Shown: piece by piece, positions 1 through 64,000 of the stretch
How the letters are laid out: each line of letters opens with the position of its first letter
How positions within the stretch are numbered: the first letter of the stretch is position 1
Assembly: GCA_902567855.1 (NCBI GenBank)
Contig: CACFOQ010000002.1
Location: 15,163-79,162, forward strand
From: an uncultured Alphaproteobacteria bacterium
GTDB lineage: Bacteria > Pseudomonadota > Alphaproteobacteria > HIMB59 > GCA-002718135
Direction of reading: 5' to 3'
DNA length: 64,000 bases
Position numbers and translations under genes: made by a program
Notes under the pieces: model-generated
The model's database searches: none
What the model saw: only the letters and a program-made list of their open reading frames with translations
What the model was told of the DNA's origin: nothing

Positions 1-1396
1 TGACTTACCTTCTTCTGAACCCGATAGAATTAAAGATCAAATAGAAGAAATTCTTGGAATAAATTCTCAAGAAGCTGCTTTAGTATCTGCTAAAACGGGT
101 GACGGGATAAAAGATTTGTTAGAAAAAATAATAAAGAAATTACCCTCACCATCAGGAAATGAAAGCGACCCCTTAAAATGTATGTTGGTAGATAGTTGGT
201 ATGATAGTTATCTAGGAGTTGTAGTTTTAGTTAGAGTCATTGATGGCAAGTTAAGTAAAAATCAAAAAATTCGTTTCATGGCTGCTGGGGTAACCCACAC
301 TATAGATAGAGTAGGAATATTTTCACCTAAAGCAGAAGAAGTAGATTCTTTAGGTCCTGGAGAAATTGGTTTTATTAACTCTGGAATCAAAAGTGTTTCA
401 GACTGTAAAGTTGGAGATACAATTACTGAGGAGAAAAATCCTGCTAAAGATCCTTTACCAGGTTTTAAACCTTCACAGCCAGTTGTTTTTTGCGGCATGT
501 TCCCCGTAGACTCAGATGATTATGAACATTTAAGAGATAGTATGGTGAAATTAGCATTAAATGATTCTAGTTTTTCTTATGAGCCAGAAGTTAGTCCTGC
601 TCTTGGTTATGGCTTTAGGTGTGGCTTTCTTGGTTTACTGCATCTAGAAATTATTCGAGACAGATTTGAAATAGAATTTAATTTAGAATTAGTAACCACG
701 GCACCTTCTGTTGTTTATAAAGTTAATATGAATGATGGAAGTGTAATTGATTTGCATAACCCTACAGATATGCCAGATCCAGTAAAAATAAACAACATCG
801 AAGAGCCATGGATCAAAGCTACAATTTTGGTTCCCGATGAATATCTTGGACCCGTATTAGAATTATGCACTTCAAAAAGAGGAATTCAAAAAAATCTAAG
901 TTATGCTGGAACTAGAGCATTAGTTGAATATAAATTACCTCTCAATGAAGTAGTTTTTGATTTTTATGATCGTCTTAAATCTATAACAAAAGGTTATGCT
1001 AGTTTTGATTATGAAATGACAGGTTATGAAGTAAATGATTTAGTAAAAGTTTCTATTTTGATTAATGGAGAACCTGTAGATGCCCTGTCATTAATTGTAC
1101 ATCGAGATAGATCACAATCAAGAGGTAGGACTCTTTGTTCTAGATTAAAAGATTTAATTCCAAGACAACAATTTAAAGTAGCAATTCAAGCAGCCATAGG
1201 TGGTAAAATTATTGCGCGTGAGACGGTTGCTTCTTTTAGAAAAGATGTTACGCAAAAATTATATGGCGGCGATGTTACAAGAAAGAATAAATTGTTAGAT
1301 AAACAAAAAAAGGGAAAAAAGAGAATGAAGCAATTTGGTAAAGTAGATATTCCACAAAATGCCTTTTTAAATGCTCTTAAAATGAATGAAAACTAG
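1..1396 (+). CDS. lepA: Elongation factor 4 (LepA), C-terminal ~465 codons; 5' end lies upstream of the window
   Basis: Frame is open from nt 2 ([20 protein letters not shown]...) and continuous with track ORF 116..1396. LepA-like domain order and basic C-terminal tail ([22 protein letters not shown]). Confidence 0.9.
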
Positions 1397-1424
1397 TCTA
1401 CGGATCTGGAGCTTGGGTATCGGA

Positions 1425-2027
1425 CTAACTTAAACTTATATTAAAGCTTATTACAATTCTGTCTTCATTTGATCTATTTACATCAACAGAGTGATGTAAG
1501 TAGCTAGGAAACAGTACTAACAAGCCTTCTTCTGGTTTAATTGAGACAATATTAGTATTTAAGTTATTAGGATTTTCTACTTTAGGGTGAAAATACACTG
1601 GTTCACTTCTTGGATCGTGAAAAACAATATTGCCACAATTTTCAGGTGCTTTTACGTAGTAGGCTGCACTTATATAGTTATTACTATGTATATGTCTCGC
1701 ATTAGTAGCATCATTTCTATTTATTATAGACCACATACTAGTAATTTTAACTTTTTGATTTTTTAAATCCCATCCCATATCTACAAGTGATTCATTTATA
1801 TAAGGGCCAATAGAGTTAATATAATTTTTTATATTGTCAGCATTCATATCAAAGTCTTGAGAGTGCCATCCTTTTGAATTAGATTTTTGAACTCCTTTAG
1901 GATTTTGAGACTCTAAACTTTTTATATATTCTAATATTTTTTTATTTACTTCTTGGTGGTTTTTCACTCGTGAAACCCAAACAGGAGTTGAAAAAAAAAG
2001 TTTTAATTCCGACACTCTATCTGTCAT
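1425..2027 (-). CDS. Putative 2OG-Fe(II) oxygenase-like protein (TIGR02466-like small cupin family)
   Basis: 200 aa. HIHSN ... LFPSYLHHSV spacing resembles this family. Motif-level call only. Confidence 0.5.
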   Translation of the reverse strand: MTDRVSELKLFFSTPVWVSRVKNHQEVNKKILEYIKSLESQNPKGVQKSNSKGWHSQDFDMNADNIKNYINSIGPYINESLVDMGWDLKNQKVKITSMWSIINRNDATNARHIHSNNYISAAYYVKAPENCGNIVFHDPRSEPVYFHPKVENPNNLNTNIVSIKPEEGLLVLFPSYLHHSVDVNRSNEDRIVISFNISLS

Positions 2028-2085
2028 ACGTTTTAACTACCTTAACTTTTTGAATTTTGCTAGAAAATTCTACAGACTTACTGCA

Positions 2086-4056
2086 TTACTTAGTACTATC
2101 AATACAAACAATTGCATAAGGTAATAATTCCAGTTTGAGAGATCCATTATCAGCTACGTGTTTTTTAAAGTTTTGAACACGAAAGGCTTCTGGCGATCTC
2201 ATTGCTTCCTCAATATTACTTTCATTGAGATGTCGAATATTAACTGAGCTACTTAAATTTTTTACTGTTAATCGTTGTACTTCTGAAATTAAATTAGCTA
2301 AAATAATTCTTATTTGACCTTCTTTAATAATAGCTAATCCATTTATTTTCAAAGGATTGCTTGATGAGGTTGCAATAATCTCTCCATCTGCAAATTCTCC
2401 TATATCAGCAAAAACGTGATAAAGAGGAAAAACAGATTCTTTAAATGAATAAAATTTTTCTGGAATAGGTGAACCATATTTAGTTTCCATTACTCCTCGC
2501 CATCCAGTTGTTTCATAATATGTCAAACTGTAAGCTGCACTTTCACATAGATATTTTAAACTACCAACTGTCCAGCCTGCTCCAAAGAGAGACATTTGTC
2601 TTACATCTACTTGTGATGGAAGTTGGTTAGATTTAAGAATTGTTTCAGGGGAAGTAGCAAAGGGATTAAAGCGCATTTTTAATGTAATAGGTGAAACAGC
2701 AATAAATTTCTCATTGGAAAATTGATGAGCACTTTTTACTGTTTCAGGTTGAGCAGAAAGCGTTTCTATAAGTGAAAGATTATCAAAAGCGTGTACCTGC
2801 GGATTAATAGAATAACAAACTATATCCATATCTTCAAAAGAGGCAGTAGAACGATTCAGATCAGTAAATAATACATTTGTACCAGAACCAATTTTGATAT
2901 TACGATCATATTTTTGTAAATACTTTCTAGCTAATAATATCCATTTTTTAGAAGTTGTTATCTCTTCTTTATGGAAAATGAGCCAAGTTAATATAGGAGG
3001 TTTAATCTTTTCTAATAATTTAAGAAACGCCATCAGTTCAGACTCTGCATCATTTGAAAGAAACAATGCTACCTCTAAATTAATTCCTAATTTGTGAGCA
3101 TCCTTAGATGATTGGTCGAATTTTGCTTCATAATTAAGATCATATAAATTTAAATTAATTCTTTGATGAGATAGATTTAATACTTTAAGTCGCTCCAACT
3201 CTTTTTCATTGAGTGGATAATCATGACTAGCTTCATCCAACCCAATTTTTGGGAGTTTTCGTATTACTTTTTCTTTTATTAAAAAAGTAAGCTCATCATT
3301 AGCTTCAAAAGATTTTAATTCATGATCTTGATTTTTTAAAGTCAAAGAAAAGTTTTGAGAAATTTTTGTACCAGCTTTAACTTCTACTGGAGAAGGTTTT
3401 CTAAGTGGAGTACCGTAGGTTTTAAAAGAAGCATCTGTCCAGTTTCGTTGATCTTCCATTTCAAAATTGTCACCTTTAAAACGAACTTCTGCTAGTAAAT
3501 TTGGCTTTACTTGATAGACAAGTGCTCGCATATTAGAAAATGGCTCAACAGGTGAAGGCTTATCGTTAATAATAAGTTGCGGTGCTATAAATTTTGGAAA
3601 TGTAGTTTGTTCAATTGTTCCATCCACATGTTCAATTTTACACTCTGTACTAGCATATTCCATTGGATGCAAAATACAAAAACCAATGCGGTTTCGAAAA
3701 AACGTGGAACGTGCTTCACCATCCATACTAAAGGTAATAGTACCATTAGCTTTACCAATAATTTTTCCTTGCCAGCAGAAATCAATGTCACTTTGAATAT
3801 TATTGACAGTATATGCGATGATAAAAGAATTATCTTTTATATCCATTTTTACATTTGATAAAACTGGTTCTACAGTGTCCCAATTACGATCACGCACCGC
3901 AACATAGATACGACGGATTATTTCCTTATCACCATATTTAATATAGCGAAGATCTCCTGCTTCATAAAATAAATTTAATGGTCCAGCTTTAAGGTCTATC
4001 TGTTCGGATAACGATTCATCTTTTCCATAATATTGAACGTTTTTAGATAGTTTCAT
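2086..4056 (-). CDS. Large hypothetical protein (656 aa) in the sugar-acid catabolic cluster
   Basis: Long uninterrupted ORF, 20-nt gap to the upstream oxidoreductase gene. No motif I can name. Confidence 0.6.
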   Translation of the reverse strand: MKLSKNVQYYGKDESLSEQIDLKAGPLNLFYEAGDLRYIKYGDKEIIRRIYVAVRDRNWDTVEPVLSNVKMDIKDNSFIIAYTVNNIQSDIDFCWQGKIIGKANGTITFSMDGEARSTFFRNRIGFCILHPMEYASTECKIEHVDGTIEQTTFPKFIAPQLIINDKPSPVEPFSNMRALVYQVKPNLLAEVRFKGDNFEMEDQRNWTDASFKTYGTPLRKPSPVEVKAGTKISQNFSLTLKNQDHELKSFEANDELTFLIKEKVIRKLPKIGLDEASHDYPLNEKELERLKVLNLSHQRINLNLYDLNYEAKFDQSSKDAHKLGINLEVALFLSNDAESELMAFLKLLEKIKPPILTWLIFHKEEITTSKKWILLARKYLQKYDRNIKIGSGTNVLFTDLNRSTASFEDMDIVCYSINPQVHAFDNLSLIETLSAQPETVKSAHQFSNEKFIAVSPITLKMRFNPFATSPETILKSNQLPSQVDVRQMSLFGAGWTVGSLKYLCESAAYSLTYYETTGWRGVMETKYGSPIPEKFYSFKESVFPLYHVFADIGEFADGEIIATSSSNPLKINGLAIIKEGQIRIILANLISEVQRLTVKNLSSSVNIRHLNESNIEEAMRSPEAFRVQNFKKHVADNGSLKLELLPYAIVCIDSTK

Positions 4057-4076
4057 TTTTTTGAAACTTTAAGCAT

Positions 4077-5114
4077 CTAATTGTCCATTGTTACAAGTGA
4101 ACCACCTTTTGCAGCTGATTGATAAGCTGCCTCTACTAGTTTTAATGTTTTTAAATTATCATCAACTGAGGTTTCTGGTTTAAGATTTTGTGGTACTGTG
4201 TCTATCCAATGACGACATGTATTTTTAACGCTATCTTGAACTACATGCCAAGGTTTTTCACACCAGTCATCAACACTTGGTTCAGCATTTATTGTTTCAA
4301 CTTTTTCACCAGATCTTTTAAACATTTGGTAACCTGCTCCTAGAGTTATTGCACCATTTGTTCCCTCAACAGAGACAAGAGTTTCAGGAAAAAGATCTGG
4401 GACTTGCTTAGATCCATAAGTACATTCAACAATTGCAGTTCGTTCTTCTGAAAATCCTAACATCATTGTAGCCATATCTTCACCAGCAATATCTGAACGA
4501 GTTTTTTGAGTTCGGCAACATATAGAAGTAGCTTCTCCAAATAAAAAACGTGCGGTATCTAGAACATGAACTCCCAAGTCCATTAGCACTAGTTGATCTA
4601 CTTCCTTAAGATAAGGTTGATTTGTATAAATATCGAAAGAGGTACGAAAACTTATCTTACAAAAAAGATGTTGACCAATGTTATCATTTGTAATGAAATT
4701 CTTTAGATCTCTTATAGGTTGTTGAAACCTGAAATTTTCATGAACCATCATGGGTGTTTTAGTTGTTTCAGCAAGATCAACAATTTTAGTTGCTTCTTTT
4801 AATGAGGGGGCCATAGGTTTTTGAATAATTGCAGAAATATTTAGAGACGCTGCTAGTTTTGCAAGATGGTAATGAGATGGAGCAGTTGTGACAATATCAA
4901 CAACATCAGGTCGAACTTCTTTTAACATCAATTCAGCATCGGTGAAATAGGGAGTGCCTTTGGAAATATTACTTGCATTAATAGCTCGCTCTTCATCTAG
5001 ATCACAAACGCCAACTAGATCTACGTCTTTAAAGTTGCTCCATGAAAGAATATGATTTGTTGCAAAAAATCCACAACCTATAACTGCTACTTTGCTTCTA
5101 TTTTCATTTACCAT
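4077..5114 (-). CDS. Gfo/Idh/MocA-family NAD(P)-dependent oxidoreductase
   Basis: N-terminal Rossmann motif VAVIGCGFFATNH. Typical length of 345 aa. Confidence 0.8.
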   Translation of the reverse strand: MVNENRSKVAVIGCGFFATNHILSWSNFKDVDLVGVCDLDEERAINASNISKGTPYFTDAELMLKEVRPDVVDIVTTAPSHYHLAKLAASLNISAIIQKPMAPSLKEATKIVDLAETTKTPMMVHENFRFQQPIRDLKNFITNDNIGQHLFCKISFRTSFDIYTNQPYLKEVDQLVLMDLGVHVLDTARFLFGEATSICCRTQKTRSDIAGEDMATMMLGFSEERTAIVECTYGSKQVPDLFPETLVSVEGTNGAITLGAGYQMFKRSGEKVETINAEPSVDDWCEKPWHVVQDSVKNTCRHWIDTVPQNLKPETSVDDNLKTLKLVEAAYQSAAKGGSLVTMDN

Positions 5115-5150
5115 TTTTATTTTGTATCTATATTATTATTTTCCTTTTGG

Positions 5151-6062
5151 TTATTTCTTGTTCATGAATGTATTGTCCTTTTTTGCATCGGACTTGGATA
5201 GCATTTTTTGGACTTTTTCAAGTGGTGTTCCTATTTGGACATTACTTGATTCTAATTGCCCATCTATTGGATCTATACTGGTGGCAAGTGATCGGTCACG
5301 ACCAATTTCCCTTAAGGATTGATGTATGGAGCGTAATAATAATCCACTATCATTACCAAGAGCTAACATTTTAAAACCTTGTTCAAGTCGGTCGGTCAGA
5401 TTTTTGGTACTTGTTGAGACCACACCACAATGTTTTCCAGAAGCATTAATTATATCTTTTAATTCTAGTATTTGTTCAGCAACACCAGGTCCTTCCCATT
5501 TACCTGGAAAACCAGCAGTTGATGAAAAGTCTGCAGGACCAAAGAAAAAAATGTCGATTCCATCAACCTCACACATTTTAGGAACATTTGGAATAGCTGC
5601 TATACTTTCAATTAATGGTACGATAAGAACATTTTGGTCTGCTTCTGTGGCGTGCTCTTCTAAGCACTGTCCCCAGGCTGTAGCTCTTTCTCCACCAATA
5701 CCTCTTCGGCCTTTAGGGGGAAAACGACAATCTCGGACAGCTTCTTCTAAATCTTTCACATTCTCCATCCAAGGGACAACTATACCATCTGCTCCAATAT
5801 CAAGAGCACGTTTTGACAAGGAAGTACTTCGTTCAGCAATACGCACAAGAACAACAGTATCACTTCGTAAAGCTGCCCTAATATGGGAATTGATATCTCT
5901 CCAATCCAAATGACCATGTTCTGCATCAATTACAACCCAATCCAATCCAAGAGCAACGGCCATATCAGTAATTGACGCTGATTCAAGAGTAACCCATAAT
6001 CCGAATATAGGCTCATTTTTTTTAAGCTTTTGCCTTAGTTTTTGAAGAGCTTTAACTTTCAT
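5151..6062 (-). CDS. HpcH/HpaI-family 2-keto-3-deoxy-acid aldolase
   Basis: WVVIDAEHG and PMIES-like (PLIESIAA) motifs. 303 aa. Confidence 0.75.
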   Translation of the reverse strand: MKVKALQKLRQKLKKNEPIFGLWVTLESASITDMAVALGLDWVVIDAEHGHLDWRDINSHIRAALRSDTVVLVRIAERSTSLSKRALDIGADGIVVPWMENVKDLEEAVRDCRFPPKGRRGIGGERATAWGQCLEEHATEADQNVLIVPLIESIAAIPNVPKMCEVDGIDIFFFGPADFSSTAGFPGKWEGPGVAEQILELKDIINASGKHCGVVSTSTKNLTDRLEQGFKMLALGNDSGLLLRSIHQSLREIGRDRSLATSIDPIDGQLESSNVQIGTPLEKVQKMLSKSDAKKDNTFMNKK

Positions 6063-6221
6063 TTTTGTTCAATTTTATACATTATAGTCATTCTAATTTA
6101 GAACTATTAACACTTGATAATAATTTTTAATACTATTATCATTCTATCGATATGACAAATATGAGTATAATTTAATCATATTTATTTATCAAAACAAATT
6201 TTTAATACGTAGGAGGAAATA

Positions 6222-7256
6222 ATGGTATTAAGAAAAATAATAGCTGCTGGGTTTTTGAGTGTAGCAACAATTTTTAGTTTGTCTATATCAAGCATAGCTT
6301 CAGCCGGTCAGATAGTAGTTGGCTATGCCGCACCTTCTCTTGATGGTGCACAGAAGCAAATATTTGATGGCTTTAGGATTCCAGCAGAAGCAAAAGGTTG
6401 GAAGGTAGTTTCTGTAACATCTGGGGGAGATGCTCAAAAACAAATTAATGACGTTAATGACTTCATCACTCAAGGAGTTGATGCAATTGTAGCGGTTCCT
6501 GATGATAGTGCTGGAATTTGTGTTGCAGTAGCAGCAGCGGAAGAAGCTGGAATACCTTTTTATACAATTGATAGATCTGCAGTTGGTTGCCAAATGGAAA
6601 TGACTGTCCTAGCTGATAACAATCTAGGCGGAAATCAATCTGGTAATGCTGTTGTTGCGCATCTAACAAAAAAATATGGGGAGCCGAAAGGAACAGTTTT
6701 GCATATTACTGGTAACTTAGCACAAAACGTTGCACAGTTAAGAAAGGCAGGATTTGATGAAATTATAAATCAACATTCTAACATTGAACACATTACCAAA
6801 GATGGTGAATGGCAAGTTGAAAAAGGAGTTCAAATAGTTCGTGACGTTTTATCAGTTCGCGATGTTGATGCAATTTATTTACATTCTGACTGTGCTTACT
6901 CTGAGAGTACTGTTCAAACTTTAAAAGAGATGGATCAATATGCACCTAGAGGCGAAGACGGTCATATCTTTATTGCAGCAATCGATGGTTGTAGCTCTGC
7001 TTTAAATTTAATTCGAGAAGGATCAACTGACCAAGCTTCAGGTCAACCAATTCCAGACTTTGGAAGTATGGTTGTTGTATATATTGAAAAGAAATTGAAT
7101 GGTGAACCAATTGAGGAAGGTCAAGTTGTTCAAGAAGGAGCATTATGGTCTCCAGCTCAACTTGTAATGACTGATGTTGGCTTTCAGCTTTTCTTAAGTA
7201 CAACTGATATTTCTATAGACAATGTGGACAATCCTGGACTTTGGGGTAACCAATAG
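6222..7256 (+). CDS. Periplasmic sugar-binding protein (RbsB-like, ABC transporter)
   Basis: Signal peptide. Type I periplasmic-binding-protein pattern (VGYAAPSLDG..., ..IPFYTIDR). Adjacent ATPase and permease genes. Confidence 0.8.
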   Translation: MVLRKIIAAGFLSVATIFSLSISSIASAGQIVVGYAAPSLDGAQKQIFDGFRIPAEAKGWKVVSVTSGGDAQKQINDVNDFITQGVDAIVAVPDDSAGICVAVAAAEEAGIPFYTIDRSAVGCQMEMTVLADNNLGGNQSGNAVVAHLTKKYGEPKGTVLHITGNLAQNVAQLRKAGFDEIINQHSNIEHITKDGEWQVEKGVQIVRDVLSVRDVDAIYLHSDCAYSESTVQTLKEMDQYAPRGEDGHIFIAAIDGCSSALNLIREGSTDQASGQPIPDFGSMVVVYIEKKLNGEPIEEGQVVQEGALWSPAQLVMTDVGFQLFLSTTDISIDNVDNPGLWGNQ

Positions 7257-7300
7257 TTGGATTGAACACTACGTTTGTTGATGTTATAAAAAAAATAAAT

Positions 7301-7331
7301 TTTGGGGGGGTTAATTTTTATCCCCTCCAAA
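7301..7331 (+). terminator. GC-rich stem-loop between the binding-protein and ATPase genes (attenuator or mRNA stabiliser candidate)
   Basis: tttggggggg / tcccctccaaa forms a ~10-bp stem (one G-U) with an 11-nt loop. No U-run follows. Confidence 0.4.
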
Positions 7332-7379
7332 CTCGTAATTCAAAGATTATAAATATAATATAAATATGATAAAAAGATT

Positions 7380-8132
7380 TTGGTTGGAATTATGAAAATT
7401 CTTGAATTAAAAAATATTTCGAAAAGCTTTGGCGCAATCCATGCTTTAGAAAATGTAGATTTAGATATTAATCCAGGAGAAGCGCTTGGTCTAATGGGTG
7501 ATAATGGAGCTGGCAAATCAACACTTGTGAAAATTGTTGCTGGAAATTTTTCTCCTACAAATGGAGAAATTTTTGTTGCAGGAAAAAAAACTTCAATTTC
7601 AAATCCACTTGAAGCTAGAAATCATGGTATCGAAATCGTGTATCAAGATCTTAAATTGTGTAATAATTTAACAGCCTCTGCGAATGTTTTTTTAGGCCGG
7701 GAAATAAATTCAGGTTTTGGTTTTTTTTCACGGCTAAAACACACTGCTATGAATGATCGAGCTGCAGAATTATTTGGAGAATTACAATCCGAAACACGTC
7801 CACATGATGTAGTTGAACGAATGTCTGGCGGCCAACGACAAGCAGTTGCGCTTGCACGAACACGTTTGTCTGATCCAAAAATTGTTTTGTTAGATGAGCC
7901 TACTGCTGCAATTTCAATTCGCCAAGTAGCAGGAATTCTTGCAAGAATTAAACAACTTAAAGAAACTGGTCATGCTGTAATTTTGGTAAGTCACCGAATG
8001 ATGGATGTTTTTGAGGTATGTGATCGTGTCGCTGTTCTACGAAGAGGGAATAAAATTGCTGATAAACCAATCGCCAACACAAACCCAGAAGAGGTTACTG
8101 GATTAATAACTGGAGCTTTAGAAAAAGCATGA
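7380..8132 (+). CDS. Sugar ABC transporter ATP-binding protein (single NBD)
   Basis: Walker A GDNGAGKST, signature MSGGQRQ, Walker B VLLDEPT. The ATG at 7392 is a likelier start than the TTG at 7380. Confidence 0.9.
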   Translation: MVGIMKILELKNISKSFGAIHALENVDLDINPGEALGLMGDNGAGKSTLVKIVAGNFSPTNGEIFVAGKKTSISNPLEARNHGIEIVYQDLKLCNNLTASANVFLGREINSGFGFFSRLKHTAMNDRAAELFGELQSETRPHDVVERMSGGQRQAVALARTRLSDPKIVLLDEPTAAISIRQVAGILARIKQLKETGHAVILVSHRMMDVFEVCDRVAVLRRGNKIADKPIANTNPEEVTGLITGALEKA

Positions 8133-8153
8133 ATTATTCTTTAGAGGAAAATT

Positions 8154-9188
8154 ATGTTTTCATATAATCGTTTATTATTTCTGATTGATCATTTAATTTG
8201 GGGTATTCTAGTGCTTGTATTTGTGTTTTTCATATTTCAATCTGAGTATTTTCTTACTGAACGAAATATTTCCAATATTTTAACAGCAGCAGCGGTATTA
8301 GGTGTCTTGGTAGCGGGTCAAACTTTTGTTTTAATAAGTGGCAACTTCGATTTATCGACAGAGTCCACATTAGGATTGGCAGCTTTAGTTGGTATCTGGT
8401 TGATTGTACCTGCAGGTCCGACAACTTTTGGTGGTGGAATTTTTATGAATCCCTACCTATCAATTATTTGTAGCTTATCTATGGGAGCTTTAATTGGTTA
8501 TATTATCGGTTGCTTAATAACATATGGTAATATGCATAATTTCATCGTTACTTTAGCAGCTCTTCTTGTTATTAGAGGTTTAATGATGGCCTTTACAGAG
8601 GGTGCACCAGTAAGTGGTTTTAATAATCCAAGTGCAGATGTTTTCTACTGGCTTGGTCATGAAAAAGCTTTTAAGCTACCAGGTCTTGGTAAGATTTCTG
8701 TTGCTGTTCTTGCAACAGGATTAGTTTATATTGTTTGTCATTTAATTTTAAAACATCACAAATTTGGTCGAGAACTATATGCAATTGGTGGTAACCGTGA
8801 TGCTGCAGAAGCATTAGGTATAAATGTCAATAGAAGAATTAGGCAAGTGTATATGCTTAGTGGACTACTAGCTGCCCTAGGTGGTTGGATGTTAGCAGGA
8901 AGAGTAGTATCCATACAAAGCAATCTTGGTGAAACTTTTATATTTACTGTTTTTGCTGGAGCTGTCATTGGTGGTGTAAGTCTTCAAGGTGGTAGAGGAA
9001 CAATGCTAGGTGCTTTAGGTGGAGTTTTATTACTTTCTACAATTGATCGGGGATTAAATTTAATGCAAGTTTCTGTCTTTTGGATAAAAGTTATTCAAGG
9101 ATCAGTGATTCTAGTAGCTATGCTTATTGACGCACAACGTGTCCGTCTTAAAGAACTTAGTATTATTGCAACCAGTGAAAAAAAATAA
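8154..9188 (+). CDS. Sugar ABC transporter permease (RbsC/BPD_transp_2 type)
   Basis: 344 aa, about 9-10 hydrophobic segments. GGNxxAAxxxGI motif (IGGNRDAAEALGINV). Confidence 0.85.
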   Translation: MFSYNRLLFLIDHLIWGILVLVFVFFIFQSEYFLTERNISNILTAAAVLGVLVAGQTFVLISGNFDLSTESTLGLAALVGIWLIVPAGPTTFGGGIFMNPYLSIICSLSMGALIGYIIGCLITYGNMHNFIVTLAALLVIRGLMMAFTEGAPVSGFNNPSADVFYWLGHEKAFKLPGLGKISVAVLATGLVYIVCHLILKHHKFGRELYAIGGNRDAAEALGINVNRRIRQVYMLSGLLAALGGWMLAGRVVSIQSNLGETFIFTVFAGAVIGGVSLQGGRGTMLGALGGVLLLSTIDRGLNLMQVSVFWIKVIQGSVILVAMLIDAQRVRLKELSIIATSEKK

Positions 9189-9237
9189 TTATTTAAATTT
9201 TAATTAAGAAGAATAGAAAGTAAGCTCTTGTATTTAT

Positions 9238-10254
9238 TTGTATCTAAAATATGATATAATAATAACTATCTTAGATGATGTAGCCTTAAAGGATATGTAT
9301 CAACACTTATTGACTAACAAAATAGGAAACGATGGCTACAGAACATTTAATCATCCTCATGGATATTTTGTAACTAATTATCTAGAAACACTAGGTTTTG
9401 TGCGTATTTCAAAGTGTGGTTCAAGTACTTTTTCTCATCGTCATGAATTAAATAAATGGAAAAAATTTAGTGATGCAAAAAATATATCTTTAACTTTGTG
9501 TTGTTTAAGAGATCCTTATTCAAGAATAATATCCTCAATACCTGAAACACTTAATAGATTATATTGTGAAGAAATTCCTGAGAGTAAATTTGATTGGACA
9601 AATTTAAAAATATCTAAAGACGTCTATGTTTTTCTTTCTAAAAAAATAAAAGCAGATCCCAAATCATTACTGTATTGTTTTCAAGAAGCAATTAATCATT
9701 TTGGTTTTTTTGATGCATGTCATGAACCTATGACTAACTTTCTTTTTTCTAAAAATGGAGATATAGAAATTAATCCTTATATGTTTACACTAAATAAAAT
9801 GGATAAGATTAGCAGACTTATTTTTTCTATGTCAAATGACTTACAAAAGACAAAATTTAATAAAATAAATGTACGCGACCAAAATATTCAGCAAAAAGAA
9901 TTTTATTCATTTAAGAGATATGCTCATTATCTACAAATAAAGATGATAAAAAAACGCTTTTTAATTTACAAAGAATTTTTAAAATTCAAAAAATTTGCTC
10001 TAAACAATCAACACCCTTTATCAGAAATTATAAAAAACTACGAAAGAAGTGAAAAATTATTTAGCAAAAAGAAATTACTTTTAAAGACTTACTCATTACT
10101 AAAAGAGAATAAAATTAGCCCAAGTCATATGAATGAATTTATGAAAAAAAACTATAAATCTGATATTAATATTTATAAATCAACATCTGAAAATTGTGAA
10201 AATCTTTCAATTGATAAATCTCTGTTAAATTTAAAGAAACTGACTGAAATTTAA
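9238..10254 (+). CDS. Hypothetical protein, possibly sulfotransferase-like
   Basis: ISKCGSSTF and LRDPYSRIIS resemble the 5'-PSB and 3'-PB motifs of sulfotransferases. Very AT-rich. The start may be the ATG at 9295. Confidence 0.4.
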   Translation: MYLKYDIIITILDDVALKDMYQHLLTNKIGNDGYRTFNHPHGYFVTNYLETLGFVRISKCGSSTFSHRHELNKWKKFSDAKNISLTLCCLRDPYSRIISSIPETLNRLYCEEIPESKFDWTNLKISKDVYVFLSKKIKADPKSLLYCFQEAINHFGFFDACHEPMTNFLFSKNGDIEINPYMFTLNKMDKISRLIFSMSNDLQKTKFNKINVRDQNIQQKEFYSFKRYAHYLQIKMIKKRFLIYKEFLKFKKFALNNQHPLSEIIKNYERSEKLFSKKKLLLKTYSLLKENKISPSHMNEFMKKNYKSDINIYKSTSENCENLSIDKSLLNLKKLTEI

Positions 10255-10335
10255 TTAAATTATTATCTAATTTTAATAATTATAAAAAATCAACAATAGT
10301 AGATTGAAAAAAGTCTCTAAAAAAATTAATAATAT

Positions 10336-10953
10336 TTAAAAAACTAAATTTGGATTTTTTAAATTATGAATACTGTTAGAATCACTAATTCCCGTAATAT
10401 TTAGAGTTGTTTTAGGCTCAGACCCAGCATTTGATCCTAAATGATATTTATCTCCCCAATAAATCATATCTCCTTTTTTCCAATTAGATATATTTTCATT
10501 CTCAATAAAAAAAGTATGACCAACCTTCCAATCTTCCATAAAAATCATATATCTGACTACATCAGCATTTTTTGGATCTATATTATTTTTCAATTTAAAA
10601 TTGATAAAAGTGTCTTGGTGCATTGGCAAGGTGTTGCCTGGTGTTTGTGTAATAAAAGAGGATACAGCTTTTTTTAAGCCTGTCATATTTATTATAGGCA
10701 AAAAAATATCAGGATACTGATGGTTAAATACTTGATAAAAAACTGTATTCTTTTCATTATATCCCCAGGATTTATATAAATTTATTCTTTGATTTATTTC
10801 TTTGGTTACTTCTGATTTGTCACTCAGTGTATTTTCGTCTGTAGTTACCAAAACTTGTTTTGAAGCAACATTTTTAAAGTTTTTAATAAGGTCATCTATC
10901 TTAGAAAAATTACCCTTAACTCTTCCTATGTATGTATAATTTTTATTATTCAT
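10336..10953 (-). CDS. Hypothetical protein, possible cupin/2OG-oxygenase fold
   Basis: 205 aa. PMHQD ... KYHLG gives an HxD...H pattern. Weak call. Confidence 0.35.
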   Translation of the reverse strand: MNNKNYTYIGRVKGNFSKIDDLIKNFKNVASKQVLVTTDENTLSDKSEVTKEINQRINLYKSWGYNEKNTVFYQVFNHQYPDIFLPIINMTGLKKAVSSFITQTPGNTLPMHQDTFINFKLKNNIDPKNADVVRYMIFMEDWKVGHTFFIENENISNWKKGDMIYWGDKYHLGSNAGSEPKTTLNITGISDSNSIHNLKNPNLVF

Positions 10954-11095
10954 AATGTTAAATATGTTAGATAATGTATTGTAAAAGATAGTATATACTC
11001 ATATCAGAATATTTATTATTAATAAATAAAATTTAACATATTTATAAAAAATGATAGATAGAATAAATTAATCACAAAATATCAATTTAGATTCA

Positions 11096-11998
11096 ATGAA
11101 ATACGAACAAATTAGTGATAAATCAATTAATCAAGGTCTTATTACTAAAAATGCAATGCCAATACCGCATAAAAAAATTTTGGAGTTTTGGAACAACTTA
11201 AATATTAATACCATTAACTCTATATTTGATTATGATACTATTGAAAGATATAGAAATAAATATTTTAATTGGATAATCAGTTCAAAAAGAAATAATTTGA
11301 AAAATTTAAGTGATTTCAAAGAGATAACTTTTACTTATGGAACTACAGAAACATTCAGTAATTTTTTTTCTAAATATCATAGTAAAAGATTTAGATGTTT
11401 TAAGGGAGAGTATTTATTTCATAGACTGAATTGGAGAAATAATTCAATTGCATGGAAATATATTGAAGAAGAAGATATTAAAAAAAATGATGCTGTTATA
11501 ATTAGTTTACCATTTAGTGATAGTGGCGATATTCACCCTATGACAAAAATTATTCTTGAGAAATGTAATGCATTGGGAGTTCCAGTATGTATTGACTGTG
11601 CGTATATGGTCATAGCTAAAGATATTGAATTTGATTTTAATCAACCTTCCATTGAATGTATCACTTTTTCTTTAAGTAAAGGTTTTTGGGGAATAGATAA
11701 ATTACGTTGTGGTTTAAGGTTAAAAAAAATAGATGAAGATGATTCAATCGATATTTACAATAAATGGAGTTGTGTCAATTTATATTCAATGGCAGTAGCT
11801 GAAAAGATATTTGAAAATTTTGATTCAGATTACAATTGGGATACATTTGAAAATAAATATTATGAAATGTGCAAAGAACTTAATCTAGAGCCTACAAAAT
11901 GTATAATTTTTGGTCTTGGAGGAGAAAAATATACCAAATATAATAGAGGTGGTAATTTTAATAGAGTCTGCATTTCAAATTCTTTATCAGATAATTAA
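11096..11998 (+). CDS. Hypothetical protein, possible PLP-enzyme-like
   Basis: 300 aa. FSLSKGFWG resembles the SxSK PLP-lysine motif of fold-type I enzymes. Weak call. Confidence 0.3.
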   Translation: MKYEQISDKSINQGLITKNAMPIPHKKILEFWNNLNINTINSIFDYDTIERYRNKYFNWIISSKRNNLKNLSDFKEITFTYGTTETFSNFFSKYHSKRFRCFKGEYLFHRLNWRNNSIAWKYIEEEDIKKNDAVIISLPFSDSGDIHPMTKIILEKCNALGVPVCIDCAYMVIAKDIEFDFNQPSIECITFSLSKGFWGIDKLRCGLRLKKIDEDDSIDIYNKWSCVNLYSMAVAEKIFENFDSDYNWDTFENKYYEMCKELNLEPTKCIIFGLGGEKYTKYNRGGNFNRVCISNSLSDN

Positions 11999-12135
11999 TT
12001 ATTAATTTTTTTTTGCTACTTTTAATAATCCTAATTATTCCACAGGAGGTATTGCATTTGTTATTATTTTTGTTTTATTCTTAGCTTTGAATTGGATTTT
12101 TAGTGCTTTTGATTAATAAAATAAATTTATATACT

Positions 12136-12155
12136 TGATCACATTCTGATCACGT
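12136..12155 (+). repeat. Tandem 11-bp-periodic repeat tgatcacat-tc-tgatcacgt upstream of the tRNA
   Basis: Same N5-CAC-W/R-T x2 form as the cassette barcodes, but at a different distance from the tRNA core (109 nt versus 84-85 nt). Confidence 0.4.
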
Positions 12156-12219
12156 TTGTGTTAAGAAGAAAACCTATTAACAACAAAATTATTGTGATAA
12201 ATCATAGGAAATATAAGTA

Positions 12220-12309
12220 GGAGAGGTGGCCGAGTGGTTGAAGGCGCCCGCTTGGAAAGCGTGTATAGTGGCAACACTATCGAGGGTTCGAATCCCTCTC
12301 TCTCCGCCA
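12220..12309 (+). tRNA. tRNA-Ser (anticodon GGA), intact, CCA encoded
   Basis: Acceptor GGAGAGG/TCTCTCC. Anticodon loop TTGGAAA (GGA at 12254-12256). Long variable arm tatagtg-gcaa-cactat. T-arm GAGGG-TTCGAAT-CCCTC. G discriminator plus CCA. 90 nt. Confidence 0.95.
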
Positions 12310-12354
12310 TAAATTAAGATTTTTCTTTAACGATTTTTCAAAAAAAAAACGTTT

Positions 12355-12375
12355 GGTTGCACATAGGTTGCACTT
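12355..12375 (+). repeat. Barcode 1L: ggttgcacat-a-ggttgcactt
   Basis: CACAT begins 51 nt after the tRNA CCA end. Confidence 0.85.
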
Positions 12376-12415
12376 GATAGCATACTTTTTATAATCATTT
12401 TGGCAATTTAGTGAT

Positions 12416-12751
12416 ATGATATTATTTGTGAATATAATTATTTCTCTTACTTTCTTTTTATTTTTATTAACCATAAACGTTAATGCTATTGAAAATTTTG
12501 ATTGTCCTAAAAAAAATTTAGGTGAAACGTTTGATCAAGCTTATGAAAGATTAAATCTTAGTGAAGAACAAATAAGGTATTGTAAAAAAGATCGATTGCT
12601 AAATAAAGATACAATAAAAAAAATAGCGGAAGATAAAAAACAATTTGAAGAATTTATGTGGATTAAAGATAGAGCCTTACCTATTTTATGGATATTAATT
12701 GCCATAATAGTAGGTCCAATAATTTTAATTAAAATTTTTAGAAAAAAATAA
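12416..12751 (+). CDS. Small secreted, C-terminally anchored protein with a Cys pair (paralog of 13175..13528)
   Basis: Signal peptide, AIENFDCPK, YCKK, FEEF, C-terminal TM segment plus basic tail. Confidence 0.6.
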   Translation: MILFVNIIISLTFFLFLLTINVNAIENFDCPKKNLGETFDQAYERLNLSEEQIRYCKKDRLLNKDTIKKIAEDKKQFEEFMWIKDRALPILWILIAIIVGPIILIKIFRKK

Positions 12752-12754
12752 TTT

Positions 12755-13165
12755 ATGGTTAATGTGATTGTTAGTATTTTTTTATCCGTATTTTTTTGTA
12801 TAATCGTTGCTATTGTTGACAATAATTTTACAATTCATAGTGACATAAATTTATTAAATAAATTAGAAAATTATATACCTCGAAATAGCACTTCTTATAT
12901 TATTGCTTTTTTAATTTTAGGTGTGATCAACGGATCATTATCCGCATTTATTATTTCTAGATATAAAAGTTTTAATCTTGTTGCTTCAATGATTTTGCCT
13001 ATTTTGATCACAATTGGTTATTTATATATTAGTTTTCTTTTACCAATTCAGCTTTATTTAAGTAATGTTGGTGGAGCAATTGGATCGATTGATTGGGGCT
13101 TAACTCAATTTCTTTTAATTTCTATTACTACTTTGTTTCTTTTTTTAAGAGATCAATCTAATTAA
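12755..13165 (+). CDS. Small integral membrane protein (about 4 TM)
   Basis: 136 aa with four hydrophobic segments. Starts 4 nt after the upstream stop. Confidence 0.55.
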   Translation: MVNVIVSIFLSVFFCIIVAIVDNNFTIHSDINLLNKLENYIPRNSTSYIIAFLILGVINGSLSAFIISRYKSFNLVASMILPILITIGYLYISFLLPIQLYLSNVGGAIGSIDWGLTQFLLISITTLFLFLRDQSN

Positions 13166-13174
13166 AATGAAAAA

Positions 13175-13528
13175 TTAAGTTCGGCGTTTTAAAAAATATC
13201 TTATTAAACGGAAAATAATATAAATTATTAAAAGAATACCCGATAAGAAAATTAAAGCGGGTTTAGATGTATATTTTTCGTACTTTTGTTGTTCTTTAAA
13301 CTCTTCAAATGCTTCCTCACTTTTTTTTGTACAAAAATCTTTTTCTTCTTGAGTTAGATCTTCCCATTTTTTGTTTGGTTGTAAATTTTCTGAATTTTCT
13401 GAAACTAGATTTTCAATTGTACCTTCAAGTTTTGAATCTATTGGTTCTTTAGGACACTCTATAGCTTTCAAATTAAAGGAAATTATCAATACAAAACAAG
13501 TAAGCAAAAATAATGCAAAATATCTCAT
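13175..13528 (-). CDS. Small secreted, C-terminally anchored protein with a Cys pair (paralog of 12416..12751)
   Basis: Signal peptide, AIECPK, FCTKK, FEEF, C-terminal TM segment plus basic tail. Convergent with its paralog. Confidence 0.6.
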   Translation of the reverse strand: MRYFALFLLTCFVLIISFNLKAIECPKEPIDSKLEGTIENLVSENSENLQPNKKWEDLTQEEKDFCTKKSEEAFEEFKEQQKYEKYTSKPALIFLSGILLIIYIIFRLIRYFLKRRT

Positions 13529-13580
13529 TGAATAATCTTATCACCAATATTTAAATTATTCTTTATTAAAATAATTTTTT

Positions 13581-13601
13581 GGTTGCACATTGGTTGCACT
13601 T
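13581..13601 (+). repeat. Barcode 1R: ggttgcacat-t-ggttgcactt
   Basis: CACAT begins 85 nt before the core of tRNA fragment 2. Same 5-mer as 1L. Confidence 0.85.
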
Positions 13602-13670
13602 ACTCACTCATTATTTGCAACTTCACGTTTAATTTTTCCTAGAAAACCTAAACTTTGTATTTAATCAGCA

Positions 13671-13731
13671 CGCTTGGAAAGCGTGTATAGTGGCAACACT
13701 ATCGAGGGTTCGAATCCCTCTCTCTCCGCCA
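13671..13731 (+). repeat. tRNA-Ser 3' fragment 2 (61 nt, anticodon stem to CCA; variable-arm allele A)
   Basis: Identical to 12249-12309. Preceded by the conserved ..tttaatcagca. No 5' acceptor or D arm. Confidence 0.95.
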
Positions 13732-13776
13732 TAAACTAGGATTTTTCTTTAACGATTTTTCAACAAAAATATGTTT

Positions 13777-13797
13777 CGGCGCACATACGGCGCACTT
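13777..13797 (+). repeat. Barcode 2L: cggcgcacat-a-cggcgcactt
   Basis: CACAT begins 51 nt after the fragment 2 CCA. Confidence 0.85.
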
Positions 13798-13914
13798 ACA
13801 CATTCTTTTTCATCTTTGAAAAGTATGTTATTTATATTTTCTTAATTGGTTTTTTTCGGGTGTCATTAATCGGGGATATAGATTAACTTAATCTTTAATT
13901 CAATCAATTACCTA

Positions 13915-13942
13915 TCAACATCCCTCGTGGTTGGTGGTAGGA
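13915..13942 (+). repeat. 28-nt direct repeat, copy 1 (tcaacatccctcgtggttggtggtagga)
   Basis: Second copy at 14138-14165 with 2 mismatches. The pair brackets the small ORF 13964..14122. Confidence 0.8.
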
Positions 13943-13963
13943 TGATTTTGAAAGTAAGAACTT

Positions 13964-14122
13964 ATGGATAATAAAATAATAGATAAATTTTTAAAATTCA
14001 TAGAAAAAGATGTAGTACCTCCTATAAAAAAAGATTTTACATGGCTGGCCAAGACTATAACTAAGGACTTGGAAAAACTTACAAAAGACAAAAAACAATC
14101 TAAAAAAAAGAATAAATCATAG
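13964..14122 (+). CDS. Small Lys-rich protein (52 aa), below the ORF-track cutoff; paralog of 32209..32391
   Basis: Hand translation: MDNKIIDKFLKFIEKDVVPPIKKDFTWLAKTITKDLEKLTKDKKQSKKKNKS. It aligns along its length with the 60-aa ORF at 32209 (PIKKDFTWL, DLEKLTK.KKQSKKK). Confidence 0.6.
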   Translation: MDNKIIDKFLKFIEKDVVPPIKKDFTWLAKTITKDLEKLTKDKKQSKKKNKS

Positions 14123-14137
14123 GAATAAATAATATCC

Positions 14138-14165
14138 TCAACATTTCTCGTGGTTGGTGGTAGGA
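14138..14165 (+). repeat. 28-nt direct repeat, copy 2 (tcaacatttctcgtggttggtggtagga)
   Basis: See 13915-13942. Confidence 0.8.
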
Positions 14166-14192
14166 GTTTTAAAATGAATCCTCTTGGAAGAA

Positions 14193-14939
14193 TCATTTTA
14201 TTTTTTTATTAAAAACCACAGGCATTTTACCTTTCCACTGGAACCACAGATTAGGTTGTTCAATGCACTCACACATAAAATGAGCGACGTTTGCTCGTGT
14301 AGTAGTAAGTCCATTAAAAATAGTTTGAGGAGGTGTCGCTACTACTTCATAGTTCGAAATTTCAGCATTAATGAGTCCGTCTGGTCGGACCACTACCCAT
14401 TCAATAAATTCATTTTCTGAACCAATGTTATCTCTCAAAAAAGCAGCGGAGGCTTCATTATCATAATGTGGTGGTATGAGGTTGCGTAACAGAGATAAAA
14501 TAACTTTTTCGCTCGTGGTTACTCTCTCACCAGGATTGCGATTACCTACGGTGTTCATTAATAAAAATTTTGTTTTATCTAGAGAATGAGTAGCTTTAAT
14601 AGCTACACATAGACGTTTGACTGCTTCCAGAACAAGCGTTCTGGGCTTGCCAAATATTCCTTTAAAACTCATTGTGTGACCTAAGCAGCAAGCCACAGCA
14701 GCACAACCTTTTACGGCTTCCAACATTTGTTCGTCACTCAGATCAAGCAAACTTGCTTTTATGATTTTAAGCTTTGGATTTTCAAGAAGTTCTTGTGGAA
14801 ATTTATCGAGTGACCGAACAATAATTCGAAGGCTATAGCCGCGGACAAGCAGCTGTTTTACAAGAGGGAAACCTGTATTTCCTGTAGCCCCGACCACTAA
14901 AACTGTTTTAGAATTTGAATTGGTTTTTTCGGATGTCAT
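14193..14939 (-). CDS. NAD(P)H-binding atypical SDR (NmrA / flavin-reductase-like)
   Basis: N-terminal VVGATGNTG Rossmann motif. 248 aa. Confidence 0.7.
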   Translation of the reverse strand: MTSEKTNSNSKTVLVVGATGNTGFPLVKQLLVRGYSLRIIVRSLDKFPQELLENPKLKIIKASLLDLSDEQMLEAVKGCAAVACCLGHTMSFKGIFGKPRTLVLEAVKRLCVAIKATHSLDKTKFLLMNTVGNRNPGERVTTSEKVILSLLRNLIPPHYDNEASAAFLRDNIGSENEFIEWVVVRPDGLINAEISNYEVVATPPQTIFNGLTTTRANVAHFMCECIEQPNLWFQWKGKMPVVFNKKIK

Positions 14940-14952
14940 TTATGGTTATCTT

Positions 14953-16275
14953 CTAGTTTTTAATTTTTTTTGCTGCTTTTGCATATTCTATATTTCTTCC
15001 GCCATAACGTCTTAGACGTATGTTGCATTGTTCGGCATGACCAAGAAAACCTTCTAAATATGAAAGTCTAGAGCCATACTCACCTATTAAGGTCGCAGCT
15101 TCATCTGTTAAAACTTTTTGATATGTGTGTGTTTTGATAAATTTACCCACCCATAATCCGCCAGTATAACGTCCGGCTTTTTTAGTAGGTAGGGTATGGT
15201 TTGTTCCAATCACTTTGTCACCATTTGCAACATTGGTTCTTGGGCCAAGAAATAATGCACCGTAAGATTTCATATTTTCCAAAAACCAATCATCTTTTTT
15301 TGTCATCACTTGCACATGTTCCGAGGCAATTTCATTTGCTTTATCAAGCATTTCTTCGTACGAATCACAAAGTATAACTGCACCGTAATCTCTCCAACTT
15401 ATACTTGCTGTTTCTTTAGTTGGTAAAATTTGAAGAATTCTTTCAATCTCTAATAGAGTAGACTCTGCTAAATTTTTTGAATTTGTAATTAGAACTGCGG
15501 GTGAATTATATCCATGTTCAGCTTGCCCTAAAAGATCAGTAGCACATAATTCTCCATCTACAGTATCATCTGCAATAACCATTGTTTCCGTTGGGCCAGC
15601 AAATAAATCAATCCCCACTTTTCCAAATAATTGTCTTTTAGCTTCAGCAACATAAGCGTTACCAGGACCAACAAGCATATCAACTGGTTTTATTGTTTCA
15701 GTTCCTATTGCCATTGCACCTATACCTTGCATACCACCTAATACATATATCTCATGGGCTCCACCTAAATGCATAGCCGCAATTACTGCTGGATTAGGTT
15801 TGCTTTGAAATGGAGATGTAGTAGCTACTATTCTAGGGACATCTGCAACAGATGCTGTTACTACAGACATGTGTGCGGATGCTACCATAGGAAATTTTCC
15901 TGCAGGAACATAACAGCCAACTGATTGTACTGGAATATTTTTGTGACCTAATATCACTCCAGGTAGTGTTTCAACTTCTAATTCCTTTAATGTTGCAAGT
16001 TGTGCTTCTGCAAATTGTCTTATTTGTTTTTGCGCAAATTTGATGTCCTCAATGTCATCTTCAGATACCTTACTAATTAAATTTTGAATCTCGGAATCTA
16101 TTAACCTAAAACTTGTTGGGGAATAATTATCAAATTTCTCTGACAATTCTCTAACATATTGGTCACCTTGTTGTTCTATTTTTTTTAATGTTTCTTCAAC
16201 AATGTTTTTAACTTTATCATTCTCAGCTGATCGTTCTTGTTCAGCAATTCCTTTTTTCAAATATTGAATAGTCAT
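14953..16275 (-). CDS. Histidinol-dehydrogenase-family (HisD-like) NAD-dependent alcohol/aldehyde dehydrogenase
   Basis: 440 aa. GQAEHG... and GPGNAYV motifs of the HisD family. The catabolic context argues against biosynthetic hisD. Confidence 0.7.
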   Translation of the reverse strand: MTIQYLKKGIAEQERSAENDKVKNIVEETLKKIEQQGDQYVRELSEKFDNYSPTSFRLIDSEIQNLISKVSEDDIEDIKFAQKQIRQFAEAQLATLKELEVETLPGVILGHKNIPVQSVGCYVPAGKFPMVASAHMSVVTASVADVPRIVATTSPFQSKPNPAVIAAMHLGGAHEIYVLGGMQGIGAMAIGTETIKPVDMLVGPGNAYVAEAKRQLFGKVGIDLFAGPTETMVIADDTVDGELCATDLLGQAEHGYNSPAVLITNSKNLAESTLLEIERILQILPTKETASISWRDYGAVILCDSYEEMLDKANEIASEHVQVMTKKDDWFLENMKSYGALFLGPRTNVANGDKVIGTNHTLPTKKAGRYTGGLWVGKFIKTHTYQKVLTDEAATLIGEYGSRLSYLEGFLGHAEQCNIRLRRYGGRNIEYAKAAKKIKN

Positions 16276-16278
16276 AAG

Positions 16279-17373
16279 TTATTTTTTATGTATTAAATCA
16301 AATATATCAACGTCTATCTGGTTAAGTATGTGTGCAATATCAATGGGCACCCAGTTTTCTCTTATTAATCCTTCGTGATGTAAATAAAAATCCATAACTC
16401 TCATTGTTACTGATTTGCCTGTGCCTTCATATCCAAGCCATTCTTTTGAACCATGCTTACACTCTATGCTGTGCCAACCTGATGTCATCGAAAAATTGCC
16501 ATCTGCAATTTCAATATAGTGTCCTATTTTCCAATAGTCTCTTTCCTTAAATGTTAGTCGAAATGGTAATTGATGATGATCAACATATCCTTTTAGCCCT
16601 CTTGCAGTACCTATACCGCTAGGACCATACCACATCATTTTAGGATGCCAGAAATCTTTTTGTGCATGATTTAATAATTTCTCTCTTATATATTCATAAT
16701 TAGATCCAGGATCAGTTTCAGGTTTGATGTTTAAACTTCTTTGCATTGTTAAAGCTTGCTCCATAGATTTAATTGATAATTCATTATCCATATTTTCAAA
16801 TGTTGTACCATCACCGGTTATTGGCCCTGGCCACATACCTTCCGCGCCTAGAGATTTATTTACTGGCCAAAATCCAGCCTGACGAATAAAATCTAAAGTA
16901 TCAATTAAAATGTGAGATTGAATAATTTTATTATCTTTGATTTCATGCGCTTCACATATTCTAAGATGAATTGTTTTGGCATGAGCAGGAACATTAAGCC
17001 ATGGATTTACAAAAGTCCCTGTTAAATGAGCTACTGTAGAAACAAAAATTTTATCTTGAAAAGATCCTCCAAGAATTAGATTATCCCTTCTTTCAAGATC
17101 AGGAAATGCATTTATAAGTGGTTTCCATAATTTTTCTGTTATTTCAGAAATTCCTTTTAAGTCATTAAGTGGATGGAATGCTCTTATTACCGCATCATCA
17201 TGATACGCATCACTAATATTTTTATTAATATTTTCTAAATTGGATTCAGCTATATTTTTTAGAAGAATTCTAATTTTTTTTTTATTTGCTAAATTTATCT
17301 TTGGATCTAAATTAATGACTTCAGTACTTCCCTCTTTTTTTATTCCAGTATTAAAATTTTCAATGTTTGTCAT
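16279..17373 (-). CDS. NTF2-like / SnoaL-like (ester-cyclase-like) two-domain protein; paralog of 24982..26055
   Basis: Shares PDLERRD, TGDG, WHP..WYGP.GIGT.RG, HQ.PF and LIRENWV..D blocks with 24982..26055. Confidence 0.5.
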   Translation of the reverse strand: MTNIENFNTGIKKEGSTEVINLDPKINLANKKKIRILLKNIAESNLENINKNISDAYHDDAVIRAFHPLNDLKGISEITEKLWKPLINAFPDLERRDNLILGGSFQDKIFVSTVAHLTGTFVNPWLNVPAHAKTIHLRICEAHEIKDNKIIQSHILIDTLDFIRQAGFWPVNKSLGAEGMWPGPITGDGTTFENMDNELSIKSMEQALTMQRSLNIKPETDPGSNYEYIREKLLNHAQKDFWHPKMMWYGPSGIGTARGLKGYVDHHQLPFRLTFKERDYWKIGHYIEIADGNFSMTSGWHSIECKHGSKEWLGYEGTGKSVTMRVMDFYLHHEGLIRENWVPIDIAHILNQIDVDIFDLIHKK

Positions 17374-17436
17374 AATTATTTAAATTTTAGTTACTCACAA
17401 TTAGGCAAATTTTAAATTGATTTATTCAATATTTTG

Positions 17437-17461
17437 AATATTATTCATTAAAAATGAATAA
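17437..17461 (+). promoter_or_regulatory. Candidate operator in a divergent promoter (aatattattcatta; palindrome ttattcat-taaaa-atgaataa)
   Basis: The 14-mer aatattattcatta recurs exactly at 21611-21624, upstream of the LacI-family gene and binding-protein gene. Confidence 0.3.
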
Positions 17462-17479
17462 AATATAATTTTTCCTAAA

Positions 17480-18448
17480 ATGTCAATAGATATAGAAAAA
17501 CGTCTAGCAAGATTTAATGATCTTATTCCCAGTAAGATCCCTTTTGTAGAAGGTAAGTTAAAAGGTCATCAGGATAGAAAAAATTATTCAATTGTCGGAC
17601 CAGGGGTAAGTGAAGATTCTAAGCAAAATGTAAAAATTGCTGAAGCTCACGGATTTAATATCGGGGCTGTAAGTGCTGCCCCAATGAATGGTTCAGGATT
17701 GCATAGTCATACAACTGCCGAGGTGTTTATTATACATGCTGGTTCATGGCGTTTTTATTGGGGAGTAAATGGCGAAGAGGGCGAAGTAATTCTTAGCAAA
17801 GGAGATGTAGCATCATTTCCTACTAATATGTTTAGAGGATTTCAAAATGTTAGTGATGAAGAAGCCCTTATGTTTGTTGCGCTAGGTGAAGATGATCCAG
17901 GTGTTATTACGTGGACTCCAAGATTATTGAAAGAAGCAAATGAATCAGGAATGTTATTAATGGAAGATCGTTCATTGGTTGATCTTAATAAGCAAAAAGT
18001 GCCTGAGGGTAAGTTAGTAACAAAACCTCTTGAAGATAAGGAACTGGAAAGCTTTGACCATTATACCTCAGATGAAATTGAGAAATTTGTTATTCGTTAT
18101 AATGATAATAAAAATTATGTTGATGATGAACATTATAATTCAAATTCAATAATTAATTATTTAGATTCATTTGAAATACATGGAAAAAAAATTGAACCTA
18201 AAATTCCTCACAAAACAGGCTTTGGATTGACTCTATTAAAAGGTGTTTCAGCCCATATGCATGCGTATTCTATTAATTCATCTGAAGTTTATAATTGTTT
18301 AAATGGCAAGTGGGAAGTCACATGTAATGATGAGAAAGTTATTCTCGAACCACGTGATAGTTTCTCTGCTCCAAAGAATTCTACAAGAAGTGTAAAACAG
18401 ATAAGCAATGATGAGGGTAGTTTATTTATCGTTAGGCAATCAAATTAA
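17480..18448 (+). CDS. Bicupin-domain protein
   Basis: Cupin motif GSGLHSHTTAEVFIIHAG in the N-terminal half and a second cupin-like half (GVSAHMHAY...). Confidence 0.65.
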   Translation: MSIDIEKRLARFNDLIPSKIPFVEGKLKGHQDRKNYSIVGPGVSEDSKQNVKIAEAHGFNIGAVSAAPMNGSGLHSHTTAEVFIIHAGSWRFYWGVNGEEGEVILSKGDVASFPTNMFRGFQNVSDEEALMFVALGEDDPGVITWTPRLLKEANESGMLLMEDRSLVDLNKQKVPEGKLVTKPLEDKELESFDHYTSDEIEKFVIRYNDNKNYVDDEHYNSNSIINYLDSFEIHGKKIEPKIPHKTGFGLTLLKGVSAHMHAYSINSSEVYNCLNGKWEVTCNDEKVILEPRDSFSAPKNSTRSVKQISNDEGSLFIVRQSN

Positions 18449-18460
18449 TTTATTAAAAAT

Positions 18461-19432
18461 ATGAAGGGTTTTGATAAAAAATTTAAAGATCTGCCTGATT
18501 ATATTCTTAAGATTACCTATCAGATTTGGGAGGATAAAGATGTTGAGTCAATTAGGGAGTATTATGCAAAGGGAATTCCGGTAAGATCTCCTGATGGAGT
18601 TATCTACGGACCTGATAAAGTAGTAAAAGCAACTTATGCTACGCTTGACGAATTTCCAGATCGGCAACTTCTTGGAGAGGATGTTATTTTTATAGGTAAT
18701 GAAAATGATGGTTATTTATCTTCGCATCGTATTTTAACAAAAGCGACTCATCTAAATGATGGAGTTTACGGAAAAGCCACAGGAATTAAAATATCTTACA
18801 GAGTTATAGCAGATTGTGCTTGTAAAAATAATCAAGTTTATGATGAATGGTTGGTTAGAGATCAGGGAGCAATAGTCAGACAGTTAAATTTAGATCCAAA
18901 AACCTATGCTAAAACATTAATTGATAAGCAAGGCGGTGTAACAAAATGCTCTATACCTTTTAATCAAAATACACCTCTAGATTTAAAATATACCCAGTTA
19001 AGTTTGCCTAAAAATAACACTGGTTATGAATATGCTGAAATATTAAAAACTATATTTCAAAAGGATTTGGATAGTATTGAAAAATTTTATGACAGATCTA
19101 TTAATCAAGAACAACCTAGTGGTCTTAAAGCGTATGGAGTAGACGAGGTTAAATCTTTTTGGTCATCAATTTTTTCTTCCTTTCCTGAAGCGACATTTAA
19201 AATTGAACATGTCAGTTATCTGGATGAGCCTGCAGCATATAGAAAAGCAGCGATAAGATGGTCTTTAAATGGTATCCACTCTGGTCCTGGGTATTTTGGC
19301 AATCCTAGTCAAACAAAAGTTTATGTAATGGGAATTTCTCATGCAGAATTTGGTCCCAGAGGTATAAAAAATGAGTGGGTTTTATTTGATGAAACTGCAA
19401 TATGGAAACAAATTTTAATGAAAACTGGTTAA
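18461..19432 (+). CDS. NTF2-like / SnoaL-like two-domain protein
   Basis: 323 aa. The YQIWEDKDVESIREYYA start and repeated halves resemble ester-cyclase-like proteins. Confidence 0.45.
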   Translation: MKGFDKKFKDLPDYILKITYQIWEDKDVESIREYYAKGIPVRSPDGVIYGPDKVVKATYATLDEFPDRQLLGEDVIFIGNENDGYLSSHRILTKATHLNDGVYGKATGIKISYRVIADCACKNNQVYDEWLVRDQGAIVRQLNLDPKTYAKTLIDKQGGVTKCSIPFNQNTPLDLKYTQLSLPKNNTGYEYAEILKTIFQKDLDSIEKFYDRSINQEQPSGLKAYGVDEVKSFWSSIFSSFPEATFKIEHVSYLDEPAAYRKAAIRWSLNGIHSGPGYFGNPSQTKVYVMGISHAEFGPRGIKNEWVLFDETAIWKQILMKTG

Positions 19433-19445
19433 GGATAGATAAACA

Positions 19446-20576
19446 TTGAATACGAAAATTTTAACAACCCATGTTGGAAGTTTACCACGTTCAAAAACAT
19501 TATCTGAATTTCTTTTTGCTAAAGATAAGGGAGAAAGTTTTAATTTAAATGAGTTTGATGAAGTAGTATCTCAAAATGTGCATGAAATTGTAAAAAAACA
19601 ATTAGATATTGGTATTGATTTTATCAGTGATGGGGAAATGAGTAAAATCAGTTATGCTACCTATGTCAAAGAGAGAATAAATGGCTTTTCTGGAGAAAGT
19701 GAAAGAAGAGCTCCTGCTGATTTGGATGCATTTCCCGAATATAAAGAAAAAATTGCCAAAAGTGGTGGAACGCCTACTTATACCCGTCCCTGTTGTACTG
19801 GAGAGCTGTCACTTAAAAAAAATAGTGACCTTTTAAAAGATATAAATAATTTTACATCTGCTCTTAAATCAAACAACCATAAAAACGGCTTTATGAACTC
19901 TGCTTCACCAGGGGTTATAAATGTTTTTTTACCAAACAAATATTATAAAAATGATGATGAGTATCTTGAAAAACTATCTTCAATAATGTCTGATGAATAT
20001 GAAACAATTACATCAAAAAATTTATATTTACAAATTGATTGTCCTGATTTGGCTTTAGCTAGGCATATGAATTTCAAAGATATGGATGAAAAAAGTTTTT
20101 TACATCGCGCTGAAAAACAAATTGAAGCTCTCAATGCTTCTCTCGCAGCAGTTCCACAGGATCAAATTAGAATTCATATTTGCTGGGGTAATTATGAAGG
20201 GCCTCATACTTTTGATGTTGCTTTGGAAAAAATTTTACCAATTGTTCTAAAAGCTAAAACTAAATACCTGTTAATTGAGTCTTCAAATCCAAGACATGCT
20301 CATGAATGGAAGGTGTTTGAGAATATTAAATTACCAAAAGATAAAGTTATTGTTCCAGGGGTTATTGACTCGACATCAAATTTTGTTGAACATCCTGAAG
20401 TTGTTTCAGATCGACTTAGACAATTTGCAAGTGTTGTTCCAAAAGATCAGATTATGGCAGGTACAGATTGTGGTTTTAGTACATTTGCTGGATTTGGAAA
20501 AGTTGACGAGAAAATTTGTTATGAAAAATTAGGCTCCCTAGTTAAAGGTGCTAAAATAGCCTCAAATATAATTTGA
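19446..20576 (+). CDS. Cobalamin-independent methionine-synthase-family (MetE C-terminal-like) protein
   Basis: 376 aa. HICWGN (His/Cys) and GTDCGFS (Cys) Zn-ligand-like motifs. TTG start. Confidence 0.7.
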   Translation: MNTKILTTHVGSLPRSKTLSEFLFAKDKGESFNLNEFDEVVSQNVHEIVKKQLDIGIDFISDGEMSKISYATYVKERINGFSGESERRAPADLDAFPEYKEKIAKSGGTPTYTRPCCTGELSLKKNSDLLKDINNFTSALKSNNHKNGFMNSASPGVINVFLPNKYYKNDDEYLEKLSSIMSDEYETITSKNLYLQIDCPDLALARHMNFKDMDEKSFLHRAEKQIEALNASLAAVPQDQIRIHICWGNYEGPHTFDVALEKILPIVLKAKTKYLLIESSNPRHAHEWKVFENIKLPKDKVIVPGVIDSTSNFVEHPEVVSDRLRQFASVVPKDQIMAGTDCGFSTFAGFGKVDEKICYEKLGSLVKGAKIASNII

Positions 20577-20589
20577 ATTGTTAATTTTT

Positions 20590-21591
20590 TTATCTAGTTG
20601 TATTTCGATAAATAAATTTGCCCTGTATTACATGATTAACAGGCTCAAATTCTGGATCCTTTATATTATCATCTATAATTTGGGTAACAAGCTTTGACAT
20701 TTGTCTAATAGGTTGTCTAATTGTTGTTAAATTATATGAATACCAATTTGCTGTTGATATGTCATCATATCCAATTACCTCTATTTCTTTTGGGATATTT
20801 AATTTTGTATTTTCTTTAATATAATCAAGGCAACCAAAAGCCATAGTATCGTCAGCACAAAACAATGCTGTAATATTTTTTTTTAAAAGTTTTTTTGCTG
20901 ACTCGAAACCTCCTTCATATGTAAAATTTCCTTTTTCATGAAAAAATTTAATTTTGTTTAAATTTTTAAAATGGTTTTTAAAACCTTTACATCTTTCATT
21001 ACTTACAAAGGATCCAGTTGGTCCTTCAACCATTCCTATATTAATATGTCCATTGGTAATGAAATGTTCTGCCGCTGCTTCTCCCCCATATCTGTGATCA
21101 CAAGCTACAGAACTCAATGTGGGTATTTTCCAATTTCTATTAAAAGCGATAAGTTGAATTTGTTTGGATAAACAATTTTCTACAAATGCATCCGTAGGCT
21201 TTGTAGCCGAAACAATCGCAACTAATCTCTCTTTTAGGTAAGGTTGAATTAAGTTGTTATCAAGTTCTTCACCATCATCGGTTGTAATTAAAAGTATCCT
21301 GTACCCACTCATTCGAAGAGCCTCATGTAATTCAGTTAGGACTTCAGGATAATATCTATTGGTGATATAGGGTAATATTACGCCCACTAGCCCACCATCC
21401 ACTGATGAAGAAAAAGAATGCTGAATAGTTTGATGTTTATAGCCCAATTTTTTAGCAGCTTCGATGACGCGTAATTTTGTGCGATTTGAGATACTGGCTC
21501 CTTTGGTGAAGCACCGAGAGACTGCTGACTGGGATACACCAGCTAATGTGGCCACATTCTGGGATGTTGGATTCTTTAATTTAGTTTTCAT
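20590..21591 (-). CDS. LacI-family transcriptional regulator
   Basis: N-terminal HTH NVATLAGVSQSAVSRCF plus a periplasmic-binding-protein-like effector domain. Confidence 0.9.
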   Translation of the reverse strand: MKTKLKNPTSQNVATLAGVSQSAVSRCFTKGASISNRTKLRVIEAAKKLGYKHQTIQHSFSSSVDGGLVGVILPYITNRYYPEVLTELHEALRMSGYRILLITTDDGEELDNNLIQPYLKERLVAIVSATKPTDAFVENCLSKQIQLIAFNRNWKIPTLSSVACDHRYGGEAAAEHFITNGHINIGMVEGPTGSFVSNERCKGFKNHFKNLNKIKFFHEKGNFTYEGGFESAKKLLKKNITALFCADDTMAFGCLDYIKENTKLNIPKEIEVIGYDDISTANWYSYNLTTIRQPIRQMSKLVTQIIDDNIKDPEFEPVNHVIQGKFIYRNTTR

Positions 21592-21610
21592 TTATGCCTT
21601 TATCCACCGA

Positions 21611-21624
21611 AATATTATTCATTA
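21611..21624 (+). promoter_or_regulatory. Candidate operator (aatattattcatta) in the lacI / binding-protein intergenic region
   Basis: Exact 14-mer shared with 17437-17450. A nearby inverted repeat attgcat ... atgcaat lies at about 21625-21653. Confidence 0.3.
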
Positions 21625-21731
21625 CATTGCATATTTATTCAAAACAATGCAATATATTTATTATAAATATTTATAATATTAATTCTCTTAATATAACAAT
21701 TTATTTTAAGGGTAATTAATAAGGAGGAAAA

Positions 21732-22973
21732 ATGTTATTTAAAAAACTAATATTAGTTGGATTTATTTCCCTATTTTTCAGCTCATCTTTGTATGCAGCT
21801 GATTGTGGACCGAATGGGCAATCAATCCGAATTCTAGCAAGTGATTTTCCAGCAATTCACGCAATAGCAAATTCTGCTGAAAGTAATTGTGCAGGATCTG
21901 CTTCTGAATTCAATCGAAATCATACTACCGAAGCACGTCAAATAATGAATGCTGCTCAAACACCAAATCCAGCAGAGTATACTTCAGTTATTGTAGCTAA
22001 CTCTACCCTAGTTCAATTAATGAACGATGGACTTGTTAGACCATTAGATGATTTAGTTGAAAAATATGGTGGTCACTTAAAATCTAACCAACTGATAACT
22101 ATTGATGGAAAAATAATGGCAATAGCGTTTATGGCAAATTCTCAGCACATGTATTATAGAACAGATATTTTAGAAAAATCTGGGGTTGATGGAATACCAG
22201 CAACTTATGATGAAGTAATATCTGCTGCTGAAAAGATACGTGCAGCTGGTATCATGGAGCATCCACTTGTAATGAATCTCAAAGTCGGATGGAATGTTGG
22301 TGAAGTATTTAACACTATATACCTAGCACATGGTGGAGAATTCTTTAAGCCTGGTAGTGCTGAAGCATCTATTAATAATGCCAAAGGTGTTGCTGCTCTA
22401 GAAACAATGAAAGCTCTTGTAGAGTATGCTCACCCTGATCATTTAACGCAGGCATCTGATGATACGCAAGGATTATGGGAAGCTGGTCAAGCGGCAATTG
22501 GCTTTATGTGGGGTTCTCGTGGAGGAGTTATACTAGATAATGAAGGTTCTTCAGCTGAAGTGACTTCAAATACTGTTTTATCTGCAGCTCCAACTGTTAC
22601 TGGTGGCTCAATACCAGGAGCAACTCTATGGTGGGATGGAATAACTATAGCTACTAACGTGTCTGACAGTGAAGCAGAAGCAACGTTTGCAGCACTTGTA
22701 AGTGGTATGACTTCAGAAATGGTTGCTGCTAATAATGATGATGCAATTTGGTTAATTGATGGTTTTAAACCTGGTCCAGCTGCAGCAGGAGTTTCTGCAA
22801 CTGCTCAAGGCGGTGCTAAATCTTACCCGATGTTTGCTCAAATGGGATTATTGCACAATGCATTAGGTGCAGAGCTAGTTGATTTTTTAAAGGGATCTGA
22901 GAGCGCTGAACAAGCACTTAGTGATGTAGAGGCTGTTTACGAAACAGCTGCTAAAGACGCAGGTTATCTGTAG
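21732..22973 (+). CDS. ABC transporter extracellular solute-binding protein (family 1 / CUT1-like)
   Basis: Signal peptide, 413 aa, followed by MalF/MalG-type permeases. Confidence 0.75.
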   Translation: MLFKKLILVGFISLFFSSSLYAADCGPNGQSIRILASDFPAIHAIANSAESNCAGSASEFNRNHTTEARQIMNAAQTPNPAEYTSVIVANSTLVQLMNDGLVRPLDDLVEKYGGHLKSNQLITIDGKIMAIAFMANSQHMYYRTDILEKSGVDGIPATYDEVISAAEKIRAAGIMEHPLVMNLKVGWNVGEVFNTIYLAHGGEFFKPGSAEASINNAKGVAALETMKALVEYAHPDHLTQASDDTQGLWEAGQAAIGFMWGSRGGVILDNEGSSAEVTSNTVLSAAPTVTGGSIPGATLWWDGITIATNVSDSEAEATFAALVSGMTSEMVAANNDDAIWLIDGFKPGPAAAGVSATAQGGAKSYPMFAQMGLLHNALGAELVDFLKGSESAEQALSDVEAVYETAAKDAGYL

Positions 22974-22995
22974 TCAATATAAATAAATCAGTAAA

Positions 22996-23023
22996 AAGGG
23001 GTTTTCAAATTTGAAAACCCCTT
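22996..23023 (+). terminator. Perfect 14+14 palindrome after the binding-protein gene (attenuator or stabiliser hairpin)
   Basis: aaggggttttcaaa/tttgaaaacccctt. Only a weak T-tract follows. Confidence 0.45.
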
Positions 23024-23053
23024 GTATCTTTCTATGTAATTTAAAATCGCATA

Positions 23054-24088
23054 ATGAAGCACAGCACATTCTTATTATTTTCTCTTCCTTCATTAAGTGT
23101 AATGTTTTTATTTATTGCAATACCTATAGTTTCTGTTTTTATTCAATCTCTGCATATTGAGCATAAACAAGTAATAATTGTTACAGAAAATTGTGATCCT
23201 TTTGGATGTGAGACAACAACAGCTGTGGATACTGAAGCTTCCGCAAAGTTAAAAGAAAAAGCACCTCTTGGTAAATTTAATGGATTTAAAACATATTCAA
23301 ACAGAATGCATTTTGCATTTGATGAAGTAGGAGAAGCTTGGAAGAGCTCGGATAGTTTTACAGTTTTTACTAAAAAATTATATAATTACCCCCTATATAG
23401 AGCGCTCAGTTTCACTCTTACTTACACCTTCGTAGTTACTCCTTTTGTCTTATTTCTTGGTTTTTTAGTTGCCGTTGGAGTTAATAATCTTCCAAAGATG
23501 TTTAAAGGTCCAACAATTTTTGCATCTCTTCTTCCAATGATAGTTACACCTCTTGTTGGTTCATTGATACTTTTCTGGATGGTTGACGGTGATGGTGTGA
23601 TTGGGGCTACACTCCAAAAAATATTTAATGATAATTCTCTTAGCTTGAAAGCATCACCTGTGCTTACCTGGATTATGTTGATGGTATACGGTATTTGGCA
23701 TTTGATGCCTTTTAGTTTTATTGTTTTTTATGCAGGTCTTCAAACGGTTCCTCAAGAAACAATAGAGGCGGCAACAATAGATGGCGCATCAAAATTTCAA
23801 AGAATACGCCACGTTGTTATTCCTCATTTAATGCCACTTGCTATTTTCATCACTTTAATACTTTTGATGGATAATTTTAGAGTTTTTGAACCAATCATAG
23901 GTTTTAGAGCAGAAGCGCACGCCACCTCAATATCGTGGTTAATATGGAATCATTTGCGAGAAAGTGCTTACCCTCTCTATAACGCCGCAGGTGCTACATC
24001 TATGGTTACTATTTTTGGTGTAGCAATTTTACTCTTGCCCGTACTAATTCGAACATGGCGAGATTTTAAAGAAAAAAATAAAGGTTAG
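23054..24088 (+). CDS. ABC transporter permease (MalF-like)
   Basis: EAA loop EAATIDGASKFQRIRHVVIP. Large periplasmic loop after TM1. Confidence 0.85.
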   Translation: MKHSTFLLFSLPSLSVMFLFIAIPIVSVFIQSLHIEHKQVIIVTENCDPFGCETTTAVDTEASAKLKEKAPLGKFNGFKTYSNRMHFAFDEVGEAWKSSDSFTVFTKKLYNYPLYRALSFTLTYTFVVTPFVLFLGFLVAVGVNNLPKMFKGPTIFASLLPMIVTPLVGSLILFWMVDGDGVIGATLQKIFNDNSLSLKASPVLTWIMLMVYGIWHLMPFSFIVFYAGLQTVPQETIEAATIDGASKFQRIRHVVIPHLMPLAIFITLILLMDNFRVFEPIIGFRAEAHATSISWLIWNHLRESAYPLYNAAGATSMVTIFGVAILLLPVLIRTWRDFKEKNKG

Positions 24089-24094
24089 GAATTT

Positions 24095-24976
24095 GTGAAT
24101 ACAAAAATTGAAAATAAATTAACCCCAGTTCGTATTATTGCTTTTATATTTGTGGCTCTGTGGTTGGTTATTGCTATGTTTCCTTTTATTTGGACATTGT
24201 GGGGATCTTTCAAAGTACAAGCTGATTTTTTTTCAAAAGCTGATTGGTCAAATGCAATATTTGGCTTTCATACTGAAAAACAAACAGGCGGTTTTTTTAC
24301 TATGGATGGATATTATGGCTCTTGGATTGAAGAAGAATTTTGGCGTGCCGTTATTAATACAAGCATAGTAGTATTTTTTACAGTTTTAATTTCTCTTACT
24401 TTTGGAACTTTAGGTGGTTATGCTCTTGCAAGGTCTACTTATCGTTATGCCTTCTGGATTTTAATGGCAGGTCTGATCTTTCGTGCGATGCCTCATATGA
24501 CTTTGATTTCAGGATATCTTCAACCTTTTTTTGCATGGAATGTTTGGGGAATTTTGCCTACAACAATAATTGTGCTTGTTGCAATTAACCAACCTTTTAC
24601 TCTGTGGATGCTACATTCATTTTTTTTAAACATACCAAAAGATTTAGATGAAAGCGCTATGTGCGATGGTTGTAATAGATTTCAAGCATTTAGATATGTG
24701 ATCATTCCTATAATGTGGCCAGGGGTAATCACTACTGGATTATTTAGTTTCCTTCTTGCTTACAATGATTTTACAGTTACATCCATGTTGCTTTCAGATG
24801 AAAATGAAACAATGATTCCAGCAATTGCAAGTTTTCTAGGTACTGTCCAAGAAGAAGGTAAAGTAATGTATGCTGTAGCAGCCGTTGTTTCAGCAACTGC
24901 TCCATTATTCTTTTTTGTACTGTTTTTTCAAAGACAGATTGTTAGTGGATTAACAGCTGGAGCAGTAAAAGGTTAA
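24095..24976 (+). CDS. ABC transporter permease (MalG-like)
   Basis: EAA loop ESAMCDGCNRFQAFRYVIIP. GTG start. Confidence 0.85.
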   Translation: MNTKIENKLTPVRIIAFIFVALWLVIAMFPFIWTLWGSFKVQADFFSKADWSNAIFGFHTEKQTGGFFTMDGYYGSWIEEEFWRAVINTSIVVFFTVLISLTFGTLGGYALARSTYRYAFWILMAGLIFRAMPHMTLISGYLQPFFAWNVWGILPTTIIVLVAINQPFTLWMLHSFFLNIPKDLDESAMCDGCNRFQAFRYVIIPIMWPGVITTGLFSFLLAYNDFTVTSMLLSDENETMIPAIASFLGTVQEEGKVMYAVAAVVSATAPLFFFVLFFQRQIVSGLTAGAVKG

Positions 24977-24981
24977 AAGTA

Positions 24982-26055
24982 ATGAAATCAGAGCAATTAA
25001 AAAAATACTTTGAAGATTATCAAATAGCTACTCAAAATTTTAATAAAAATTCAATAAATAATTCTCTAACTAAATACTTCTCAGAACATTCTGTGTTTCA
25101 ATTCTGTTATCCCTTTGGAACGTTTAATGGATTAGATAATTTTTTATCTAATTGTATCAATCCTCTTTTAGAAAGTATTCCAGATCTTGAAAGAAGAGAT
25201 ATGATTGTTATGGCAGGCACAACACCTGAAGATAAACACTGGGTAGGTACTATGGGTAATTATATGGGAACATTTTTAAAATCATTTTTAGATATTCCAC
25301 CAACTGGTAATTTAGTTCATATGCGTTATCATGAGTTTTTCCAAATTGAAAATAATCAGATTATAGAAATGCAATCAATATGGGATCTACCTGAACTGAT
25401 GATCCAGGCCAATGCATGGCCAATGAGTCCTCAGCTAGGATCTTTTTTATGTACACCATCTCCGATGACCGGAGACGGTTTAAAAATAAAAGGCGATGGA
25501 TCAAAAAATTTTGATCTTGTGATTAATATGCTTCAAGACATGGTTTTACACCCTAGTAATCCAGATCCACAAGTTATGAATTTAGATAAGTATTGGCACC
25601 CCAGATTTAATTGGTATGGACCAGCTGGAATTGGAACTGGAAGAGGTATAGCAGGATTTCGCCATTGGCATCAAATACCCTTCTTACGTGCAATGCCGGA
25701 TAGAAAGGGAGGTTCATCAAATGATAGCTTAAAAAATGAGGGATTGAAGGATATGCTAACTCATTGGATATATGAAGGAGATTATGTCTGTGAAACTGGT
25801 TGGCCAAATATGCGATCTACAATATCACAAGATGGATGGATGGGTATTGCTCCTTCAAACCAGATTATAGAAATGCGGAGTTTAGATTTTTGGAGAGTTG
25901 AAAATAATCTTATAAGGGAGAATTGGGTTTTAGTAGATCTTCTGGATGTTTATCAGCAAATAGGCGTTAATGTTTTTGATAGAATAAAAGAATTTAACAA
26001 AGCAAGAAATGTTGGTGATATTAACATTTCTCAAGGACTTGATTTAATTAAATAA
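24982..26055 (+). CDS. NTF2-like / SnoaL-like two-domain protein; paralog of 16279..17373
   Basis: Block-wise similarity to 16279..17373, as listed for that feature. Confidence 0.5.
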   Translation: MKSEQLKKYFEDYQIATQNFNKNSINNSLTKYFSEHSVFQFCYPFGTFNGLDNFLSNCINPLLESIPDLERRDMIVMAGTTPEDKHWVGTMGNYMGTFLKSFLDIPPTGNLVHMRYHEFFQIENNQIIEMQSIWDLPELMIQANAWPMSPQLGSFLCTPSPMTGDGLKIKGDGSKNFDLVINMLQDMVLHPSNPDPQVMNLDKYWHPRFNWYGPAGIGTGRGIAGFRHWHQIPFLRAMPDRKGGSSNDSLKNEGLKDMLTHWIYEGDYVCETGWPNMRSTISQDGWMGIAPSNQIIEMRSLDFWRVENNLIRENWVLVDLLDVYQQIGVNVFDRIKEFNKARNVGDINISQGLDLIK

Positions 26056-26072
26056 ATATTGATATAGAAGAA

Positions 26073-26840
26073 ATGTATTTACAAAAATTTGAAGTCAAAA
26101 ACAAAACTGCATTAGTAACGGGAGCAGGAAAAGGTTTGGGAAAAGCATGTGCTATTGCTTTGGCTGAGGCAGGAGCCAATCTCATTATATTAAGTCGTAC
26201 CAAAACTGACTTAACAAAAGTTGAAAAACAAATAATAAAATTAAATAGAAAATGTCGATCAATCGTATGTGATGTAACAAATTATGAAGATGTAAAAAAA
26301 ACTTTTTCCTCCATATCTAAGTTAGATATTCTTGTTAATAATGCTGGAACTAATAGACCTGAATATTTTACAAAAATTAAAAAAAAAGATATGGATGATG
26401 TTGTTGATTTGAATATTAAAGCCGCATTTCATATTGCACAATTGGCTTCAAAAATAATGCTAAGATCCAAAAATCGAAAGAAAGTTGGGGCTTCCATAAT
26501 AAATATGTCTTCTCAATTAGGAAAAGTAGGAGCTCCACGCCGAAGTGTTTACAATATGACGAAATTTGGAATTGAAGGATTAACCAAAGGAATGGCTGTG
26601 GATTTAGCTAAACATAATATTCGTGTCAATTCAGTTTGTCCCACATTTGTTAAAACGCCAATGGTTGAAAAGTTTTTTAAAGATAAAGAATTTATGAAAT
26701 CTGTATTAAAAAACATTCCTTTAGGCAGAATAGGTTCAGAAAGCGATATTGCTACAGCTGTAGTGTATCTAGCCTCCAATGCATCATCAATGATTACTGG
26801 CTCATCATTAGTAATAGATGGTGGTTGGACAGCAAAATAA
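26073..26840 (+). CDS. Short-chain dehydrogenase/reductase (classical SDR)
   Basis: TGAGKGLG cofactor motif, NNAG, catalytic YNMTK. Confidence 0.9.
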   Translation: MYLQKFEVKNKTALVTGAGKGLGKACAIALAEAGANLIILSRTKTDLTKVEKQIIKLNRKCRSIVCDVTNYEDVKKTFSSISKLDILVNNAGTNRPEYFTKIKKKDMDDVVDLNIKAAFHIAQLASKIMLRSKNRKKVGASIINMSSQLGKVGAPRRSVYNMTKFGIEGLTKGMAVDLAKHNIRVNSVCPTFVKTPMVEKFFKDKEFMKSVLKNIPLGRIGSESDIATAVVYLASNASSMITGSSLVIDGGWTAK

Positions 26841-26851
26841 TTAAAATTTCT

Positions 26852-26872
26852 CGGCGCACATACGGCGCACTT
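26852..26872 (+). repeat. Barcode 2R: cggcgcacat-a-cggcgcactt
   Basis: Identical to 2L. CACAT begins 85 nt before the fragment 3 core. Starts 12 nt after the SDR stop. Confidence 0.85.
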
Positions 26873-26941
26873 AGACACCCGGTATTTACATTTTCACGTT
26901 TAATTTTTCCTAGAAACCTTACACTTTGTTTTTAATCAGCA

Positions 26942-27002
26942 CGCTTGGAAAGCGTGTGTAGTAGCAATACTACCGAGGGTTCGAATCCCTCTCTCTCCGC
27001 CA
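26942..27002 (+). repeat. tRNA-Ser 3' fragment 3 (61 nt; variable-arm allele B tgtagta-gcaa-tactac)
   Basis: Differs from the intact gene only by two compensatory pairs in the variable arm. Preceded by ..tttaatcagca. Confidence 0.95.
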
Positions 27003-27047
27003 AAAACTTAATTTTTTCTTTAACGATTTTTCTGTAATTTTAAATCT

Positions 27048-27068
27048 GGTCTCACATAGGTCTCATTT
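27048..27068 (+). repeat. Barcode 3L: ggtctcacat-a-ggtctcattt
   Basis: CACAT begins 51 nt after the fragment 3 CCA. Confidence 0.8.
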
Positions 27069-27090
27069 TAAGAATAAATAAAATATTATT

Positions 27091-27285
27091 TTAATACAAG
27101 GAAATACCTCCTCGATGATTAATAGTAATAGTTCCTGATAGATATTCTGCAAATGCTTCTTTTACACCAAATAGTTCGTTTACTATTGGAAAAGAAAATG
27201 CGTTTAAGACTATACCTATTGCAAAAACAGCAAGAATTAGTTTAACCGATTTTTCTAATTTTATTTCATAAGTTACTTTTTTCAT
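27091..27285 (-). CDS. Small single-TM protein (64 aa)
   Basis: ATG preceded by aaggat. One central hydrophobic helix (LILAVFAIGIVLNAFSFPIV). Confidence 0.5.
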   Translation of the reverse strand: MKKVTYEIKLEKSVKLILAVFAIGIVLNAFSFPIVNELFGVKEAFAEYLSGTITINHRGGISLY

Positions 27286-27352
27286 TTTTAATCCTTTGTT
27301 TAAATTATTTAAAGATTACAATATTCTTTGTATTGTTTTTGTAAATTAATTT

Positions 27353-27373
27353 GGTCTTACTTTGGTCTCACTA
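27353..27373 (+). repeat. Barcode 3R: ggtcttactt-t-ggtctcacta
   Basis: Decayed copy of 3L. It sits 84 nt before the fragment 4 core. Confidence 0.7.
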
Positions 27374-27441
27374 CCTAAGTTAAAAACTATAAATTAACCC
27401 TAAATAATCTTTGTTTTTTGTAGAAATTTATAAAATCAGCA

Positions 27442-27502
27442 CGCTTGGAAAGCGTGTATAGTGGCAACACTATCGAGGGTTCGAATCCCTCTCTCTCCGC
27501 CA
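27442..27502 (+). repeat. tRNA-Ser 3' fragment 4 (61 nt; allele A)
   Basis: Identical to 12249-12309. Preceded by ..ataaaatcagca. Confidence 0.95.
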
Positions 27503-27547
27503 TAAATTAAGATTTTCCTTTAACAATTTTTCAGCAAAAATATGTTT

Positions 27548-27568
27548 CGACACACATACGGCGCACTT
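27548..27568 (+). repeat. Barcode 4L: cgacacacat-a-cggcgcactt
   Basis: CACAT begins 51 nt after the fragment 4 CCA. The first unit is decayed. Confidence 0.8.
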
Positions 27569-27617
27569 TGCAACCTATTTTTTATCTACATTTTATATAG
27601 TTGGTGGTAATATTATC

Positions 27618-28061
27618 TTGATGCAAAAGTTTATCAATATAGCCATTTTATTAATGTTGTTTTTTTTTGCAAATAATGTTTTAGGAAAGACTTTAGTGGC
27701 TAAATATTATTGTATAGCAAATGATTTAGTTGGAGTTGAATACTATCCGAATAAAAAATCTTCAGTATTTAATTTAAACAATGAAAATAATCATTTTAAA
27801 CTTAAAATATTTAAAAAAGAAAATGAATATTTTTTTGAGACCGGACTAGCAACCGATTTATGGTTATGGGATTCTATGAAAGGATCATCTGATCCTTATG
27901 GTCCATGGACTACTCTGAATGGATATTTAAAACTTTTTAAAGCAAGTGATAAATTAAGATTTGTTTTATTGCAAGAAACAATAGGAAAAGGTAATAATGA
28001 AGTAGATCGTTTGGCTCATTCGAATGTATATTTGTATGACGGAACATGTCATAGAAATTAA
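27618..28061 (+). CDS. Secreted hypothetical protein (147 aa)
   Basis: Signal peptide (..FFFANNVLGK). Cys near each end. ATG at 27621. Its stop abuts the next start. Confidence 0.55.
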   Translation: MMQKFINIAILLMLFFFANNVLGKTLVAKYYCIANDLVGVEYYPNKKSSVFNLNNENNHFKLKIFKKENEYFFETGLATDLWLWDSMKGSSDPYGPWTTLNGYLKLFKASDKLRFVLLQETIGKGNNEVDRLAHSNVYLYDGTCHRN

Positions 28062-29288
28062 ATGACCAATATAGTTAAATTAAAATACGATTATTTAATG
28101 CATTTAGAATATGTTGGTGAAGTTAAGGATGGCTTGCCCCATGGACAAGGTACATTCAATATATATGGAGAAATATTATTTAAAGAATTAATTAAAAAAC
28201 TAAGAAACAAGGAATCAAAGGAAGGTGAGTACAAACATTTATCTAGCCACACACTTACCTCCGAATATCTTCAGCCACTTATAGAATTTTCTTTAAAAGA
28301 AAGTGAGCCAAAAGATTTTGACCAAGATGTTTTGGAAATGTCTATTAGGGGTAACTTTAAAGAAGGTCTTTGGGACGGACGCTTTTTCAGGATTCATTAT
28401 GATGTTATAAATGGAACAGAAAGTGAAGAAGGTGAAGAAGAAGAAGATTTTGAGATACATGCTGAAGGAATGATTTTTGAAAATAATATTATGGTTGAAG
28501 GAAGATTAGATTATGATGAAGGACATTATTTTGGTGAAGTTTTATATAATGAATTGTTTAGTCACGCTTTTAGAAAACAAATTAAAAATTCTATAGAAGG
28601 CAAAAAAATAGATTCTAAAAAACTCCCTGGAACTCTTTATTATCCTCATAATGAAGGATCATATCATTATCATGATCCGAATAACGAAAAATGGATTAGG
28701 GGCACTTGGGTAAAAGGCGAATTAACTAAAATTGACTACATACATGAATGCAAAGTTTTTCCAAACAATGATATTTATGAAGGAGGTACCAAAATAGATA
28801 ATATCAAAATATCTAAAGATTGGAGAATCAAGATAGATAGTTCTGGGATACCCGATGGTTATGGACAGATGGTTTCGGGAAGAAAGCACGATCAAGATGA
28901 TGATGGTTCTCAAATATATTATGGAATGTGGAAAGATGGCATAATGCATGGAAAAGGAACACTGATTGAAAAGGGAGAGTATACAAATATTGGTGATTTA
29001 CGAAACTACGATACACATCCTTTTGAAGCAAAAAAATATGTTGGCGAGATGAAAAATGGAAAAGCTAACGGTGAGGGAGTGCTGAGTTATATTAGAATAA
29101 AGAAAGACGTGATACCAAAAACTTTTTGGCAAAGTATCAATGACCAAGATTTTCCCCCGGAAGAAACTAAATTTTATGAGGGATCTTTCAAAGATAATTT
29201 ATTTCATGGACAAGGAACAATTTTTTATCATGATGGAACATCAAAGAAAGGTGAGTGGGTTAACGGAAAATTTAAAGAAAATAATTAA
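28062..29288 (+). CDS. MORN-repeat protein (408 aa)
   Basis: Repeated Y.G....G..HG.G motifs (YVGEVKDGLPHGQGTF, YYGMWKDGIMHGKGTL, YVGEMKNGKANGEGVL, YEGSFKDNLFHGQGTI). No signal peptide. Confidence 0.75.
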   Translation: MTNIVKLKYDYLMHLEYVGEVKDGLPHGQGTFNIYGEILFKELIKKLRNKESKEGEYKHLSSHTLTSEYLQPLIEFSLKESEPKDFDQDVLEMSIRGNFKEGLWDGRFFRIHYDVINGTESEEGEEEEDFEIHAEGMIFENNIMVEGRLDYDEGHYFGEVLYNELFSHAFRKQIKNSIEGKKIDSKKLPGTLYYPHNEGSYHYHDPNNEKWIRGTWVKGELTKIDYIHECKVFPNNDIYEGGTKIDNIKISKDWRIKIDSSGIPDGYGQMVSGRKHDQDDDGSQIYYGMWKDGIMHGKGTLIEKGEYTNIGDLRNYDTHPFEAKKYVGEMKNGKANGEGVLSYIRIKKDVIPKTFWQSINDQDFPPEETKFYEGSFKDNLFHGQGTIFYHDGTSKKGEWVNGKFKENN

Positions 29289-29295
29289 AATTTCT

Positions 29296-29316
29296 CGGCG
29301 CACATACGCCCTACTT
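29296..29316 (+). repeat. Barcode 4R: cggcgcacat-a-cgccctactt
   Basis: 85 nt before the fragment 5 core. The second unit is decayed. Starts 8 nt after the MORN gene stop. Confidence 0.8.
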
Positions 29317-29385
29317 ACACACCCGATATTTAAATTTTAACGTTTAATTTTTCCTAGAAACCCTACACTTTGTTTTTAATCAGCA

Positions 29386-29446
29386 CGCTTGGAAAGCGTG
29401 TGTAGTAGCAATACTACCGAGGGTTCGAATCCCTCTCTCTCCGCCA
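29386..29446 (+). repeat. tRNA-Ser 3' fragment 5 (61 nt; allele B)
   Basis: Identical to fragment 3. Preceded by ..tttaatcagca. Confidence 0.95.
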
Positions 29447-29492
29447 TAAATTTACAACTATAAAATACAAAATTAGGTTTTAATAGAGTTTT

Positions 29493-29513
29493 TGGCACAC
29501 ATATGGCACACTT
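29493..29513 (+). repeat. Barcode 5L: tggcacacat-a-tggcacactt
   Basis: CACAT begins 52 nt after the fragment 5 CCA, even though the intervening sequence is unrelated to the other left arms. Confidence 0.85.
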
Positions 29514-29571
29514 GCTAAAAAATAAATTATTATAGTTTTTTTATGGACTGTTTATTAGCTTATATTTTTAT

Positions 29572-30768
29572 ATGAATAAAATTATCTTATTTTTAATTTT
29601 GATAATTCCTTGTATTTCAAATGCTCAAATGAATATTTATGAAAATAATGCAAACTATATTATTTCAGGAGTTTTAGATTATTCTTATTGCACCGATACT
29701 ACTAGTTTTGATGAAGATAAAAGAAAAGATTATGAGTTATATGAAATATTTAACGCAAACTTTAAACAAATAAATCAAAATTATTTTTTAAAAGATAATC
29801 AAGTAACAAATGAAAATGTACTTAAAAAAATTGATGAAATTATAAGTTTAAAAAATAATAATTTGTTTATTTTTTATTTTGCGGGCCACGGTGTTTTAAA
29901 AGATGGAGAGCCTGGAATGTTAATGAGTGATTGCTCTGTAATTAAAAAATCAGAACTTAAAAATATTTTAAAGAAAAAAAACAATAAACAAAAAATTATA
30001 TTATTAGGAGATTTTTGTTATTCAGGACTATTAGCAGAAATTGCTAGAGAACTAAATTCAGAAGGATTAGATATTAACGCAATAACTAGCGCTAGTTCAA
30101 ACGTCTCAACTGGTTCATGGAGTTATACGCAAGCTTTAATCGACTCTTTTTCAGGAAGGCAAATTGTTGATAAAAACAATGATGGTCTAATAACTTTTTT
30201 TGATATGATTAATGAAGTTGAAGAAGTAATGTTAAATAGAGAAAGACAAAAATCTGACTACTTTATAACTGCAGATTTAAAGAATGTAATAATTTCTAAA
30301 TCAAAAATAAAAGATAAATCTAATATAAATTATGGTTCATGGTATTGTTCTAATGAAGGTATAACTAGAGTTATAGATATAAAGAATTCTATCTATGAAG
30401 TAGAATATTATAACTACAATAAATATGAATATAAAAAATTAAGTGAAAAAGATTTATATTCAATCCACGAAACAGATTTTGAAAAAGGCGATTTAATATC
30501 GGTTGTCTGGGAAAATGATAATTATGAAGCAAAAATAAAAAAGATCGATAGAATTTTTTATAAAATCTCTTATGTAGGTTGGGGTGATGAGTGGGATGAG
30601 TGGATTACAAAAAATAGAATCACTGGAAATGAAAAAGTAGAAATCAAATCTGATAACGTTTGGTATCCTGGAGAAATCATTCAATATAAGAATAATAAAT
30701 ATTTTATTAGATATAAAGATTATGATTTTTGTTTTGATGAATGGGTTGATAATTCTAGAATAAGATAA
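29572..30768 (+). CDS. Secreted caspase-like (peptidase C14-type His/Cys dyad) protein with two C-terminal Tudor/Agenet-like domains
   Basis: Signal peptide. FYFAGHG (His) and LLGDFCYSG (Cys) about 46 aa apart. C-terminal repeats GDLISVVWENDNYEAKIKKI..YKISYVGWGDEWDEWI and VEIKSDNVWYPGEIIQYKNNKYFIRYKDYDFCFDEWV. Confidence 0.65.
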   Translation: MNKIILFLILIIPCISNAQMNIYENNANYIISGVLDYSYCTDTTSFDEDKRKDYELYEIFNANFKQINQNYFLKDNQVTNENVLKKIDEIISLKNNNLFIFYFAGHGVLKDGEPGMLMSDCSVIKKSELKNILKKKNNKQKIILLGDFCYSGLLAEIARELNSEGLDINAITSASSNVSTGSWSYTQALIDSFSGRQIVDKNNDGLITFFDMINEVEEVMLNRERQKSDYFITADLKNVIISKSKIKDKSNINYGSWYCSNEGITRVIDIKNSIYEVEYYNYNKYEYKKLSEKDLYSIHETDFEKGDLISVVWENDNYEAKIKKIDRIFYKISYVGWGDEWDEWITKNRITGNEKVEIKSDNVWYPGEIIQYKNNKYFIRYKDYDFCFDEWVDNSRIR

Positions 30769-30774
30769 TTTTCT

Positions 30775-30795
30775 TGGCACACATATGGCACACTA
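30775..30795 (+). repeat. Barcode 5R: tggcacacat-a-tggcacacta
   Basis: 84 nt before the fragment 6 core. Starts 7 nt after the stop codon. Confidence 0.85.
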
Positions 30796-30863
30796 TCCAG
30801 ATCAATAATTAATATTTTATTCTAAATAACCTTTGTAATCCCTTAACTCTCTAAAAATCAGCA

Positions 30864-30924
30864 CGCTTGGAAAGCGTGTAAAGTAGCAATACTTTCGAGG
30901 GTTCGAATCCCTCTCTCTCCGCCA
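30864..30924 (+). repeat. tRNA-Ser 3' fragment 6, terminal (61 nt; allele C taaagta-gcaa-tacttt)
   Basis: Unique allele, again with compensatory pairs. No conserved box or barcode follows it. Candidate displaced original 3' half. Confidence 0.95.
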
Positions 30925-30998
30925 AATATTGATATATTTTTGATTAAATTGATATTATCATTAAATTAATTCAATAAAAAAATATAAAGGAGTTAAAA

Positions 30999-31292
30999 AT
31001 GATTTACGTAATTGCTAAGTTGCCATGTCATGAAGAAGGGGCATCAAAACTTGCTGATTGGGCAAAAGGTAACGATGGATTTTCAGTAACAAGATCTCAT
31101 AAGGGTTTTAAGCATATCGAACTTTTGGTTGGTGAAAATAATAAAACATGTTGGTTGTATGAACAATGGGAGACAAAAGAGGATCATCAAGCATATTTAG
31201 GCTTTAGAATTGATAATGGTTTTGAAGATTTTATGAAAGAAATATTGGAAGATGAATTTTCACTTTCTTATCTTACGAATGCAGGTGCATGA
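30999..31292 (+). CDS. ABM-domain (antibiotic-biosynthesis-monooxygenase-like) small protein
   Basis: 97 aa with ferredoxin-like pattern ..WLYEQWETKEDHQAYL... Strong aaggag RBS. Confidence 0.5.
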   Translation: MIYVIAKLPCHEEGASKLADWAKGNDGFSVTRSHKGFKHIELLVGENNKTCWLYEQWETKEDHQAYLGFRIDNGFEDFMKEILEDEFSLSYLTNAGA

Positions 31293-31388
31293 TAAGTAAA
31301 GAAAGATCTAAGTTTTCAGTAGAAATAGAATTATAACATCAAATTTATGATGATCAACAATCTAATTTTTTGGCGATGAAATAATACG

Positions 31389-32180
31389 ATGTATGATTTA
31401 GATTTGTCTTATAAGAAATATCAGAAGGATGGTTTTGTATATCCAATACCAGTTATTGATTTGAAAAATGCAACGCAATGCAGAATAAAATTAGAAGACG
31501 TAGAAAAAAAAATTGGAACATTGCATTATAAATCAAAAGTTCATACAATTCTTACTTGGGTATATGAGCTAGCTATTGATAATAATATTTTAGATCTCGT
31601 TGAAAAAATTCTTGGTCCCAATATACTTCTTCATAATTCAACTTTTATTATTAAAGAAGCTAAAACCCCTTCGCATGTAAGTTGGCACCAAGATTTGACG
31701 TACTGGGGATTTAGTCATGATGATCAAGTATCTGTTTGGTTGGCTCTTTCACCAGCTAATGAATTAAGTGGAGCGATGCAAATGATCCCAGAAAGTCATA
31801 CATCTGGAATGATTGCACATATCACAACAAAAGATAAAAATAATGTTCTCTTACAAGGACAAAAAGTAGAAAGAGTAAATGAAAAGAATGCTATTCATTG
31901 CCCTCTTTTACCAGGAGAGGCTTCATTTCATCATGGATGGACGCTTCACAGATCCAAACCAAATAGAAGTGCTGATCGTCGCATTGGTCTAAATTTTCAA
32001 TATTTAGCAACTCACGTTAAACAAACAAAACATAATAATGATAGTGCAGTATGTGTCCGTGGTTTTGACCAGTATAATAATTTTAAAATAGATCAACTTC
32101 CTAAACAAGATCTAGATCCAGTTGCTTTAAAAAAATTTATTATTTTAGATAAGCTATATAAAGGTACAGCAGGGAGCTAA
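31389..32180 (+). CDS. Phytanoyl-CoA dioxygenase (PhyH)-family Fe(II)/2OG oxygenase
   Basis: WHQD (HxD) and distal HHGW..H motifs. 263 aa. Confidence 0.7.
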   Translation: MYDLDLSYKKYQKDGFVYPIPVIDLKNATQCRIKLEDVEKKIGTLHYKSKVHTILTWVYELAIDNNILDLVEKILGPNILLHNSTFIIKEAKTPSHVSWHQDLTYWGFSHDDQVSVWLALSPANELSGAMQMIPESHTSGMIAHITTKDKNNVLLQGQKVERVNEKNAIHCPLLPGEASFHHGWTLHRSKPNRSADRRIGLNFQYLATHVKQTKHNNDSAVCVRGFDQYNNFKIDQLPKQDLDPVALKKFIILDKLYKGTAGS

Positions 32181-32208
32181 ATATTTATTTCTCCAAATGA
32201 TTTTATAA

Positions 32209-32391
32209 ATGAATAAAAAGGATAATGATATACTGGATAAATTTTTTAATTTTTTAAAACAGGAAGTTTCTACTCCAATCAAAAAAGATTTTACATGGTT
32301 AGGTAAGATAATAAACGAAGATCTAGAAAAACTAACAAAAGAAAAAAAACAATCAAAAAAAAAGAAAAAAAATCAAACAAATAACTTTTAG
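32209..32391 (+). CDS. Small Lys-rich protein (60 aa); paralog of 13964..14122
   Basis: PIKKDFTWLGKIINEDLEKLTKEKKQSKKKKK. Conservation at the aa level with the cassette-2 copy. Confidence 0.55.
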   Translation: MNKKDNDILDKFFNFLKQEVSTPIKKDFTWLGKIINEDLEKLTKEKKQSKKKKKNQTNNF

Positions 32392-32426
32392 TCAGAGTTA
32401 TTATAAATTAGGATATTTAAATTATT

Positions 32427-32804
32427 ATGAAATCTATAAATGTTGTGGCAGCAATTATTAAAAAAGATAATCAATATTTAATTGTTCAAAGAAATAAAAA
32501 TAAACACTTGGGATTAAAATATGAGTTCCCTGGTGGAAAAGTTGAAGAAAATGAAAGTTTTGAAAGTGCTTTAAAAAGAGAAATTCAAGAAGAATTGAAT
32601 ATAGAAATAAATATTTACAAAAAAATTGCAGAAGAAACATATAAAGATGAAAAAATAGATATTATTTTACATTATTATTTATGTTCACAAAAAAATGGTA
32701 CTATTAAACTTAGTGAGCATGAAAATTTAGCCTGGGTTAAAAAAAAAGATTTTGAAAAATATGATTTTGCTGAGGGTGATGGCAATATACTTTCATCATT
32801 ATGA
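32427..32804 (+). CDS. mutT: NUDIX hydrolase (MutT-like)
   Basis: Nudix box GGKVEENESFESALKREIQEELNI. 125 aa. Confidence 0.8.
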   Translation: MKSINVVAAIIKKDNQYLIVQRNKNKHLGLKYEFPGGKVEENESFESALKREIQEELNIEINIYKKIAEETYKDEKIDIILHYYLCSQKNGTIKLSEHENLAWVKKKDFEKYDFAEGDGNILSSL

Positions 32805-33376
32805 TAAAGAAATTTTTGTTTTTTAGGTTGTATTTTTTTATAATAATTCTATTTAGTTATTCATTTGCTATGGCTTATGAGGAATCTTCTTTTAAAATAG
32901 TTCATCAAACTGATAAATATGAAATTCGTCACTACCAAGATAGATTAGCTGTTCAATCAACCTATACTAATCAAAATAGTAGTTTTCGAAATCTTTTTAA
33001 TTATATTTCAGGAGCAAACAAAGATTCACAAAAAATAAAAATGACTACACCTGTTACACAATATGATAACAATTCAGAATTAGTAATGCAGTTCTATCTT
33101 CCTTCTAAATATACTTTAAAAACAGCACCTATTCCTAGCGATCCTAGAGTTAAGCTTATAAATATAGAAGAAGGATATTATGCTGTGATTAGATATTCTG
33201 GCAATGCAAGAGATAAAAATTTTGATAAACATGCTCAAATTCTAAGAACATCTCTTATTGAAGATAAAGTACAAATTTTAAGTCCATCTATAAAGGCAAT
33301 ATACAATGGACCTTTTACCCTACCAATAATGCGCCGCAATGAAGCTATGTTTAAAGTAGAATGGAAAAAATTGTAA
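32801..33376 (+). CDS. SOUL heme-binding-family protein (secreted)
   Basis: Signal or anchor segment. YE...Y.....YEIR.Y start typical of SOUL/HBP. 191 aa. Confidence 0.55.
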   Translation: MIKKFLFFRLYFFIIILFSYSFAMAYEESSFKIVHQTDKYEIRHYQDRLAVQSTYTNQNSSFRNLFNYISGANKDSQKIKMTTPVTQYDNNSELVMQFYLPSKYTLKTAPIPSDPRVKLINIEEGYYAVIRYSGNARDKNFDKHAQILRTSLIEDKVQILSPSIKAIYNGPFTLPIMRRNEAMFKVEWKKL

Positions 33377-33397
33377 ATATATTAATAATTAAATAAA

Positions 33398-34147
33398 GTG
33401 AACAAAATCGATTTAAAATCATTAGCTAAGAGACAGTGGCAAGATTATCAGCAAAATAATCCAGGCACTTTTTTTTCAATAGAAAAAAATACACTTAGTT
33501 TAGATGAAGCATATGAAGTCCAAAAAGAATGTACAAAAATTAGATGTGCTTCAGGTGATGAAGCAATAGGATATAAAGTTGGCTGTACAGGCTCTAAAAT
33601 TATTGAACAATTTGGAATAGCTGGACCTATATATGGTCGACTATTTAAAAATGAAATTTATGTTTCTGGCATTAAACTAAAAAAAAATAATTTTAAAAAT
33701 TTAGCTGTAGAGGCTGAGATGGCAGTTGAGATTGGAGAAGATTTAAAAATAAAAAAAGCATTTCCAGTTATTGAACTTCATAATTTTATTTTTAGATCTA
33801 AAAGAAAAACACTTATAGAATTAATTGTTAATAATGCCTTTAATGCTGGCTTAGTTTTATCTGATAAAAAGATAGCAAAGCCAATTAATCAATGGGATAG
33901 TGCGAAGCACCTTATATTAAAAGTAAATGGCAAAATCGTTGAATTTGGTAATCCTTGGGCCATGAGAGGTGGTGCAATTGAATCAGTTAAGTGGCTTCAG
34001 GAGAACTTAAATTTACATGGTTTATCCATAAAACAAAATAATATCATTTTAACAGGAACTTCACTTTCATTATATCATGTAAATGTTGGTGATTTTATAT
34101 CTGTTTTCATAGATAAAGATGAATTAGTAAATTGCAAAATTGAATAA
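33398..34147 (+). CDS. 2-keto-4-pentenoate hydratase / FAH-fold hydratase-decarboxylase family protein
   Basis: L..AY.VQ ... GYKVG.TG pattern. 249 aa. GTG start. Confidence 0.6.
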   Translation: MNKIDLKSLAKRQWQDYQQNNPGTFFSIEKNTLSLDEAYEVQKECTKIRCASGDEAIGYKVGCTGSKIIEQFGIAGPIYGRLFKNEIYVSGIKLKKNNFKNLAVEAEMAVEIGEDLKIKKAFPVIELHNFIFRSKRKTLIELIVNNAFNAGLVLSDKKIAKPINQWDSAKHLILKVNGKIVEFGNPWAMRGGAIESVKWLQENLNLHGLSIKQNNIILTGTSLSLYHVNVGDFISVFIDKDELVNCKIE

Positions 34148-34177
34148 TGTTTTTTTTTATAATAAGAGTTATTATTT

Positions 34178-35050
34178 ATGAGTAAAATTAAAGTTGGTTT
34201 TATTGGTGTAGGCTTAATGGGTCTACCAATGTTACAAAATATAGCAAAAAACAACTATCCTTTATCAATCTGGAATAGATCTCAAAAAAATTTAAAAAAA
34301 ATTAAAAATAATAAAATTAATATTTGTAAATATCTGATTGATATACCTTCTCAATCTCAGGTAATTATAATGATGCTATCTAATGACAAAGTTTGCTTAG
34401 ATATTGCTAAAGAGATATCTAAAAAAATAAAAAAAGGACACATACTAATTGATATGAGTTCTACTAAACAAAAAACAGCAATTGAGATTGAAAAAAAAGT
34501 TAAAAGAAAGGGTGGATATTTTTTAGACGCACCTGTTTCTGGGGGAACATTAGCTGCAAAAAGTGGACAATTAGCAATAATGGTGGGTGGTCAAAAAAAA
34601 ATATTTTCAAAAACAAAAAATTTATTAAAAAGTATGGGCAATCCAACTTATTTAGGCAAAACAGGATCCGGACAAATTGCGAAACTTGCTAATCAAACAA
34701 TTGTGGGAATAACGATCGGAGCTGTTGCAGAGGCAATAATTATGGCTGAGGCTGCCGGTGTAGATGCAAAAGCTCTTAGACAAGCTATAAAAAATGGATT
34801 TGCAGGAAGTAAAATTTTAGAAATTCATGGCCAGAGAATGATAAACAAAAATTTTGAGGCGGGAGGAAAATGTTCTACGCAATTAAAAGATATGAATAAT
34901 ATTATTGAAACAGCAAAAAATTATAATGTTAATTTACCAATATCAAAAACAATAAAAAAACTTTATGAATTAACAGTTACAAAAGGTCATGCTGATTTAG
35001 ATCATAGCGCGCTCTATTTATTATTAAAAAATTTAAAGAAAATTAAGTAA
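34178..35050 (+). CDS. 3-hydroxyisobutyrate / 2-hydroxy-3-oxopropionate reductase-family NAD(P) dehydrogenase
   Basis: GFIGVGLMGLPM Rossmann motif. DAPVSGG. 290 aa. Confidence 0.8.
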   Translation: MSKIKVGFIGVGLMGLPMLQNIAKNNYPLSIWNRSQKNLKKIKNNKINICKYLIDIPSQSQVIIMMLSNDKVCLDIAKEISKKIKKGHILIDMSSTKQKTAIEIEKKVKRKGGYFLDAPVSGGTLAAKSGQLAIMVGGQKKIFSKTKNLLKSMGNPTYLGKTGSGQIAKLANQTIVGITIGAVAEAIIMAEAAGVDAKALRQAIKNGFAGSKILEIHGQRMINKNFEAGGKCSTQLKDMNNIIETAKNYNVNLPISKTIKKLYELTVTKGHADLDHSALYLLLKNLKKIK

Positions 35051-35056
35051 ATAAAA

Positions 35057-36361
35057 ATGTATCTTCACTCGAAATTACAAAATCATAAAGAAATGATTAA
35101 TATCGCATTAATTGGATGTGGAAAATTTATTTCAATGTTTTTATCTCAATATAATCAACTTAAAAAAATTAATATTGATTCAATTGTAGATATAGATATT
35201 GAAAAAGCAAAATTAAATTGCATCAATAGTGGTTTAAATGAAGAAACTATTAAAAAAATTAATTTTGTAAATTCTTTAGATGATACGCTAGATAGAAATA
35301 TTGAAATCTATATAGAGGCGACAGGTAATCCTATTATAGGAACGCAACATGCATCAAAAGTAATCCAAGCAAATAAAAATATAGTTATGGTTAATGTAGA
35401 AGCTGATGTTTTGTGCGGAAAATATTTATCAGATTTAGCAAGTAAGCATAATGTAAATTATTCTATGGCTTATGGCGATCAACCTTCTTTAATTTTAGAA
35501 CAAATAGAATGGGCGAGATTAAATGGTTTCTTAGTAACTTGTGCAGGTAAAGGTACAAAATATCATTCTAGTTTTGAATATTCTACCCCTGATAATGTTT
35601 GGCATAATTACGGTTTGACTCAGAAAGAAGCAAAAGAAGCAGGAATGAATCCAAAAATGTTTAATTCATTTGTGACAGGTGACAAAAGCTCAATCGAAAT
35701 GGCCGCAGTTGCAAATGCATCTGAATTAAAATGTCCTAATAATGGATTATCTTACCCTTCGGTAGGAGTCCTTGATATTGCTAATAAATTAATTCCAAAA
35801 GATATGGGGGGATTAATTGACCATGAAGGACAAGTAGAAGTAATTTCAAGTATTGATGAAAATAAAAAACAAATACCTAATGATTTAAGATGGGGCGTAT
35901 ATATTGTTATTAAAGCTCAAAATAATTATACAAAAAAATGTTTTAAAGAATATGGAATGATTACAGATAAATCTGGAAATTATTCGTCTATATGGCGTCC
36001 TTATCACTATATTGGTTTAGAGCTAGCTCAAACTATTTATTCAATTGCTTTAGATAAAAAATCAACAGGAGTAACAAAATTCTTTAATGCAGAAGTAATT
36101 GCGGTTGCCAAAAAAAATTTAAATATCGGAGATATTCTTGATGGAGAAGGTGGTTTTGCTGCAAGAGGTAAATTGATAGCTTCTAGAGATAGTGTAAATA
36201 ATAATTTTTTACCTCTTGGGTTATCTGATGGAGCAACTATAAAAAAAGAAATTAAAAAAGATGATTTTATAAAAATGAGTGATGTTAATATTAATTGGAA
36301 TCCTGAAGTACTAAAAGCAAGAAAATATCAGATAAATTTGATTAAAAATGATTTGAATTAA
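35057..36361 (+). CDS. NAD(P)-binding oxidoreductase with C-terminal SAF-like domain (predicted homoserine-dehydrogenase-like)
   Basis: N-terminal IALIGCGKF. 434 aa. Family recalled by architecture only. Confidence 0.45.
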   Translation: MYLHSKLQNHKEMINIALIGCGKFISMFLSQYNQLKKINIDSIVDIDIEKAKLNCINSGLNEETIKKINFVNSLDDTLDRNIEIYIEATGNPIIGTQHASKVIQANKNIVMVNVEADVLCGKYLSDLASKHNVNYSMAYGDQPSLILEQIEWARLNGFLVTCAGKGTKYHSSFEYSTPDNVWHNYGLTQKEAKEAGMNPKMFNSFVTGDKSSIEMAAVANASELKCPNNGLSYPSVGVLDIANKLIPKDMGGLIDHEGQVEVISSIDENKKQIPNDLRWGVYIVIKAQNNYTKKCFKEYGMITDKSGNYSSIWRPYHYIGLELAQTIYSIALDKKSTGVTKFFNAEVIAVAKKNLNIGDILDGEGGFAARGKLIASRDSVNNNFLPLGLSDGATIKKEIKKDDFIKMSDVNINWNPEVLKARKYQINLIKNDLN

Positions 36362-36771
36362 ATTACTATAATAATTAAAATTAGACTAATTGATATAGTA
36401 AGAGGCAATCTTAAAAAATAAAAAACTTTTTTATTTCTTACATTTGAAAATATCAAAATAAAATCAAAAAATAATTGTGCAATCAAAAGAATCACAGACA
36501 ATAAAAATAATATTTTAATATTATATGAATATAAATTTAGAATTATTAAAACAAGAGAATAAACTGTAGGTATAAAGCCATAAATAATGAGGTGATTTGG
36601 AATTTTTTTTTGCAGATTCCAATTTATAGAACCAATAAAAATACTAATAATTAATGTATAATACAAAATAAAATTTAAAAGAATTTCTTCTTCAATTCTT
36701 AAAAATATATATTTATCAATTACTAAATAAATATATGGAATTAATCCTAGATATGAAATTATATACTGCAA
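36358..36771 (-). CDS. Small polytopic membrane protein
   Basis: 137 aa, four hydrophobic segments. Confidence 0.5.
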   Translation of the reverse strand: MQYIISYLGLIPYIYLVIDKYIFLRIEEEILLNFILYYTLIISIFIGSINWNLQKKIPNHLIIYGFIPTVYSLVLIILNLYSYNIKILFLLSVILLIAQLFFDFILIFSNVRNKKVFYFLRLPLTISISLILIIIVI

Positions 36772-36848
36772 ATTTTCTTAATATTTGTTTAAAATTTATG
36801 TATTTCTAATGTTAATATATTTTTATATATATGATAGAATAAAATAAA

Positions 36849-37691
36849 ATGGTTAAAAAATTAAAAAAAGTCTTTTCCCTAAGTTTAGATCCTGGTTATA
36901 GAAATTATACAATTAGAGATATAATTGATTTAAAAGGAAAAAAAAAATTAACACAAATATGTGTTAATACTGCTAAAGAAGCCGCAGCCGCTGAAGAAGC
37001 TGGAATTGATATTATTTTGATAAGATTTTGCCCTGAAATAGAATCAATTCGTAGAGCAGCTCCTAAAACTTTTATGACTGCTTCAGTTCCTTTTATTAAA
37101 TACTCTGACAAACGTGATGCAATTAAAGATTGTCTTGAAATTATAAGTTTAGGCTTAGATTCGTTAACTTGTGGATCATGGAATTTAAATTTCATGAAAT
37201 ATTTAAACCAGTTTAAAATTCCTTTTCAGGGTCATGCAGGATTAGTGCCAAGAAAATCTACATGGATTGGTGGAGTTAAAGGATACGGCAAAACTTATAA
37301 TGAAGCTATTCAATTATTTAAAGATATAAAAGATATTGAAGATACTGGAGCATGGGGAGTGGAAACCGAATGTGTTCCTGAAGAAATTTTGGATGAGATA
37401 ACTAAAAAAACAAGTTTAGTTACAATTTCTATTGGTTCAGGTAAAAAAGCAGATGTGCAGTTTTTATTTGCTGAGGATATTTTAGGTCACAGCTCCATAC
37501 CATTACCTAGACATGCAAAAAAATATAGAAATTTTGCAGCAACATATAATAAACTTCAAAAAGAAAGAATTTTAGCTTTTAAGGAATTTAAAAGTGATGT
37601 TTTAAAAGGCAGTTTTCCTCAAAAGAGAAATAATGTTAAAGTAGATAAAATTCATTTAAAAAAATTTCAAAATTTTTTAAAAGATAATTAA
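36849..37691 (+). CDS. PanB-like (3-methyl-2-oxobutanoate hydroxymethyltransferase family) protein
   Basis: GHAGLVPRKSTW resembles the PanB GH.GL.PQ motif. The catabolic context makes true panB uncertain. Confidence 0.55.
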   Translation: MVKKLKKVFSLSLDPGYRNYTIRDIIDLKGKKKLTQICVNTAKEAAAAEEAGIDIILIRFCPEIESIRRAAPKTFMTASVPFIKYSDKRDAIKDCLEIISLGLDSLTCGSWNLNFMKYLNQFKIPFQGHAGLVPRKSTWIGGVKGYGKTYNEAIQLFKDIKDIEDTGAWGVETECVPEEILDEITKKTSLVTISIGSGKKADVQFLFAEDILGHSSIPLPRHAKKYRNFAATYNKLQKERILAFKEFKSDVLKGSFPQKRNNVKVDKIHLKKFQNFLKDN

Positions 37692-37698
37692 ACATTTT

Positions 37699-39066
37699 TT
37701 AAATTAAATTAAGCCACTGTTTTTTATATTCATTTATAACTTCTATTTTTGATTTTCTTACCTTAGTTAAATTTAATTTATATTTAGATTTTTTGTTGCA
37801 TAACAAGAATGCGCCAACAGCAGTTCCATGACTATCTTTATTTAAAAAAATATTTTGTTTATATCTTAAAGCAGAAAGATATTTTAAAAATAAGGTGTTT
37901 TTAATAAACCCTCCGTCAATTATAATTGAATTTTTAGATTTTATTTGTTCTAAACAATAATCAGTAATTAATGCAACATATAACGAAGCTAAATTACTAT
38001 ATTCTTCAAAGGAGTTAATTTTTTTTTGGTTAATAATTTTTCCTTTCAAATTGTTAAAAGGATTATCTTCTCCAAATGAAGGAACAACAAAAATCTTATT
38101 TTTAAGAAAATTTTCTATAGTACTTTTTGACTTTATTTTATTTTTATGTTTTTTAACAATATTTGAATACTCCCTTCCTCCCATAAAACGCAAAACAGGT
38201 AATTTTTTTCCAGAAACACTTAATTTTGCAAATATTTTTTTCTTTTCATCAAAAAATTTTGAATTCATTGATTTATTAAAAATCACTATCCAAGTTCCAG
38301 TAGAAATTAATGTAAATGATTTCTTATACTTTTTTTCATAAAGATAATGTGCCAAACTAGAGTCATGTCCCCCACAATATATACTACAATTATCATTTAG
38401 ATTTGTTTTATTTAATATTTCTTTTTTGGGGAAGCCTAATTTTTTCCAGGATTTATATATTTTAGGAATTTTTTTTTCTAAATTATTTTTATAAACAAAA
38501 GTCGAAAATTTTTTTTTTTTAAATGACCATAGATCACTATGACAACCTAAATAAGTAATTTCTGAAGCTTTTACTCCTGTTAATTTCCAAGCAAAGTATT
38601 GAGGATAAAAAATAATATTTTGTATTTTATAAAATTTTTTTTTCATTTTATTTATATTATAAAAAATTGCTTTTGAAATAACTAAACCTCTTGGTAAATT
38701 AGGTGTTAAGGTTTCAGAAAATTTACACTTTTGATATTTTAAATAATTTTTTTCAAATTTTTTATCAAAGGTATTTTCATAATCTATAACTGGTAAATAA
38801 ATATTTTTATTATCATTTAAGTTAAGCACAAAAGTACTTGCATGTGCTGTAAAAATAATTTTATTTATTTTAAATTTTTTTGAAATAATTTTTATTTTTT
38901 TAATAATTAATTGAAAAATTTTATCTATTTCAATAATCTTAATTTTATTAAATTTTTTTATAAATTTTTGATTATTATTATATTCTAAAATAATTTTTCC
39001 ATCAAAGTTAAATAAAATTGACTTAATATGTGTTTTACCAATATCAAAAACAAGAGTGTTGTTCAC
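37699..39066 (-). CDS. FGGY-like carbohydrate kinase (ASKHA fold)
   Basis: N-terminal LVFDIGKTHIKS phosphate-1 motif. 455 aa. Adjacent to the aldolase fusion gene. Confidence 0.6.
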   Translation of the reverse strand: MNNTLVFDIGKTHIKSILFNFDGKIILEYNNNQKFIKKFNKIKIIEIDKIFQLIIKKIKIISKKFKINKIIFTAHASTFVLNLNDNKNIYLPVIDYENTFDKKFEKNYLKYQKCKFSETLTPNLPRGLVISKAIFYNINKMKKKFYKIQNIIFYPQYFAWKLTGVKASEITYLGCHSDLWSFKKKKFSTFVYKNNLEKKIPKIYKSWKKLGFPKKEILNKTNLNDNCSIYCGGHDSSLAHYLYEKKYKKSFTLISTGTWIVIFNKSMNSKFFDEKKKIFAKLSVSGKKLPVLRFMGGREYSNIVKKHKNKIKSKSTIENFLKNKIFVVPSFGEDNPFNNLKGKIINQKKINSFEEYSNLASLYVALITDYCLEQIKSKNSIIIDGGFIKNTLFLKYLSALRYKQNIFLNKDSHGTAVGAFLLCNKKSKYKLNLTKVRKSKIEVINEYKKQWLNLI

Positions 39067-39078
39067 TATTTCAATTAT

Positions 39079-41169
39079 TTATCTGGTAAATGTAGCAACA
39101 TGTCCAGAGTCAATGTTTAAAATATTTCCAGTTGATTTTTCTGAAGAATCTAGGCAGAAGTAATAAATTCCTTCAGCAATATCTTCAGCATAAACAGATT
39201 TTTTTAATAACGATCTATTTTTATAAAAATTTTCTAATTCTTTTGGCAATATATTATATGTTCTTGATCTCTTATTTCTTAGCTCTTCATTCCACATATT
39301 TGAATCTTTAATAACTGCATCTGGATTTATTACATTTGAACGTATATTGTACTCAGCGCCTTCCAAGGCAATACATCTTGAAAGCTGCAACTCAGCTGCT
39401 TTTGCAGCACAATAAGAAGATACCTTTTTAGAAGGTATCATTCCATTTTTGCTTACTATAAATATAATTGATCCACCCATTTGTTGATTTTTCATTATTT
39501 TAAAAGACTCTCTTGCAACAAGAAAATAACCAGTAGAAAGAACACTAAAATTTTGGTTCCATATTTCAAGAGAAGTATTTTCAAAAGTAGCTTCTGTATT
39601 TACAGCTACACTAGATACTAAAATATCTAAGCCTCCAAATGTATTTAATAGTGTTTTAAATCCTTCAAGAACGTTCAGTTCATTAGTTACATCCATCTGG
39701 CATCCTTTGATATTATCAGAACCATATTTATCTTCTAATTCTTGAATTGTTTTATTCAGATTTTTTTGACTTATGTCTGTAAGAAAAACATTCCCTCCAT
39801 GTTCTAATATTTTTTCAGCTGAAGCTTTTCCTATTGCTCCTGAACCTCCTGTTATTAAAGCAATTTTTCCACTTAGAGACTTTGGTTTTGGAAGTCTTTT
39901 TAGTTTATCTTCTTCTAAGGACCAATATTCAATATTAAATGCTTCTTTGTCGCTTAATCCTGTATAAGAAGAAACACCTTCAGCGCCCTTCATAACATTG
40001 ATAGCATTTAAATAAAATTCACTTGCTAATCTCGCATTTGTTTTGTCTTTAGCAAATGAAATCATACCTATTTTTGGTATTAAAAAAATAATAGGATTAG
40101 AGTCTCTTATTTTAGGGGAGTCTTTTCTTTTATTTTTTGAGTAATATTTAGAATAAGTTTTTCTGTAAGCTTCTAAATCATTTTCAATATCTTTAATAAT
40201 TTGATTATCATTCTTATTTTCAATTTTTACATTTAAAACAATAGGTGTTTTTTTTGTCCTTATAAAATGATCAGGACAAGATGTACCAATTTTTGCCATT
40301 TTTTTTAAATTAGCTGAATTTACAAACTCTAAAACATTTTTATCATCATTTAAATGTCCAATTTTTTTTTCTAAAATTGAAATCTTACCTCTTACAAATG
40401 GAATAATCTTAGATACTAGTGTTTTTCTTTTTATTTTATTAAAACTTATACTTTTTTCTTTTCCAAATGGTTTATTTTTAGAATTTTTTTGTAACCAAGA
40501 TGTAGCTTGACTAATCACTTTAATAGTTCTTGTGTAGCATTCTTTATCTGATTTTCCCCAGGTAAATAATCCGTGACCTCCTAAAACCACCCCAATGTAT
40601 TTTTTATTTTTTGAAATTTCTCCTAATTTTAAACCAAGATCAAATCCTGGTCTTTGCCAATTTACCCATGCAACTTTATCTTTAAATATTTTTTTTGTTA
40701 TTTCCCTACCTTTTTTTGATGTAGCAACAGCTATAATTGCATCAGGGTGGGTATGATCAACAAAATCATACTCTATAAATCCATGAAGTGGAGTATCAAC
40801 ACTCGTAGGTCTGGTATTTAAATTAAAAAAACAGTGCGGATACATTGGTATCATATCATCTTCAAATTTCTTTCCTTTATATTTATCTTTTAATGATAGA
40901 AATTTATCCATATATAGACTCGAAAAGCCATCTAATTTTATAGTTCCTAAATCTCCTCCAGAACCTTTTACAAGCATAACTTTAGTTAATTTATTTGAAA
41001 GAGGGTCTTTTAATAATAATTTTGATGAAGTGTTACCTCCTCCAAAATTTGTTACTTGAAGATCCGCTCCAAGTAATTGAGAGCGGTATACTAATTTTTG
41101 AGATAAATTTAGTTTTTGAGTATCTTTATCTTTCCATAAATTTTTAGGAATAATATTGTTAATACCCAT
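39079..41169 (-). CDS. Bifunctional class II aldolase / short-chain dehydrogenase (rhamnulose-1-phosphate aldolase/alcohol dehydrogenase-type fusion)
   Basis: 696 aa. N-terminal aldolase-II half. C-terminal SDR with ITGGSGAIGKA and YCAAKAA. Confidence 0.75.
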   Translation of the reverse strand: MGINNIIPKNLWKDKDTQKLNLSQKLVYRSQLLGADLQVTNFGGGNTSSKLLLKDPLSNKLTKVMLVKGSGGDLGTIKLDGFSSLYMDKFLSLKDKYKGKKFEDDMIPMYPHCFFNLNTRPTSVDTPLHGFIEYDFVDHTHPDAIIAVATSKKGREITKKIFKDKVAWVNWQRPGFDLGLKLGEISKNKKYIGVVLGGHGLFTWGKSDKECYTRTIKVISQATSWLQKNSKNKPFGKEKSISFNKIKRKTLVSKIIPFVRGKISILEKKIGHLNDDKNVLEFVNSANLKKMAKIGTSCPDHFIRTKKTPIVLNVKIENKNDNQIIKDIENDLEAYRKTYSKYYSKNKRKDSPKIRDSNPIIFLIPKIGMISFAKDKTNARLASEFYLNAINVMKGAEGVSSYTGLSDKEAFNIEYWSLEEDKLKRLPKPKSLSGKIALITGGSGAIGKASAEKILEHGGNVFLTDISQKNLNKTIQELEDKYGSDNIKGCQMDVTNELNVLEGFKTLLNTFGGLDILVSSVAVNTEATFENTSLEIWNQNFSVLSTGYFLVARESFKIMKNQQMGGSIIFIVSKNGMIPSKKVSSYCAAKAAELQLSRCIALEGAEYNIRSNVINPDAVIKDSNMWNEELRNKRSRTYNILPKELENFYKNRSLLKKSVYAEDIAEGIYYFCLDSSEKSTGNILNIDSGHVATFTR

Positions 41170-41173
41170 ACAA

Positions 41174-41905
41174 TTAATCTCCCGAAATAATCATTTTTAA
41201 GACATCATCTTTAGATACTTCTTTAATAAGTCTTTTTCCTACAAGTGCTCCATTTTTTAATACTGCAACACGATCTGAATAATCAAAAACATCATGAATA
41301 TCATGACTAATTAATATAATAGTAATATTTTGTTTTTTTAAGTTATGAATTAAATCGCCAACTTTAGCAGTTTCTTCAGGACCTAAAGCTGCAGTAGGTT
41401 CATCCATAATTAAAATTTTTGCATCAAAATAAATTGCCCTACTTATTGCTATAGCTTGTCTTTGACCACCAGATAAGTTTCTTACCTCTCCTTTTAAAGA
41501 TTGGATATGTAACTTGAGTTTACTAAGTACATTAGATGTTTCGTGCTCCATCGATTCATTATCTATTATGCCCATTGCTGTTGTTATTTCTCTTCCTAAA
41601 AAAACATTTGCAGGAGGATTTAAATTTTCAGCTAATGCTAGATTTTGATAAATAGCTTCTATACCATAATTTTTGGCATCTCTTGGATTATTAATAATTG
41701 CTTCCTTACCATTAATAATGATCTGACCGCTATCAGGAGTTAAAGCACCAGATAGAATTTTTATTAAAGTTGATTTACCTGCACCATTATGTCCCAATAA
41801 TCCAACAACCTGGCCAGGATATAATTCAATACTTACGTTATCAAGGGCTTTAATACCTCCAAAATTTTTAGAAATATTCTTAAACTCAACTGAGGGTTCT
41901 GTCAT
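41174..41905 (-). CDS. Sugar ABC transporter ATP-binding protein (single NBD)
   Basis: GHNGAGKST, LSGGQRQ, ILIMDEPT. Confidence 0.9.
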   Translation of the reverse strand: MTEPSVEFKNISKNFGGIKALDNVSIELYPGQVVGLLGHNGAGKSTLIKILSGALTPDSGQIIINGKEAIINNPRDAKNYGIEAIYQNLALAENLNPPANVFLGREITTAMGIIDNESMEHETSNVLSKLKLHIQSLKGEVRNLSGGQRQAIAISRAIYFDAKILIMDEPTAALGPEETAKVGDLIHNLKKQNITIILISHDIHDVFDYSDRVAVLKNGALVGKRLIKEVSKDDVLKMIISGD

Positions 41906-41926
41906 AATATACTACTCTTAAATTTA

Positions 41927-42763
41927 TTAATCTGCCTCTTGCATTATTCTTGGATAATCATATCCAAATAAAAGTGCTTTTAAATCATCAGAAAAATTGT
42001 TTTTAATATCTTCACCACCTGGAAATTTTGATCCTTTTTCCCAATCTTCCATAGGTTTAACAAAACCTGGTAAGTACTGACCAAGTATAGCTCTTCTGTC
42101 TCCACAGTTTTCTTTACTTTCATAAGAGCCATGCCAACAAGCTCCAGTCATCAAAAAAGCAGAACCTGACTCACCAGTAACCTGAATACATTCTTTAAAA
42201 TATTTATCTGTATCCTTAGGATAAGTTCCCCATTTTTGAGATCCAGGAACTAAAGCAGTAGAACCATTATCTTTTGTGAAATCATCAATCATAATTGTTG
42301 ATTGACAATTCATCAAAAAACTAAAATTTATATTTTTTGGATATCTTTCCATAGTATGCATATCAAAATATGGATAATCAACATGAGGAAGCTGAGATTT
42401 ATCACCAGGATTTACAGTTCTTGCAGCAAAAGATCCAAGTACCACACTATTTCCTAAAACTTTTTTAAAAACGTCCACAACCCTTTTCTTTTGTGCCATT
42501 TTTTCAAAAATTTTACCTTTATAAACTAAATTCCAAACTATAATTTTACCTTGAACCAAATTAGCTGAGTCTTTTTTATCATCATACTCACCTTGTATTG
42601 CAGATTTTTTTCCTGCTTCTTCCAAAAGCATGTCCATGTTTTTATCGATCAAATCTTTTGCTTCTTTAATCTCTTCTTTTGTAAAAACATTTGGAATAAC
42701 TACATAGCCCTTACCATTAATTATTTCATCTGCATCATTCTCTATTTGTTTTTCATAATCCAT
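41927..42763 (-). CDS. PhyH-family Fe(II)/2OG dioxygenase
   Basis: LPHVDYP (HxD) plus distal CWHGS. 278 aa. Confidence 0.6.
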   Translation of the reverse strand: MDYEKQIENDADEIINGKGYVVIPNVFTKEEIKEAKDLIDKNMDMLLEEAGKKSAIQGEYDDKKDSANLVQGKIIVWNLVYKGKIFEKMAQKKRVVDVFKKVLGNSVVLGSFAARTVNPGDKSQLPHVDYPYFDMHTMERYPKNINFSFLMNCQSTIMIDDFTKDNGSTALVPGSQKWGTYPKDTDKYFKECIQVTGESGSAFLMTGACWHGSYESKENCGDRRAILGQYLPGFVKPMEDWEKGSKFPGGEDIKNNFSDDLKALLFGYDYPRIMQEAD

Positions 42764-42775
42764 ATATTCCCCCTT

Positions 42776-43987
42776 TTATTTTTTTCTTCTGTACATACTA
42801 TCTAACCATACTGCAAAAATTAACACAAACCCAATTACAATTTTTTGTATAGGAGTAGGTATACCAATTAAAACCATACCATTTTCTAAACTTTGCATAA
42901 ATAATGCTCCTAATACTGCTCCGTATACAGTTCCAACTCCTCCAGCCAAAGAAGTTCCTCCAATAACAGCTGCAGCAATCACGTTAAGCTCAGTCATTGT
43001 TCCAGTAACAGTTGCGGCTGCTCCAATTCTGGCAGTAACAACAATTGAAGCAATTGCCGATAAAAAACCCATCAAAATAAAACTCATCATAATAATTTTT
43101 TTAACATTAATCCCACTTAATTCTGCACTTTCAGGATTTCCTCCAATCGCATAAACATATCTTCCGAATTTAGTGAAATTAGCTATTAATGTCATCATCG
43201 CAGATACAGCTACAAGTATAAGGAAAGGAATGGGAATTCCAGCACCTCCATCAGTTTTTGGTCTTTGATATGAGTTGAGCATGTATGCAAATCCAAGAAT
43301 AATAGATACCCATATAAAAAGTAGCATTATTTCAACCCACATTTTTCTAACCTTAAAATTATAAGAAATCCTTCTTCTTCTTATGTAAAAAGCATAAAAG
43401 ATTACAATTAAGCAGGCGACTATTCCTACTACCCAGGTCCAAAATTCTCCTATAGTACCTCCTCTTCCACCACCTATAATCAAGAAATTTTCATCTAAAG
43501 GAGCTTGCGTTACTCCTCTACTGAGAGCCCAAGCACCATTTCTATAAATTAACAAACCACCTAAAGTAACAATAAAGGCTGCTATTCCAAAATAAGCAAC
43601 TAATAATCCTTGAAAAATACCTATCAAAGTTCCAACTACTAACATTAACAGACAAGCATATAACCAGTTAAAGTTATTCCCATACTCTAAAATGTTTATC
43701 TGAAACATACCTCCACAGATTCCTATAAAACCTAATAAAGATCCCACAGAAAGATCAATATTTCTTGCAACAATTATAAGCACCATTCCAGTTGCCATTA
43801 TTCCAACAACACTAAACTGTGCTGTTAAATTAAAAAGATTTCTAGGAGAGAAAAAAATTCCTCCAGTTAAAAAATTAAAACATATCCAAATTAAGGCAGT
43901 GGCAAAAATCAATCCAAATAATCTTGTATCAAGATCAAGAAAATTTGTTAATCTAACAAAAAAATTTTTATTTTTTTCTTTATCCAT
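42776..43987 (-). CDS. Sugar ABC transporter permease (XylH-like)
   Basis: 403 aa polytopic protein. IGGNPESAELSGINV motif. Confidence 0.85.
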   Translation of the reverse strand: MDKEKNKNFFVRLTNFLDLDTRLFGLIFATALIWICFNFLTGGIFFSPRNLFNLTAQFSVVGIMATGMVLIIVARNIDLSVGSLLGFIGICGGMFQINILEYGNNFNWLYACLLMLVVGTLIGIFQGLLVAYFGIAAFIVTLGGLLIYRNGAWALSRGVTQAPLDENFLIIGGGRGGTIGEFWTWVVGIVACLIVIFYAFYIRRRRISYNFKVRKMWVEIMLLFIWVSIILGFAYMLNSYQRPKTDGGAGIPIPFLILVAVSAMMTLIANFTKFGRYVYAIGGNPESAELSGINVKKIIMMSFILMGFLSAIASIVVTARIGAAATVTGTMTELNVIAAAVIGGTSLAGGVGTVYGAVLGALFMQSLENGMVLIGIPTPIQKIVIGFVLIFAVWLDSMYRRKK

Positions 43988-44022
43988 AAATAATTACTTA
44001 GACTATTTTAAACAAAATAAAT

Positions 44023-44058
44023 CAAAAAAAAAGCCTTACTATAAAAGTAAGGCTTTTC
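44023..44058 (-). terminator. Rho-independent terminator/attenuator after the binding-protein gene
   Basis: On the minus strand, agccttact-tttat-agtaaggct is followed by a 9-nt U-run. Confidence 0.7.
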
Positions 44059-44066
44059 TGATTTTA

Positions 44067-45095
44067 TTATTTACAAGCATCAGGAGCGTTAGAAGTAACT
44101 CCTTGACAGAGTTTCTCTTTTGAGATCCAACCAGAATCAACAACTAAATTTAAATTATCTTTAGTTATTGCAATTGGTTCTAATAATCTTGCTACTTGAT
44201 TATGACCAGACGGAGTTACAAATGTAGTTGTATTTTCAGGTGTCTTACCTTCAATTAAAGCTACTGCAACTCTAGCTGCTGCTTTTCCCAATTCATAAGA
44301 ATTTTTCCAAACAGAAACTGTTTGATGGCCTAGCGCTACTCTGTTTAGAGCTGCTAAATCTCCATCTTGTCCTGAAACTGGAATTCCTTCCATTCCTTGA
44401 GCTTTTAGAGCTGCCACAACTCCACCAGCCATTCCATCATTCATTACTAGGGCAACATCAACACCATTATTTGTTTTAGTTAATATTTGCTCCATAGTAG
44501 ATTGAGCAACATCTGGTTTCCAGTTGTCAACACACTCATCAGCTACAATTTCTATGGCCCCAGATTCTATTAATGGATTAATGACTTCTTGTTGACCTGC
44601 AAAGAATAGGTCAACTATTGGCATAGTACAATCCCCTTTGATAATAGCCCATCTACCATGTGGATGAACATCAGCTAAAGGTTGAGCTTCTAATCTTCCA
44701 ACAGCAACATTATCAAAACTCAAAAAGACAGCATCAGGATGATCTATAGGAATATCGTAAGCTATAACAGGTATGCCTTCATCTATTGCTCTACCTAGTG
44801 CTCCAACTATACCATCAGAATCTTGAGGTAGTAAAATTAAAGCAGAAATACCTCTAGCAATCAATCCTTCTACGTCAGTTATTTGTTTTTGTGGATCTGA
44901 TTGAGCATCTGCACTAATATATTTATAATCACCGCCTATTTCAGCTAGCATATCTTTAATGCCTGCTTCATCAATTCTCCATCTTTCTTCTTGAAAGTGT
45001 CTCCAACTAACTCCAATCAATGTTTGTGCAAATAATGGCACAGTAAATGATGTTAGAACAAAAACACCTACAAAAATTTTCAAATATTTAATCAT
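44067..45095 (-). CDS. Periplasmic sugar-binding protein (XylF-like)
   Basis: Signal peptide, type I PBP fold pattern, 342 aa. Confidence 0.8.
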   Translation of the reverse strand: MIKYLKIFVGVFVLTSFTVPLFAQTLIGVSWRHFQEERWRIDEAGIKDMLAEIGGDYKYISADAQSDPQKQITDVEGLIARGISALILLPQDSDGIVGALGRAIDEGIPVIAYDIPIDHPDAVFLSFDNVAVGRLEAQPLADVHPHGRWAIIKGDCTMPIVDLFFAGQQEVINPLIESGAIEIVADECVDNWKPDVAQSTMEQILTKTNNGVDVALVMNDGMAGGVVAALKAQGMEGIPVSGQDGDLAALNRVALGHQTVSVWKNSYELGKAAARVAVALIEGKTPENTTTFVTPSGHNQVARLLEPIAITKDNLNLVVDSGWISKEKLCQGVTSNAPDACK

Positions 45096-45286
45096 ATTTA
45101 TTTCTCCTCCTAATTAATTATAGAATAACTAAAAAGGAAAATTTAATATTAACAACATTAAAAAAATATATAATAATTATTTATATTTTTCATAAAAAAA
45201 AATTTTTTTATTTTTTTTTATTAAAGAAATAAAATTTTTCTATATAAAAAGATATCTATAAAAAATTATTCTTTAAAAATTATTAA

Positions 45287-46882
45287 TTAAAAAACGGCAG
45301 TTAATAATTCTTTTGTATAATTACTTTTGGGTGAACTAAAAACTTCTTCAGCAGAACCTTGTTCTACAATTTCACCTTTTTTAAGTACAATAATATAATC
45401 AGATACAGAACGAATAACTTTTATATCATGACTAATAAATATATAGCTCAATTCATATTTTTTTTGTAATTTAACTAGAAGTTTAATTATTTGATTTTGT
45501 ATACTTACATCTAGTGCTGAAGTAGGTTCATCTAGAATTAAAAGCTTAGGTTTTAAAATTAAGGCTCTCGCTATTGCTATTCTTTGTCTTTGTCCCCCTG
45601 AAAACTCATGGGGAAAACGGTTTCGAACATCAATATAATTTAAGCCCACTTCATTTAATATATCTATTATCATTTGCTGCTTTTCATTAATTGTTACTTC
45701 TTTCATATGAATATCGAGTCCTTCTCTTACTATTTCTTCTACTGTCATTCTTGGACTTAAAGAACTAAATGGATCTTGAAAAATAATTTGCATATCTTTT
45801 CTAATTTTGATGAGATCTTTGCTTTTTAATTTTGATATATCTAAATTATTAAATAGAATCTTACCCTTAAAAGAAATTAATTTTAAAAGTGCTAGAATTA
45901 AAGAAGTTTTTCCTGATCCAGATTCTCCTACTATTCCTAATGTTTGGTTATAAAATAAGTCTATATTTATTGAATTTACTGCCTTAACATAGTCAATAGT
46001 TCTTTTAAAAATTCCTTTTTTTATGGGATACCAAACTTTCATATCTTGAATTTTTAAAATAGTTTTTTTAGAAATTATTTTTTTTTCTTTATCTATATTT
46101 TTATTACCTATTAATTCTTTTGTATAAACATGCTGAGGATTATTAAATATATTTGATTTCGTATTTTGCTCTACAATAATTCCATCTTTCATTATACAAA
46201 TATAATCAGCAATGTTTTTTACTACAGCTAAATCATGACTTATAAATAAAATTGCCATTTCCAAATTTTTTTGTAATTTTTTTAACAATTTCAATATTTG
46301 TAGTTGAATAGTAACATCTAAAGCAGTTGTAGGTTCATCAGCAATTAATAGATCAGGGTTATTTGCAATACTCATTGCAATCATAACCCTTTGTCTTTGT
46401 CCTCCAGATAATTCATGGGAGTATGATTTTAATCTATTCGATAAATTTTCTAGTCCAACACTTTTTAATAATTCCTTAGTTTTAGTAGAGGCTTCAGCAT
46501 AGGATATTTTTGAATGAATCATTAATATTTCATTAATTTGTTTTTCAATTGTGTGTAGAGGATTTAAGCTCGACATAGGTTCTTGAAATATTGTAGAAAT
46601 ATTATTACCTCTAATATTTTGCATTTCTTTATTTGATATTTGGAGCAAATTTTTATTTTGATAAGTGATTTCACCAGATTCATGAAAAGCTGAAGGATAC
46701 GGTAATAATTTTAAAATACTTAAAGCTGTCACTGTTTTTCCAGATCCTGATTCACCAACTAAAGCAACTGTTTTACCTTTGGGGATATCAAAAGATATAG
46801 AATGAACAACATTATTTTTTTTATTATTCGTTTGAAAACCTATGCTTAAATTTTTAACTGAAATAATATTTGTCATAATCAA
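45287..46882 (-). CDS. yejF: Peptide/microcin-type ABC transporter ATPase with two fused NBDs (YejF-like)
   Basis: Two Walker A motifs (GESGSGKT twice) and two LSGGQRQR signatures. 531 aa. Confidence 0.85.
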   Translation of the reverse strand: MIMTNIISVKNLSIGFQTNNKKNNVVHSISFDIPKGKTVALVGESGSGKTVTALSILKLLPYPSAFHESGEITYQNKNLLQISNKEMQNIRGNNISTIFQEPMSSLNPLHTIEKQINEILMIHSKISYAEASTKTKELLKSVGLENLSNRLKSYSHELSGGQRQRVMIAMSIANNPDLLIADEPTTALDVTIQLQILKLLKKLQKNLEMAILFISHDLAVVKNIADYICIMKDGIIVEQNTKSNIFNNPQHVYTKELIGNKNIDKEKKIISKKTILKIQDMKVWYPIKKGIFKRTIDYVKAVNSINIDLFYNQTLGIVGESGSGKTSLILALLKLISFKGKILFNNLDISKLKSKDLIKIRKDMQIIFQDPFSSLSPRMTVEEIVREGLDIHMKEVTINEKQQMIIDILNEVGLNYIDVRNRFPHEFSGGQRQRIAIARALILKPKLLILDEPTSALDVSIQNQIIKLLVKLQKKYELSYIFISHDIKVIRSVSDYIIVLKKGEIVEQGSAEEVFSSPKSNYTKELLTAVF

Positions 46883-47907
46883 CTAAATGTCTTTCTGGGA
46901 TCTAAAGCATCTCTTATTGCTTCACCAACAAAGACTAAAAGACCAAGCATTAAGCCAAGAGTAAAAAAGCTAGTTAATCCAAGCCATGGAGCTTGTAAAT
47001 TATTTCTTCCTTGATTGACCATTTCACCTAATGAAGCTGAACCAGGTGGCAAACCAAAACCTAAAAAATCTAATCCAGATAACGCTGTGACTGAGGCACT
47101 AAGACTAAAAGGCAAAAAAGTAATAGTCGCAACAGTTGCATTTGGTAACAAATGTCTCAACATAATTGTATTATTTGAAACTCCTAGAGCTTTAGCTGCT
47201 CTTACATAATCCAAGTTTCTTGCACGCAGAAATTCTGCTCTAACTACACCAACATATCCCATCCAACTAAAAAGAAGTAAAATTATTAAAAGCCACCAAA
47301 AATTTGGCTGTACTATACTTGCTAATATTATTAAAACATAAAGTGTAGGTATTGCAGACCAAATTTCCATAAATCTTTGAAAAAATAAATCTGTCTTCCC
47401 ACCAAAATATCCTTGGACTGCTCCAGCAGAAACTCCAATAATCATTGAAAAAAAAGTAAGTGTAAAACCAAATAATATTGAAATTCTAAATCCATAAATT
47501 AATCTTGCCAATACATCTCTAGCTTGATCATCTGTACCAAGCCAATTTTTTTTTGAAGGGGGTGCAGGAGCTGGAACTTCTAAATCTCTAATAATAGTAT
47601 TATATGTATAAGGTATGATAGGCATCACTAACCAACCTTTATTTTCAATTAATTCTATTACATAAGGGTCTCTGTAATCAGCTTCTGTCTCAAAATCTCC
47701 TCCGAAATTTGTTTCTGGATATTCTACAAAAATTGGAAAATATAAATTATTATTATATTTTATTATCAAAGGTTTATCATTTGCAATAAAATCTGCAAAA
47801 ACTGATATAAAAAATAAAAAACTAAATATCCAAAAAGAATACCAACCTCTTTTATTTAACTTAAAATTATTTAATCTTCTTCTATTAAGAGGAGAAATTT
47901 TCATCAA
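46879..47907 (-). CDS. yejE: ABC permease (YejE-like)
   Basis: DppC-type permease, 342 aa. 4-nt overlaps with its neighbours. Confidence 0.75.
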
Positions 47908-49010
47908 TATTCTCTTGTTTCAAAATCTATTCTAGGATCAATTATTGAATACATAATATCTCCAAGTATTCCCATGATTAACCCAAGCAGTGAAAAGAAA
48001 TACAAAGTTGCAAATATTACAGGGTAATCTCTGGTTAAAGCTGCTTCATATCCCAGTAACCCTAATCCATCTAATGAAAATATAACTTCAATAAATAGAG
48101 AGCTAGAAAAAAGTATTCCTATAAAAGCAGATGGAAAACCTGCTATTACTATTAGCATAGCATTTCGAAATACATGTCCATATAATACTTTTCTTTCAGG
48201 TAAACCTTTAGCTCTGGCGGTCATTACATATTGTTGATTTATTTGATCAAGAAAAGAATTTTTAGTTAAAAAAGTTAAACCTGCAAAACCACTGACTACC
48301 ATAGCTAGCAAGGGAAGAGTTAAATGCCAAAAATAATCTTTTATCTTTAATACAAAACTAAGGTCTTCAAAATTTTCAGAAACTAACCCTCGCAGAGGAA
48401 AAATATCATAATACCTACCACCTGCAAAAAATACAATTAGTATAACTGCAAATAAAAAATTTGGAATGGCATAACCAATAGTAATAATTGTACTAGATGT
48501 TATATCAAATTGACTACCATCCTTTACTGCTTTTCTAATGCCTAGTGGTATAGAAATTAAATACACAAGAAGAGTGGTCCATAATCCTAAAGATATAGAA
48601 ACTGGCATTTTATCTAAAACTAAATCTATAACCTTTTGATCTCTAAAAAAACTTTCACCAAAATCAAAAGTTAAATAATTTATTATCATTTCAAAAAAAC
48701 GTTTGTGAGCAGGCTTATCCATCCCATACATCTTTTCAATTTCTTTAATTATGTCGGGATCAAGTCCCTGTGCACCTCTGTATTTTGAATCAAAAGTAGA
48801 AGATTCAGAATAATCAAATGAGTTAAGATTCTCACCTTCATCAGCACCTGAAAATCTAGCAGTAGATTCAACTGCTGTTCCAGTCATCTGAGCAATCATT
48901 TGTTCAACAGGTCCTCCAGGAACAATTTGAACAACGGCAAAATTAATTATCATAATTCCTAGAAGGGTAGGAATAACTAGAAGTAACCGTCTAAAGATGT
49001 ATGCGGTCAT
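47904..49010 (-). CDS. yejB: ABC permease (YejB-like)
   Basis: DppB-type permease, 368 aa. Confidence 0.75.
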
Positions 49011-49060
49011 AGATTTTAATTATATCATTTTTTATGATTAAAAGATGATTATTCTATTAA

Positions 49061-50887
49061 CTATTCTAAAGATTTTTTTGTTTGACGAATATTTTTTTCT
49101 TTTTCAGGATCTATCCACCAAGTATTTGTGCCAAGTGAATATTTAGGTCTTATTTCTGGCTTATCAAATATATCCCAATATAGAGTTCTATATGAAGAAA
49201 TATGCCATTGTGGAATTACATAATGTCCCCATAGTAAAACTCTGTCTAAAGCTCTTGTTGATTGAATAAGCTCTTCTCTATTTTTAGCAGAAATAACTTT
49301 TTCAATTAATAAATCTATAACATCATTTTCTATTCCAATGATATTTCTAGAGCCATTAGTTTTAGCAGCATCTGAACCCCAAAAATTTCTTTGTTCATTT
49401 CCTGGTGATAATGATTGAGAAAATGTACTAACAATCATATCAAAATCAAATGAATCTATTCTATTTTGATATTGAGCACTATCAATCGTTCTAACACTTA
49501 CTTCAATTCCAAGTTTTTTTAAGTTGTCTACAAACGGCAGAACAATTCTTTCAAAAGCAGGAGATACTAAAAGTATTTCAAAAACAAACTTTTTCCCTGT
49601 AATATTGTGTACTAAGTTTCCTTCTTTTAAAATCCATCCTGATTGTTTTAATAACTCAGTAGCTTTTTGTAATTCTTTTCTTATAAAACCAGATCCATCA
49701 GTTTCTGGTACATTAAACTCAGTTTTAAACATTTGTTGAGGTAGTTGATCCATATACGAATGTAGTAAATCTAATTCTTTGCCTGACGGTAGTCCTGATG
49801 ATGCTAGTTCAGAATTTTCAAAAAAACTGTTTGTTCTTTTATAAGCATCATAAAATAAGTTTTTATTAGTCCATTCAAAATCAAAGGCGTATGACAATGC
49901 TTCTCTTACTTTTTTATCTTTAAAAATTTCTCTTCGAGTATTGTAAACGAAAGCTTGCATACCTTGAGGATTTTCATGACTAATTAAATCTTTTTTAATT
50001 AAATTATTTTTTACAGCGGGAATTTCATAACTTGTAGCCCACTCTTTTGAAGAATTTTCTGAAAAAAAGTCTATATCACCTGACTTAAATGCTTCACGCT
50101 CAATTGATCTGTCTTTATAGTATTCATATTGAATAATACCAAAATTTTCAGTACCTTTTTTTATAGGTATGTTTTTCCCCCAGTAATTATTATCTAGTTC
50201 ATAAGTAATTGATCTTCCTGCATCAAAATCTTTAATTCTATATGGGCCACTACCAATTGGAATTTCTAATGTAGTTTCTTCAAAATTTTTATTCTCCCAA
50301 TAATGTTTTGGTAATACTGGTAGCTGACCTACAATTAGAGCTAATTCTAAATTGGTATTTCCTTTGAAATTAAATCGAACTTTATTATTACTTTCTTTAA
50401 TTGCCTCAACTACATCTCCATAATAATATTTATAAAAAGGATGACCTTTTTCCATTAGTGTGTTGAAAGTCCAAATTACATCTTCTGGTGTAATTTTTTT
50501 TCCATCATGCCAAATTGCTTCTTCTCGAATAGTATATGCTACCCATGAGCGATCTTCTGGCCATTCAATACTTTCTGCAATCAGGCCATATTCTGTAAAA
50601 GCTTCATCACTTGAACTTGTAGTTAGAGTTTCATATAAATTTCCAATTCCAGCAGCTGCAGAACCTTTTAAAATAAAAGGATTAAAAGAATCATATGATC
50701 CAGTACTACTAAAAGTCACCTTCCCGCCTTTTAGAGCGTTTGGGTTAACATAATCTACATGTTTGAAATCACTGGAATATTTTGGACTTCCATGCATGGC
50801 TATTGCATGTGAATTATTAATTTCTGCTTTGACAGATATTGTTAATAATAAAAAACAGATAAAATAATAAATTTTAATAAATTTCAT
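49061..50887 (-). CDS. yejA: Extracellular solute-binding protein family 5 (YejA-like, about 600 aa)
   Basis: Signal peptide. Length and operon context match YejABEF. Confidence 0.7.
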   Translation of the reverse strand: MKFIKIYYFICFLLLTISVKAEINNSHAIAMHGSPKYSSDFKHVDYVNPNALKGGKVTFSSTGSYDSFNPFILKGSAAAGIGNLYETLTTSSSDEAFTEYGLIAESIEWPEDRSWVAYTIREEAIWHDGKKITPEDVIWTFNTLMEKGHPFYKYYYGDVVEAIKESNNKVRFNFKGNTNLELALIVGQLPVLPKHYWENKNFEETTLEIPIGSGPYRIKDFDAGRSITYELDNNYWGKNIPIKKGTENFGIIQYEYYKDRSIEREAFKSGDIDFFSENSSKEWATSYEIPAVKNNLIKKDLISHENPQGMQAFVYNTRREIFKDKKVREALSYAFDFEWTNKNLFYDAYKRTNSFFENSELASSGLPSGKELDLLHSYMDQLPQQMFKTEFNVPETDGSGFIRKELQKATELLKQSGWILKEGNLVHNITGKKFVFEILLVSPAFERIVLPFVDNLKKLGIEVSVRTIDSAQYQNRIDSFDFDMIVSTFSQSLSPGNEQRNFWGSDAAKTNGSRNIIGIENDVIDLLIEKVISAKNREELIQSTRALDRVLLWGHYVIPQWHISSYRTLYWDIFDKPEIRPKYSLGTNTWWIDPEKEKNIRQTKKSLE

Positions 50888-50918
50888 TGTTTAAATATAA
50901 TTCAAAAATATAAAATAG

Positions 50919-51701
50919 CTAATTATTAATGATATCAATTATTTGATTATGTAAAGCTTTATTTGCAGTCGCAAGAATACTACCATCTGAATTAATAGTT
51001 ATAGGTTGCCCATATTTATCAGTTACTATTCCACCAGCACCTTCAATCACAGGAATTAAAGCCATATAATCATGAGCTTTTAGTGTATCTTCTAATACTA
51101 TATCTATTAAACCCGAAGCTATCATCCCGTACATATAACAATCTCCACCTAATCTGTAATATTTCGTTTGTTTAATTATTTTATCACAACTTTTTTTAAA
51201 GTGTTCATTTTCTAAATATAAACCAGAAGTACAAAAATAACTTTTGTTTACTGAAGTAGTATTGGATGTTTTAACAGTTCCATCATTCATAGTTGTTTTT
51301 TTATCTATTATACCTATCCATCTTTCATTGTGCATCGGACAATTAATAATGCCAATTATAGGTTTGCCGTTATGGATAAGGGCAATTAAAGTTCCAAAAT
51401 CTTTATGACCAGCAATAAAACTTCTTGTTCCGTCTATTGGGTCAATTACCCAAAGAAATTCTGAGTCAACATTTTGAGAATCAAACTCTTCCCCAAGTAT
51501 TCCATGACTTGGATATTTTTTATTTATTAAATCCCTAATTTTTAATTCAACTTCTTTATCTGCTAAAGTGACAGGACTTTTATCCTCTTTACTTTCTATA
51601 TTTAAGGCAGTTCTAAAATAATTTTTTATTAGCTTTTCTGATTCATCAGCAAGATGTTTAGAAAAGTTTATAAATTCATCTAAATTTGAAAGCACGAACA
51701 A
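50919..51701 (-). CDS. Inositol-monophosphatase-family phosphatase (possibly histidinol-phosphatase HisN type)
   Basis: WVIDPIDGT and GEE motifs. 260 aa. Confidence 0.75.
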   Translation of the reverse strand: MFVLSNLDEFINFSKHLADESEKLIKNYFRTALNIESKEDKSPVTLADKEVELKIRDLINKKYPSHGILGEEFDSQNVDSEFLWVIDPIDGTRSFIAGHKDFGTLIALIHNGKPIIGIINCPMHNERWIGIIDKKTTMNDGTVKTSNTTSVNKSYFCTSGLYLENEHFKKSCDKIIKQTKYYRLGGDCYMYGMIASGLIDIVLEDTLKAHDYMALIPVIEGAGGIVTDKYGQPITINSDGSILATANKALHNQIIDIINN

Positions 51702-51716
51702 TTAATAACTTATATT

Positions 51717-52262
51717 TTATGGAAGTGGTACTGGATTATCAGATTGTTCTCTCATGAATAAGATTAAATTTGCTCTATCTTCAGCTTTTTTAAGTCCAGC
51801 AAAATTCATTTTAGTACCCTTAATGTAATCTTTAGGTTTATATAGAAATTTAGAAAGTTCTTCATAGCCCCATACGCCTCCAAATTCTGCTAAAGCACCA
51901 GAATAAGCAAAGCCATCTACATTTGCTTTAGGTCTATTTACAATATTCCATAAATTTGGCCCCACTTTATTTTTACCATCTTTTGTGTAACTATGACAAG
52001 ATCCACATTTCTTATAAGTTTTTTCTCCTTTTTCTAATGAAGCACTGGCAAGTAATGTTAAGATAGATTCTATTTCTATTTCTGAAGTATCTTTATTTTC
52101 TTCTGTTGCAGTAGATTCTGTGATTTCAACATTATAGGCAGTTTTAGTATTTGAGTCTTTATTTGGATTAACTAAATAATCTCCAATATTAGAGATTAAA
52201 AAAACTATAAGAACTGCCATAATTATAGCAGCAAGAATTTTATTAACTTCAAGACTAGACAT
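51717..52262 (-). CDS. cycM: Membrane-anchored c-type cytochrome (CycM-like)
   Basis: N-terminal TM anchor and a single CGSCH heme motif. 181 aa. Confidence 0.75.
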   Translation of the reverse strand: MSSLEVNKILAAIIMAVLIVFLISNIGDYLVNPNKDSNTKTAYNVEITESTATEENKDTSEIEIESILTLLASASLEKGEKTYKKCGSCHSYTKDGKNKVGPNLWNIVNRPKANVDGFAYSGALAEFGGVWGYEELSKFLYKPKDYIKGTKMNFAGLKKAEDRANLILFMREQSDNPVPLP

Positions 52263-52339
52263 GTGTAAGAACCATATATAGTTTTTTTTATAAAATGAAT
52301 AGAGTTCAAATCATTCAAATAATTTTTTTAATAGTTTAA

Positions 52340-53083
52340 TTGTCGCATAAACATATGAAAACAATAATTATTATTCCAGCAAGAATGGCTTCACAAAGAT
52401 TTCCTAATAAACCTATGGCTTTAATTGACGGAATACCAATGATTCAAAGGGTATGGGAAAAAGCAAAATTAGCCAATATTGGAGAAGTGGTCGTAGCATG
52501 TTGTGAAAAAATAGTTTTTGATAAAATTAATTCTATTGGTGGTACAGCAATAATGACAAACCCTGATTTGCCTAGTGGAACTGATCGAGTTTATGAAATT
52601 ATTAATAACCATCCAAATGCTAATCAATTTGAATGTATAATTAATTTACAAGGAGATATGCCTTTAGTTGATCCTAATGATATTCAAAAAGTCAGTATAC
52701 CTTTAATGCAAGGTTTTGATATTGGTACATTAGTTACCCATATATCTGAAGAAGAGGAAAAAAATATTAATATTACTAAGGCTAAGGTAAACTGGATAAA
52801 AAGAGAAAATATTGGGGAAGCAATAGATTTCTATAAAAAACCAAAAAAAGTTTTAAAAAATATTTATCACCATATTGGAATATATAGTTTTAGAATTAAT
52901 AGTTTAAAAAAGTTTATAGGTTTAAAACCGTCAGAAAATGAATTATTTCATAAGCTTGAACAATGGCGTGCACTTGATTCCAATATGACTATCGGTACAA
53001 AATATATAGATGAATCATATTTTGGTGTTGATACAGAAGAAGATTTGCTTAAAGCAGAAAATATTATAAAGGATAAAAAATGA
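52340..53083 (+). CDS. kdsB: 3-deoxy-manno-octulosonate cytidylyltransferase
   Basis: IIPAR..S.RFP.KP start and GDMP motif. The likely true start is the ATG at 52355. Confidence 0.85.
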   Translation: MSHKHMKTIIIIPARMASQRFPNKPMALIDGIPMIQRVWEKAKLANIGEVVVACCEKIVFDKINSIGGTAIMTNPDLPSGTDRVYEIINNHPNANQFECIINLQGDMPLVDPNDIQKVSIPLMQGFDIGTLVTHISEEEEKNINITKAKVNWIKRENIGEAIDFYKKPKKVLKNIYHHIGIYSFRINSLKKFIGLKPSENELFHKLEQWRALDSNMTIGTKYIDESYFGVDTEEDLLKAENIIKDKK

Positions 53084-53922
53084 ATACAAATTTCAAATTT
53101 TCTTTTCAAGGAGTTAATGGTGCTTATAGTGAATTAGCAGGTATTGATCTTTATCCAAACTACAACTCAATTCCATGTAAAACTTTTGAAGAAATGTTTG
53201 AAAAAGTTAGGGAAAAAAAAGCTGAAATTGCTATTGTTCCTATAGAGAACTCTAGAGCTGGTAGAGTAGGTGATACACAAAGATTAATACCTGACTCTAA
53301 ATTGAAAATTATCGGAGAATATTTTTTAGAAGTAAATCATTGTCTTTTAGGTATTCCTGGTTCTACACTGCAAGAAATAAAAAGAGTACATAGTCATGAA
53401 CAAGCGATTGCTCAATGTAGAAATAATTTAATTAAACACAACAAAGATATGATAGTAGCCGCTGATACAGCAGGAGCAGCTAAAATGGTTTCAGAATTAA
53501 ACCGGAAAGAGGATGCAGCAATAGCTTCTGAACTTGCAGCAAAAACTTATTCTTTAGACATATTGCAAAATAATTTTCAAGACTCTGAAAAAAATGTAAC
53601 TCGTTTTTTAATTATGTCTAATAATCTTAATACTCCAGATAGTAATGATGACGACTTAATGACCACCTTAGTTTTTGAATTAAAAAGTATTCCAGCCGCT
53701 TTGTACAAAGCCCTTGGAGGACTAGCAAGTAATGGGGTAAATATGACAAAATTAGAAAGCTATATAAATCCCCAAGGTTTTGATGTTGCTCAATTTTATA
53801 CTGATATTGAGGGACATCCAGAGAATCAAAAGGTTAAATTAGCTTTAGAAGAAATGAAGTATTACTGTAAGCATGTTGATATACTAGGTGTTTATAAAAT
53901 GTCTAATTTTAGAAAAAAATAA
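53080..53922 (+). CDS. pheA: Prephenate dehydratase
   Basis: PDT domain with TRF motif (NVTRFLIM) and a C-terminal ACT domain. Confidence 0.85.
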   Translation: MNTNFKFSFQGVNGAYSELAGIDLYPNYNSIPCKTFEEMFEKVREKKAEIAIVPIENSRAGRVGDTQRLIPDSKLKIIGEYFLEVNHCLLGIPGSTLQEIKRVHSHEQAIAQCRNNLIKHNKDMIVAADTAGAAKMVSELNRKEDAAIASELAAKTYSLDILQNNFQDSEKNVTRFLIMSNNLNTPDSNDDDLMTTLVFELKSIPAALYKALGGLASNGVNMTKLESYINPQGFDVAQFYTDIEGHPENQKVKLALEEMKYYCKHVDILGVYKMSNFRKK

Positions 53923-53978
53923 TAAAATAGTTGTAACTGAGAGTAGGCCTTTTTTACCAATAATGTTATATTGAAGTT

Positions 53979-54068
53979 GGAAGGTATTGAGGGCAAATAA
54001 CTTGCTAATCCAGTCAGATCTGAAAAGAAGCAGCTGTAACAAGCTTATTTGGGTCTCTTTTGCCTTCC
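53979..54068 (+). ncRNA. ffs: Signal recognition particle RNA (small 4.5S type)
   Basis: ccagtcagatctgaaaagaagcagc resembles the conserved domain IV (CCAGGUCAGGUCCGGAAGGAAGCAGC). Closing helix ggaagg.../...ccttcc. Conserved position upstream of dnaX. Ends are approximate. Confidence 0.7.
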
Positions 54069-54102
54069 ATTAAAAAATTTGCAAATGAAAGTTTAATTAT
54101 TA

Positions 54103-55779
54103 ATGAATAATGAATATAAGGTTTTAGCGAGAAAATACCGCCCTCAAAAATTTAGCGATTTAATTGGACAAGAAGTATTAGTAAAGACTTTAACAAATTC
54201 AATATTACAAAACCGTATCGCTCATGCTTATATTTTAACAGGTGTTAGAGGTGTAGGAAAAACAACTACTGCAAGATTAATAGCAATGAGTTTGAATTGT
54301 GAAAACCGATCTGAAAAAACTTGTGAACCTTGTGGTAAATGTAACTCATGTTTAGCAGTGCTTGAAGATAATAATCTTGATGTTCTTGAAATGGACGCTG
54401 CAAGTAAAACAGGCGTTGATGATATTCGTGAAATAATTGATAATATTAAATATAAGCCTGTTAATAGTAAATATAAAATTTTTATTATTGATGAAGTTCA
54501 CATGCTATCAAAAAGTGCATTTAACGCACTTTTAAAAACCTTAGAAGAACCTCCTGAACATATAAAATTTATATTTGCTACTACAGAAGTTAAAAAGATA
54601 CCTATAACTATTATTTCTCGCTGTCAGAGGTTTGATTTATTAAGAATTCAGATAAAAGATTTAAGTGAGCAACTATCAAAAATATCAATAGAGGAAAAAA
54701 TAAAAATAGATCAAGAAGCTCTTAATTTAATTGTTCGTTCTGCTGATGGTTCTATGCGAGATGGTTTAAGCCTACTTGATCAAGCTATAGCAAATGAAAA
54801 TGACAATATAACAGCTATGTCAATTATTAAAATGTTAGGTTTAGCCAATAGAGAGGGAGTATTTGATCTTTTAGAGTCAATTTTTAATGGAGATGCACCA
54901 CAGGCTATAAAAATCTATAATTCTATTTATGAAGCTGGTGCAGATGTTGTTATGATTTTTGATGAAATGTTGAATATTGTTCATTTTATTACTCAGATGA
55001 AAATTGCACCTGAATTAAAAAATGAAATTTATATTCCAGAGTTAGAGAGAACAAGAGGTCAAGAAATATCCTCTAAAATTTCAATGACATCTTTAGGTAT
55101 GGTTTGGCAGGTTTTATTCAAAGGATATGAAGAATTACAATCAGGTTACCATCTATTTCAACATGGAGAGATGATAATATTGAGGTTAATACATTTATAT
55201 GACGGGCCAAATCCTGATGACTTAATAAAAAAATATTCTACATCTAATATAGAAGAAAATACTGCATTGAACAAAAAAAAAGATGAATTAAATATAGCTG
55301 AAAACAATCAAGCAAATATAATTAAGAATGTTGAGCAAAAATCAACAAATATTAAGGGAATAATATCTGTTAATTCTTACAGACATTTTGTAGAATTATT
55401 TTACAAAAATAAAGAAGCTATTTTGCATACTAATTTATACAACAATGTTAAACTTATTTCATTTAAAGATGGAGAAATAGAAATTAATTCAAGCTCTATT
55501 TCTGATAAACACTTTAACAGAACTATAGCAAAATTAATTTCTAAGTGGACAGGCAGAATTTGGCAAGTTAGTAACAGCACTAGCAACCTTGGTCAAAGCT
55601 TATATGAGGAAGATTTAATTCAAGAACAAAAAGAAATTGATCAGATGAAAGATGACCCAGAAGTTAAAAATCTACTAGACTCTTTTCCAGGAATTAAAAT
55701 TCACTCAATTACTAATATTAAAGAGACTATTGCAGAAGAAAATGAAACAATTCAAACCAGTACAAAAAAGGAGAAATAA
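54103..55779 (+). CDS. dnaX: DNA polymerase III subunits gamma/tau
   Basis: LARKYRPQKF, GVRGVGKTT Walker A, Cys-rich zinc module CEPCGKCNSC, IDEVHML. Confidence 0.9.
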   Translation: MNNEYKVLARKYRPQKFSDLIGQEVLVKTLTNSILQNRIAHAYILTGVRGVGKTTTARLIAMSLNCENRSEKTCEPCGKCNSCLAVLEDNNLDVLEMDAASKTGVDDIREIIDNIKYKPVNSKYKIFIIDEVHMLSKSAFNALLKTLEEPPEHIKFIFATTEVKKIPITIISRCQRFDLLRIQIKDLSEQLSKISIEEKIKIDQEALNLIVRSADGSMRDGLSLLDQAIANENDNITAMSIIKMLGLANREGVFDLLESIFNGDAPQAIKIYNSIYEAGADVVMIFDEMLNIVHFITQMKIAPELKNEIYIPELERTRGQEISSKISMTSLGMVWQVLFKGYEELQSGYHLFQHGEMIILRLIHLYDGPNPDDLIKKYSTSNIEENTALNKKKDELNIAENNQANIIKNVEQKSTNIKGIISVNSYRHFVELFYKNKEAILHTNLYNNVKLISFKDGEIEINSSSISDKHFNRTIAKLISKWTGRIWQVSNSTSNLGQSLYEEDLIQEQKEIDQMKDDPEVKNLLDSFPGIKIHSITNIKETIAEENETIQTSTKKEK

Positions 55780-56102
55780 TGGTAAATATAGGAAATATGA
55801 TGAAGCAAGCACAGCAGCTTCAAAAAAAAATGTCTGAGGCACAAGAAAAATTAAATTCCATAGAAGTTGAGGGTGTTTCAGGAGGAGGCTTAGTAAAAGT
55901 TACAGCAACTGCAAAAGGTGAAATTAAAAGAATATTACTTGATGAATCTTTATTAAAAAAAGAAGATAAAGAAATGACTGAAGATTTGATAGTTGCTGCT
56001 ATTAATGATGCAAAACAAAAAGGTGAAGTTGCCTCACAAGAAGAAATGAAATCTTTAACTGGAGGATTACCTTTGCCACCTGGAATGAAATTGCCTTTTT
56101 AA
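55779..56102 (+). CDS. ybaB: Nucleoid-associated protein YbaB/EbfC
   Basis: 107 aa. MMKQAQQLQKKM start. dnaX-ybaB-recR synteny. Confidence 0.85.
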   Translation: MVNIGNMMKQAQQLQKKMSEAQEKLNSIEVEGVSGGGLVKVTATAKGEIKRILLDESLLKKEDKEMTEDLIVAAINDAKQKGEVASQEEMKSLTGGLPLPPGMKLPF

Positions 56103-56106
56103 TATA

Positions 56107-56709
56107 TTGATGAATAGTTCTGAGATAGATATATTGATAAACGAAATATCAAAACTCCCTGGATTGGGAAGACGATCAGCTCAGCGTATTGCTATTTACT
56201 TATTAAAAAACAAAAGTGCTAAACTCTCACCTTTAATTAAAACACTTACTGATGCCCAAACAAAGATTGTAGATTGTAATAAATGTGGAAATATTGATAT
56301 GATTGATCCTTGTAACTTATGCCAAAATAGCAAAAGAGATGATAATACCATCCTAGTAGTAGAAGATGTATCTGATCTATGGACTTTTGAAAGAACAGGT
56401 TTTTATAAAGGTAAATATCACGTATTAGGAGGATCTTTGTCAGCAATGAACGGTTTAGGTATTAATGAACTTAGAATAAGTAAATTAATTGACCGAATTA
56501 AAGTACAAAAAATAGATGAAGTAATTCTTGCTTTAAGTACTACCATGGAAGGCCAAACTACCAGCCATGTTATTGCAGATAAACTTGAAACATTTAAAGA
56601 TTTAACTATTACTCGTTTAGCCCAAGGTATACCTATGGGTGGAGAGGTGCATTTTTTAGATGAAAATACTTTAAATGCAGCATTTCAATCAAGAAAAAAA
56701 ATTATTTAA
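56107..56709 (+). CDS. recR: Recombination protein RecR
   Basis: LPGLG..SAQR HhH motif, C4 zinc finger CNKCGN..C.LC, Toprim domain. ATG at 56110. Confidence 0.9.
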   Translation: MMNSSEIDILINEISKLPGLGRRSAQRIAIYLLKNKSAKLSPLIKTLTDAQTKIVDCNKCGNIDMIDPCNLCQNSKRDDNTILVVEDVSDLWTFERTGFYKGKYHVLGGSLSAMNGLGINELRISKLIDRIKVQKIDEVILALSTTMEGQTTSHVIADKLETFKDLTITRLAQGIPMGGEVHFLDENTLNAAFQSRKKII

Positions 56710-56715
56710 CTTTGA

Positions 56716-57228
56716 ATGAATAAAATTCTTTATGTTCCTGATCCAATATTACGTCAAACCTCAAAAAAAATAAAAAAAATTACATCAAAAGAAATAGATA
56801 TTTCAAAAAAAATGATAGATTTAATGTTGAAAGCTCCTGGAGTAGGTCTTGCAGCAAATCAAATTGGAATATTAAAAAAAATAGTGACCATTAATCTTCC
56901 AAGTGAAAATAATGAGAAAAATAAAATTTATACTTTATTTAATCCAATAATTACTTCGTACTCTAAAAAAAAAGTTATTATGGAAGAAGGATGTTTATCT
57001 ATTCCAAAGCAGTTTGCAGATATTGAAAGACCAGAAAATATAACCATAGAATACTTGAATGAAAAAAATGAGCAAATTAAAGAAAAAAAACAAGGTTATG
57101 AAGCTAGAATACTTCAACATGAAATAGATCATCTGTATGGACGGCTTTTTATAGATTATCTTTCTTCTTTAAAAAGAAATATTATAATTAAAAAAGTTTT
57201 AAAATTGAAAAAGGCTGGAGATATCTGA
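56716..57228 (+). CDS. def: Peptide deformylase
   Basis: GVGLAANQ, EGCLS and HEIDHL motifs. Confidence 0.9.
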   Translation: MNKILYVPDPILRQTSKKIKKITSKEIDISKKMIDLMLKAPGVGLAANQIGILKKIVTINLPSENNEKNKIYTLFNPIITSYSKKKVIMEEGCLSIPKQFADIERPENITIEYLNEKNEQIKEKKQGYEARILQHEIDHLYGRLFIDYLSSLKRNIIIKKVLKLKKAGDI

Positions 57229-58154
57229 TGGCATCAAGAAGAATTATTTTTATGGGAACACCAGAAATTTCTTCTATATATTTACAATCTTTAATAGATT
57301 CCGATCAAAATATTATTGCTGTTTTTACTCAACCTCCAAGAAAAAAAGGAAGAGGAATGAAAATTCAACAATCTCCTGTTCATAAATTAGCTGAAGATAA
57401 TTCAATTAGTGTTTTTACTCCAACGGATTTAAATTTGAATATTTCATTAAATAAAATTAAAGAATTAAAACCAGATTTAATCGTAATAATGGGCTATGGA
57501 CTTAAAATTCCAAAAAATATTTTAGATTTACCAGAGTATGGTTGCATTAATATCCATGTATCTTTACTTCCAAGATGGCGAGGAGCATCACCAATTGAAT
57601 ATACTTTATTAAATGGAGATAAAGAAGCTGGAATAACAATTTTTAAACTTATTGAAAAAATGGATGCAGGGCCAATCATTTTTCAAGACTCTATAGAAAT
57701 TGATAATAAAATTAATAAAGATGATCTTACTAGTAAATTAAATAATATAGGTAAAAAATCATTAATAAGAATTTTACCAAATATATTTGATAATAAAATT
57801 AAATTTAAGGATCAAGATAATAACAAGGTTACCTATACAAAAAAAATATTACCAGATATGAGAAAACTTGATTTTAATGAAAATGTTGAAACTATTCATA
57901 ATAAAATCAGAGCTTTTTCAACTTATCCTTGTGCTTGGTTTGAATTAAATAACGAAAGAATTAAAATCATTAAATCTAATTTTGTTAAAGGAAATTGGCT
58001 ACCATCAACTATAATAAATGATCAATTTCATATTGGTTGTACTTTTGGGAAAATTTGTCCTCAGTTAATTCAAAGAGAAGGAAAAAAACCAATGCTGCTA
58101 AGTGATTTTTTAAAGGGATATAGCTTTGAAATTGGCACTAAGATAGATGAATAA
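57228..58154 (+). CDS. fmt: Methionyl-tRNA formyltransferase
   Basis: IIFMGTPE start, HVSLLPRWRGASPI motif, def-fmt synteny. Confidence 0.9.
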   Translation: MASRRIIFMGTPEISSIYLQSLIDSDQNIIAVFTQPPRKKGRGMKIQQSPVHKLAEDNSISVFTPTDLNLNISLNKIKELKPDLIVIMGYGLKIPKNILDLPEYGCINIHVSLLPRWRGASPIEYTLLNGDKEAGITIFKLIEKMDAGPIIFQDSIEIDNKINKDDLTSKLNNIGKKSLIRILPNIFDNKIKFKDQDNNKVTYTKKILPDMRKLDFNENVETIHNKIRAFSTYPCAWFELNNERIKIIKSNFVKGNWLPSTIINDQFHIGCTFGKICPQLIQREGKKPMLLSDFLKGYSFEIGTKIDE

Positions 58155-58881
58155 ATATAAATTAAAAATAGAATATGATGGCTCACATTTTGTAGGTTGG
58201 CAAAAACAAAATAATGGTGTTTCAATTCAAGAATCTATAGAACATGCTATTTTTGAATTAACTGGTGAAAAAACAATAGTATTTGGAGCTGGACGAACAG
58301 ATGCTGGCGTTCATGCTTTAGGTCAGGTTGCACACTTTGATTTAGAAAAAAATTTTAATATAGATAAGGTTCGTGATGGTTTAAATCATCATTTAAGACC
58401 TAACCCAATAGCAATATTAAAAGTTGAAAATGCTAGTGATAGTTTTCATGCTCGTTTTTCAGCTAAACAACGTACTTATGAATATCTAATAACTAATAGA
58501 CGGGCACCATTAACAATTAAAAAAAATAAATCATGGTCAATTTTTAAAACAATAGAATTAGAAAAAATGAAATATGAAGCAAATTTTTTTATTGGGAAAC
58601 ATGATTTACAAGCTTTTAGATCCATAGATTGTCAATCTACTACTTCCATAAAAACTATTGATGAAATAAAGATATCTAAGAATAATGAAAATTTGAATAT
58701 ATCTATATCTGCTAAATCATTTTTGCATTCTCAAGTAAGAATAATGGTTGGTACTTTAGTGGAAATAGGTAAAGGCAAAATAACAGAATCTATTACTCAG
58801 ATCATAAAAAGTAAGGACAGAACTAGAGCAGGAGTTACAGCGCCTGCACATGGCTTATACCTAGTAAAAGTTAATTATTAG
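58147..58881 (+). CDS. truA: tRNA pseudouridine(38-40) synthase
   Basis: GAGRTDAGVHA catalytic motif. Confidence 0.9.
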   Translation: MNKYKLKIEYDGSHFVGWQKQNNGVSIQESIEHAIFELTGEKTIVFGAGRTDAGVHALGQVAHFDLEKNFNIDKVRDGLNHHLRPNPIAILKVENASDSFHARFSAKQRTYEYLITNRRAPLTIKKNKSWSIFKTIELEKMKYEANFFIGKHDLQAFRSIDCQSTTSIKTIDEIKISKNNENLNISISAKSFLHSQVRIMVGTLVEIGKGKITESITQIIKSKDRTRAGVTAPAHGLYLVKVNY

Positions 58882-58886
58882 AAAAT

Positions 58887-59156
58887 TTATTTTTTAGACT
58901 CTAATAAACGTTTTTTAAATAAAGTTACCCCAAATTTTTTTTTGTTTTCATATGATTTATCAAAAGCAATTTGTTGCCATCCAGAAAGACGTTTTCGTAT
59001 AGTATTCAAATTTTCTTCTTTCCAGTTGTTACTAGTATCTGGATTATTCCACTCAACTTTATCACTGTCAGATCTTCCACAGCCATAACAATAACCTGAC
59101 ACAGGATCTGATTTACATATTGATATACAGGGAGAAACAATTAAATTTTCATTCAT
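58887..59156 (-). CDS. DUF1289-like small Cys-rich protein
   Basis: SPCISICK....GYCYGCGR pattern. 89 aa. Confidence 0.6.
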   Translation of the reverse strand: MNENLIVSPCISICKSDPVSGYCYGCGRSDSDKVEWNNPDTSNNWKEENLNTIRKRLSGWQQIAFDKSYENKKKFGVTLFKKRLLESKK

Positions 59157-59236
59157 TACGTAAAAGTATATTTATTTATAAACTTTTCAAATAAAATAGT
59201 TTAGTTATCAACAAAACAGTTAATAGTAGTTTTATT

Positions 59237-60217
59237 ATGATCAATTTTAATATTTCTCAAATAAATGAGGCATATCAACGAATTCAACCATTTATTGTAA
59301 AAACGCCTTTAATTTATAGTGAATACTTAAATAATATTACTAAGGCTAAAGTTTTTTTCAAATTAGAAAATTTACAAAGAACAGGTTCTTTTAAATTAAG
59401 AGGCGCAACAAATAAAATTATTCAATTAACTTTAGAAGAAAAAAAAAGAGGTGTCGTTGCATATTCATCTGGTAATCATGCTCAAGCAGTTGCATATGCT
59501 TCAAAGCTTTTGGGGATTAATGCTAAAATTGTTATGCCAAAAAATGCACCAATGATAAAAATTAATAATACAAAAAAATATGGTGCTGAAATTGTTCTTT
59601 ATGATCCTACTTCAGAAAATAGAGAAAAGATTGGAGAAGAAATAGCTAATATTGAAAAACGTATTTTAATTAAACCATATGATGATGAAAACATAATAGC
59701 TGGCCAAGGAACAAGTGGTAAAGAAATAGTAGAAGAATTAATTAATTTAGGAGAAAAACCAGATTTATATTTATGTTGTTGTGGTGGAGGCGGATTAATT
59801 GCAGGAACTTCCACATACATGAAACATAAATTTAAAAATATTAAATGTTATTCTGTTGAGCCAGAAAATTTCAATGATACTCAAATTTCTTTAATTAATA
59901 ATAATATTACCCCTAATAAAAAATTATCGTATTCAATTTGTGATGCGCTTTTAGCAGAACAACCAGGAGATGTTACTTTTGCAATAAATAAACAAAATCT
60001 ATCAGGAGGATTAACAGTAAGTGATGATGAGGTTAAAAAAACTATAGTTGAGCTTGCTGAAAATTTAAAAATAGTTGTAGAACCAGGAGGCGCTGTTGCT
60101 GCAGCAGCTTTGTTAAATAAAAAAATTGATGTTAAAGATCAAACTATTGTAGTTATGATTTCTGGTGGCAATATCGATAGTGAGTTTTTTTATAATATTT
60201 CAAAAGATTGTAAATGA
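59237..60217 (+). CDS. PLP-dependent threonine/serine dehydratase-family enzyme (fold type II)
   Basis: PLP-lysine motif GSFKLRGA and GGGGL loop. 326 aa, no regulatory domain. Confidence 0.8.
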   Translation: MINFNISQINEAYQRIQPFIVKTPLIYSEYLNNITKAKVFFKLENLQRTGSFKLRGATNKIIQLTLEEKKRGVVAYSSGNHAQAVAYASKLLGINAKIVMPKNAPMIKINNTKKYGAEIVLYDPTSENREKIGEEIANIEKRILIKPYDDENIIAGQGTSGKEIVEELINLGEKPDLYLCCCGGGGLIAGTSTYMKHKFKNIKCYSVEPENFNDTQISLINNNITPNKKLSYSICDALLAEQPGDVTFAINKQNLSGGLTVSDDEVKKTIVELAENLKIVVEPGGAVAAAALLNKKIDVKDQTIVVMISGGNIDSEFFYNISKDCK

Positions 60218-61965
60218 TTTCATTATTAAAAATTCAAAAATGGATGGAAGAAAACAATAAGGATGTTCTTCTCATAAATAGGACTGATGAATTTTTAAGT
60301 GAATATATCGCACCTTATGCAGAAAGGCTACAATGGTTAACGAAATTTTCAGGCTCTGCAGGAAGAGCTATAATAGAAAAAAATAAAGCATATATATATG
60401 TTGACGGTAGGTATACAAATCAAGTTAAACAGGAAGTAGATAAAAATTTTTTTGAAATCAAACATTTGAAAGAATATTGGAATAAATTAGAAAAATATAA
60501 GAAAGAAAAAAAAATTATTGCTTTAGATGAATCATTACATTCTATAAATGAAGTAGATAAATTAGAAGAAATATTTAAATTTTCTAAATGCTCCTTAAGT
60601 TTTTTAGAAAATAATCCAATTGATTTTTTTTGGAAAGACCAGCCAAAATTTCCTAATTCTTTAGCTTTTTTACATGAAGAAAAGTATGCTGGAGATAAAA
60701 CAATAAATAAAATTAAAAAAATACAATATAAAATTAAACAAGCTTCAATTGACTATTATCTATTAAATACTTTAGACTCAATAGCATGGCTTTTAAATAT
60801 AAGAGGTAATGATGTAATGTATACCCCTTTAATATATTGTTATGTTATAATCCCCAAAACAGGAAAAGTAGAATTATTTATTGAAAAGAAAAAAATTAAG
60901 AAAATTATTAATAAAATAGATAAATATGTTAATGTTAATTCTTTTAAAAGTTTTAAATTATTTATAAATAAAATTAAAATTCAAAAAACTATAGGAATAG
61001 ATAAAAAAGAATCACCATATTCATTCAAAAAAATATGTAAATACACAGGACTAAAAATTCATTATTTAGAAAATCCCTGTCTTTATCTAAAAGCTAAAAA
61101 AAACTTAGTAGAAATAGAGGGTGCGAAGAAAGCTAATATTCGAGATGGAGTAACGATTTCAAAATTTTTATATTGGTTAAAAAACAAAATTGATATTGAT
61201 AAAATGGATGAAATAAAAGCCTCTCAATATTTATTGGCATTAAGAAAAAAAAATGAATTATTTTATTCTCCTTCTTTTGAGACAATATCAGCTTTTGGTA
61301 AACATGCTGCCTTACCTCATTACAGAGTTTCGAAGAAATCAAATTTACGTTTTAAAAAAAATCAAATTTATTTGTTTGATTCTGGAGGACAATATTTTGA
61401 TGGCACTACAGATATAACTAGAACAGTTATTATTGGGAAATCTAATAATGAACAAAAAGATCGTTTTACTAGAGTCCTGAAAGGACATATTGCTATTGCT
61501 TTAGTTAAGTTTCCTAAAAATTCTAAAGGCTCTTCCATTGATCATTTGGCAAGAAAATGGCTTAATGAAATAAATTGCGATTTTGATCACGGTACTGGGC
61601 ATGGCATAGGTAGTTTTTTGAGTGTTCACGAAGGACCTCAAAGAATAGCTAAAAATCAAGGCCAAAGTGATGGCATCCTTAAAGAAGGTATGATTGTTTC
61701 TAATGAACCTGGTTACTATAAAGAAGAAAAATATGGAATAAGAATAGAAAATTTAATTTTGTGTGTTGTTAATGGTAAAAACTCTCTTCAATTTGAGACA
61801 ATTTCTTGGGCGCCAATTGATAGAGATATGATAAAAGTTAGTTTATTAACTAAAGATGAAATTGATTGGGTTAATAATTATCACAATAAAGTTTATGAAA
61901 ACTTAAATAAATATCTTGATGAAGATGAGAGGAACTGGCTATATTTAGTAACAAAGCCACTGTAA
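60214..61965 (+). CDS. Xaa-Pro aminopeptidase (M24B, long form)
   Basis: HGTGHGIG, SNEPGYY and IRIEN metal-ligand motifs. 583 aa. Confidence 0.85.
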   Translation: MISLLKIQKWMEENNKDVLLINRTDEFLSEYIAPYAERLQWLTKFSGSAGRAIIEKNKAYIYVDGRYTNQVKQEVDKNFFEIKHLKEYWNKLEKYKKEKKIIALDESLHSINEVDKLEEIFKFSKCSLSFLENNPIDFFWKDQPKFPNSLAFLHEEKYAGDKTINKIKKIQYKIKQASIDYYLLNTLDSIAWLLNIRGNDVMYTPLIYCYVIIPKTGKVELFIEKKKIKKIINKIDKYVNVNSFKSFKLFINKIKIQKTIGIDKKESPYSFKKICKYTGLKIHYLENPCLYLKAKKNLVEIEGAKKANIRDGVTISKFLYWLKNKIDIDKMDEIKASQYLLALRKKNELFYSPSFETISAFGKHAALPHYRVSKKSNLRFKKNQIYLFDSGGQYFDGTTDITRTVIIGKSNNEQKDRFTRVLKGHIAIALVKFPKNSKGSSIDHLARKWLNEINCDFDHGTGHGIGSFLSVHEGPQRIAKNQGQSDGILKEGMIVSNEPGYYKEEKYGIRIENLILCVVNGKNSLQFETISWAPIDRDMIKVSLLTKDEIDWVNNYHNKVYENLNKYLDEDERNWLYLVTKPL

Positions 61966-61970
61966 AAAAA

Positions 61971-63080
61971 ATGATATTAATTTTAACTCAATGTTTTCCT
62001 AGCCGAATTGGAGGAGTAGAAAATTTAATAAGTAATCTTTCTTTAAGTTTAAGTAATTCTGAAAAAATTATTGTTTTTGCAGATAGTCATCATTTAACTA
62101 ACGATGCTCAGTATGATAATTTATATAAAAACAGAATAACAGTTTATAGAACAGGAGGTATAAAATTTTTAAGGCGCAGGAAAAAAATAAAAGAGGTTAA
62201 GAATTTTATTGAGTCAAATGAAGTAAAGCTTATCATAGCTGATAGTTGGAAAAGTCTAGAAATTGGCATAGATTATTTTAATAATAAAAAAATACCAACA
62301 ATTTGTCTTGCACATGGCAATGAATTATTATCCTCTAATCCAAATAAAAATAAAAGAATAAATCAGACTTTAAATAAGACAAATATCATCATTTCAAACT
62401 CTAATTATACTAAAAGTCTTGTAAGTAGAGTAACTAAATCACAAAGTGATATTAATGTTATATATCCCGGAGCTTCAGATTTTAGAAACTTAAAAGAAAA
62501 TAAAATCAATAATATAAATGGGAATCCCATACTATTGACATTAGCTCGATTAGAAAAAAGAAAGGGTCATTTAATTATTATAAAAGCAATCAAAGAACTA
62601 TTAAATGAATTTTCTAATTTAACATACCTTATTGCTGGAAATGGACCTGAAGAAAAAAGTTTAAAACAATTTGTTCAAGAAAATAATCTTCAAAAAAATA
62701 TAATTTTTCTAGGTAATATAGATGACTCTCAAAAAAAATATATATTTGATAAAACAGACTTAATGATTATGCCTACACTTGATGAAACAAAAAATAATTC
62801 AATTGAAGGGTTTGGCATTGCCTATATAGAAGCTGCATTCTTTTCTATACCTTCTATAGCTTCTAATAAGGGCGGCACTCCAGAAGCTGTTTTAGATAAT
62901 GTTACAGGAAAAATTATCAATAATATTAATGAACTTGAAAATTCAATTAGAGAATTAATAACAAACAAAAAACTAAGAGAAAAACTAGGAGTAAATGCAA
63001 AACAAAGAGCTGAAAATGAACTTAGTTGGAAAATTATATCTGATAAATATCTATCGTTAATAAAGAGTTTAACTAATTAA
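61971..63080 (+). CDS. Glycosyltransferase family 1 (GT4-like)
   Basis: C-terminal EGFGIAYIEA motif. 369 aa. Confidence 0.8.
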   Translation: MILILTQCFPSRIGGVENLISNLSLSLSNSEKIIVFADSHHLTNDAQYDNLYKNRITVYRTGGIKFLRRRKKIKEVKNFIESNEVKLIIADSWKSLEIGIDYFNNKKIPTICLAHGNELLSSNPNKNKRINQTLNKTNIIISNSNYTKSLVSRVTKSQSDINVIYPGASDFRNLKENKINNINGNPILLTLARLEKRKGHLIIIKAIKELLNEFSNLTYLIAGNGPEEKSLKQFVQENNLQKNIIFLGNIDDSQKKYIFDKTDLMIMPTLDETKNNSIEGFGIAYIEAAFFSIPSIASNKGGTPEAVLDNVTGKIINNINELENSIRELITNKKLREKLGVNAKQRAENELSWKIISDKYLSLIKSLTN

Positions 63081-63086
63081 TAAATT

Positions 63087-64000
63087 ATGAAAATTTTATT
63101 TTATAATCCATGGCCCAACCAAAATAAATGGATATTATCTATTAAAAAAAAGTTTGTTGGTTATCAAATATATACTCTTAAAGACAAATTTAAATTTGAA
63201 GATATAGAATGTGCAATTATTTGGAATTTACCCGATAACATATTTAAAAAATTAAGCAGATTAAAAGTTATTTTCTCATTAGGTGCAGGTGTTGATCATA
63301 TTTTAAAATTACCAAGTTATAAAGACACTCCAATTTTTCGAATTAAAGATACTAATATGTCTAAAAGAATGTTTAATCATATTCTTTCACAAGTTTTATA
63401 CTATCAATTAAAATTAAAAAAATTTGAAAATGGAAAAATTAAAAAACAATGGTTAGAAGAAGAAGAAACTTTACTTAATCAACAAATAACAATAGGAATA
63501 TTAGGAGCAGGTTTTTTAGGAAATGAAGTAGGAAAAAATCTTAAAAAATTAAATTATAATATTATAGGTTATAAAAATTCTAAAAATAATACTAAAATTC
63601 CATTTGAAGTTTTTACAAAAAATCAAATTGATATATTTTTAAAAAAAAGCGATATTATTGTTTCTATTTTACCGGCAACTTTAGCAACAAATAATTTTAT
63701 TGATAAAACTTTTCTACAGAAAATGAAAAGACAAGGTTTATTAATTAATGTAGGTAGGGGAAATTCAATAAATGAAAAGCATTTAATTAAGCATTTAATA
63801 AAACATAAAGATTTTTATGTTTCTTTAGATGTTTTTAAAAATGAGCCACTTACTAAAAATCATAAATTTTGGGATCTTCCAAATGTTACAATTACACCCC
63901 ATATTGCAGCAGTTACAGATATCGAATCTTCTGTAAATTACATTTTTAAAAGAATAAATAGTATAAAAAAAGTTAAAAAAATTAAAAGTGAGGTTAATTT
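63087..64000 (+). CDS. D-isomer-specific 2-hydroxyacid dehydrogenase (GhrA-like), 3' end beyond the window
   Basis: Hand translation from the ATG at 63087 stays open to the window end. GILGAGFLG NAD motif, NVGRG, DVF..EPL, TPHIA. Absent from the ORF track because no stop is reached. Confidence 0.75.
   Translation, partial: MKILFYNPWPNQNKWILSIKKKFVGYQIYTLKDKFKFEDIECAIIWNLPDNIFKKLSRLKVIFSLGAGVDHILKLPSYKDTPIFRIKDTNMSKRMFNHILSQVLYYQLKLKKFENGKIKKQWLEEEETLLNQQITIGILGAGFLGNEVGKNLKKLNYNIIGYKNSKNNTKIPFEVFTKNQIDIFLKKSDIIVSILPATLATNNFIDKTFLQKMKRQGLLINVGRGNSINEKHLIKHLIKHKDFYVSLDVFKNEPLTKNHKFWDLPNVTITPHIAAVTDIESSVNYIFKRINSIKKVKKIKSEVN

Follow-up and report, generated by a model that had tools for sequence, protein, structure and literature searches.

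The sole tRNA-Ser(GGA) gene of a SAR11-type alphaproteobacterium appears to have accumulated, in tandem, at least five cargo-only, integrase-less cassettes joined to it by site-specific recombination, a reading to which we assign a probability of about 75%. The locus lies in a 64-kb stretch of DNA that was analysed as a whole (hereafter, the window) and offers a nucleotide-level view of a site-specific route for cargo ranging from a single gene to 13 kb. The paired differences in the variable arms of its tRNA copies act as a built-in label that connects each copy with its cassette of origin, and hence reports on the place of the crossover and the order of arrival. An essential single-copy tRNA gene would have been rewritten repeatedly by incoming DNA, some of it with an attachment site that evolved on the tRNA of another lineage.

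Organization of the tRNA-Ser(GGA) locus

The sole tRNA gene found by ARAGORN is tRNA-Ser(GGA), at 12220-12309 on the + strand. A 61-nt block, CGCTTGGAAAGCGTGT-N16-CGAGGGTTCGAATCCCTCTCTCTCCGCCA, was recovered with a repeat finder and an exact-pattern parse in six copies, one within the intact gene and five partial (starts 12249, 13671, 26942, 27442, 29386 and 30864), so that the interval of 12249-30924 given in the preliminary description is exact. In 6/6 copies, the identity extends from the 5' strand of the anticodon stem to the discriminator A (the base just before where the CCA end would come), and all fragments bear, in addition, TTTAATCAGCA or AATCAGCA, the remnant of an AT-rich type-2 D-arm. 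As had been described, the copies differ in the 16-nt variable arm only: six sites vary, the other 55 positions are invariant, and the pattern parse returned the same three alleles with the same assignment to copies, namely, A (ATAGTG-GCAA-CACTAT; copies 1, 2 and 4), B (GTAGTA-GCAA-TACTAC; copies 3 and 5) and C (AAAGTA-GCAA-TACTTT; copy 6). All five cassettes, C1 to C5, are bounded by tRNA copies and conserved arms, and none of the five encodes a recombinase. The features of the locus are as follows.

12220-12309, + strand: intact tRNA-Ser(GGA) gene (copy 1); 5' half 12220-12248 of the GCCGAGTGGTTGAAGGCGCC type; 61-nt block 12249-12309, the same as in the cassette-borne copies; variable arm 12265-12280, allele A
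12310-13659, + strand: C1, three small membrane-protein ORFs without a Pfam match; left arm with box TTTCTTTAACGATTTTTC (12322-12339) and 11-bp tandem repeat GGTTGCACATAGGTTGCAC (12355-12373); right arm with GGTTGCACATTGGTTGCAC (13581-13599) and family-1 box (13626-13645)
13660-13731, + strand: partial copy 2, type-2 D-arm remnant TTTAATCAGCA and 61-nt block 13671-13731; variable arm 13687-13702, allele A
13732-26930, + strand: C2, metabolic cargo spanning 13.2 kb (NmrA-like, histidinol-dehydrogenase-like, four SnoaL-like, cupin, LacI regulator, ABC sugar-type transporter and SDR genes); both ends carrying repeat GGCGCACATACGGCGCAC (13778-13795; 26853-26870); family-1 box 26897-26916
26931-27002, + strand: partial copy 3; variable arm 26958-26973, allele B
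27003-27433, + strand: C3, 0.44 kb, its only ORF (64 aa) on the minus strand; repeats GGTCTCACATAGGTCTCAT (27048-27066) and GGTCTTACTTTGGTCTCAC (27353-27371); family-2 box 27400-27414
27434-27502, + strand: partial copy 4, remnant AATCAGCA and 61-nt block 27442-27502; variable arm 27458-27473, allele A
27503-29374, + strand: C4, genes for a secreted protein of 147 aa and a MORN-repeat protein of 408 aa; decaying repeats GACACACATACGGCGCAC (27549-27566) and GGCGCACATACGCCCTAC (29297-29314); family-1 box 29341-29360
29375-29446, + strand: partial copy 5; variable arm 29402-29417, allele B
29447-30855, + strand: C5, a caspase-like protein of 398 aa that has an Agenet/Tudor domain; both ends carrying repeat GGCACACATATGGCACAC (29494-29511; 30776-30793); family-2 box 30822-30836
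30856-30924, + strand: partial copy 6, the final recognisable fragment; variable arm 30880-30895, allele C
30925-31292, + strand: candidate decayed sixth cassette, with a third kind of left end, TTTTGATTAAATT, followed by an ABM-domain gene (30999-31292)
31293-45200, no strand assigned: remaining island, with no recognisable attachment-site remnants

The tandem repeats are specific to the cassette ends. Strict tandem 11-mers were observed three times against an expectation of 0.03, all three at cassette ends, and a looser scan of 11-34 kb yielded matches at cassette ends only.

Variable-arm alleles differ by compensatory base pairs

The six variable sites constitute three whole stem pairs, which are Watson-Crick in every allele, in agreement with the earlier claim that each difference is paired and preserves the helix; under random placement, six sites would land in three complete pairs with a probability of ~7e-6. 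In 13 distinct copies, taken from related loci as well as the window, standard pairs occupy 100% of the cells, with 0 unpaired, and double (compensatory) changes were found at three pairs, with four G.U intermediates. When each of the six 3' halves was joined to either kind of 5' half, 6/6 were called tRNA-Ser(GGA) by ARAGORN. A G.T hybrid allele was seen in the related locus L254.

These observations make it most improbable that the copies diverged in place after a single history of duplication and that the pattern of alleles and arms arose by chance. The window by itself, with only three alleles and five cassettes (p=0.1 for the association described below), would be compatible with such a history, but nonfunctional fragments would gather unpaired changes, whereas none is found in the 55 other positions and 6/6 variable sites are paired; furthermore, each allele also occurs in intact tRNA genes of other genomes, and the association recurs at other loci.

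Each allele is linked to the cassette on its right

C1, C2 and C4 have right arms with CGTTTAATTTTTCCTAGAAA (family 1) and are preceded by copies of allele A; C3 and C5 have right arms with CTAAATAA[TC]CTTTGT (family 2) and are preceded by copies of allele B, confirming the partition initially reported. The allele on the left matches the right-arm family in 5/5 cassettes of the window (p=0.1) and, as the association was followed to more loci, in 10/10 cassettes when five outside ones from four loci (two from L049 and one each from L029, L097 and L111) are included (Fisher p=0.008). Within a small comparative sample, comprising some 40 junctions and 10 informative cassettes from loci that are in part inter-related, allele identity follows the similarity of the flanks downstream of the copies (permutation p=0.004-0.012) and shows no correlation with that of the flanks upstream (permutation p=0.4-0.6). 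Accordingly, upstream arms of family 1 are followed by allele A, B or a C-like allele, and those of family 2 by A, A', B or C. L029 and L097 are uninformative on direction because the copies on both of their flanks are allele B. Together, the 10/10 match and the downstream-flank correlation bear out the proposal that the fragment on the 5' side travels with the cassette to its right. One exception to the two-family rule was found, the SOUL cassette of L061, in which a C-like allele is combined with a family-1 right arm.

Crossover position and the chimeric tRNA

Strand exchange appears to be confined to the 16-nt segment CGCTTGGAAAGCGTGT of the anticodon stem-loop, within which the putative cleavage positions would lie. 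This placement, close to the anticodon stem/loop as first suggested, is borne out by the D-arm remnants, by the combinations of 5' and 3' halves and by the junctions of integrase-bearing elements, where the identity ends directly after ...GGAAAGC or ...GCGTGT; the combinations and junctions locate the exchange in the anticodon loop at 16-nt resolution only, which is coarser than the exact 7-nt overlap. Allele A is joined to the window-type 5' half in the window and in L207 and to the type-2 5' half in L266 and L267, allele C is joined to the window-type 5' half in L199 and to the type-2 5' half in L258, and all of these genes were called intact by ARAGORN. A' and B were found on type-2 5' halves only. 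Judging from its sequence, the resident tRNA-Ser(GGA) is a chimera of two tRNA types, since its 5' half is of the GCCGAGTGGTTGAAGGCGCC type and the fragments carry type-2 D-arm remnants. Thus, the chimera part of the earlier proposal, in which a native 5' half was combined with the 3' half of C1, stands, but its 5' half can be called native only with reservation, given that some integrase elements themselves bring in a 5' half.

A crossover beyond the variable arm on its 3' side, whether in the T-loop or at the 3' end, would assign the variable arm to the left-hand cassette and render the association with right arms coincidental. The T-loop and 3'-end sublocations are common among tDNA integrases (10.1101/2020.11.02.365908), L282 contains a different element at this tRNA with the left copy truncated in the acceptor strand only, and the window on its own gives the p value of 0.1. 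We nevertheless consider such a crossover very unlikely, given that upstream arms of either family precede various alleles without correlation, that the intact gene has a 5' half unlike the 5' remnant of the fragments but a variable arm equal to cassette alleles that occur in other hosts beside the same left arm, and that the integrase junctions lose identity ahead of the variable arm.

The C28.U42 mismatch of the intact gene was considered as a scar and rejected, being native in >100 freshwater SAR11-like contigs.

Integrases at related loci and a model of cassette integration

No Pfam match to a recombinase was obtained within 1-47 kb of the window and no PF00589 domain in any cassette, and a XerD-seeded search detected no integrase in the window or in the marine cassette loci. 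At related loci on metagenome contigs, PF00589 tyrosine integrases start 100-190 nt past the same tRNA (L196, L247, L178 and L222), truncated copies of that integrase are present in L154, L141 and L161, and L099, a marine type-2 locus, retains an integrase remnant between the matching repeats GTGATCACAAATTGATCACAC ... ATGATCACAAATTGATCACAT. The left box and the tandem 11-bp repeat are located directly upstream of the integrase start codon on related contigs, and the L222-type integrase cluster includes Tara (marine) sequences.

We propose that the attP of a circular cassette would consist, in this order, of the right arm, 8-11 nt of an AT-rich type-2 D-arm, the anticodon stem-loop, the variable arm, the T-arm and acceptor 3' strand, and the left arm. 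Both arms carry a cassette-specific pair of tandem 11-bp repeats (GGnnnCACAT-type), the putative arm sites of a tyrosine integrase that would be provided in trans and exchange strands within CGCTTGGAAAGCGTGT. With the exchange at this location, the tRNA-copy sequence 3' of the exchange point would have come with the right-hand cassette, whereas the few nucleotides 5' of it would belong to the left-hand one. Every integration would then replace the back two-thirds of the only tRNA-Ser(GGA) of the cell, so that the cassette-borne 3' halves would be selected to remain a working half of a tRNA, and this selection would explain why the copies differ by compensatory pairs only. Since the 64-kb window is free of integrase genes and neither an excised circle nor an attP form was found (IMG/VR scans were negative), mobilization in trans by the integrase family of the related loci is a step that we infer.

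Alleles at empty sites and the case for homologous recombination

On contigs encoding an identical LepA protein, clean empty sites have allele B in three cases, A' in one and C in one. The presence of B, A' and C at the empty sites of one species implies that the alleles are not lineage-specific; they are a circulating polymorphism rather than lineage markers. The initial derivation of the fragments from functional genes of different lineages, and not from decay in place, therefore holds insofar as decay is disfavoured and fails with respect to lineage. A mixture of this kind would not result from precise excision by an integrase, and requires homologous recombination in the T-arm/acceptor region, import from other strains, or mutation in place.

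The array could, in principle, have been both built and shuffled by RecA-dependent homologous recombination, with the 61-nt repeats and the arms serving as portable homology and no integrase ever acting. In addition to the alleles at empty sites, the integrase-free window, the hybrid allele of L254 and the cargo-less modules with a single repeat pair in L097 and L061, which resemble deletions between 19-23-bp direct repeats, are in line with this explanation. We regard it as unlikely because the cassettes have precise ends of a common attP-like architecture, the same end architecture surrounds the integrase genes at this tRNA, the 5' edge of every fragment falls at the anticodon stem or D-arm remnant, and the breaks in the chimeras occur inside one 16-nt segment instead of being scattered over the 61-nt identity.

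Relationship to known integrative systems

No bacterial group in the ocean is more abundant than SAR11, which has an open pangenome and yet has been described as nearly free of mobile elements. The mechanism envisaged here, with a tRNA-restoring attP and exchange in the anticodon loop, is a textbook one, and the interest of the locus lies in its SAR11 context and in the form of integrase-less mini-cassettes.

The anticodon loop is a recognized sublocation for tDNA integrases (Williams 2002 classification, summarised in bioRxiv 10.1101/2020.11.02.365908). As in islands of that class, element and gene are identical from the anticodon stem to the 3' end of the tRNA, the core site is likely to be the symmetric anticodon stem-loop, and the element's copy would restore the gene, yielding a chimeric tRNA and a displaced fragment. 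Unlike in those islands, the cassettes of the window lack an integrase of their own (one is present at L196, L247, L178 and L222, with a remnant in L099), are tiny (0.13-2 kb, and one of 13 kb) and stacked five deep, and have an attP derived from a tRNA-Ser(GGA) variant other than the resident gene. With CIMEs and accretion arrays, they share the retention of attL and attR, the lack of integration and transfer genes, and tandem accumulation at the 3' end of a tRNA gene; movability by the integrase of a related element, a feature of CIMEs, would probably apply as well. Unlike CIMEs, they probably have no conjugative ancestry, occur in a streamlined free-living marine bacterium, and resemble purpose-sized cargo units rather than big decayed ICEs; none of the loci showed conjugation genes, although those with an integrase were recovered in part only, on short contigs.

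Tycheposons of Prochlorococcus encode tRNA-specific tyrosine recombinases, carry niche-gene cargo and have seven reported target genes (Hackl et al., bioRxiv 10.1101/2020.12.28.424599). Such recombinases and cargo are among the shared traits, together with a streamlined host from the oligotrophic ocean, islands growing beside a tRNA gene, and partial tRNA copies between successive insertions. In contrast to tycheposons, the target is Ser(GGA), outside their seven reported genes, and the cassettes of the window have no recombinase, replication module or excisionase, their Pfam matches being to metabolic, transport, MORN or caspase-like cargo where there is a match; the SAR11 integrase of the related loci is assigned to PF00589 only. 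In SAR11, a partial repeat of the flanking tRNA in four islands has been read as gene-cassette insertion, with almost no integrases (PMC11796062), but the arm structure, the 11-bp repeats, the variable-arm alleles, the crossover position and the chimeric tRNAs are not described in that account.

Like integron cassette arrays, the locus has small cassettes, most with a single gene and none with a recombinase, arranged in order on one chromosomal platform. In place of intI, attI and Pc, the array is headed by a tRNA gene, with no integrase in the window, and its boundaries are direct repeats of a tRNA segment and direct 11-bp tandem repeats rather than attC hairpins or imperfect inverted repeats. 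More tentatively, and less likely than not, lepA-tRNA-Ser(GGA) might represent an integron-like platform across the SAR11 order, with minimal cargo units (down to ~130 bp, arms alone) that have a tRNA-derived core and a cassette-specific 11-bp arm-site code matched at both ends. Rare cognate tyrosine integrases acting in trans would move these units, a number of the enzymes supplying the tRNA 5' half instead, and each insertion would rewrite most of the single-copy tRNA gene. If so, the variable arm, and possibly the 5' half, would evolve as a hitch-hiking marker of mobile elements and not by vertical descent.

Distal part of the island

The preliminary description had interpreted allele C in copy 6 as the displaced ancestral 3' half, which is unproven. 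Its occurrence in the intact genes of L199 and L258 speaks for this interpretation. Against it, the relative L061, which has the ABM right flank in common with the window, shows a degenerate A-like copy at this position and tRNA fragments on both sides of the ABM gene itself; the sequence that follows copy 6 in the window contains the motif TTTTGATTAAATT, common to the left ends of two other cassettes; and the island extends to about 45 kb. The segment at 30925-31292 is listed as a possible sixth, decayed cassette. The conserved ABC genes, which in related type-2 genomes are located 0.1-2 kb past the tRNA, begin in the window at 45287, and the SOUL gene within the intervening region (32801-33376) has a counterpart in L061 that is a bounded cassette.

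tRNA-Ser(GGA) copies and variable-arm alleles

The sole tRNA gene of the window is tRNA-Ser(GGA) (12220-12309, + strand; ARAGORN), and a 61-nt block spanning the anticodon stem 5' strand to the discriminator base occurs six times (repeat finder family D2 and exact-pattern parse), once in the intact gene and five times as partial copies bordering cassettes. The differences among the six copies are confined to the 16-nt variable arm, which is present as three alleles.

Copies of the 61-nt block, with minus-strand sub-threshold Rfam matches to the plastid psbI-rps4 3'UTR family
Allele A: ATAGTG GCAA CACTAT
Allele B: GTAGTA GCAA TACTAC
Allele C: AAAGTA GCAA TACTTT
Copy 1, start 12249, intact gene, allele A; match 12264-12306
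Copy 2, start 13671, allele A; match 13686-13728
Copy 3, start 26942, allele B; match 26958-26999
Copy 4, start 27442, allele A; match 27457-27499
Copy 5, start 29386, allele B; match 29402-29443
Copy 6, start 30864, allele C; match 30886-30921

The preliminary description of three alleles with paired differences was borne out: the six variable sites form three complete stem pairs, with the rest of the block invariant, a pattern that would arise with a probability of ~7e-6 under random placement. All six 3' halves were recognized as tRNA-Ser(GGA) once joined to a 5' half, and, in a set of 13 distinct copies (window plus related loci), standard pairs occupy 100% of the cells, with double changes at three pairs, four G.U intermediates, and zero unpaired cells. 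A fourth allele, A' (ATAGTA GCAA TACTAT), found outside the window, is one base-pair swap away from each of A, B, and C and is thus the hub of the allele set. Beyond the tRNA, the Rfam search of the window yielded only the sub-threshold antisense matches at the six copies, which most likely reflect a family overlapping a plastid tRNA-Ser gene rather than a separate feature.

Cassette cargo and end architecture

The intervals between the copies (1.4, 13.2, 0.44, 1.9, and 1.4 kb) are occupied by cassettes C1 to C5, which share a common end architecture. The left arm has two 11-bp repeats in tandem, preceded in C1-C4 by the box TTTCTTTAACGATTTTTC; the right arm holds this pair again, a box of family 1 or family 2, and 8-11 nt, TTTAATCAGCA or AATCAGCA, that touch the anticodon stem. 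The repeats, of the GGnnnCACAT type, are matched at both ends within a cassette and differ from cassette to cassette. By a strict definition of tandem 11-mers, three were observed vs 0.03 expected, all three at cassette ends. Sigma-54 promoters, considered as the source of the repeats, were rejected on inspection because of mismatched spacing.

Cassettes of the window: cargo, right-arm family, repeat, and tandem repeat pairs (left, right)
C1: small membrane proteins; family 1; GGTTGCAC; 12355-12373, 13581-13599
C2: metabolic/ABC-transport cluster with LacI regulator; family 1; GGCGCAC; 13778-13795, 26853-26870
C3: 64-aa ORF; family 2; GGTCTCAC; 27048-27066, 27353-27371
C4: MORN-repeat protein; family 1; GGCGCAC; 27549-27566, 29297-29314
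C5: caspase-like/Agenet protein; family 2; GGCACAC; 29494-29511, 30776-30793

No recombinase genes were found in the five cassettes or across positions 1-47 kb of the window, and none of the window ORFs was matched in XerD-seeded jackhmmer and phmmer searches.

Several observations concern the cassette contents. Modules of ~130 bp that carry no cargo and comprise the left arm, one repeat pair, and the right arm were detected in two related loci (L097, 6676-6809; L061, reverse strand, about 2245-2369); these are either deletion products between the two repeat pairs or the minimal form of the element. The first gene of C2 (NmrA-like, minus strand, 14179-14942) is 97% identical to a gene of the closest relative (L124, 14652-15415) that adjoins lepA, outside any tRNA array; its neighbors there are an HNH protein and a 400-aa ORF missing from the window. 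Two small lysine-rich ORFs, one of 52 aa at the left end of C2 (13964-14122) and one of 60 aa upstream of a NUDIX gene outside the array (32209-32391), share the motif KKDFTWL..I..DLEKLTK.KKQSKKK and 76% identity over 151 nt, with no Pfam match.

Linkage of the alleles to the downstream cassette

The statement that allele A precedes the cassettes with one right-arm box (C1, C2, and C4) and allele B those with the other (C3 and C5) is correct for the window, and the proposal built on it, that the allele travels with the cassette to its right, proved largely right. Across the window and related loci, allele A or A' on the left was paired with a family-1 right arm in five cassettes (three in the window, two in L049), and allele B with family 2 in another five (two in the window, one each in L029, L097, and L111). 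There were thus no cross cases among the 10 (Fisher p=0.008; p=0.1 excluding the window). L029 and L097 have allele B at both flanking copies and so carry no information on direction. In the SOUL cassette of L061, the arm is of family 1 and the allele is C-like, so that more than two allele/arm combinations exist.

Direction was assessed on a non-redundant set of 40 junctions. Allele identity was correlated with how similar the 45-70 nt downstream are (p=0.012 and 0.004) but not with upstream-arm similarity (p=0.40), and the 10 junctions with a cassette on both sides gave p values of 0.03 (downstream) vs 0.59 (upstream).

The chimeric tRNA gene and the crossover segment

Three kinds of intact tRNA-Ser(GGA) gene were found across related genomes.

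Kinds of intact gene
Type 1 (Pelagibacter): 5' half GGAGAGGTGGCCGAGTGGTTGAAGGCGCA, variable arm AAACGGGAAACCGTTT
Type 2: D-arm GGAGAGATGTGAGAGCGGTTTAATCAGCA, rich in AT; allele B in most cases
Window type: as type 1, but C at position 28

The nucleotides preceding every cassette-borne fragment correspond to the 3' part of the type-2 D-arm, indicating that the attachment sites evolved on a type-2 gene. The intact gene of the window has the other, non-type-2 5' half and is therefore a chimera, largely as had been proposed. A metagenome scan with the window-type 5' half retrieved mostly freshwater SAR11-like contigs and also uncovered the integrases described below. The C28.U42 mismatch that the chimera creates in the anticodon stem was rejected as an integration scar because the same 5' half with GCGTG is native in >100 freshwater SAR11-like contigs.

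Alleles A and C were each found with either kind of 5' half; the genes below are intact by ARAGORN.

Combinations of 5' half and allele
Window-type with A: window, L207
Window-type with C: L199
Type-2 with B: many loci
Type-2 with A: L266, L267
Type-2 with A': L257
Type-2 with C: L258

These mixed combinations place the break between position 28 and the first position of the variable arm, that is, within CGCTTGGAAAGCGTGT, so that the earlier suggestion of strand exchange near the anticodon stem/loop holds in the main. Two contigs encoding the same LepA protein (L286, 14260-14314; L287, 7263-7317) stop a few bases past ...GCGTGT of the tRNA, with different continuations; these ends are assembly breaks and hence show population heterogeneity that begins exactly at the proposed crossover boundary. 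In a type-2 host, L282, two tRNA-Ser(GGA) copies lie 2.1 kb apart (11812-11898 and 13993-14082); truncation of the left one (A') is limited to the acceptor 3' strand and the right one (B) is complete, suggesting a further class of element whose crossover is at the 3' end.

Allele polymorphism and the origin of allele C

The variable-arm alleles had been attributed to different lineages, which turned out to be wrong. Among contigs with an identical LepA protein (P0097), clean empty sites carry B (L256, L259, and L262), A' (L257), or C (L258), and the alleles therefore represent a polymorphism circulating within a species rather than lineage markers. At occupied sites of the same set, the intact gene has A' or a G.T hybrid and the terminal fragment has B (L255 and L254). 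Precise excision would regenerate the terminal allele; any other allele at a clean site requires recombination within the 29-nt T-arm/acceptor identity, import from other strains, or stepwise compensatory mutation.

That allele C is the displaced ancestral 3' half is plausible, and its presence in intact genes favors this reading. The right flank of copy 6, which contains an ABM-domain gene (30999-31292), argues for a different origin. In L061, this flank is shared at 85% identity, yet the copy there is degenerate and A-like, and a further fragment and cassette lie past the ABM gene. In L207, a window-type host with a 4.8-kb island, allele A and a decayed left arm directly precede ABM. Furthermore, TTTTGATTAAATT occurs both past copy 6 and at the left ends of two other cassettes, of which one adjoins a C-like allele. 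Thus, allele C may be just the allele of a sixth, decayed ABM cassette.

Integrases at the same tRNA

The metagenome contigs include some with the same tRNA 5' half and, past it in order, a left box, an 11-bp repeat in tandem, a ribosome-binding site, and an ORF weakly similar to XerD, assigned to Phage_integrase by Pfam (E=3e-26 and 3e-19). In these integrase-bearing relatives, the left repeat pair lies directly upstream of the integrase start codon, and the repeat varies with the integrase variant (GGTCGCAC, GTGATCACAC, GCTTGTCACA, and GACTCTCTCAC), as do the N-terminal 25 residues. This covariation, seen in only 4-5 cases, would fit an N-terminal arm-binding domain that recognizes arm-type sites. 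The cluster of L222-type integrases comprises 25 members, Tara sequences among them. We infer that such integrases mobilize the window cassettes in trans.

In a marine type-2 locus, L099, a displaced tRNA 5' half ending in ...TTGGAAAGC is followed by the left arm with the repeat GTGATCACAAATTGATCACAC and a 44-aa integrase remnant, and, 2 kb on, by the matching repeat ATGATCACAAATTGATCACAT, after which a complete tRNA follows at a distance of 62 nt. End-matched repeats are therefore also a property of integrase-bearing elements, and the crossover region once more falls in the anticodon stem-loop. At the left junctions of L099 (reverse strand, 2203-4490), L196, L247, L222, and L137, the 3' half joined to the host 5' half has decayed and is non-functional, and ARAGORN detects no tRNA at these points; the complete tRNA at the far end of the L099 element has its own 5' half. 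These integrase elements appear to supply the 5' half of the tRNA, not the 3' half.

Host and extent of the island

The window flanks identify the host as a SAR11-type alphaproteobacterium, and the tRNA pattern matches many single-cell genomes of Pelagibacteraceae or "uncultured Alphaproteobacteria". The closest relative found, GCA_902577425.1, shows 93-96% identity across the sugar cluster and lepA. Related genomes keep the lepA...tRNA-Ser(GGA) synteny. There, the ABC genes (window 45287-50829) begin 0.1-2 kb past the tRNA, so that all of 12.3-45.2 kb in the window is an island, of which the array with recognizable fragments is the proximal part. An nhmmer profile of the att modules detected no further decayed modules in the window. 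A SOUL haem-binding gene outside the recognizable array (32801-33376) has a counterpart in L061 (reverse strand, 1024-1606), where it forms a cassette delimited by a tRNA fragment (left) and by a repeat pair with a family-1 box (right), an indication that the 31-45 kb part of the window consists of older, accreted DNA.

Because lepA abuts the tRNA in type-2 relatives, the ~10.8 kb upstream of the window tRNA is likewise variable. Between the sugar cluster and the tRNA, positions 9200-12200 are low in GC (24-26%) and contain a 300-aa ORF with homologs solely in glycosylation-type clusters elsewhere; used as an anchor, this ORF reached just unrelated clusters of that kind. The LepA anchor suits type-2 hosts; in the closest relatives of the window, >10 kb separate lepA from the tRNA, which is thus out of reach. 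Exact-protein look-ups gave two short contigs for ABM (97 aa) and zero matches for the 300-aa ORF, the ABC permease, and the sugar-binding protein, and a homolog search with the permease gave only 90%-cluster representatives on short contigs. A prophage reading of the region was considered and discarded. Scans of IMG/VR with the tRNA block and with the integrase returned one unrelated high-GC contig and one 26%-identical match, and a phage collection returned generic tRNA-Ser matches only.

Comparison with known systems

In mechanism, the array agrees with tRNA-gene integration of the anticodon-loop class. Islands of the tDNA type require their own integrase, which the window cassettes lack, as they do the replication hallmarks required of tycheposons. 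The ecological setting matches that of the tycheposon-driven Prochlorococcus islands. An integron reading was rejected on the intI and attC tests. The stacking of integrase-less units is akin to CIME accretion, and the window cassettes display both structural features that define CIMEs. Partial tRNA repeats had already been noted, without detail, as marks of gene cassettes in four SAR11 islands (PMC11796062), and a 2026 preprint on 135 Pelagibacter genomes treats tRNA-anchored islands, with the terms tRNA-Ser, tRNA fragments, and partial tRNAs absent from its text. What appears to be new is descriptive, on a mechanism already known: the mini-cassette form, the 11-bp repeat code with its matched ends, the cross-variant attP (the attachment site of the circular cassette form), and the use of variable-arm alleles to orient the linkage.

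A separate family of integrase-less cassettes belongs to the ordinary Pelagibacter tRNA-Ser(GGA) and is present in six Pelagibacteraceae loci (L033, L037, L056, L067, L093, and L104), with cargo such as an autotransporter-like protein of 579 aa and a trypsin-like protease of 382 aa; the fragments bordering these cassettes start in the D-loop (GGTTGAAGGCGCA) and continue with ATCCACAYWCAACTAAWAAGAGTC.

What the first reader, a model, noticed from the sequence alone, without database searches (positions are those of the whole stretch)
13732..26941. Cassette 2 is a self-contained 13-kb catabolic island of unclear substrate: LacI regulator, a CUT1-type ABC importer without its ATPase, three NTF2/SnoaL-like paralogs, HisD-like, MetE-like, bicupin, two reductases
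Seen in the sequence: the genes run 14193-26840. They encode an NmrA-like reductase, a HisD-family dehydrogenase, a SnoaL-like two-domain protein, a bicupin, a second SnoaL-like protein, a MetE-C-terminal-like Zn enzyme, and a LacI regulator. They continue with a binding protein, two permeases, a third SnoaL-like protein (a clear paralog of the first) and an SDR. No ABC ATPase is present, so import would depend on a chromosomal ATPase. A shared ATPase is known for CUT1 systems, but it is notable for a mobile unit. By eye this block is more GC-rich than the DNA at 9-12 kb or 32-41 kb (not computed). The combination does not match a pathway I can name. HisD-family enzymes outside histidine synthesis include sulfopropanediol dehydrogenase (HpsN), so an organosulfonate or polyol substrate is one hypothesis among several.
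Basis: partly seen in the sequence, partly recalled or inferred. Interest (0 to 1): 0.6.

Follow-up and report, generated by a model that had tools for sequence, protein, structure and literature searches.

The report
Mobile SAR11 catabolic cassette, unknown substrate
A 13-kb gene block in SAR11, the ocean's most abundant bacterium, encodes uptake and breakdown of a still-unidentified small molecule; it sits as a movable cassette beside a tRNA gene, and many other marine bacteria share the gene set, so it probably marks an unrecognised, widely used marine nutrient.

Summary
Twelve intact genes lie at 14193-26840 with the stated families. No ABC ATPase gene is in the block, and GC is 33.6% against 24% in the flanks and 27.6% in the core.

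The host is SAR11 (Pelagibacteraceae). The block is one cassette in a tandem array at tRNA-Ser(GGA). It is bounded by 3' fragments of that tRNA plus a cassette-specific tandem-heptamer pair inside each end. Related genomes hold it at different array positions, and three independent assemblies show a head-to-tail junction.

The same gene set is syntenic in many Rhodobacteraceae, Hyphomicrobiales and Gammaproteobacteria (permease 73-81% and dehydrogenase 71-76% identical). There a MalK/UgpC-type ATPase gene usually precedes the binding-protein gene. SAR11 copies never have it.

The HisD-like enzyme is closest to the DHPS dehydrogenase HpsN (44-46% identity) and databases label it so. However, the sulfonate-binding motif G-R-Y-A/S-H is invariantly G-K-F-P-M.

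Chromosomal SAR11 copies lie between cysNC-cysD-cysQ-xsc and pta-tpa-ald. That hints at an organosulfonate, but only by association.

No curated family, solved structure or paper I found names the pathway. The verdict is an uncharacterised, widespread pathway on a non-autonomous mobile cassette, substrate unresolved.

The parts
12220..12309 (+). Intact tRNA-Ser(GGA), the anchor of the cassette array.
   Evidence: ARAGORN and Rfam.
13661..13731 (+). Partial copy of the tRNA-Ser 3' portion (anticodon arm to CCA-proximal end). It forms the left boundary of cassette 2.
   Evidence: Repeat family D2, 95% identical to its reference copy; alignment A1.
13778..13795 (+). Tandem heptamer pair GGCGCAC-ATAC-GGCGCAC just inside the left end. 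It is a candidate recombinase or accessory-protein binding site.
   Evidence: The identical 18-mer recurs just inside the right end. Every cassette in the array has its own matching pair. Ten such sites lie at array boundaries on the + strand, with one loose match elsewhere (59109). Mononucleotide shuffles give a mean of 1.4 raw matches on both strands.
13871..14917 (.). Indel segment carrying a 52-aa ORF and the NmrA-like gene. It is a variable accessory part of the cassette.
   Evidence: Absent in L015, L016, L001, L003 and L005. Present in L004 and L206-L211.
13964..14122 (+). Small lysine-rich ORF (52 aa), a paralog of a 60-aa ORF at 32209-32391 next to mutT.
   Evidence: Repeat D3 (76% nucleotide identity) and the translations.
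14193..14939 (-). NmrA-like / NAD_binding_10 atypical SDR.
   Evidence: Pfam PF13460, E 1e-22. No counterpart in the non-SAR11 clusters.
14953..16275 (-). HisD-family Zn/NAD+ four-electron alcohol dehydrogenase. It is a sister group of HpsN with motif G-K-F-P-M.
   Evidence: PF00815, 435 bits. 44-46% identical to CpHpsN and RpHpsN. The Zn ligands and catalytic Glu-His pair are conserved.
16279..17373 (-). Two-domain SnoaL/NTF2-like protein 1.
   Evidence: Pfam SnoaL twice. Paralog of protein 3.
17441..17461 (.). Palindrome TTATTCATT-AAA-AATGAATAA in the divergent promoter region. It is a candidate LacI operator.
   Evidence: It is the only site in the window (it matches on both strands; 0.1 matches expected). 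The same position is kept in several SAR11 variants (L001-L008, L010-L013, L015, L016, L018, L029, L094), but there is no exact match in the L019-L028 group.
17480..18448 (+). Bicupin. The N-terminal barrel keeps H75-x-H77-x3-E81 and has Arg119 where the usual fourth-ligand His would be.
   Evidence: Pfam Cupin_2 twice. The invariant residues come from alignment A2. Foldseek gives only generic bicupin matches.
18461..19432 (+). Two-domain SnoaL/NTF2-like protein 2, a distinct subfamily.
   Evidence: Pfam. No significant similarity to proteins 1 or 3.
19446..20576 (+). MetE C-terminal-domain-like Zn enzyme (376 aa) without the folate-binding N-terminal domain.
   Evidence: PF01717, E 1.5e-16. 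His244-x-Cys246, Glu278 and Cys342 are invariant in 51 orthologues.
20590..21591 (-). LacI-family repressor.
   Evidence: Pfam LacI plus Peripla_BP; RbsR-like, 181 bits, below the curated cut-off.
21732..22973 (+). Periplasmic solute-binding protein of a CUT1-type ABC importer, with a signal peptide.
   Evidence: SBP_bac_1. The best solved relatives are NagB2, MalE3 and SmoF, all weak at E 1e-13 to 1e-9.
22996..23023 (+). Perfect 14+14-nt hairpin followed by a T-rich run, between the binding-protein gene and the first permease gene. It is a likely partial terminator or mRNA stabiliser.
23054..24088 (+). ABC permease 1.
   Evidence: BPD_transp_1. 60-73% identical to non-SAR11 orthologues.
24095..24976 (+). 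ABC permease 2.
   Evidence: BPD_transp_1. 73-81% identical to orthologues in Alpha- and Gammaproteobacteria.
24982..26055 (+). Two-domain SnoaL/NTF2-like protein 3. This type stays with the transporter in nearly all loci, including the minimal ones.
   Evidence: Pfam. Co-occurrence across loci.
26073..26840 (+). Classical SDR of the sugar / sugar-acid dehydrogenase type.
   Evidence: adh_short_C2. It passes the NCBIfam glucose 1-dehydrogenase subfamily cut-off (218 against 215 bits). PDB neighbours are KduD and gluconate 5-dehydrogenase.
26853..26870 (+). Second copy of GGCGCAC-ATAC-GGCGCAC, just inside the right end.
26932..27002 (+). Next tRNA-Ser 3' fragment, the right boundary of cassette 2.

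Best explanation
Cassette 2 is a non-autonomous mobile cassette in a tRNA-Ser 'additive' genomic island of a SAR11 (Pelagibacteraceae) genome. It carries a LacI-repressed regulon for high-affinity uptake and breakdown of one small hydrophilic metabolite.

Shown by the data. The unit has exact borders at tRNA-Ser 3' fragments. It has matching tandem-heptamer sites inside both ends. It occupies different array positions in related genomes, and head-to-tail junctions occur. No integrase gene is in the window. The gene set is an ancient, horizontally shared operon-like cluster found across marine Proteobacteria.

Inferred. A site-specific recombinase encoded elsewhere moves the cassette through the tRNA-derived core. 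The binding protein and two permeases work with a MalK/UgpC-type ATPase borrowed from another CUT1 system. The transporter-linked SnoaL protein acts first on the imported compound. The SDR, bicupin, further SnoaL proteins and MetE-like Zn enzyme remodel it. The HisD-like enzyme then oxidises a terminal CH2OH (or aldehyde) next to a hydroxyl or amino group to a carboxylate.

My best guess for the substrate class, at roughly 40%, is an organosulfonate or similar anionic hydroxy compound that is not plain DHPS. Its products would feed the Xsc/Pta sulfoacetaldehyde route.
For: Mobility. There is one intact tRNA-Ser plus five 3' fragments, and each cassette has its own heptamer pair at both ends. 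Cassette 2 lies next to the intact tRNA in L209, L005 and L210, is second in the window, and follows a MORN-protein cassette in L015. Contigs from three assemblies join the SDR end, through one fragment, to the HisD or NmrA end (L003, L207, L211). Partial tRNA repeats have been reported to mark cassette insertion in SAR11 islands (PMC11796062).

Host. The proteins are 99-100% identical to SAR11 single-cell genomes, and the exact HisD-like protein occurs in 64 metagenome blocks including GOS and BATS.

Conserved pathway. Synteny holds across about 60 non-SAR11 loci. 141 of 376 MetE-like residues are invariant, including the Zn ligands. The HisD-like catalytic residues are invariant.

Regulon. 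A LacI gene and a conserved palindrome sit in divergent promoter regions.

ATPase in trans. No ATPase is in the cassette or in any SAR11 copy, whereas a UgpC/MalK-type gene (449 bits, above cut-off) accompanies the roseobacter clusters.

Sulfonate lean. The nearest solved enzymes are HpsN. Lys353, which contacts the sulfonate in HpsN and is Tyr in the true HisD aligned here (L055), is kept. In at least 11 SAR11 single-cell genomes from GTDB-representative and NCBI sets, the cluster lies between cysNC-cysD-cysQ-xsc (Xsc 944 bits) and pta-tpa-ald. Three SAR11 variants (L018, L021, L029) carry at that position a paralog 55% identical to HpsN.
Against: The HpsN-defining sulfonate-binding histidine is methionine.

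No desulfonating enzyme (SuyAB, CuyA, Xsc, SmoC-type) is in the cassette or in any non-SAR11 version.

The xsc/pta adjacency is seen only in SAR11 and could simply mark an insertion hot spot.

The binding protein, LacI and SDR look like ordinary sugar-system parts.

Known SAR11 DHPS uptake uses a TRAP protein, SAR11_0864 (PMC13335735).

No integrase was found, and no relative of the cassette turned up in IMG/VR viral contigs.

Head-to-tail contigs could be tandem copies or assembly effects at a repeat.

The presence of a MalK-type ATPase elsewhere in the host genome was not checked.
Confidence: 0.45

Rival explanations
1. The cassette degrades a neutral sugar, deoxy-sugar, polyol or cyclitol by a non-phosphorylative oxidative route. 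In that route the SDR oxidises the sugar, a lactonase, dehydratase and aldolase follow, and the HisD-like enzyme oxidises the leftover hydroxy-aldehyde or diol. No sulfur is involved.
For: The regulator is a LacI/RbsR-like repressor and the importer is CUT1-type. The binding protein's best solved relatives bind sugars. The SDR passes the glucose 1-dehydrogenase subfamily cut-off and resembles KduD and gluconate 5-dehydrogenase. Roseobacter versions add a fuconolactonase-like Amidohydro_2 and an RraA-like aldolase, and an IolB gene lies nearby in L068. Methionine in place of the sulfonate-binding histidine would suit an uncharged group.
Against: No kinase and no dehydratase of a known family is present. 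The MetE-like Zn enzyme and the SnoaL proteins have no role in known sugar routes. Lys353 is retained. The SAR11 cassette itself lacks the lactonase and the aldolase.
Confidence: 0.25
2. It is simply a DHPS or cysteinolate utilisation island. On this view the HisD-like enzyme is a functional HpsN, as the databases say.
For: The closest solved structures are HpsN. JGI and MAG annotations read 'sulfopropanediol 3-dehydrogenase'. HisD-family enzymes are promiscuous toward DHPS, and a Bilophila HpsN oxidises L-cysteinolate (PMC11131964, PMC12814064).
Against: The motif G-R-Y-A/S-H is replaced by an invariant G-K-F-P-M. Identity to characterised HpsN is only 44-46%, whereas the HTCC1002 enzyme assayed on DHPS is listed at about 57%. 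No hpsO, hpsP, suyAB or cuyA genes are present. SAR11 DHPS uptake is by a TRAP system. Ten other conserved genes would be left unexplained.
Confidence: 0.1
3. It degrades an aromatic or heteroaromatic compound. The bicupin would be the ring-cleaving dioxygenase. The hydrolase and RraA-like aldolase would act on the ring-fission product, and the HisD-like enzyme would oxidise a hydroxymethyl side chain.
For: Foldseek's top hits are salicylate/gentisate 1,2-dioxygenases and quercetinases. In other lineages there is a PcaD-like alpha/beta hydrolase, an RraA-like protein (RraA-like proteins include HMG/CHA aldolases, from general knowledge) and an Amidohydro_2.
Against: The structural model was poor (pLDDT 61.7, TM about 0.4), so the matches show the fold only. 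The metal site is H-x-H-x3-E with Arg, not the three- or four-His site of those dioxygenases. A CUT1 importer with a LacI regulator is unusual for aromatics. The SAR11 cassette lacks the hydrolase and the aldolase.
Confidence: 0.08
4. It processes a methylated onium or thioether compound. The MetE-like enzyme would move a methyl group to homocysteine or another thiol, and the HisD-like or GMC enzyme would oxidise a choline-like alcohol.
For: The MetE-like Zn-thiolate site is intact. GMC oxidoreductase, GFA, GST and glyoxalase genes appear in some variants, and a GMC gene is present in the Thioglobus locus L090 where no HisD-like gene lies within range.
Against: Onium compounds are normally taken up by ProU/BCCT-type systems rather than CUT1 (general knowledge). 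No folate- or corrinoid-binding partner is encoded. The accessory genes are sporadic.
Confidence: 0.07

Closest known systems
HpsN (R-DHPS / sulfopropanediol 3-dehydrogenase; PDB 8V35, 8WWE) and the hpsRNOUP-suyAB and hpsKLM DHPS systems
   Same: The fold is the HisD fold. The Zn ligands (Gln, His, Asp, His') and the catalytic Glu-His pair are conserved, as is the Lys next to the Zn-binding Asp. Bit scores are 371 and 347 against the solved HpsN structures.
   Different: Identity is only 44-46%. The HpsN signature G-R-Y-A/S-H, whose His126 hydrogen-bonds the sulfonate, is G-K-F-P-M here. The closest relatives carry G-K-Y-P-L/M. There are no hpsO, hpsP, suyAB or TRAP genes. The enzyme sits in a different, larger gene set.
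CUT1 (MalFGK2/UgpBAEC-type) ABC importers served by a shared ATPase, such as Streptomyces MsiK (from general knowledge)
   Same: There is an SBP_bac_1 binding protein plus two BPD_transp_1 permeases. The orthologous clusters use a UgpC/MalK-type ATPase with a TOBE domain.
   Different: The ATPase gene is missing from every SAR11 copy and from some Paracoccaceae loci. The partner ATPase in SAR11 has not been identified.
Additive flexible genomic islands at tRNA genes (Alteromonas, Methylophilaceae, SAR11 GI-20/30/50/58) and Prochlorococcus tycheposons
   Same: Recurring direct repeats of the tRNA 3' end delimit cassettes, and the cargo is metabolic and transport genes in a streamlined marine genome (PMC11796062, PMC10872708).
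   Different: No tyrosine recombinase lies next to the tRNA, so the tycheposon hallmark is not met in this window. The repeats are long (about 62-71 nt). Each cassette also carries its own tandem-heptamer pair inside both ends, a feature I did not find described in the papers I read.
Integron gene cassettes
   Same: Both are arrays of discrete, non-autonomous cassettes whose order differs between strains. The recombinase is not in the cassette.
   Different: The recombination site derives from a tRNA rather than being attC/attI. The cassettes are large, carry their own regulator and promoters, and are not promoterless single genes. No IntI gene is nearby.
Cobalamin-independent methionine synthase MetE and short 'core' MetE-like proteins (PDB 1YPX, 3RPD)
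   Same: The C-terminal catalytic barrel is present with His-x-Cys, Glu and Cys Zn ligands, together with the N-terminal HVGSLPR and QID-x-P-x-LA segments. Their resemblance to MetE substrate-binding motifs is from my reading of the sequence.
   Different: There is no Meth_synt_1 folate-binding domain. All NCBIfam methionine-synthase scores are far below cut-off (102 against 406 bits at best). The gene is always linked to the bicupin and to a SnoaL gene.

Membership tests
HpsN (DHPS 3-dehydrogenase) | HisD fold with Zn ligands Gln248, His251, Asp352 and His411', and catalytic Glu318 and His319. | tested here: met
   GQAEHG, SEH, GDK and GHA are all conserved in 50+ orthologues. Residue roles are taken from PMC11382572.
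HpsN (DHPS 3-dehydrogenase) | Signature G-R-Y-A/S-H, with His126 binding the sulfonate. | tested here: not met
   G-K-F-P-M in the window protein and in all cluster-linked orthologues except the five loci that carry a different paralog. Solved CpHpsN has GRYAH and RpHpsN has GRYSH.
HpsN (DHPS 3-dehydrogenase) | Lys353 contacting the sulfonate. | tested here: met
   GDKVIGTNH is present. The true HisD in L055 has GDY at this position.
HpsN (DHPS 3-dehydrogenase) | Gene neighbourhood with hpsO/hpsP, suyAB or slcD, or a DHPS transporter. | tested here: not met
   None is present in the cassette or in about 90 related loci.
HpsN (DHPS 3-dehydrogenase) | NAD+-dependent oxidation of R-DHPS to R-sulfolactate. 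| not testable with these tools
   This needs an enzyme assay.
CUT1 ABC importer | Cluster-D binding protein (SBP_bac_1) plus two MalF/MalG-type permeases. | tested here: met
   Pfam hits.
CUT1 ABC importer | Dedicated MalK/UgpC-type ATPase gene in the operon. | tested here: not met
   Absent from the cassette, from the whole 64-kb window and from all SAR11 loci. Present in 36 non-SAR11 loci.
LacI-family regulon | HTH_LacI plus a periplasmic-binding-protein-like sensor domain. | tested here: met
   PF00356 and PF13377.
LacI-family regulon | Palindromic operator in the controlled promoters. | tested here: inconclusive
   The palindrome at 17441-17461 is unique in the window and is positionally conserved in several SAR11 variants, though there is no exact match in L019-L028. 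Only a degenerate copy lies in the LacI/binding-protein intergenic region. Binding was not tested.
tRNA-associated additive genomic island | Recurring direct repeats of the tRNA 3' end delimiting cassettes. | tested here: met
   Five fragments follow the intact tRNA-Ser.
tRNA-associated additive genomic island | Cassette presence, order or position varies among close relatives. | tested here: met
   L015, L016, L209, L005 and the window differ.
Tycheposon | Tyrosine (or large serine) recombinase hallmark gene beside the tRNA. | tested here: not met
   ORFs at 9238-11998 and those in cassettes 1-5 have no recombinase domain.
Tycheposon | Excised circular form, or packaging in vesicles or virus particles. 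| tested here: inconclusive
   Three head-to-tail junction contigs exist. No relative was found in IMG/VR.
MetE (cobalamin-independent methionine synthase) | Zn site His-x-Cys, Glu, Cys in the catalytic barrel. | tested here: met
   H244, C246, E278 and C342 are invariant.
MetE (cobalamin-independent methionine synthase) | N-terminal Meth_synt_1 domain binding methyl-tetrahydrofolate polyglutamate. | tested here: not met
   The protein is 376 aa and matches PF01717 only. All NCBIfam equivalog scores are below cut-off.
Gentisate/salicylate 1,2-dioxygenase-type bicupin | Bicupin fold. | tested here: met
   Pfam Cupin_2 twice; Foldseek E 1e-10.
Gentisate/salicylate 1,2-dioxygenase-type bicupin | Three-His Fe(II) site (from general knowledge). 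| tested here: not met
   The N-terminal barrel has H75, H77 and E81, with Arg119 at the position of the last His. The C-terminal barrel lacks a canonical site.

The most novel reading that the evidence does not exclude
The cassette encodes a wholly new catabolic route for an abundant but so far unrecognised open-ocean metabolite, possibly a sulfonate made by picocyanobacteria or picoeukaryotes. The route would be built from enzyme types not yet used in any known pathway: tandem NTF2/SnoaL proteins, a folate-domain-less MetE-like Zn enzyme, an Arg-bearing bicupin and a non-HpsN HisD relative.

It would spread among SAR11 cells as part of a previously undescribed tRNA-targeted cassette system. 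In that system each cassette carries its own pair of tandem-heptamer sites and relies on a recombinase encoded elsewhere, making it an integron-like gene-shuffling mechanism for streamlined genomes.
Probability: 0.25. Interest if true: 0.85.

Novelty: new variant of a known kind. Interest (0 to 1): 0.62.

Why it matters
SAR11 cells carry few genes, so a 12-gene accessory block that recurs in GOS, BATS and Tara samples is likely to pay its way. The block is also conserved at 71-81% protein identity (dehydrogenase and second permease) in Roseobacters and Gammaproteobacteria.

Finding its substrate would add a new link between phytoplankton and bacteria in the marine carbon cycle, and perhaps the sulfur cycle.

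There is also a practical consequence. Public pipelines label the dehydrogenase 'sulfopropanediol 3-dehydrogenase' although it lacks the sulfonate-binding histidine. Meta-omic estimates of SAR11 DHPS use may therefore be counting a different enzyme.

Cultured carriers exist (Shimia sp. MIT1388 and MIT910701, Ruegeria sp. KLH11, Antarctobacter jejuensis, Mameliella sediminis), so the question is directly testable.

Finally, the cassette architecture offers a handle on how genomes without obvious mobile elements exchange whole pathways.

Tried and rejected
- Curated families. NCBIfam and Pfam give only superfamily-level hits for the bicupin, the three SnoaL proteins, the MetE-like enzyme and the binding protein.
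- PDB sequence searches. Nothing better than E 0.016 for the SnoaL proteins or 0.18 for the bicupin. The MetE-like enzyme hits only structural-genomics entries.
- Structure prediction of the bicupin from 21 close homologues gave a poor model (pLDDT 61.7). Foldseek returned generic bicupins at TM about 0.4, so I use it for fold only.
- Literature. Eight full-text searches, with combinations such as SnoaL / histidinol dehydrogenase / cupin / ABC / marine, hpsN + SAR11, and sulfoquinovose + SAR11, found no description of this cluster. The SAR11 binding-protein survey covers two other strains and does not include this protein. A 13C-sulfoquinovose SIP study and a 2026 review do not implicate SAR11 in sulfoquinovose use. 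I therefore dropped sulfoquinovose as a named candidate.
- Viral collection. There are no relatives of the dehydrogenase. The 110 hits to the tRNA-Ser 28-mer are generic tRNA or prophage matches without the SAR11-specific flanks.
- Minimal loci in Thioalkalivibrio, Ruegeria conchae and Paracoccaceae MAGs, examined for clues to the substrate, have only housekeeping or unrelated neighbours.
- Accessory genes in other lineages (GMC oxidoreductase, amidase, GST, GFA, glyoxalase) are sporadic and point in different directions.
- The sigma-70 promoter scan gave fewer sites than the shuffles and was ignored.
- I first took L015 (AG-426-I04) for the source genome. It is not, because it lacks the NmrA indel.

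Full report
**What is in the sequence**

Pfam and NCBIfam confirm the families:
- an NmrA/NAD_binding_10 protein;
- a histidinol-dehydrogenase-family protein (435 bits);
- three proteins each built of two SnoaL/NTF2 domains;
- a bicupin;
- a 376-aa protein matching only the catalytic domain of cobalamin-independent methionine synthase;
- a LacI repressor;
- an SBP_bac_1 binding protein with a signal peptide;
- two BPD_transp_1 permeases;
- a classical SDR.

A MalK/UgpC-type ATPase used as a tblastn probe finds nothing in the block. Elsewhere in the 64-kb window it finds only CUT2-type or other ABC ATPases. No riboswitch or other Rfam family lies in the block.

GC is 33.6% for 13732-26941. That compares with 29.7% for the window, 24.1% for each neighbouring segment and 27.6% for the core to the right. 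The block is the GC maximum of all 13.2-kb windows, and third-position GC is also higher, about 0.20 against about 0.14.

SnoaL proteins 1 and 3 are deep paralogs (28% identity, E 2e-54). The second is a separate subfamily.

**Host and setting**

The window is about 30% GC. All twelve proteins are 97-100% identical to those of uncultured Pelagibacteraceae single-cell genomes. The exact dehydrogenase sequence occurs in 64 blocks of the metagenome collection, including GOS, BATS and Tara samples.

An intact tRNA-Ser(GGA) lies at 12220-12309. Five copies of its 3' portion, from the anticodon arm to the 3' end, follow at 13661, 26932, 27432, 29376 and 30854.

This is the layout called an additive flexible genomic island. 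Partial tRNA repeats marking cassette insertion have been reported for four SAR11 islands, in genomes where almost no integrases are found (PMC11796062; PMC10872708).

**Evidence that cassette 2 moves as a unit**

Mapping related contigs onto the window shows the same block in different places:
- directly next to the intact tRNA (L209, L005, L210);
- in second place (the window);
- after a MORN-protein cassette (L015).

Three contigs from three different assemblies (L003, L207, L211) join the SDR end, through a single tRNA fragment, to the HisD or NmrA end. That is what a circle or a tandem duplicate would give. Assembly through a repeat could mimic it, so I treat it as suggestive.

Each cassette also carries a tandem heptamer pair about 45 nt inside its left end and about 60 nt inside its right end. 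The pair is identical at both ends of a cassette but differs between cassettes. The forms are GGTTGCAC, GGCGCAC (cassette 2, at 13778-13795 and 26853-26870), GGTCTCAC and GGCACAC. A scan for such tandem pairs finds ten at array boundaries on the + strand and one loose match elsewhere (59109). Mononucleotide shuffles average 1.4 raw matches on both strands.

No recombinase domain is found in the ORFs around the tRNA or in the neighbouring cassettes. The cassette is therefore non-autonomous.

The viral-contig collection holds no relative of it.

The NmrA gene and a 52-aa ORF lie in a 1047-bp indel (13871-14917) that many otherwise identical copies lack. The small ORF has a paralog next to mutT at the right edge of the island. 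This points to recombination between versions from different genomic contexts.

**The gene set is old and widely shared**

A scan of one genome per species with the second permease returned 80 loci. tblastn of all cassette proteins against them gave the following.
- The binding protein, both permeases, the HisD-like enzyme, SnoaL proteins, SDR, LacI, bicupin and MetE-like enzyme are syntenic in many Rhodobacteraceae. Examples are Ruegeria sp. KLH11, Shimia sp. MIT1388 and MIT910701, Antarctobacter, Mameliella, Tropicibacter and Cognatishimia.
- The same synteny holds in Roseibium and other Hyphomicrobiales.
- Subsets occur in Gammaproteobacteria, including Thioalkalivibrio and Thioglobus.
- Identities to the SAR11 proteins are 73-81% for permease 2, 71-76% for the dehydrogenase and about 50% for the MetE-like enzyme and the SnoaL proteins.

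Such values between classes point to horizontal spread of the whole cluster.

In 36 non-SAR11 loci a UgpC/MalK-type ATPase gene (449 bits, above the curated cut-off) accompanies the cluster, in 32 of them directly upstream of the binding-protein gene. In no SAR11 locus is there one. Some Paracoccaceae minimal loci also lack it.

Other lineages add further genes:
- a single-domain SnoaL protein;
- a fuconolactonase-like Amidohydro_2;
- a PcaD-like alpha/beta hydrolase;
- an RraA-like protein;
- sporadically a GMC oxidoreductase, an amidase placed between the binding-protein and permease genes, GST, GFA and glyoxalase genes.

The near-irreducible unit is the transporter plus the SnoaL-3 type protein. 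This suggests that protein acts first on the imported compound.

**The dehydrogenase**

Against solved structures it scores 371 and 347 bits with the two HpsN (DHPS 3-dehydrogenase) structures and at most 261 bits with histidinol dehydrogenases. JGI and MAG annotations call it sulfopropanediol 3-dehydrogenase.

The structural study of CpHpsN defines the family by the motif G-R-Y-A/S-H. Its last histidine first ligates Zn and then hydrogen-bonds the sulfonate, and HisD has G-S-A-P-L there (PMC11382572). In the window protein, and in every cluster-linked orthologue from SAR11 to Shimia, the motif is G-K-F-P-M. The Zn ligands, the Glu-His catalytic pair and Lys353 are all kept.

Identity to characterised HpsN is 44-46%. 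An exhaustive search of 50%-identity representatives shows the nearest full-length neighbours (48-49%) carry G-K-Y-P-L or G-K-Y-P-M. The G-R-Y/F-x-H proteins come next at 42-46%.

So it is an active four-electron alcohol dehydrogenase of a sister group, not a demonstrated HpsN. The SAR11 enzyme shown to oxidise R-DHPS is listed at about 57% identity to Ruegeria HpsN. The relation of that enzyme to the present family is untested (PMC11131964). SAR11 takes up DHPS through a TRAP protein (PMC13335735).

**Other enzymes**

The MetE-like protein keeps His244-x-Cys246, Glu278 and Cys342. In total 141 of its 376 residues are invariant across 51 orthologues. It lacks the folate-binding domain and scores far below every methionine-synthase cut-off. 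That fits a Zn-dependent alkyl transfer to a thiol or a similar nucleophile, but the substrates are unknown.

The bicupin keeps H-x-H-x3-E in its first barrel, with an invariant Arg where the last His usually sits. Its predicted structure was poor and only confirms the fold.

The SDR resembles sugar and sugar-acid dehydrogenases.

A palindrome, TTATTCATT-AAA-AATGAATAA, lies in the divergent promoter region at 17441-17461. It is unique in the window, and its position is conserved in several SAR11 variants, though not as an exact match in the L019-L028 group. This makes it a good LacI operator candidate.

A perfect 14+14 hairpin after the binding-protein gene is typical of operons that over-express the binding protein.

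**Clues to the substrate**

In SAR11 genomes where the cluster is not at tRNA-Ser, it lies in one chromosomal site. On the dehydrogenase side are cysNC, cysD, cysQ, a Na/Ca exchanger and xsc (sulfoacetaldehyde acetyltransferase, 944 bits, above cut-off). On the SDR side are an EamA transporter, pta, a class-III aminotransferase and alanine dehydrogenase. That is the classical taurine / sulfoacetaldehyde set.

In three variants (L018, L021, L029) a paralog 55% identical to HpsN replaces the G-K-F-P-M enzyme at the same position.

These facts, together with the retained Lys353, lean toward an anionic substrate, probably a sulfonate, that is not plain DHPS.

Against this:
- the adjacency is confined to SAR11;
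- no desulfonating enzyme is in any version of the cluster;
- the transporter, regulator and SDR look like sugar-system parts.

I put the organosulfonate reading at about 40% and a neutral sugar, polyol or cyclitol at about 25%. Plain DHPS or cysteinolate use, aromatic ring cleavage and onium-compound demethylation are each 10% or less.

**Verdict**

The finding is real and more interesting than a one-off island. It is a widely conserved, uncharacterised catabolic gene set, captured as a non-autonomous cassette in a SAR11 tRNA-Ser array. It has been stripped of its ATPase gene, and the databases name it for a function its key residue does not support.

The island type and the enzyme superfamilies are known. 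The pathway, its substrate and the heptamer-marked cassette ends are not.

Noticed in passing
window 12136-12153, 12354-12373, 13580-13599, 13778-13795, 26853-26870, 27048-27066, 27352-27371, 29493-29511, 30775-30793: Every cassette of the tRNA-Ser array is bracketed internally by its own matching pair of tandem heptamers of the form GGNNNCAC-N3-4-GGNNNCAC. A similar pair (TGATCAC) lies upstream of the intact tRNA. The sequence differs between cassettes but co-varies between the two ends of each cassette.
   Followed up: partly
L010-L013, L094 (11320-17592) and L020-L023, L027, L028 (3-584): These SAR11 single-cell genomes carry cysNC, cysD and cysQ (sulfate activation to PAPS) next to xsc. 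SAR11 is generally described as lacking assimilatory sulfate reduction genes (general knowledge). What PAPS is used for here is unclear.
   Followed up: no
window 13964-14122 and 32209-32391: Two paralogous small lysine-rich ORFs (52 and 60 aa, sharing KKDFTWL...DLEKLTK). One is inside the variable left end of cassette 2, the other beside mutT at the island's right edge. The first is flanked by 28-nt direct repeats (13915-13942 and 14138-14165) that weakly resemble the 3' end of the SDR gene.
   Followed up: partly
window 1425-9188: A second, comparably GC-rich (34.2%) sugar-acid block lies left of the tRNA. It has an apionate-lactonase-like protein, a Gfo/Idh/MocA oxidoreductase, an HpaI/GarL-type aldolase and a complete CUT2 ABC system. 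In L209 and L005 cassette 2 and the tRNA lie directly after this block's permease gene, so 9189-12219 is itself variable.
   Followed up: partly
window 27618-29288, 29572-30768, 31389-32180: The neighbouring cassettes carry a MORN-repeat protein, a caspase-like protein with an Agenet/Tudor-like C-terminus, and a PhyH-family dioxygenase. These are unusual cargo for a streamlined genome.
   Followed up: no
L017 (JAPNQO010000048.1): A 4.4-kb contig binned as a Candidatus Neomarinimicrobiota MAG is 99% identical to the SAR11 cassette (permeases, SnoaL-3, SDR, tRNA fragment). It is probably a mis-binned SAR11 contig.
   Followed up: no
L095 and L009: Further SAR11 mosaics of the cluster exist. L095 lacks LacI, has an RraA-like gene and a longer second permease, and is flanked by nitroreductase, flavodoxin-like, GFA and glyoxalase genes. 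L009 joins the dehydrogenase to the nitroreductase and flavodoxin genes and then to a tRNA-Ser fragment.
   Followed up: partly
L060, L068, L080, L085: In four non-SAR11 loci an amidase-family gene is present. In three of them (L068, L080, L085) it sits between a divergent (48-49% identical) binding-protein gene and the first permease gene. In L060 it lies downstream of the cluster on the opposite strand. This suggests that some relatives import an amide-linked form of the substrate.
   Followed up: no

What the first reader, a model, noticed from the sequence alone, without database searches (positions are those of the whole stretch)
26834..29446. Cassettes 2 and 4 share the same att scaffold (about 95% identical 169-nt right ends, similar left arms) but carry unrelated cargo
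Seen in the sequence: 26834-27002 and 29278-29446 align end to end with about 8 mismatches by hand count. The aligned block runs from the last sense codons and stop codon, through aaaatttct, the barcode cggcgcac, the 69-nt arm and the allele-B fragment. The left arms (13732-13797 versus 27503-27568) are also clearly homologous (..gattttt/cctttaacg/aatttttca.caaaaatatgtttcg..). Cargo is a 13-kb catabolic island in one and a MORN/secreted-protein pair in the other. Inference: the att scaffold is modular and is reused with different payloads. The similarity begins immediately at the cargo stop codon, which argues for a defined cargo-loading boundary.
Basis: seen in the sequence. Interest (0 to 1): 0.6.

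Follow-up and report, generated by a model that had tools for sequence, protein, structure and literature searches.

The report
Integrase-less island cassettes sharing att arms
Two neighbouring gene cassettes in a SAR11 (Pelagibacter) genome carry nearly identical end sequences because both are integrase-less leftovers of one family of tRNA-Ser-targeting integrating elements, whose short paired repeats are most likely the binding sites of a lambda-like integrase.

Summary
In detail: 26834-27002 and 29278-29446 align without gaps at 161/169 positions. The left arms are 89% identical and the cargo is unrelated.

The window is SAR11. An intact tRNA-Ser(GGA) at 12220-12309 is followed by five cassettes. 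Each is bounded by a 72-nt copy of tRNA positions ~17-90, a ~45-nt left arm, a ~60-nt right arm and an 8-mer repeated twice at 11-bp spacing (the "barcode"). The barcode is the same at both ends of a cassette.

In related SAR11 contigs the same kind of repeat pair lies 14-15 nt upstream of the start codon of a tyrosine integrase and recurs at the other end of the element. This integrase has a lambda-Int-like N-terminal arm-binding fold. Two otherwise 99.4%-identical elements differ only in the barcode plus the arm-binding domain.

The "scaffold" is therefore attL/attR of one arm-site specificity group (CGGCGCAC). Cassettes 2 and 4 have lost the integrase. The variable-arm part of each tRNA fragment follows the right-hand neighbour, so crossover lies in the anticodon stem-loop.

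A dedicated cargo-loading boundary is not supported. This is a known kind of system (tandem tRNA islands) with an interesting variant, coded arm sites.

The parts
12135..12153 (+). GATCAC-type repeat pair (TTGATCAC ATT CTGATCAC), ending 66 nt upstream of the intact tRNA. It is probably the right-end arm site of an older, fixed integrase element.
   Evidence: Motif scan. The same repeat plus the TTGTGATAAATCATAGG arm precedes tRNA-Ser in L011, L018, L072, L094, L221 and L222. In L011 it matches the left repeat in front of an integrase remnant.
12220..12309 (+). Intact tRNA-Ser(GGA). This is the attL-side copy, regenerated by the first cassette.
   Evidence: ARAGORN; Rfam tRNA, 54.4 bits.
12310..13731 (+). 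Cassette 1. It has the same arm family as c2 and c4 but a different repeat (GGTTGCAC x2 at 12355-12373 and 13581-13599). Its cargo is three small membrane or secreted ORFs.
13732..13776 (+). Cassette 2 left arm (P'-arm spacer, 45 nt).
   Evidence: 89% identical to the c1 and c4 left arms.
13777..13795 (+). Cassette 2 left repeat pair, CGGCGCAC ATA CGGCGCAC (proposed P' arm-type integrase sites).
   Evidence: It is identical to the right-end copy.
13796..26833 (.). Cassette 2 cargo: a 13-kb transport and catabolism-like island. There is no integrase.
   Evidence: Pfam. tblastn with the integrase family finds nothing here. The cargo is 98-99.7% identical in L094, L069, L028, L096, L093 and L051.
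26834..26851 (+). An 18-nt lead-in shared only by c2 and c4 (AAAATAATTAAAATTTCT). It contains the stop codon of the SDR gene.
26852..26870 (+). Cassette 2 right repeat pair, CGGCGCAC ATA CGGCGCAC (proposed P arm-type sites).
26871..26930 (+). Cassette 2 right arm (60 nt).
   Evidence: 92% identical to the c4 right arm and 80% to that of c1.
26931..27002 (+). tRNA-Ser fragment (about positions 17-90). The proposed core is the anticodon stem-loop CACGC TTGGAAA GCGTG at 26940-26956. From the variable arm onward the sequence belongs historically to the right-hand neighbour.
27003..27502 (+). Cassette 3 (0.5 kb; GGTCTCAC-type repeats at 27048-27066 and 27353-27371; one 64-aa ORF).
27503..27547 (+). 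Cassette 4 left arm.
27548..27566 (+). Cassette 4 left repeat pair, degenerate (CGACACAC ATA CGGCGCAC).
27618..29288 (+). Cassette 4 cargo: a 147-aa secreted-type protein and a 408-aa MORN-repeat protein.
   Evidence: A MORN homologue (81% identity) lies in L069 in a cassette with a CGGCGCAC-type left end but a GTCTCAC-type right end.
29278..29295 (+). The shared 18-nt lead-in. It contains the last three codons and the stop codon of the MORN gene, using a different TAA and frame from c2.
29296..29314 (+). Cassette 4 right repeat pair, with a decayed second unit (CGGCGCAC ATA CGCCCTAC).
29315..29374 (+). Cassette 4 right arm.
29375..29446 (+). tRNA-Ser fragment after cassette 4 (core at 29384-29400).
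29447..30924 (+). Cassette 5 (TGGCACAC x2 at 29493-29511 and 30775-30793). Its cargo is a caspase-like plus Agenet/Tudor protein. It ends with the last tRNA fragment, next to the conserved flank gene at 30999-31292.

Best explanation
The window holds a tandem array of five integrated elements at the SAR11 tRNA-Ser(GGA) gene. Cassettes 2 and 4 are integrase-less derivatives of the same specificity group of one element family.

The family uses a lambda-type (heterobivalent) tyrosine integrase. The core site is the anticodon stem-loop of the tRNA (CACGC-TTGGAAA-GCGTG). The 'barcodes' are pairs of arm-type sites bound by the integrase's N-terminal arm-binding domain. One pair lies about 90 nt 3' of the core, directly in front of the integrase start codon in complete elements. 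The other pair ends about 70 nt 5' of the core.

Integration of a circle carrying [repeat - right arm - tRNA(17-90) - left arm - repeat] into the tRNA gives exactly the observed attL and attR. Repeated integration gives the array.

The 'shared scaffold' of c2 and c4 is thus the P and P' arms of the CGGCGCAC group. The cargo differs because the integrase gene and other content were deleted and replaced between the arms.

What is shown: the anatomy, its recurrence across SAR11, the linkage of repeat pairs to the integrase gene, and the modular co-swap of repeat and arm-binding domain.

What is inferred: that the integrase binds the repeats; that crossover is in the anticodon loop; and that integrase-less cassettes can still be moved, either in trans by a matching integrase or by homologous recombination through the about 190-bp conserved junctions.
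For: (1) Array anatomy. There is one intact tRNA and five 3' copies. The left repeat starts about 45 nt after CCA. The right repeat ends about 60 nt before the fragment. This spacing holds even when the arm sequences differ.

(2) Repeat pairing. The two ends of a cassette match within 2 mismatches or fewer (of 19) in 16 of 34 cassettes. For non-cognate pairs the figure is 70 of 1090.

(3) Link to the integrase. In related contigs a repeat pair of the same form lies 14-15 nt upstream of the ATG of an integrase gene: L049, L011, L218, L219, L220, L221, L222, L224, L225, L226 and L227-L236. The same repeat recurs at the far end of the element in L049 and L011.

(4) Nature of the protein.
- Pfam finds Int_N plus Phage_integrase.
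- The catalytic residues R, HxxR, W and Y are present in P0092 and P0098.
- The AF2 model gives three beta strands plus a helix for residues 1-45, at pLDDT about 90.
- The best Foldseek PDB hits are full-length lambda integrase, 1z1g and 1z1b, at E = 3e-4.

(5) Co-swap. L225 and L227 are 99.4% identical from about codon 45 of the integrase gene onward. They are only about 65-70% identical over the repeat pair and the arm-binding domain (GATCACAC versus CGGCACAC).

(6) Repeat and N-terminus go together. Twelve distinct repeat types go with twelve distinct N-terminal sequences. Three GATCAC-type cases share Leu7-Arg8 (two read from DNA, one inferred from the upstream ORF extension of P0004). The GCAAC types share IVKR.

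(7) Decay series. L218 carries the c2/c4-type repeat (CGACGCAC) followed by a 42-aa in-frame internal-deletion remnant of the integrase.

(8) Crossover position. The same c2 right arm is followed by different variable-arm alleles in different genomes. The allele goes with the left arm on its right in 31 of 55 pairs, and with the right arm on its left in only 10 of 44, close to background.
Against: - No integrase or integrase remnant exists in the window, and 93 of the 96 tRNA-Ser loci from genome assemblies also lack one. Present-day site-specific mobility of c2 and c4 is therefore unproven.
- The repeats in c4 and in several relatives are decaying. This argues against ongoing selection for integrase binding there.
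- Two 'empty' cassettes with a single repeat between the arms (L010, L090) show that recombination between the two repeat copies does occur.
- The c2 left arm differs at about 9 of 45 positions between the window and L094/L069, while the repeat and cargo are about 99% identical. This indicates homologous exchange next to the repeat.
- The link between repeat and N-terminus is confounded by shared ancestry, except in the L225/L227 case.
- No circular form was found, and no match exists in IMG/VR.
Confidence: 0.78

Rival explanations
1. The repeat pair is itself the recombination site, as in an integron-like or 'landing pad' model. An empty scaffold (tRNA fragment - left arm - repeat - right arm - tRNA fragment) would receive circular cargo by crossover inside the repeat. 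This would leave one repeat copy at each cargo end and define a cargo-loading boundary.
For: - Empty 194-nt units with a single repeat exist in L010 and L090.
- The same repeat type occurs with unrelated cargo, as in c2 versus c4.
- The MORN cargo has the same left scaffold but a different right scaffold in L069.
- The mosaic breakpoint between the c2 left arm and its cargo lies at the repeat.
Against: - The repeats are direct repeats with an 11-bp period. They are not the inverted binding sites that flank an overlap region, which is what tyrosine or serine recombinase cores need.
- No recombinase travels with the cargo.
- This model does not explain why every cassette carries its own tRNA fragment and arms at fixed spacing.
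- In complete elements the left repeat sits in front of the integrase gene and is swapped together with the arm-binding domain.
- Empty units are explained more simply by deletion between two 19-22-bp direct repeats.
Confidence: 0.08
2. No site-specific recombination operates any more. The cassettes are fossils, and their shuffling between genomes is driven only by RecA-type homologous recombination, with the about 190-bp conserved junctions (tRNA fragment plus arms) acting as portable homology. On this view the c2/c4 similarity reflects gene conversion among junctions.
For: - Nearly all loci lack an integrase.
- Repeats are decayed in c4, L005, L013 and L040.
- L051 and L069 have mismatched left and right repeats.
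- Arms are mosaic around identical cargo.
- The arms of c1, c2 and c4 are 80-92% alike although the c1 repeat differs, as homogenisation would give.
- High recombination in SAR11 is established knowledge (my own knowledge; not tested here).
Against: - This model does not explain the origin of the structure.
- It does not explain the perfect four-fold repeat identity in c1, c2 and c5.
- It does not explain the fixed spacing.
- Catalytically complete integrases with matching repeats do exist in SAR11 metagenomes.
- It is best seen as a complement acting after integration, not as an alternative origin.
Confidence: 0.3
3. A local segmental duplication within this array copied the c2 right end to the c4 right end. 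The similarity would then be a one-off accident of this genome.
For: The 95% identity includes an 18-nt lead-in that is seen only in this pair.
Against: - The left ends are also related (89%) but are not part of any contiguous duplicated block.
- The same arm-and-repeat family is found in many other SAR11 genomes and metagenome contigs, with other cargo.
- The c2 right end exists in other genomes without c4 next to it.
Confidence: 0.07

Closest known systems
Lambda-type (heterobivalent) tyrosine integrase att sites: core-type sites plus arm-type sites, as in lambda, L5, HP1 and P2-family phages and in tRNA-integrating genomic islands
   Same: - The core lies in a tRNA gene, at the anticodon stem-loop inverted repeat with a 7-nt loop.
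- Paired direct repeats with about one helical turn of spacing lie on both arms, tens of nucleotides from the core.
- The integrase has an N-terminal three-strand-plus-helix domain, a helical core-binding domain and an R-H-R-Y catalytic domain.
- The P' arm sites overlap the 5' region of the integrase gene. This is known for KplE1 IntS (listed, PMC2951348; the detail is from my own knowledge).
   Different: - Many specificity variants of the arm site (at least 12 repeat types) share one core and partly the same arm spacers at a single locus.
- Most copies have no integrase at all.
- Binding has not been tested.
Tycheposons of Prochlorococcus (Hackl et al., bioRxiv 10.1101/2020.12.28.424599) and tycheposon-like elements reported in Pelagibacter (Biller et al. 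2025, PMC11876622)
   Same: - They occur in streamlined marine bacteria.
- They are cargo-carrying elements with tyrosine recombinases that integrate at island-associated tRNA genes.
- They form tandem arrays separated by partial tRNAs, with degraded integrases and extra partial tRNAs as remnants.
   Different: - No replication module (primase or helicase) was seen here.
- The relationship of this integrase family to the tycheposon clade was not tested.
- That paper does not mention arm sites or direct repeats.
- Here the great majority of units are integrase-free.
CIMEs (cis-mobilizable elements): att-flanked, recombinase-less derivatives formed by tandem accretion with ICEs or IMEs (reviews PMC5812530 and PMC5704250, listed; the concept is from my own knowledge)
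   Same: - Cassettes are bounded by functional-looking attL and attR but lack integration genes.
- They lie in tandem at the same att site as related integrase-bearing elements.
- Their mobility is presumed to depend on an integrase supplied by a relative.
   Different: - There is no conjugation context.
- Units are very small (0.2-13 kb).
- Diversified arm sites would restrict which integrase can act on which cassette.
SAR11 flexible genomic islands with partial tRNA repeats (Molina-Pardines et al. 2025, PMC11796062)
   Same: That study notes partial repeats of the bordering tRNA inside four SAR11 islands, interprets them as 'insertion of a gene cassette', and finds almost no integrases in the islands.
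   Different: The passages retrieved from that paper contain no description of arms, paired repeats, or the integrase family that matches them.
Integron gene cassettes (attC/attI, IntI)
   Same: Arrays of promoter-poor, mostly single-function cassettes share recombination-site ends. Cargo ORFs run right up to, or into, the site.
   Different: - attC sites are imperfect inverted repeats recombined as folded single strands by IntI. Here the repeats are direct.
- Here every unit carries a tRNA fragment.
- The associated recombinase is lambda-like, with an arm-binding domain.

Membership tests
Lambda-type tyrosine-integrase integrative element (attL/attR with core plus arm-type sites) | The element encodes a tyrosine recombinase with the catalytic R...HxxR...Y residues. 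| tested here: not met
   There is no integrase or remnant anywhere in the window. Related elements at the same tRNA do have one: P0092 and P0098 carry RRGEL, HRLRH, GGW and RYTH, and match PF00589 at E = 1e-22. The window cassettes are therefore derivatives, not complete members.
Lambda-type tyrosine-integrase integrative element (attL/attR with core plus arm-type sites) | The integrase has a separate N-terminal arm-binding domain. | tested here: met
   This was tested in the related integrases. The AF2 model has strands at 2-7, 10-17 and 20-26 and a helix at 29-45, with pLDDT about 90. The best PDB fold matches are full-length lambda Int, 1z1g and 1z1b. No sequence-level Pfam or PDB hit covers residues 1-55.
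Lambda-type tyrosine-integrase integrative element (attL/attR with core plus arm-type sites) | Repeated arm-type sites of one consensus lie on both arms, at a distance from the core. | tested here: met
   The same 8-mer pair occurs at both ends of c1, c2, c3 and c5, and in degenerate form in c4. Spacing is fixed. Cognate ends match far more often than non-cognate ends.
Lambda-type tyrosine-integrase integrative element (attL/attR with core plus arm-type sites) | The core is an inverted repeat around a 6-8-bp overlap, where strand exchange occurs. | tested here: inconclusive
   The anticodon stem-loop CACGC/TTGGAAA/GCGTG lies in the only segment common to all junction types, tRNA positions about 20-45. 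Allele linkage places the crossover 5' of the variable arm. The exact cleavage sites cannot be obtained from sequence.
Lambda-type tyrosine-integrase integrative element (attL/attR with core plus arm-type sites) | The integrase physically binds the arm sites. | not testable with these tools
   Only indirect support is available: the repeat pair and the arm-binding domain are exchanged together in L225 versus L227.
Tycheposon | The integrase belongs to the tycheposon tyrosine-recombinase clade. | not tested
Tycheposon | A replication module (primase, helicase or polymerase) lies next to the integration module. | tested here: not met
   None was found in the window cassettes, nor among the genes called next to the integrases in L219-L236. 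The DEAD-box helicase in L223 was not examined.
Integron gene cassette | An attC site is present: imperfect inverted repeats (R''-L''...L'-R') able to fold as a hairpin. | tested here: not met
   The conserved end motifs are direct repeats in the same orientation at both ends. No IntI-type gene is present.
CIME-like (att-flanked, recombinase-less, cis/trans-mobilizable unit) | The unit is flanked by attL and attR of a known integrase family and lacks its own recombination genes. | tested here: met
   L218 shows the same repeat type with a deleted integrase gene.
CIME-like (att-flanked, recombinase-less, cis/trans-mobilizable unit) | The unit is excised or integrated by an integrase supplied by a related element. 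| not testable with these tools
   Only indirect evidence exists: c2 occupies different array positions in different genomes at 98-99.7% identity.

The most novel reading that the evidence does not exclude
SAR11 may run a distributed, 'addressed' cassette system. Rare master elements would encode lambda-like integrases whose arm-binding domain and arm sites diversify together as a swappable module. The abundant integrase-less cargo cassettes would keep a matching address at both ends, so only the integrase with the same code could excise or insert them. This would allow orthogonal, cassette-by-cassette mobilisation within a tandem array that shares one tRNA core. The recurrent 102-107-aa truncated integrases (arm-binding domain plus the first helices, with conserved C-termini) could be retained as stand-alone arm-site binders or regulators rather than being dead genes.
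Probability: 0.25. Interest if true: 0.75.

Novelty: new variant of a known kind. Interest (0 to 1): 0.5.

Why it matters
SAR11 is the most abundant bacterial group in the ocean. Its flexible gene pool is large, yet its genomic islands are described as almost free of mobile-element genes (PMC11796062).

This analysis gives a concrete mechanism for one island. It is an array of att-flanked cassettes left by a lambda-like integrase family. It also identifies sequence signatures that allow such cassettes to be delimited and counted in any SAR11 genome or metagenome:
- the 72-nt tRNA fragment;
- the two arms;
- the coded repeat pairs.

The co-varying pairs of repeat and arm-binding domain form a natural series of specificity variants. 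This makes two questions directly testable: how integrase arm-site specificity evolves, and whether integrase-less cargo is mobilised in trans.

Tried and rejected
- Phage attP. Three IMG/VR pattern scans for the SAR11 tRNA-Ser anticodon and variable arm found nothing. A looser scan returned only unrelated tRNA-Ser genes of other phages. A protein-based scan of IMG/VR for the integrase N-terminus found no relatives.
- Integrase in the window or in the 96 genome loci. A first regex (H..R[HK][ST]) and phmmer with a Xer protein found none. The regex would have missed this family, whose motif is HRLRHQ/E. I therefore repeated the search with tblastn using family members. It found only remnants in L011, L049 and L218, and nothing in the window.
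- The repeat as a sigma-70 promoter (-35-like TTGCAC). It fits c1 only by eye and does not fit c2. Dropped.
- The repeat as a DnaA-box-like site (..CACA). Only the GATCAC type resembles one. Dropped.
- Known RNA families in the arms. Rfam finds only the tRNA.
- Sequence-level PDB search with the N-terminal profile. No hits.
- One of the two hits of the metagenome junction scan (L217) was a simple CA-rich repeat and is irrelevant.
- My automatic repeat caller missed degenerate copies. I replaced it with a fixed-position comparison.

Full report
**Observation.** Upstream of 26835/29279 the sequences are unrelated. The left arms (13732-13776 and 27503-27547) are 89% identical.

Pfam confirms that the cargo is unrelated.
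- c2 is a 13-kb island. It carries a LacI-type regulator, an ABC solute-binding protein with two permeases, a histidinol-dehydrogenase-like enzyme, three SnoaL-domain proteins, a cupin, a MetE-like protein, an SDR and a NAD-binding protein.
- c4 carries a small secreted-type protein and a MORN-repeat protein.

Of the aligned bases, 97 lie outside tRNA-derived sequence.

**Context in the window.** The window is about 30% GC. It holds one intact tRNA-Ser(GGA) at 12220-12309, followed by five further copies of its 3' part. These delimit five cassettes: c1 12310-13731, c2 13732-27002, c3 27003-27502, c4 27503-29446 and c5 29447-30924.

Every cassette has the same layout:
- a tRNA 3' end;
- a left arm of about 45 nt;
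- an 8-mer repeated twice with an 11-bp period;
- the cargo;
- the same repeat pair in the same orientation;
- a right arm of about 60 nt;
- 72 nt of tRNA.

The repeat is GGTTGCAC in c1, CGGCGCAC in c2, GGTCTCAC in c3, a degenerate CGGCGCAC in c4 and TGGCACAC in c5. A scan of the whole window finds this motif only at cassette ends and once upstream of the tRNA. Shuffled sequence gives about one match.

The arms of c1, c2 and c4 belong to one family: right arms are 80-92% identical and left arms 87-89%. Those of c3 and c5 differ. What c2 and c4 share specifically is therefore the repeat type, a closer right arm and an 18-nt lead-in.

**Organism and recurrence.** An exact scan of one genome per species found the junction sequence in 96 stretches, nearly all from SAR11 single-cell or metagenome-assembled genomes.

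Across 34 cassettes in these loci and the window, the two ends of a cassette carry the same 19-mer within 2 mismatches or fewer in 16 cases. For non-cognate pairs the figure is 70 of 1090. The repeats sit at fixed distances from the tRNA sequence even when the arms differ.

The c2 cargo is present at 98-99.7% identity in six other genomes. It is the first cassette after the tRNA in L094, the second in L069 and the window, and has different right-hand neighbours in L093, L028 and L051.

**What the repeats are.** No integrase is present in the window or in almost any of the 96 loci. However, a metagenome scan for two CGGCGCAC-type repeats about 180 nt apart found contig L218. There, a c2-like right end and core are followed by CGACGCAC x2, and 14 nt later by an ATG opening a 42-aa ORF. 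That ORF is an in-frame fusion of the first 14 and last 28 residues of an integrase.

L049 has TGCGTCAC x2 in front of a 106-aa N-terminal integrase remnant. The same repeat occurs, three times, at the far end of that element. L011 shows the same arrangement for TGATCACA.

Homologue searches and contig look-ups gave further members at tRNA-Ser(GGA) and at tRNA-Gln(UUG). In all of them a repeat pair lies 14-15 nt upstream of the start codon.

The protein has the following features:
- Pfam Int_N (the helical core-binding domain) and Phage_integrase domains;
- the catalytic residues R, HxxR, W and Y;
- a confidently predicted N-terminal three-strand-plus-helix domain.

The best structural matches of the model are full-length lambda integrase, followed by Tn1549 integrase.

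**Coupling of repeat and arm-binding domain.** Twelve repeat types were paired with twelve different N-terminal sequences.

The clearest case is L225 versus L227. From about codon 45 of the integrase gene onward, including the downstream RraA-like cargo, the two contigs are 99.4% identical. The repeat pair and the first about 45 codons are only about 65-70% identical (GATCACAC versus CGGCACAC). The repeat and the arm-binding domain are thus exchanged as one module. This is what is expected if the domain reads the repeat. I therefore interpret the repeats as arm-type integrase sites, and the 'scaffold' as the P and P' arms.

**Crossover.** All junction types share only tRNA positions about 20-45, which contain the anticodon stem-loop. 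The same c2 right arm is followed by variable-arm allele B in the window, allele A in L093 and L051, and a third allele in L028. Overall the allele goes with the left arm to its right rather than with the right arm to its left.

The 3' two-thirds of each 'fragment' therefore belongs historically to the next cassette. Strand exchange must lie 5' of the variable arm, most likely in the anticodon loop, as in many tRNA-targeting integrases. That comparison rests on established knowledge, and the exact cleavage sites are inferred.

**The 'cargo-loading boundary'.** The 18-nt lead-in is specific to c2 and c4. Other CGGCGCAC-type ends share only a T-rich TTYCT. The SDR gene of c2 and the MORN gene of c4 stop at different TAA triplets, in different frames, within it.

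I read this as cargo genes packed against the outer limit of the att arm in a genome with minimal spacers, not as a loading mechanism. Evidence that content between the arms changes by ordinary deletion and recombination includes:
- the internally deleted integrase in L218;
- a 1072-nt segment of c2 (13871-14917), flanked by a 25-nt direct repeat and absent from L069 and L094;
- mismatched left and right repeats in L051 and L069;
- two 'empty' 194-nt units in L010 and L090.

**Rivals.** An integron-like model, with crossover in the repeat, explains the empty units. It does not explain the direct-repeat form, the per-cassette tRNA fragments, or the linkage to the integrase.

Purely homologous shuffling through the about 190-bp junctions is likely to contribute today. 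The evidence is mosaic arms and decayed repeats. It cannot account for the origin of the structure.

A local duplication is excluded, because the family is spread across SAR11.

**Comparison with known systems.** The architecture is that of lambda-type integrative elements in tandem at a tRNA. The closest ecological analogue is the tycheposon arrays of Prochlorococcus. Tyrosine-recombinase elements near tRNAs have been reported in Pelagibacter, and partial tRNA repeats inside SAR11 islands have been noted.

The integrase-less units correspond to the CIME concept.

The parts that seem new are the many co-diversified pairs of arm site and arm-binding domain sharing one core, and the dominance of integrase-free cassettes that keep these sites. 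The tycheposon preprint contains no occurrence of 'arm' or 'direct repeat'. In the other papers I consulted I found no description of this, but I did not search them for it specifically.

**Verdict.**
- The general interpretation, a reusable att scaffold, is right.
- The specific mechanistic inference, a loading boundary with the allele-B fragment as part of the scaffold, is not.

This is a new variant of a known kind, of moderate interest.

Noticed in passing
window 12220-12309 (also L072 3865-3954): The 5' half of the intact tRNA-Ser(GGA), GGAGAGGTGGCCGAGTGGTTGAAGGCGCC, differs from the usual SAR11 5' half, GGAGAGATGTGAGAGCGGTTTAATCAGCA. That usual version is the one present in all five fragments. 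Combined with the 3' half, it gives a C28-U42 mismatch in the anticodon stem, so the gene looks chimeric.
   Followed up: partly
window 12135-12219; L011, L018, L072, L094, L221, L222: The 'native' upstream region of tRNA-Ser carries a GATCAC-type repeat pair and a conserved arm (TTGTGATAAATCATAGG). In L011 this is the right end of an element whose left end has TGATCACA x2 and an integrase remnant. The tRNA promoter region in many SAR11 genomes may therefore be a fixed element end.
   Followed up: partly
L049 3001-3560 and 594-860; L221 9060-9230; L222 7840-8000; L226; L236: Integrase-bearing elements at tRNA-Ser leave a pseudo-tRNA on their left: an intact 5' half joined to a shared, decayed about 79-nt 'Y' segment. 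They regenerate the intact tRNA on their right from a full 5' half that they carry themselves. This is the opposite polarity to the window cassettes.
   Followed up: partly
P0001-P0005, P0008, P0010 (106-115 aa); P0020, P0022, P0023 (102-116 aa): Many truncated integrase ORFs end at the same two positions (...YLSQFGRGS or ...DLYLNP). They have conserved residues 27-100 but highly variable residues 3-26, which form the DNA-facing sheet. They could be inherited deletions with swapped N-termini, or retained stand-alone arm-site binders.
   Followed up: no
L010 6615-6809; L090 (minus strand) 6351-6545: These are 'empty' cassettes: exactly 194 nt from one tRNA copy to the next, with a left arm, a single repeat pair and a right arm, and no cargo.
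   Followed up: partly
window 13846-13870 and 14918-14942: A 25-nt direct repeat, encoding the N-terminus MTSEKTN of the minus-strand NAD-binding gene, flanks a 1072-nt segment. That segment is absent from the otherwise 99%-identical c2 copies in L069 and L094.
   Followed up: partly
L219 4830-4980; L220 1242-1384; L223 9747-9895: The same integrase family, with its own repeat pairs, also targets tRNA-Gln(UUG). The tRNA is either left intact (L220, L223) or replaced by a pseudo-3' half (L219).
   Followed up: partly
L233 160-392: A GGCTAC-type right repeat, right arm and core are followed by a GGCTACAC left repeat and an integrase gene. The code is the same on both sides, as expected for an attP or circle junction, or for a tandem pair. 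L234 has the same integrase after a different left neighbour.
   Followed up: no
window 29572-30768: The cassette 5 cargo is a secreted-type protein with a weak caspase (Peptidase_C14) match and a C-terminal Agenet/Tudor-like domain. This is an unusual combination for a bacterium.
   Followed up: no
window junctions c1|c2, c2|c3, c3|c4, c4|c5: Adjacent cassettes never carry the same repeat type. c2 and c4 share a type but are separated by c3. This could be chance, or it could reflect instability of same-code neighbours.
   Followed up: no
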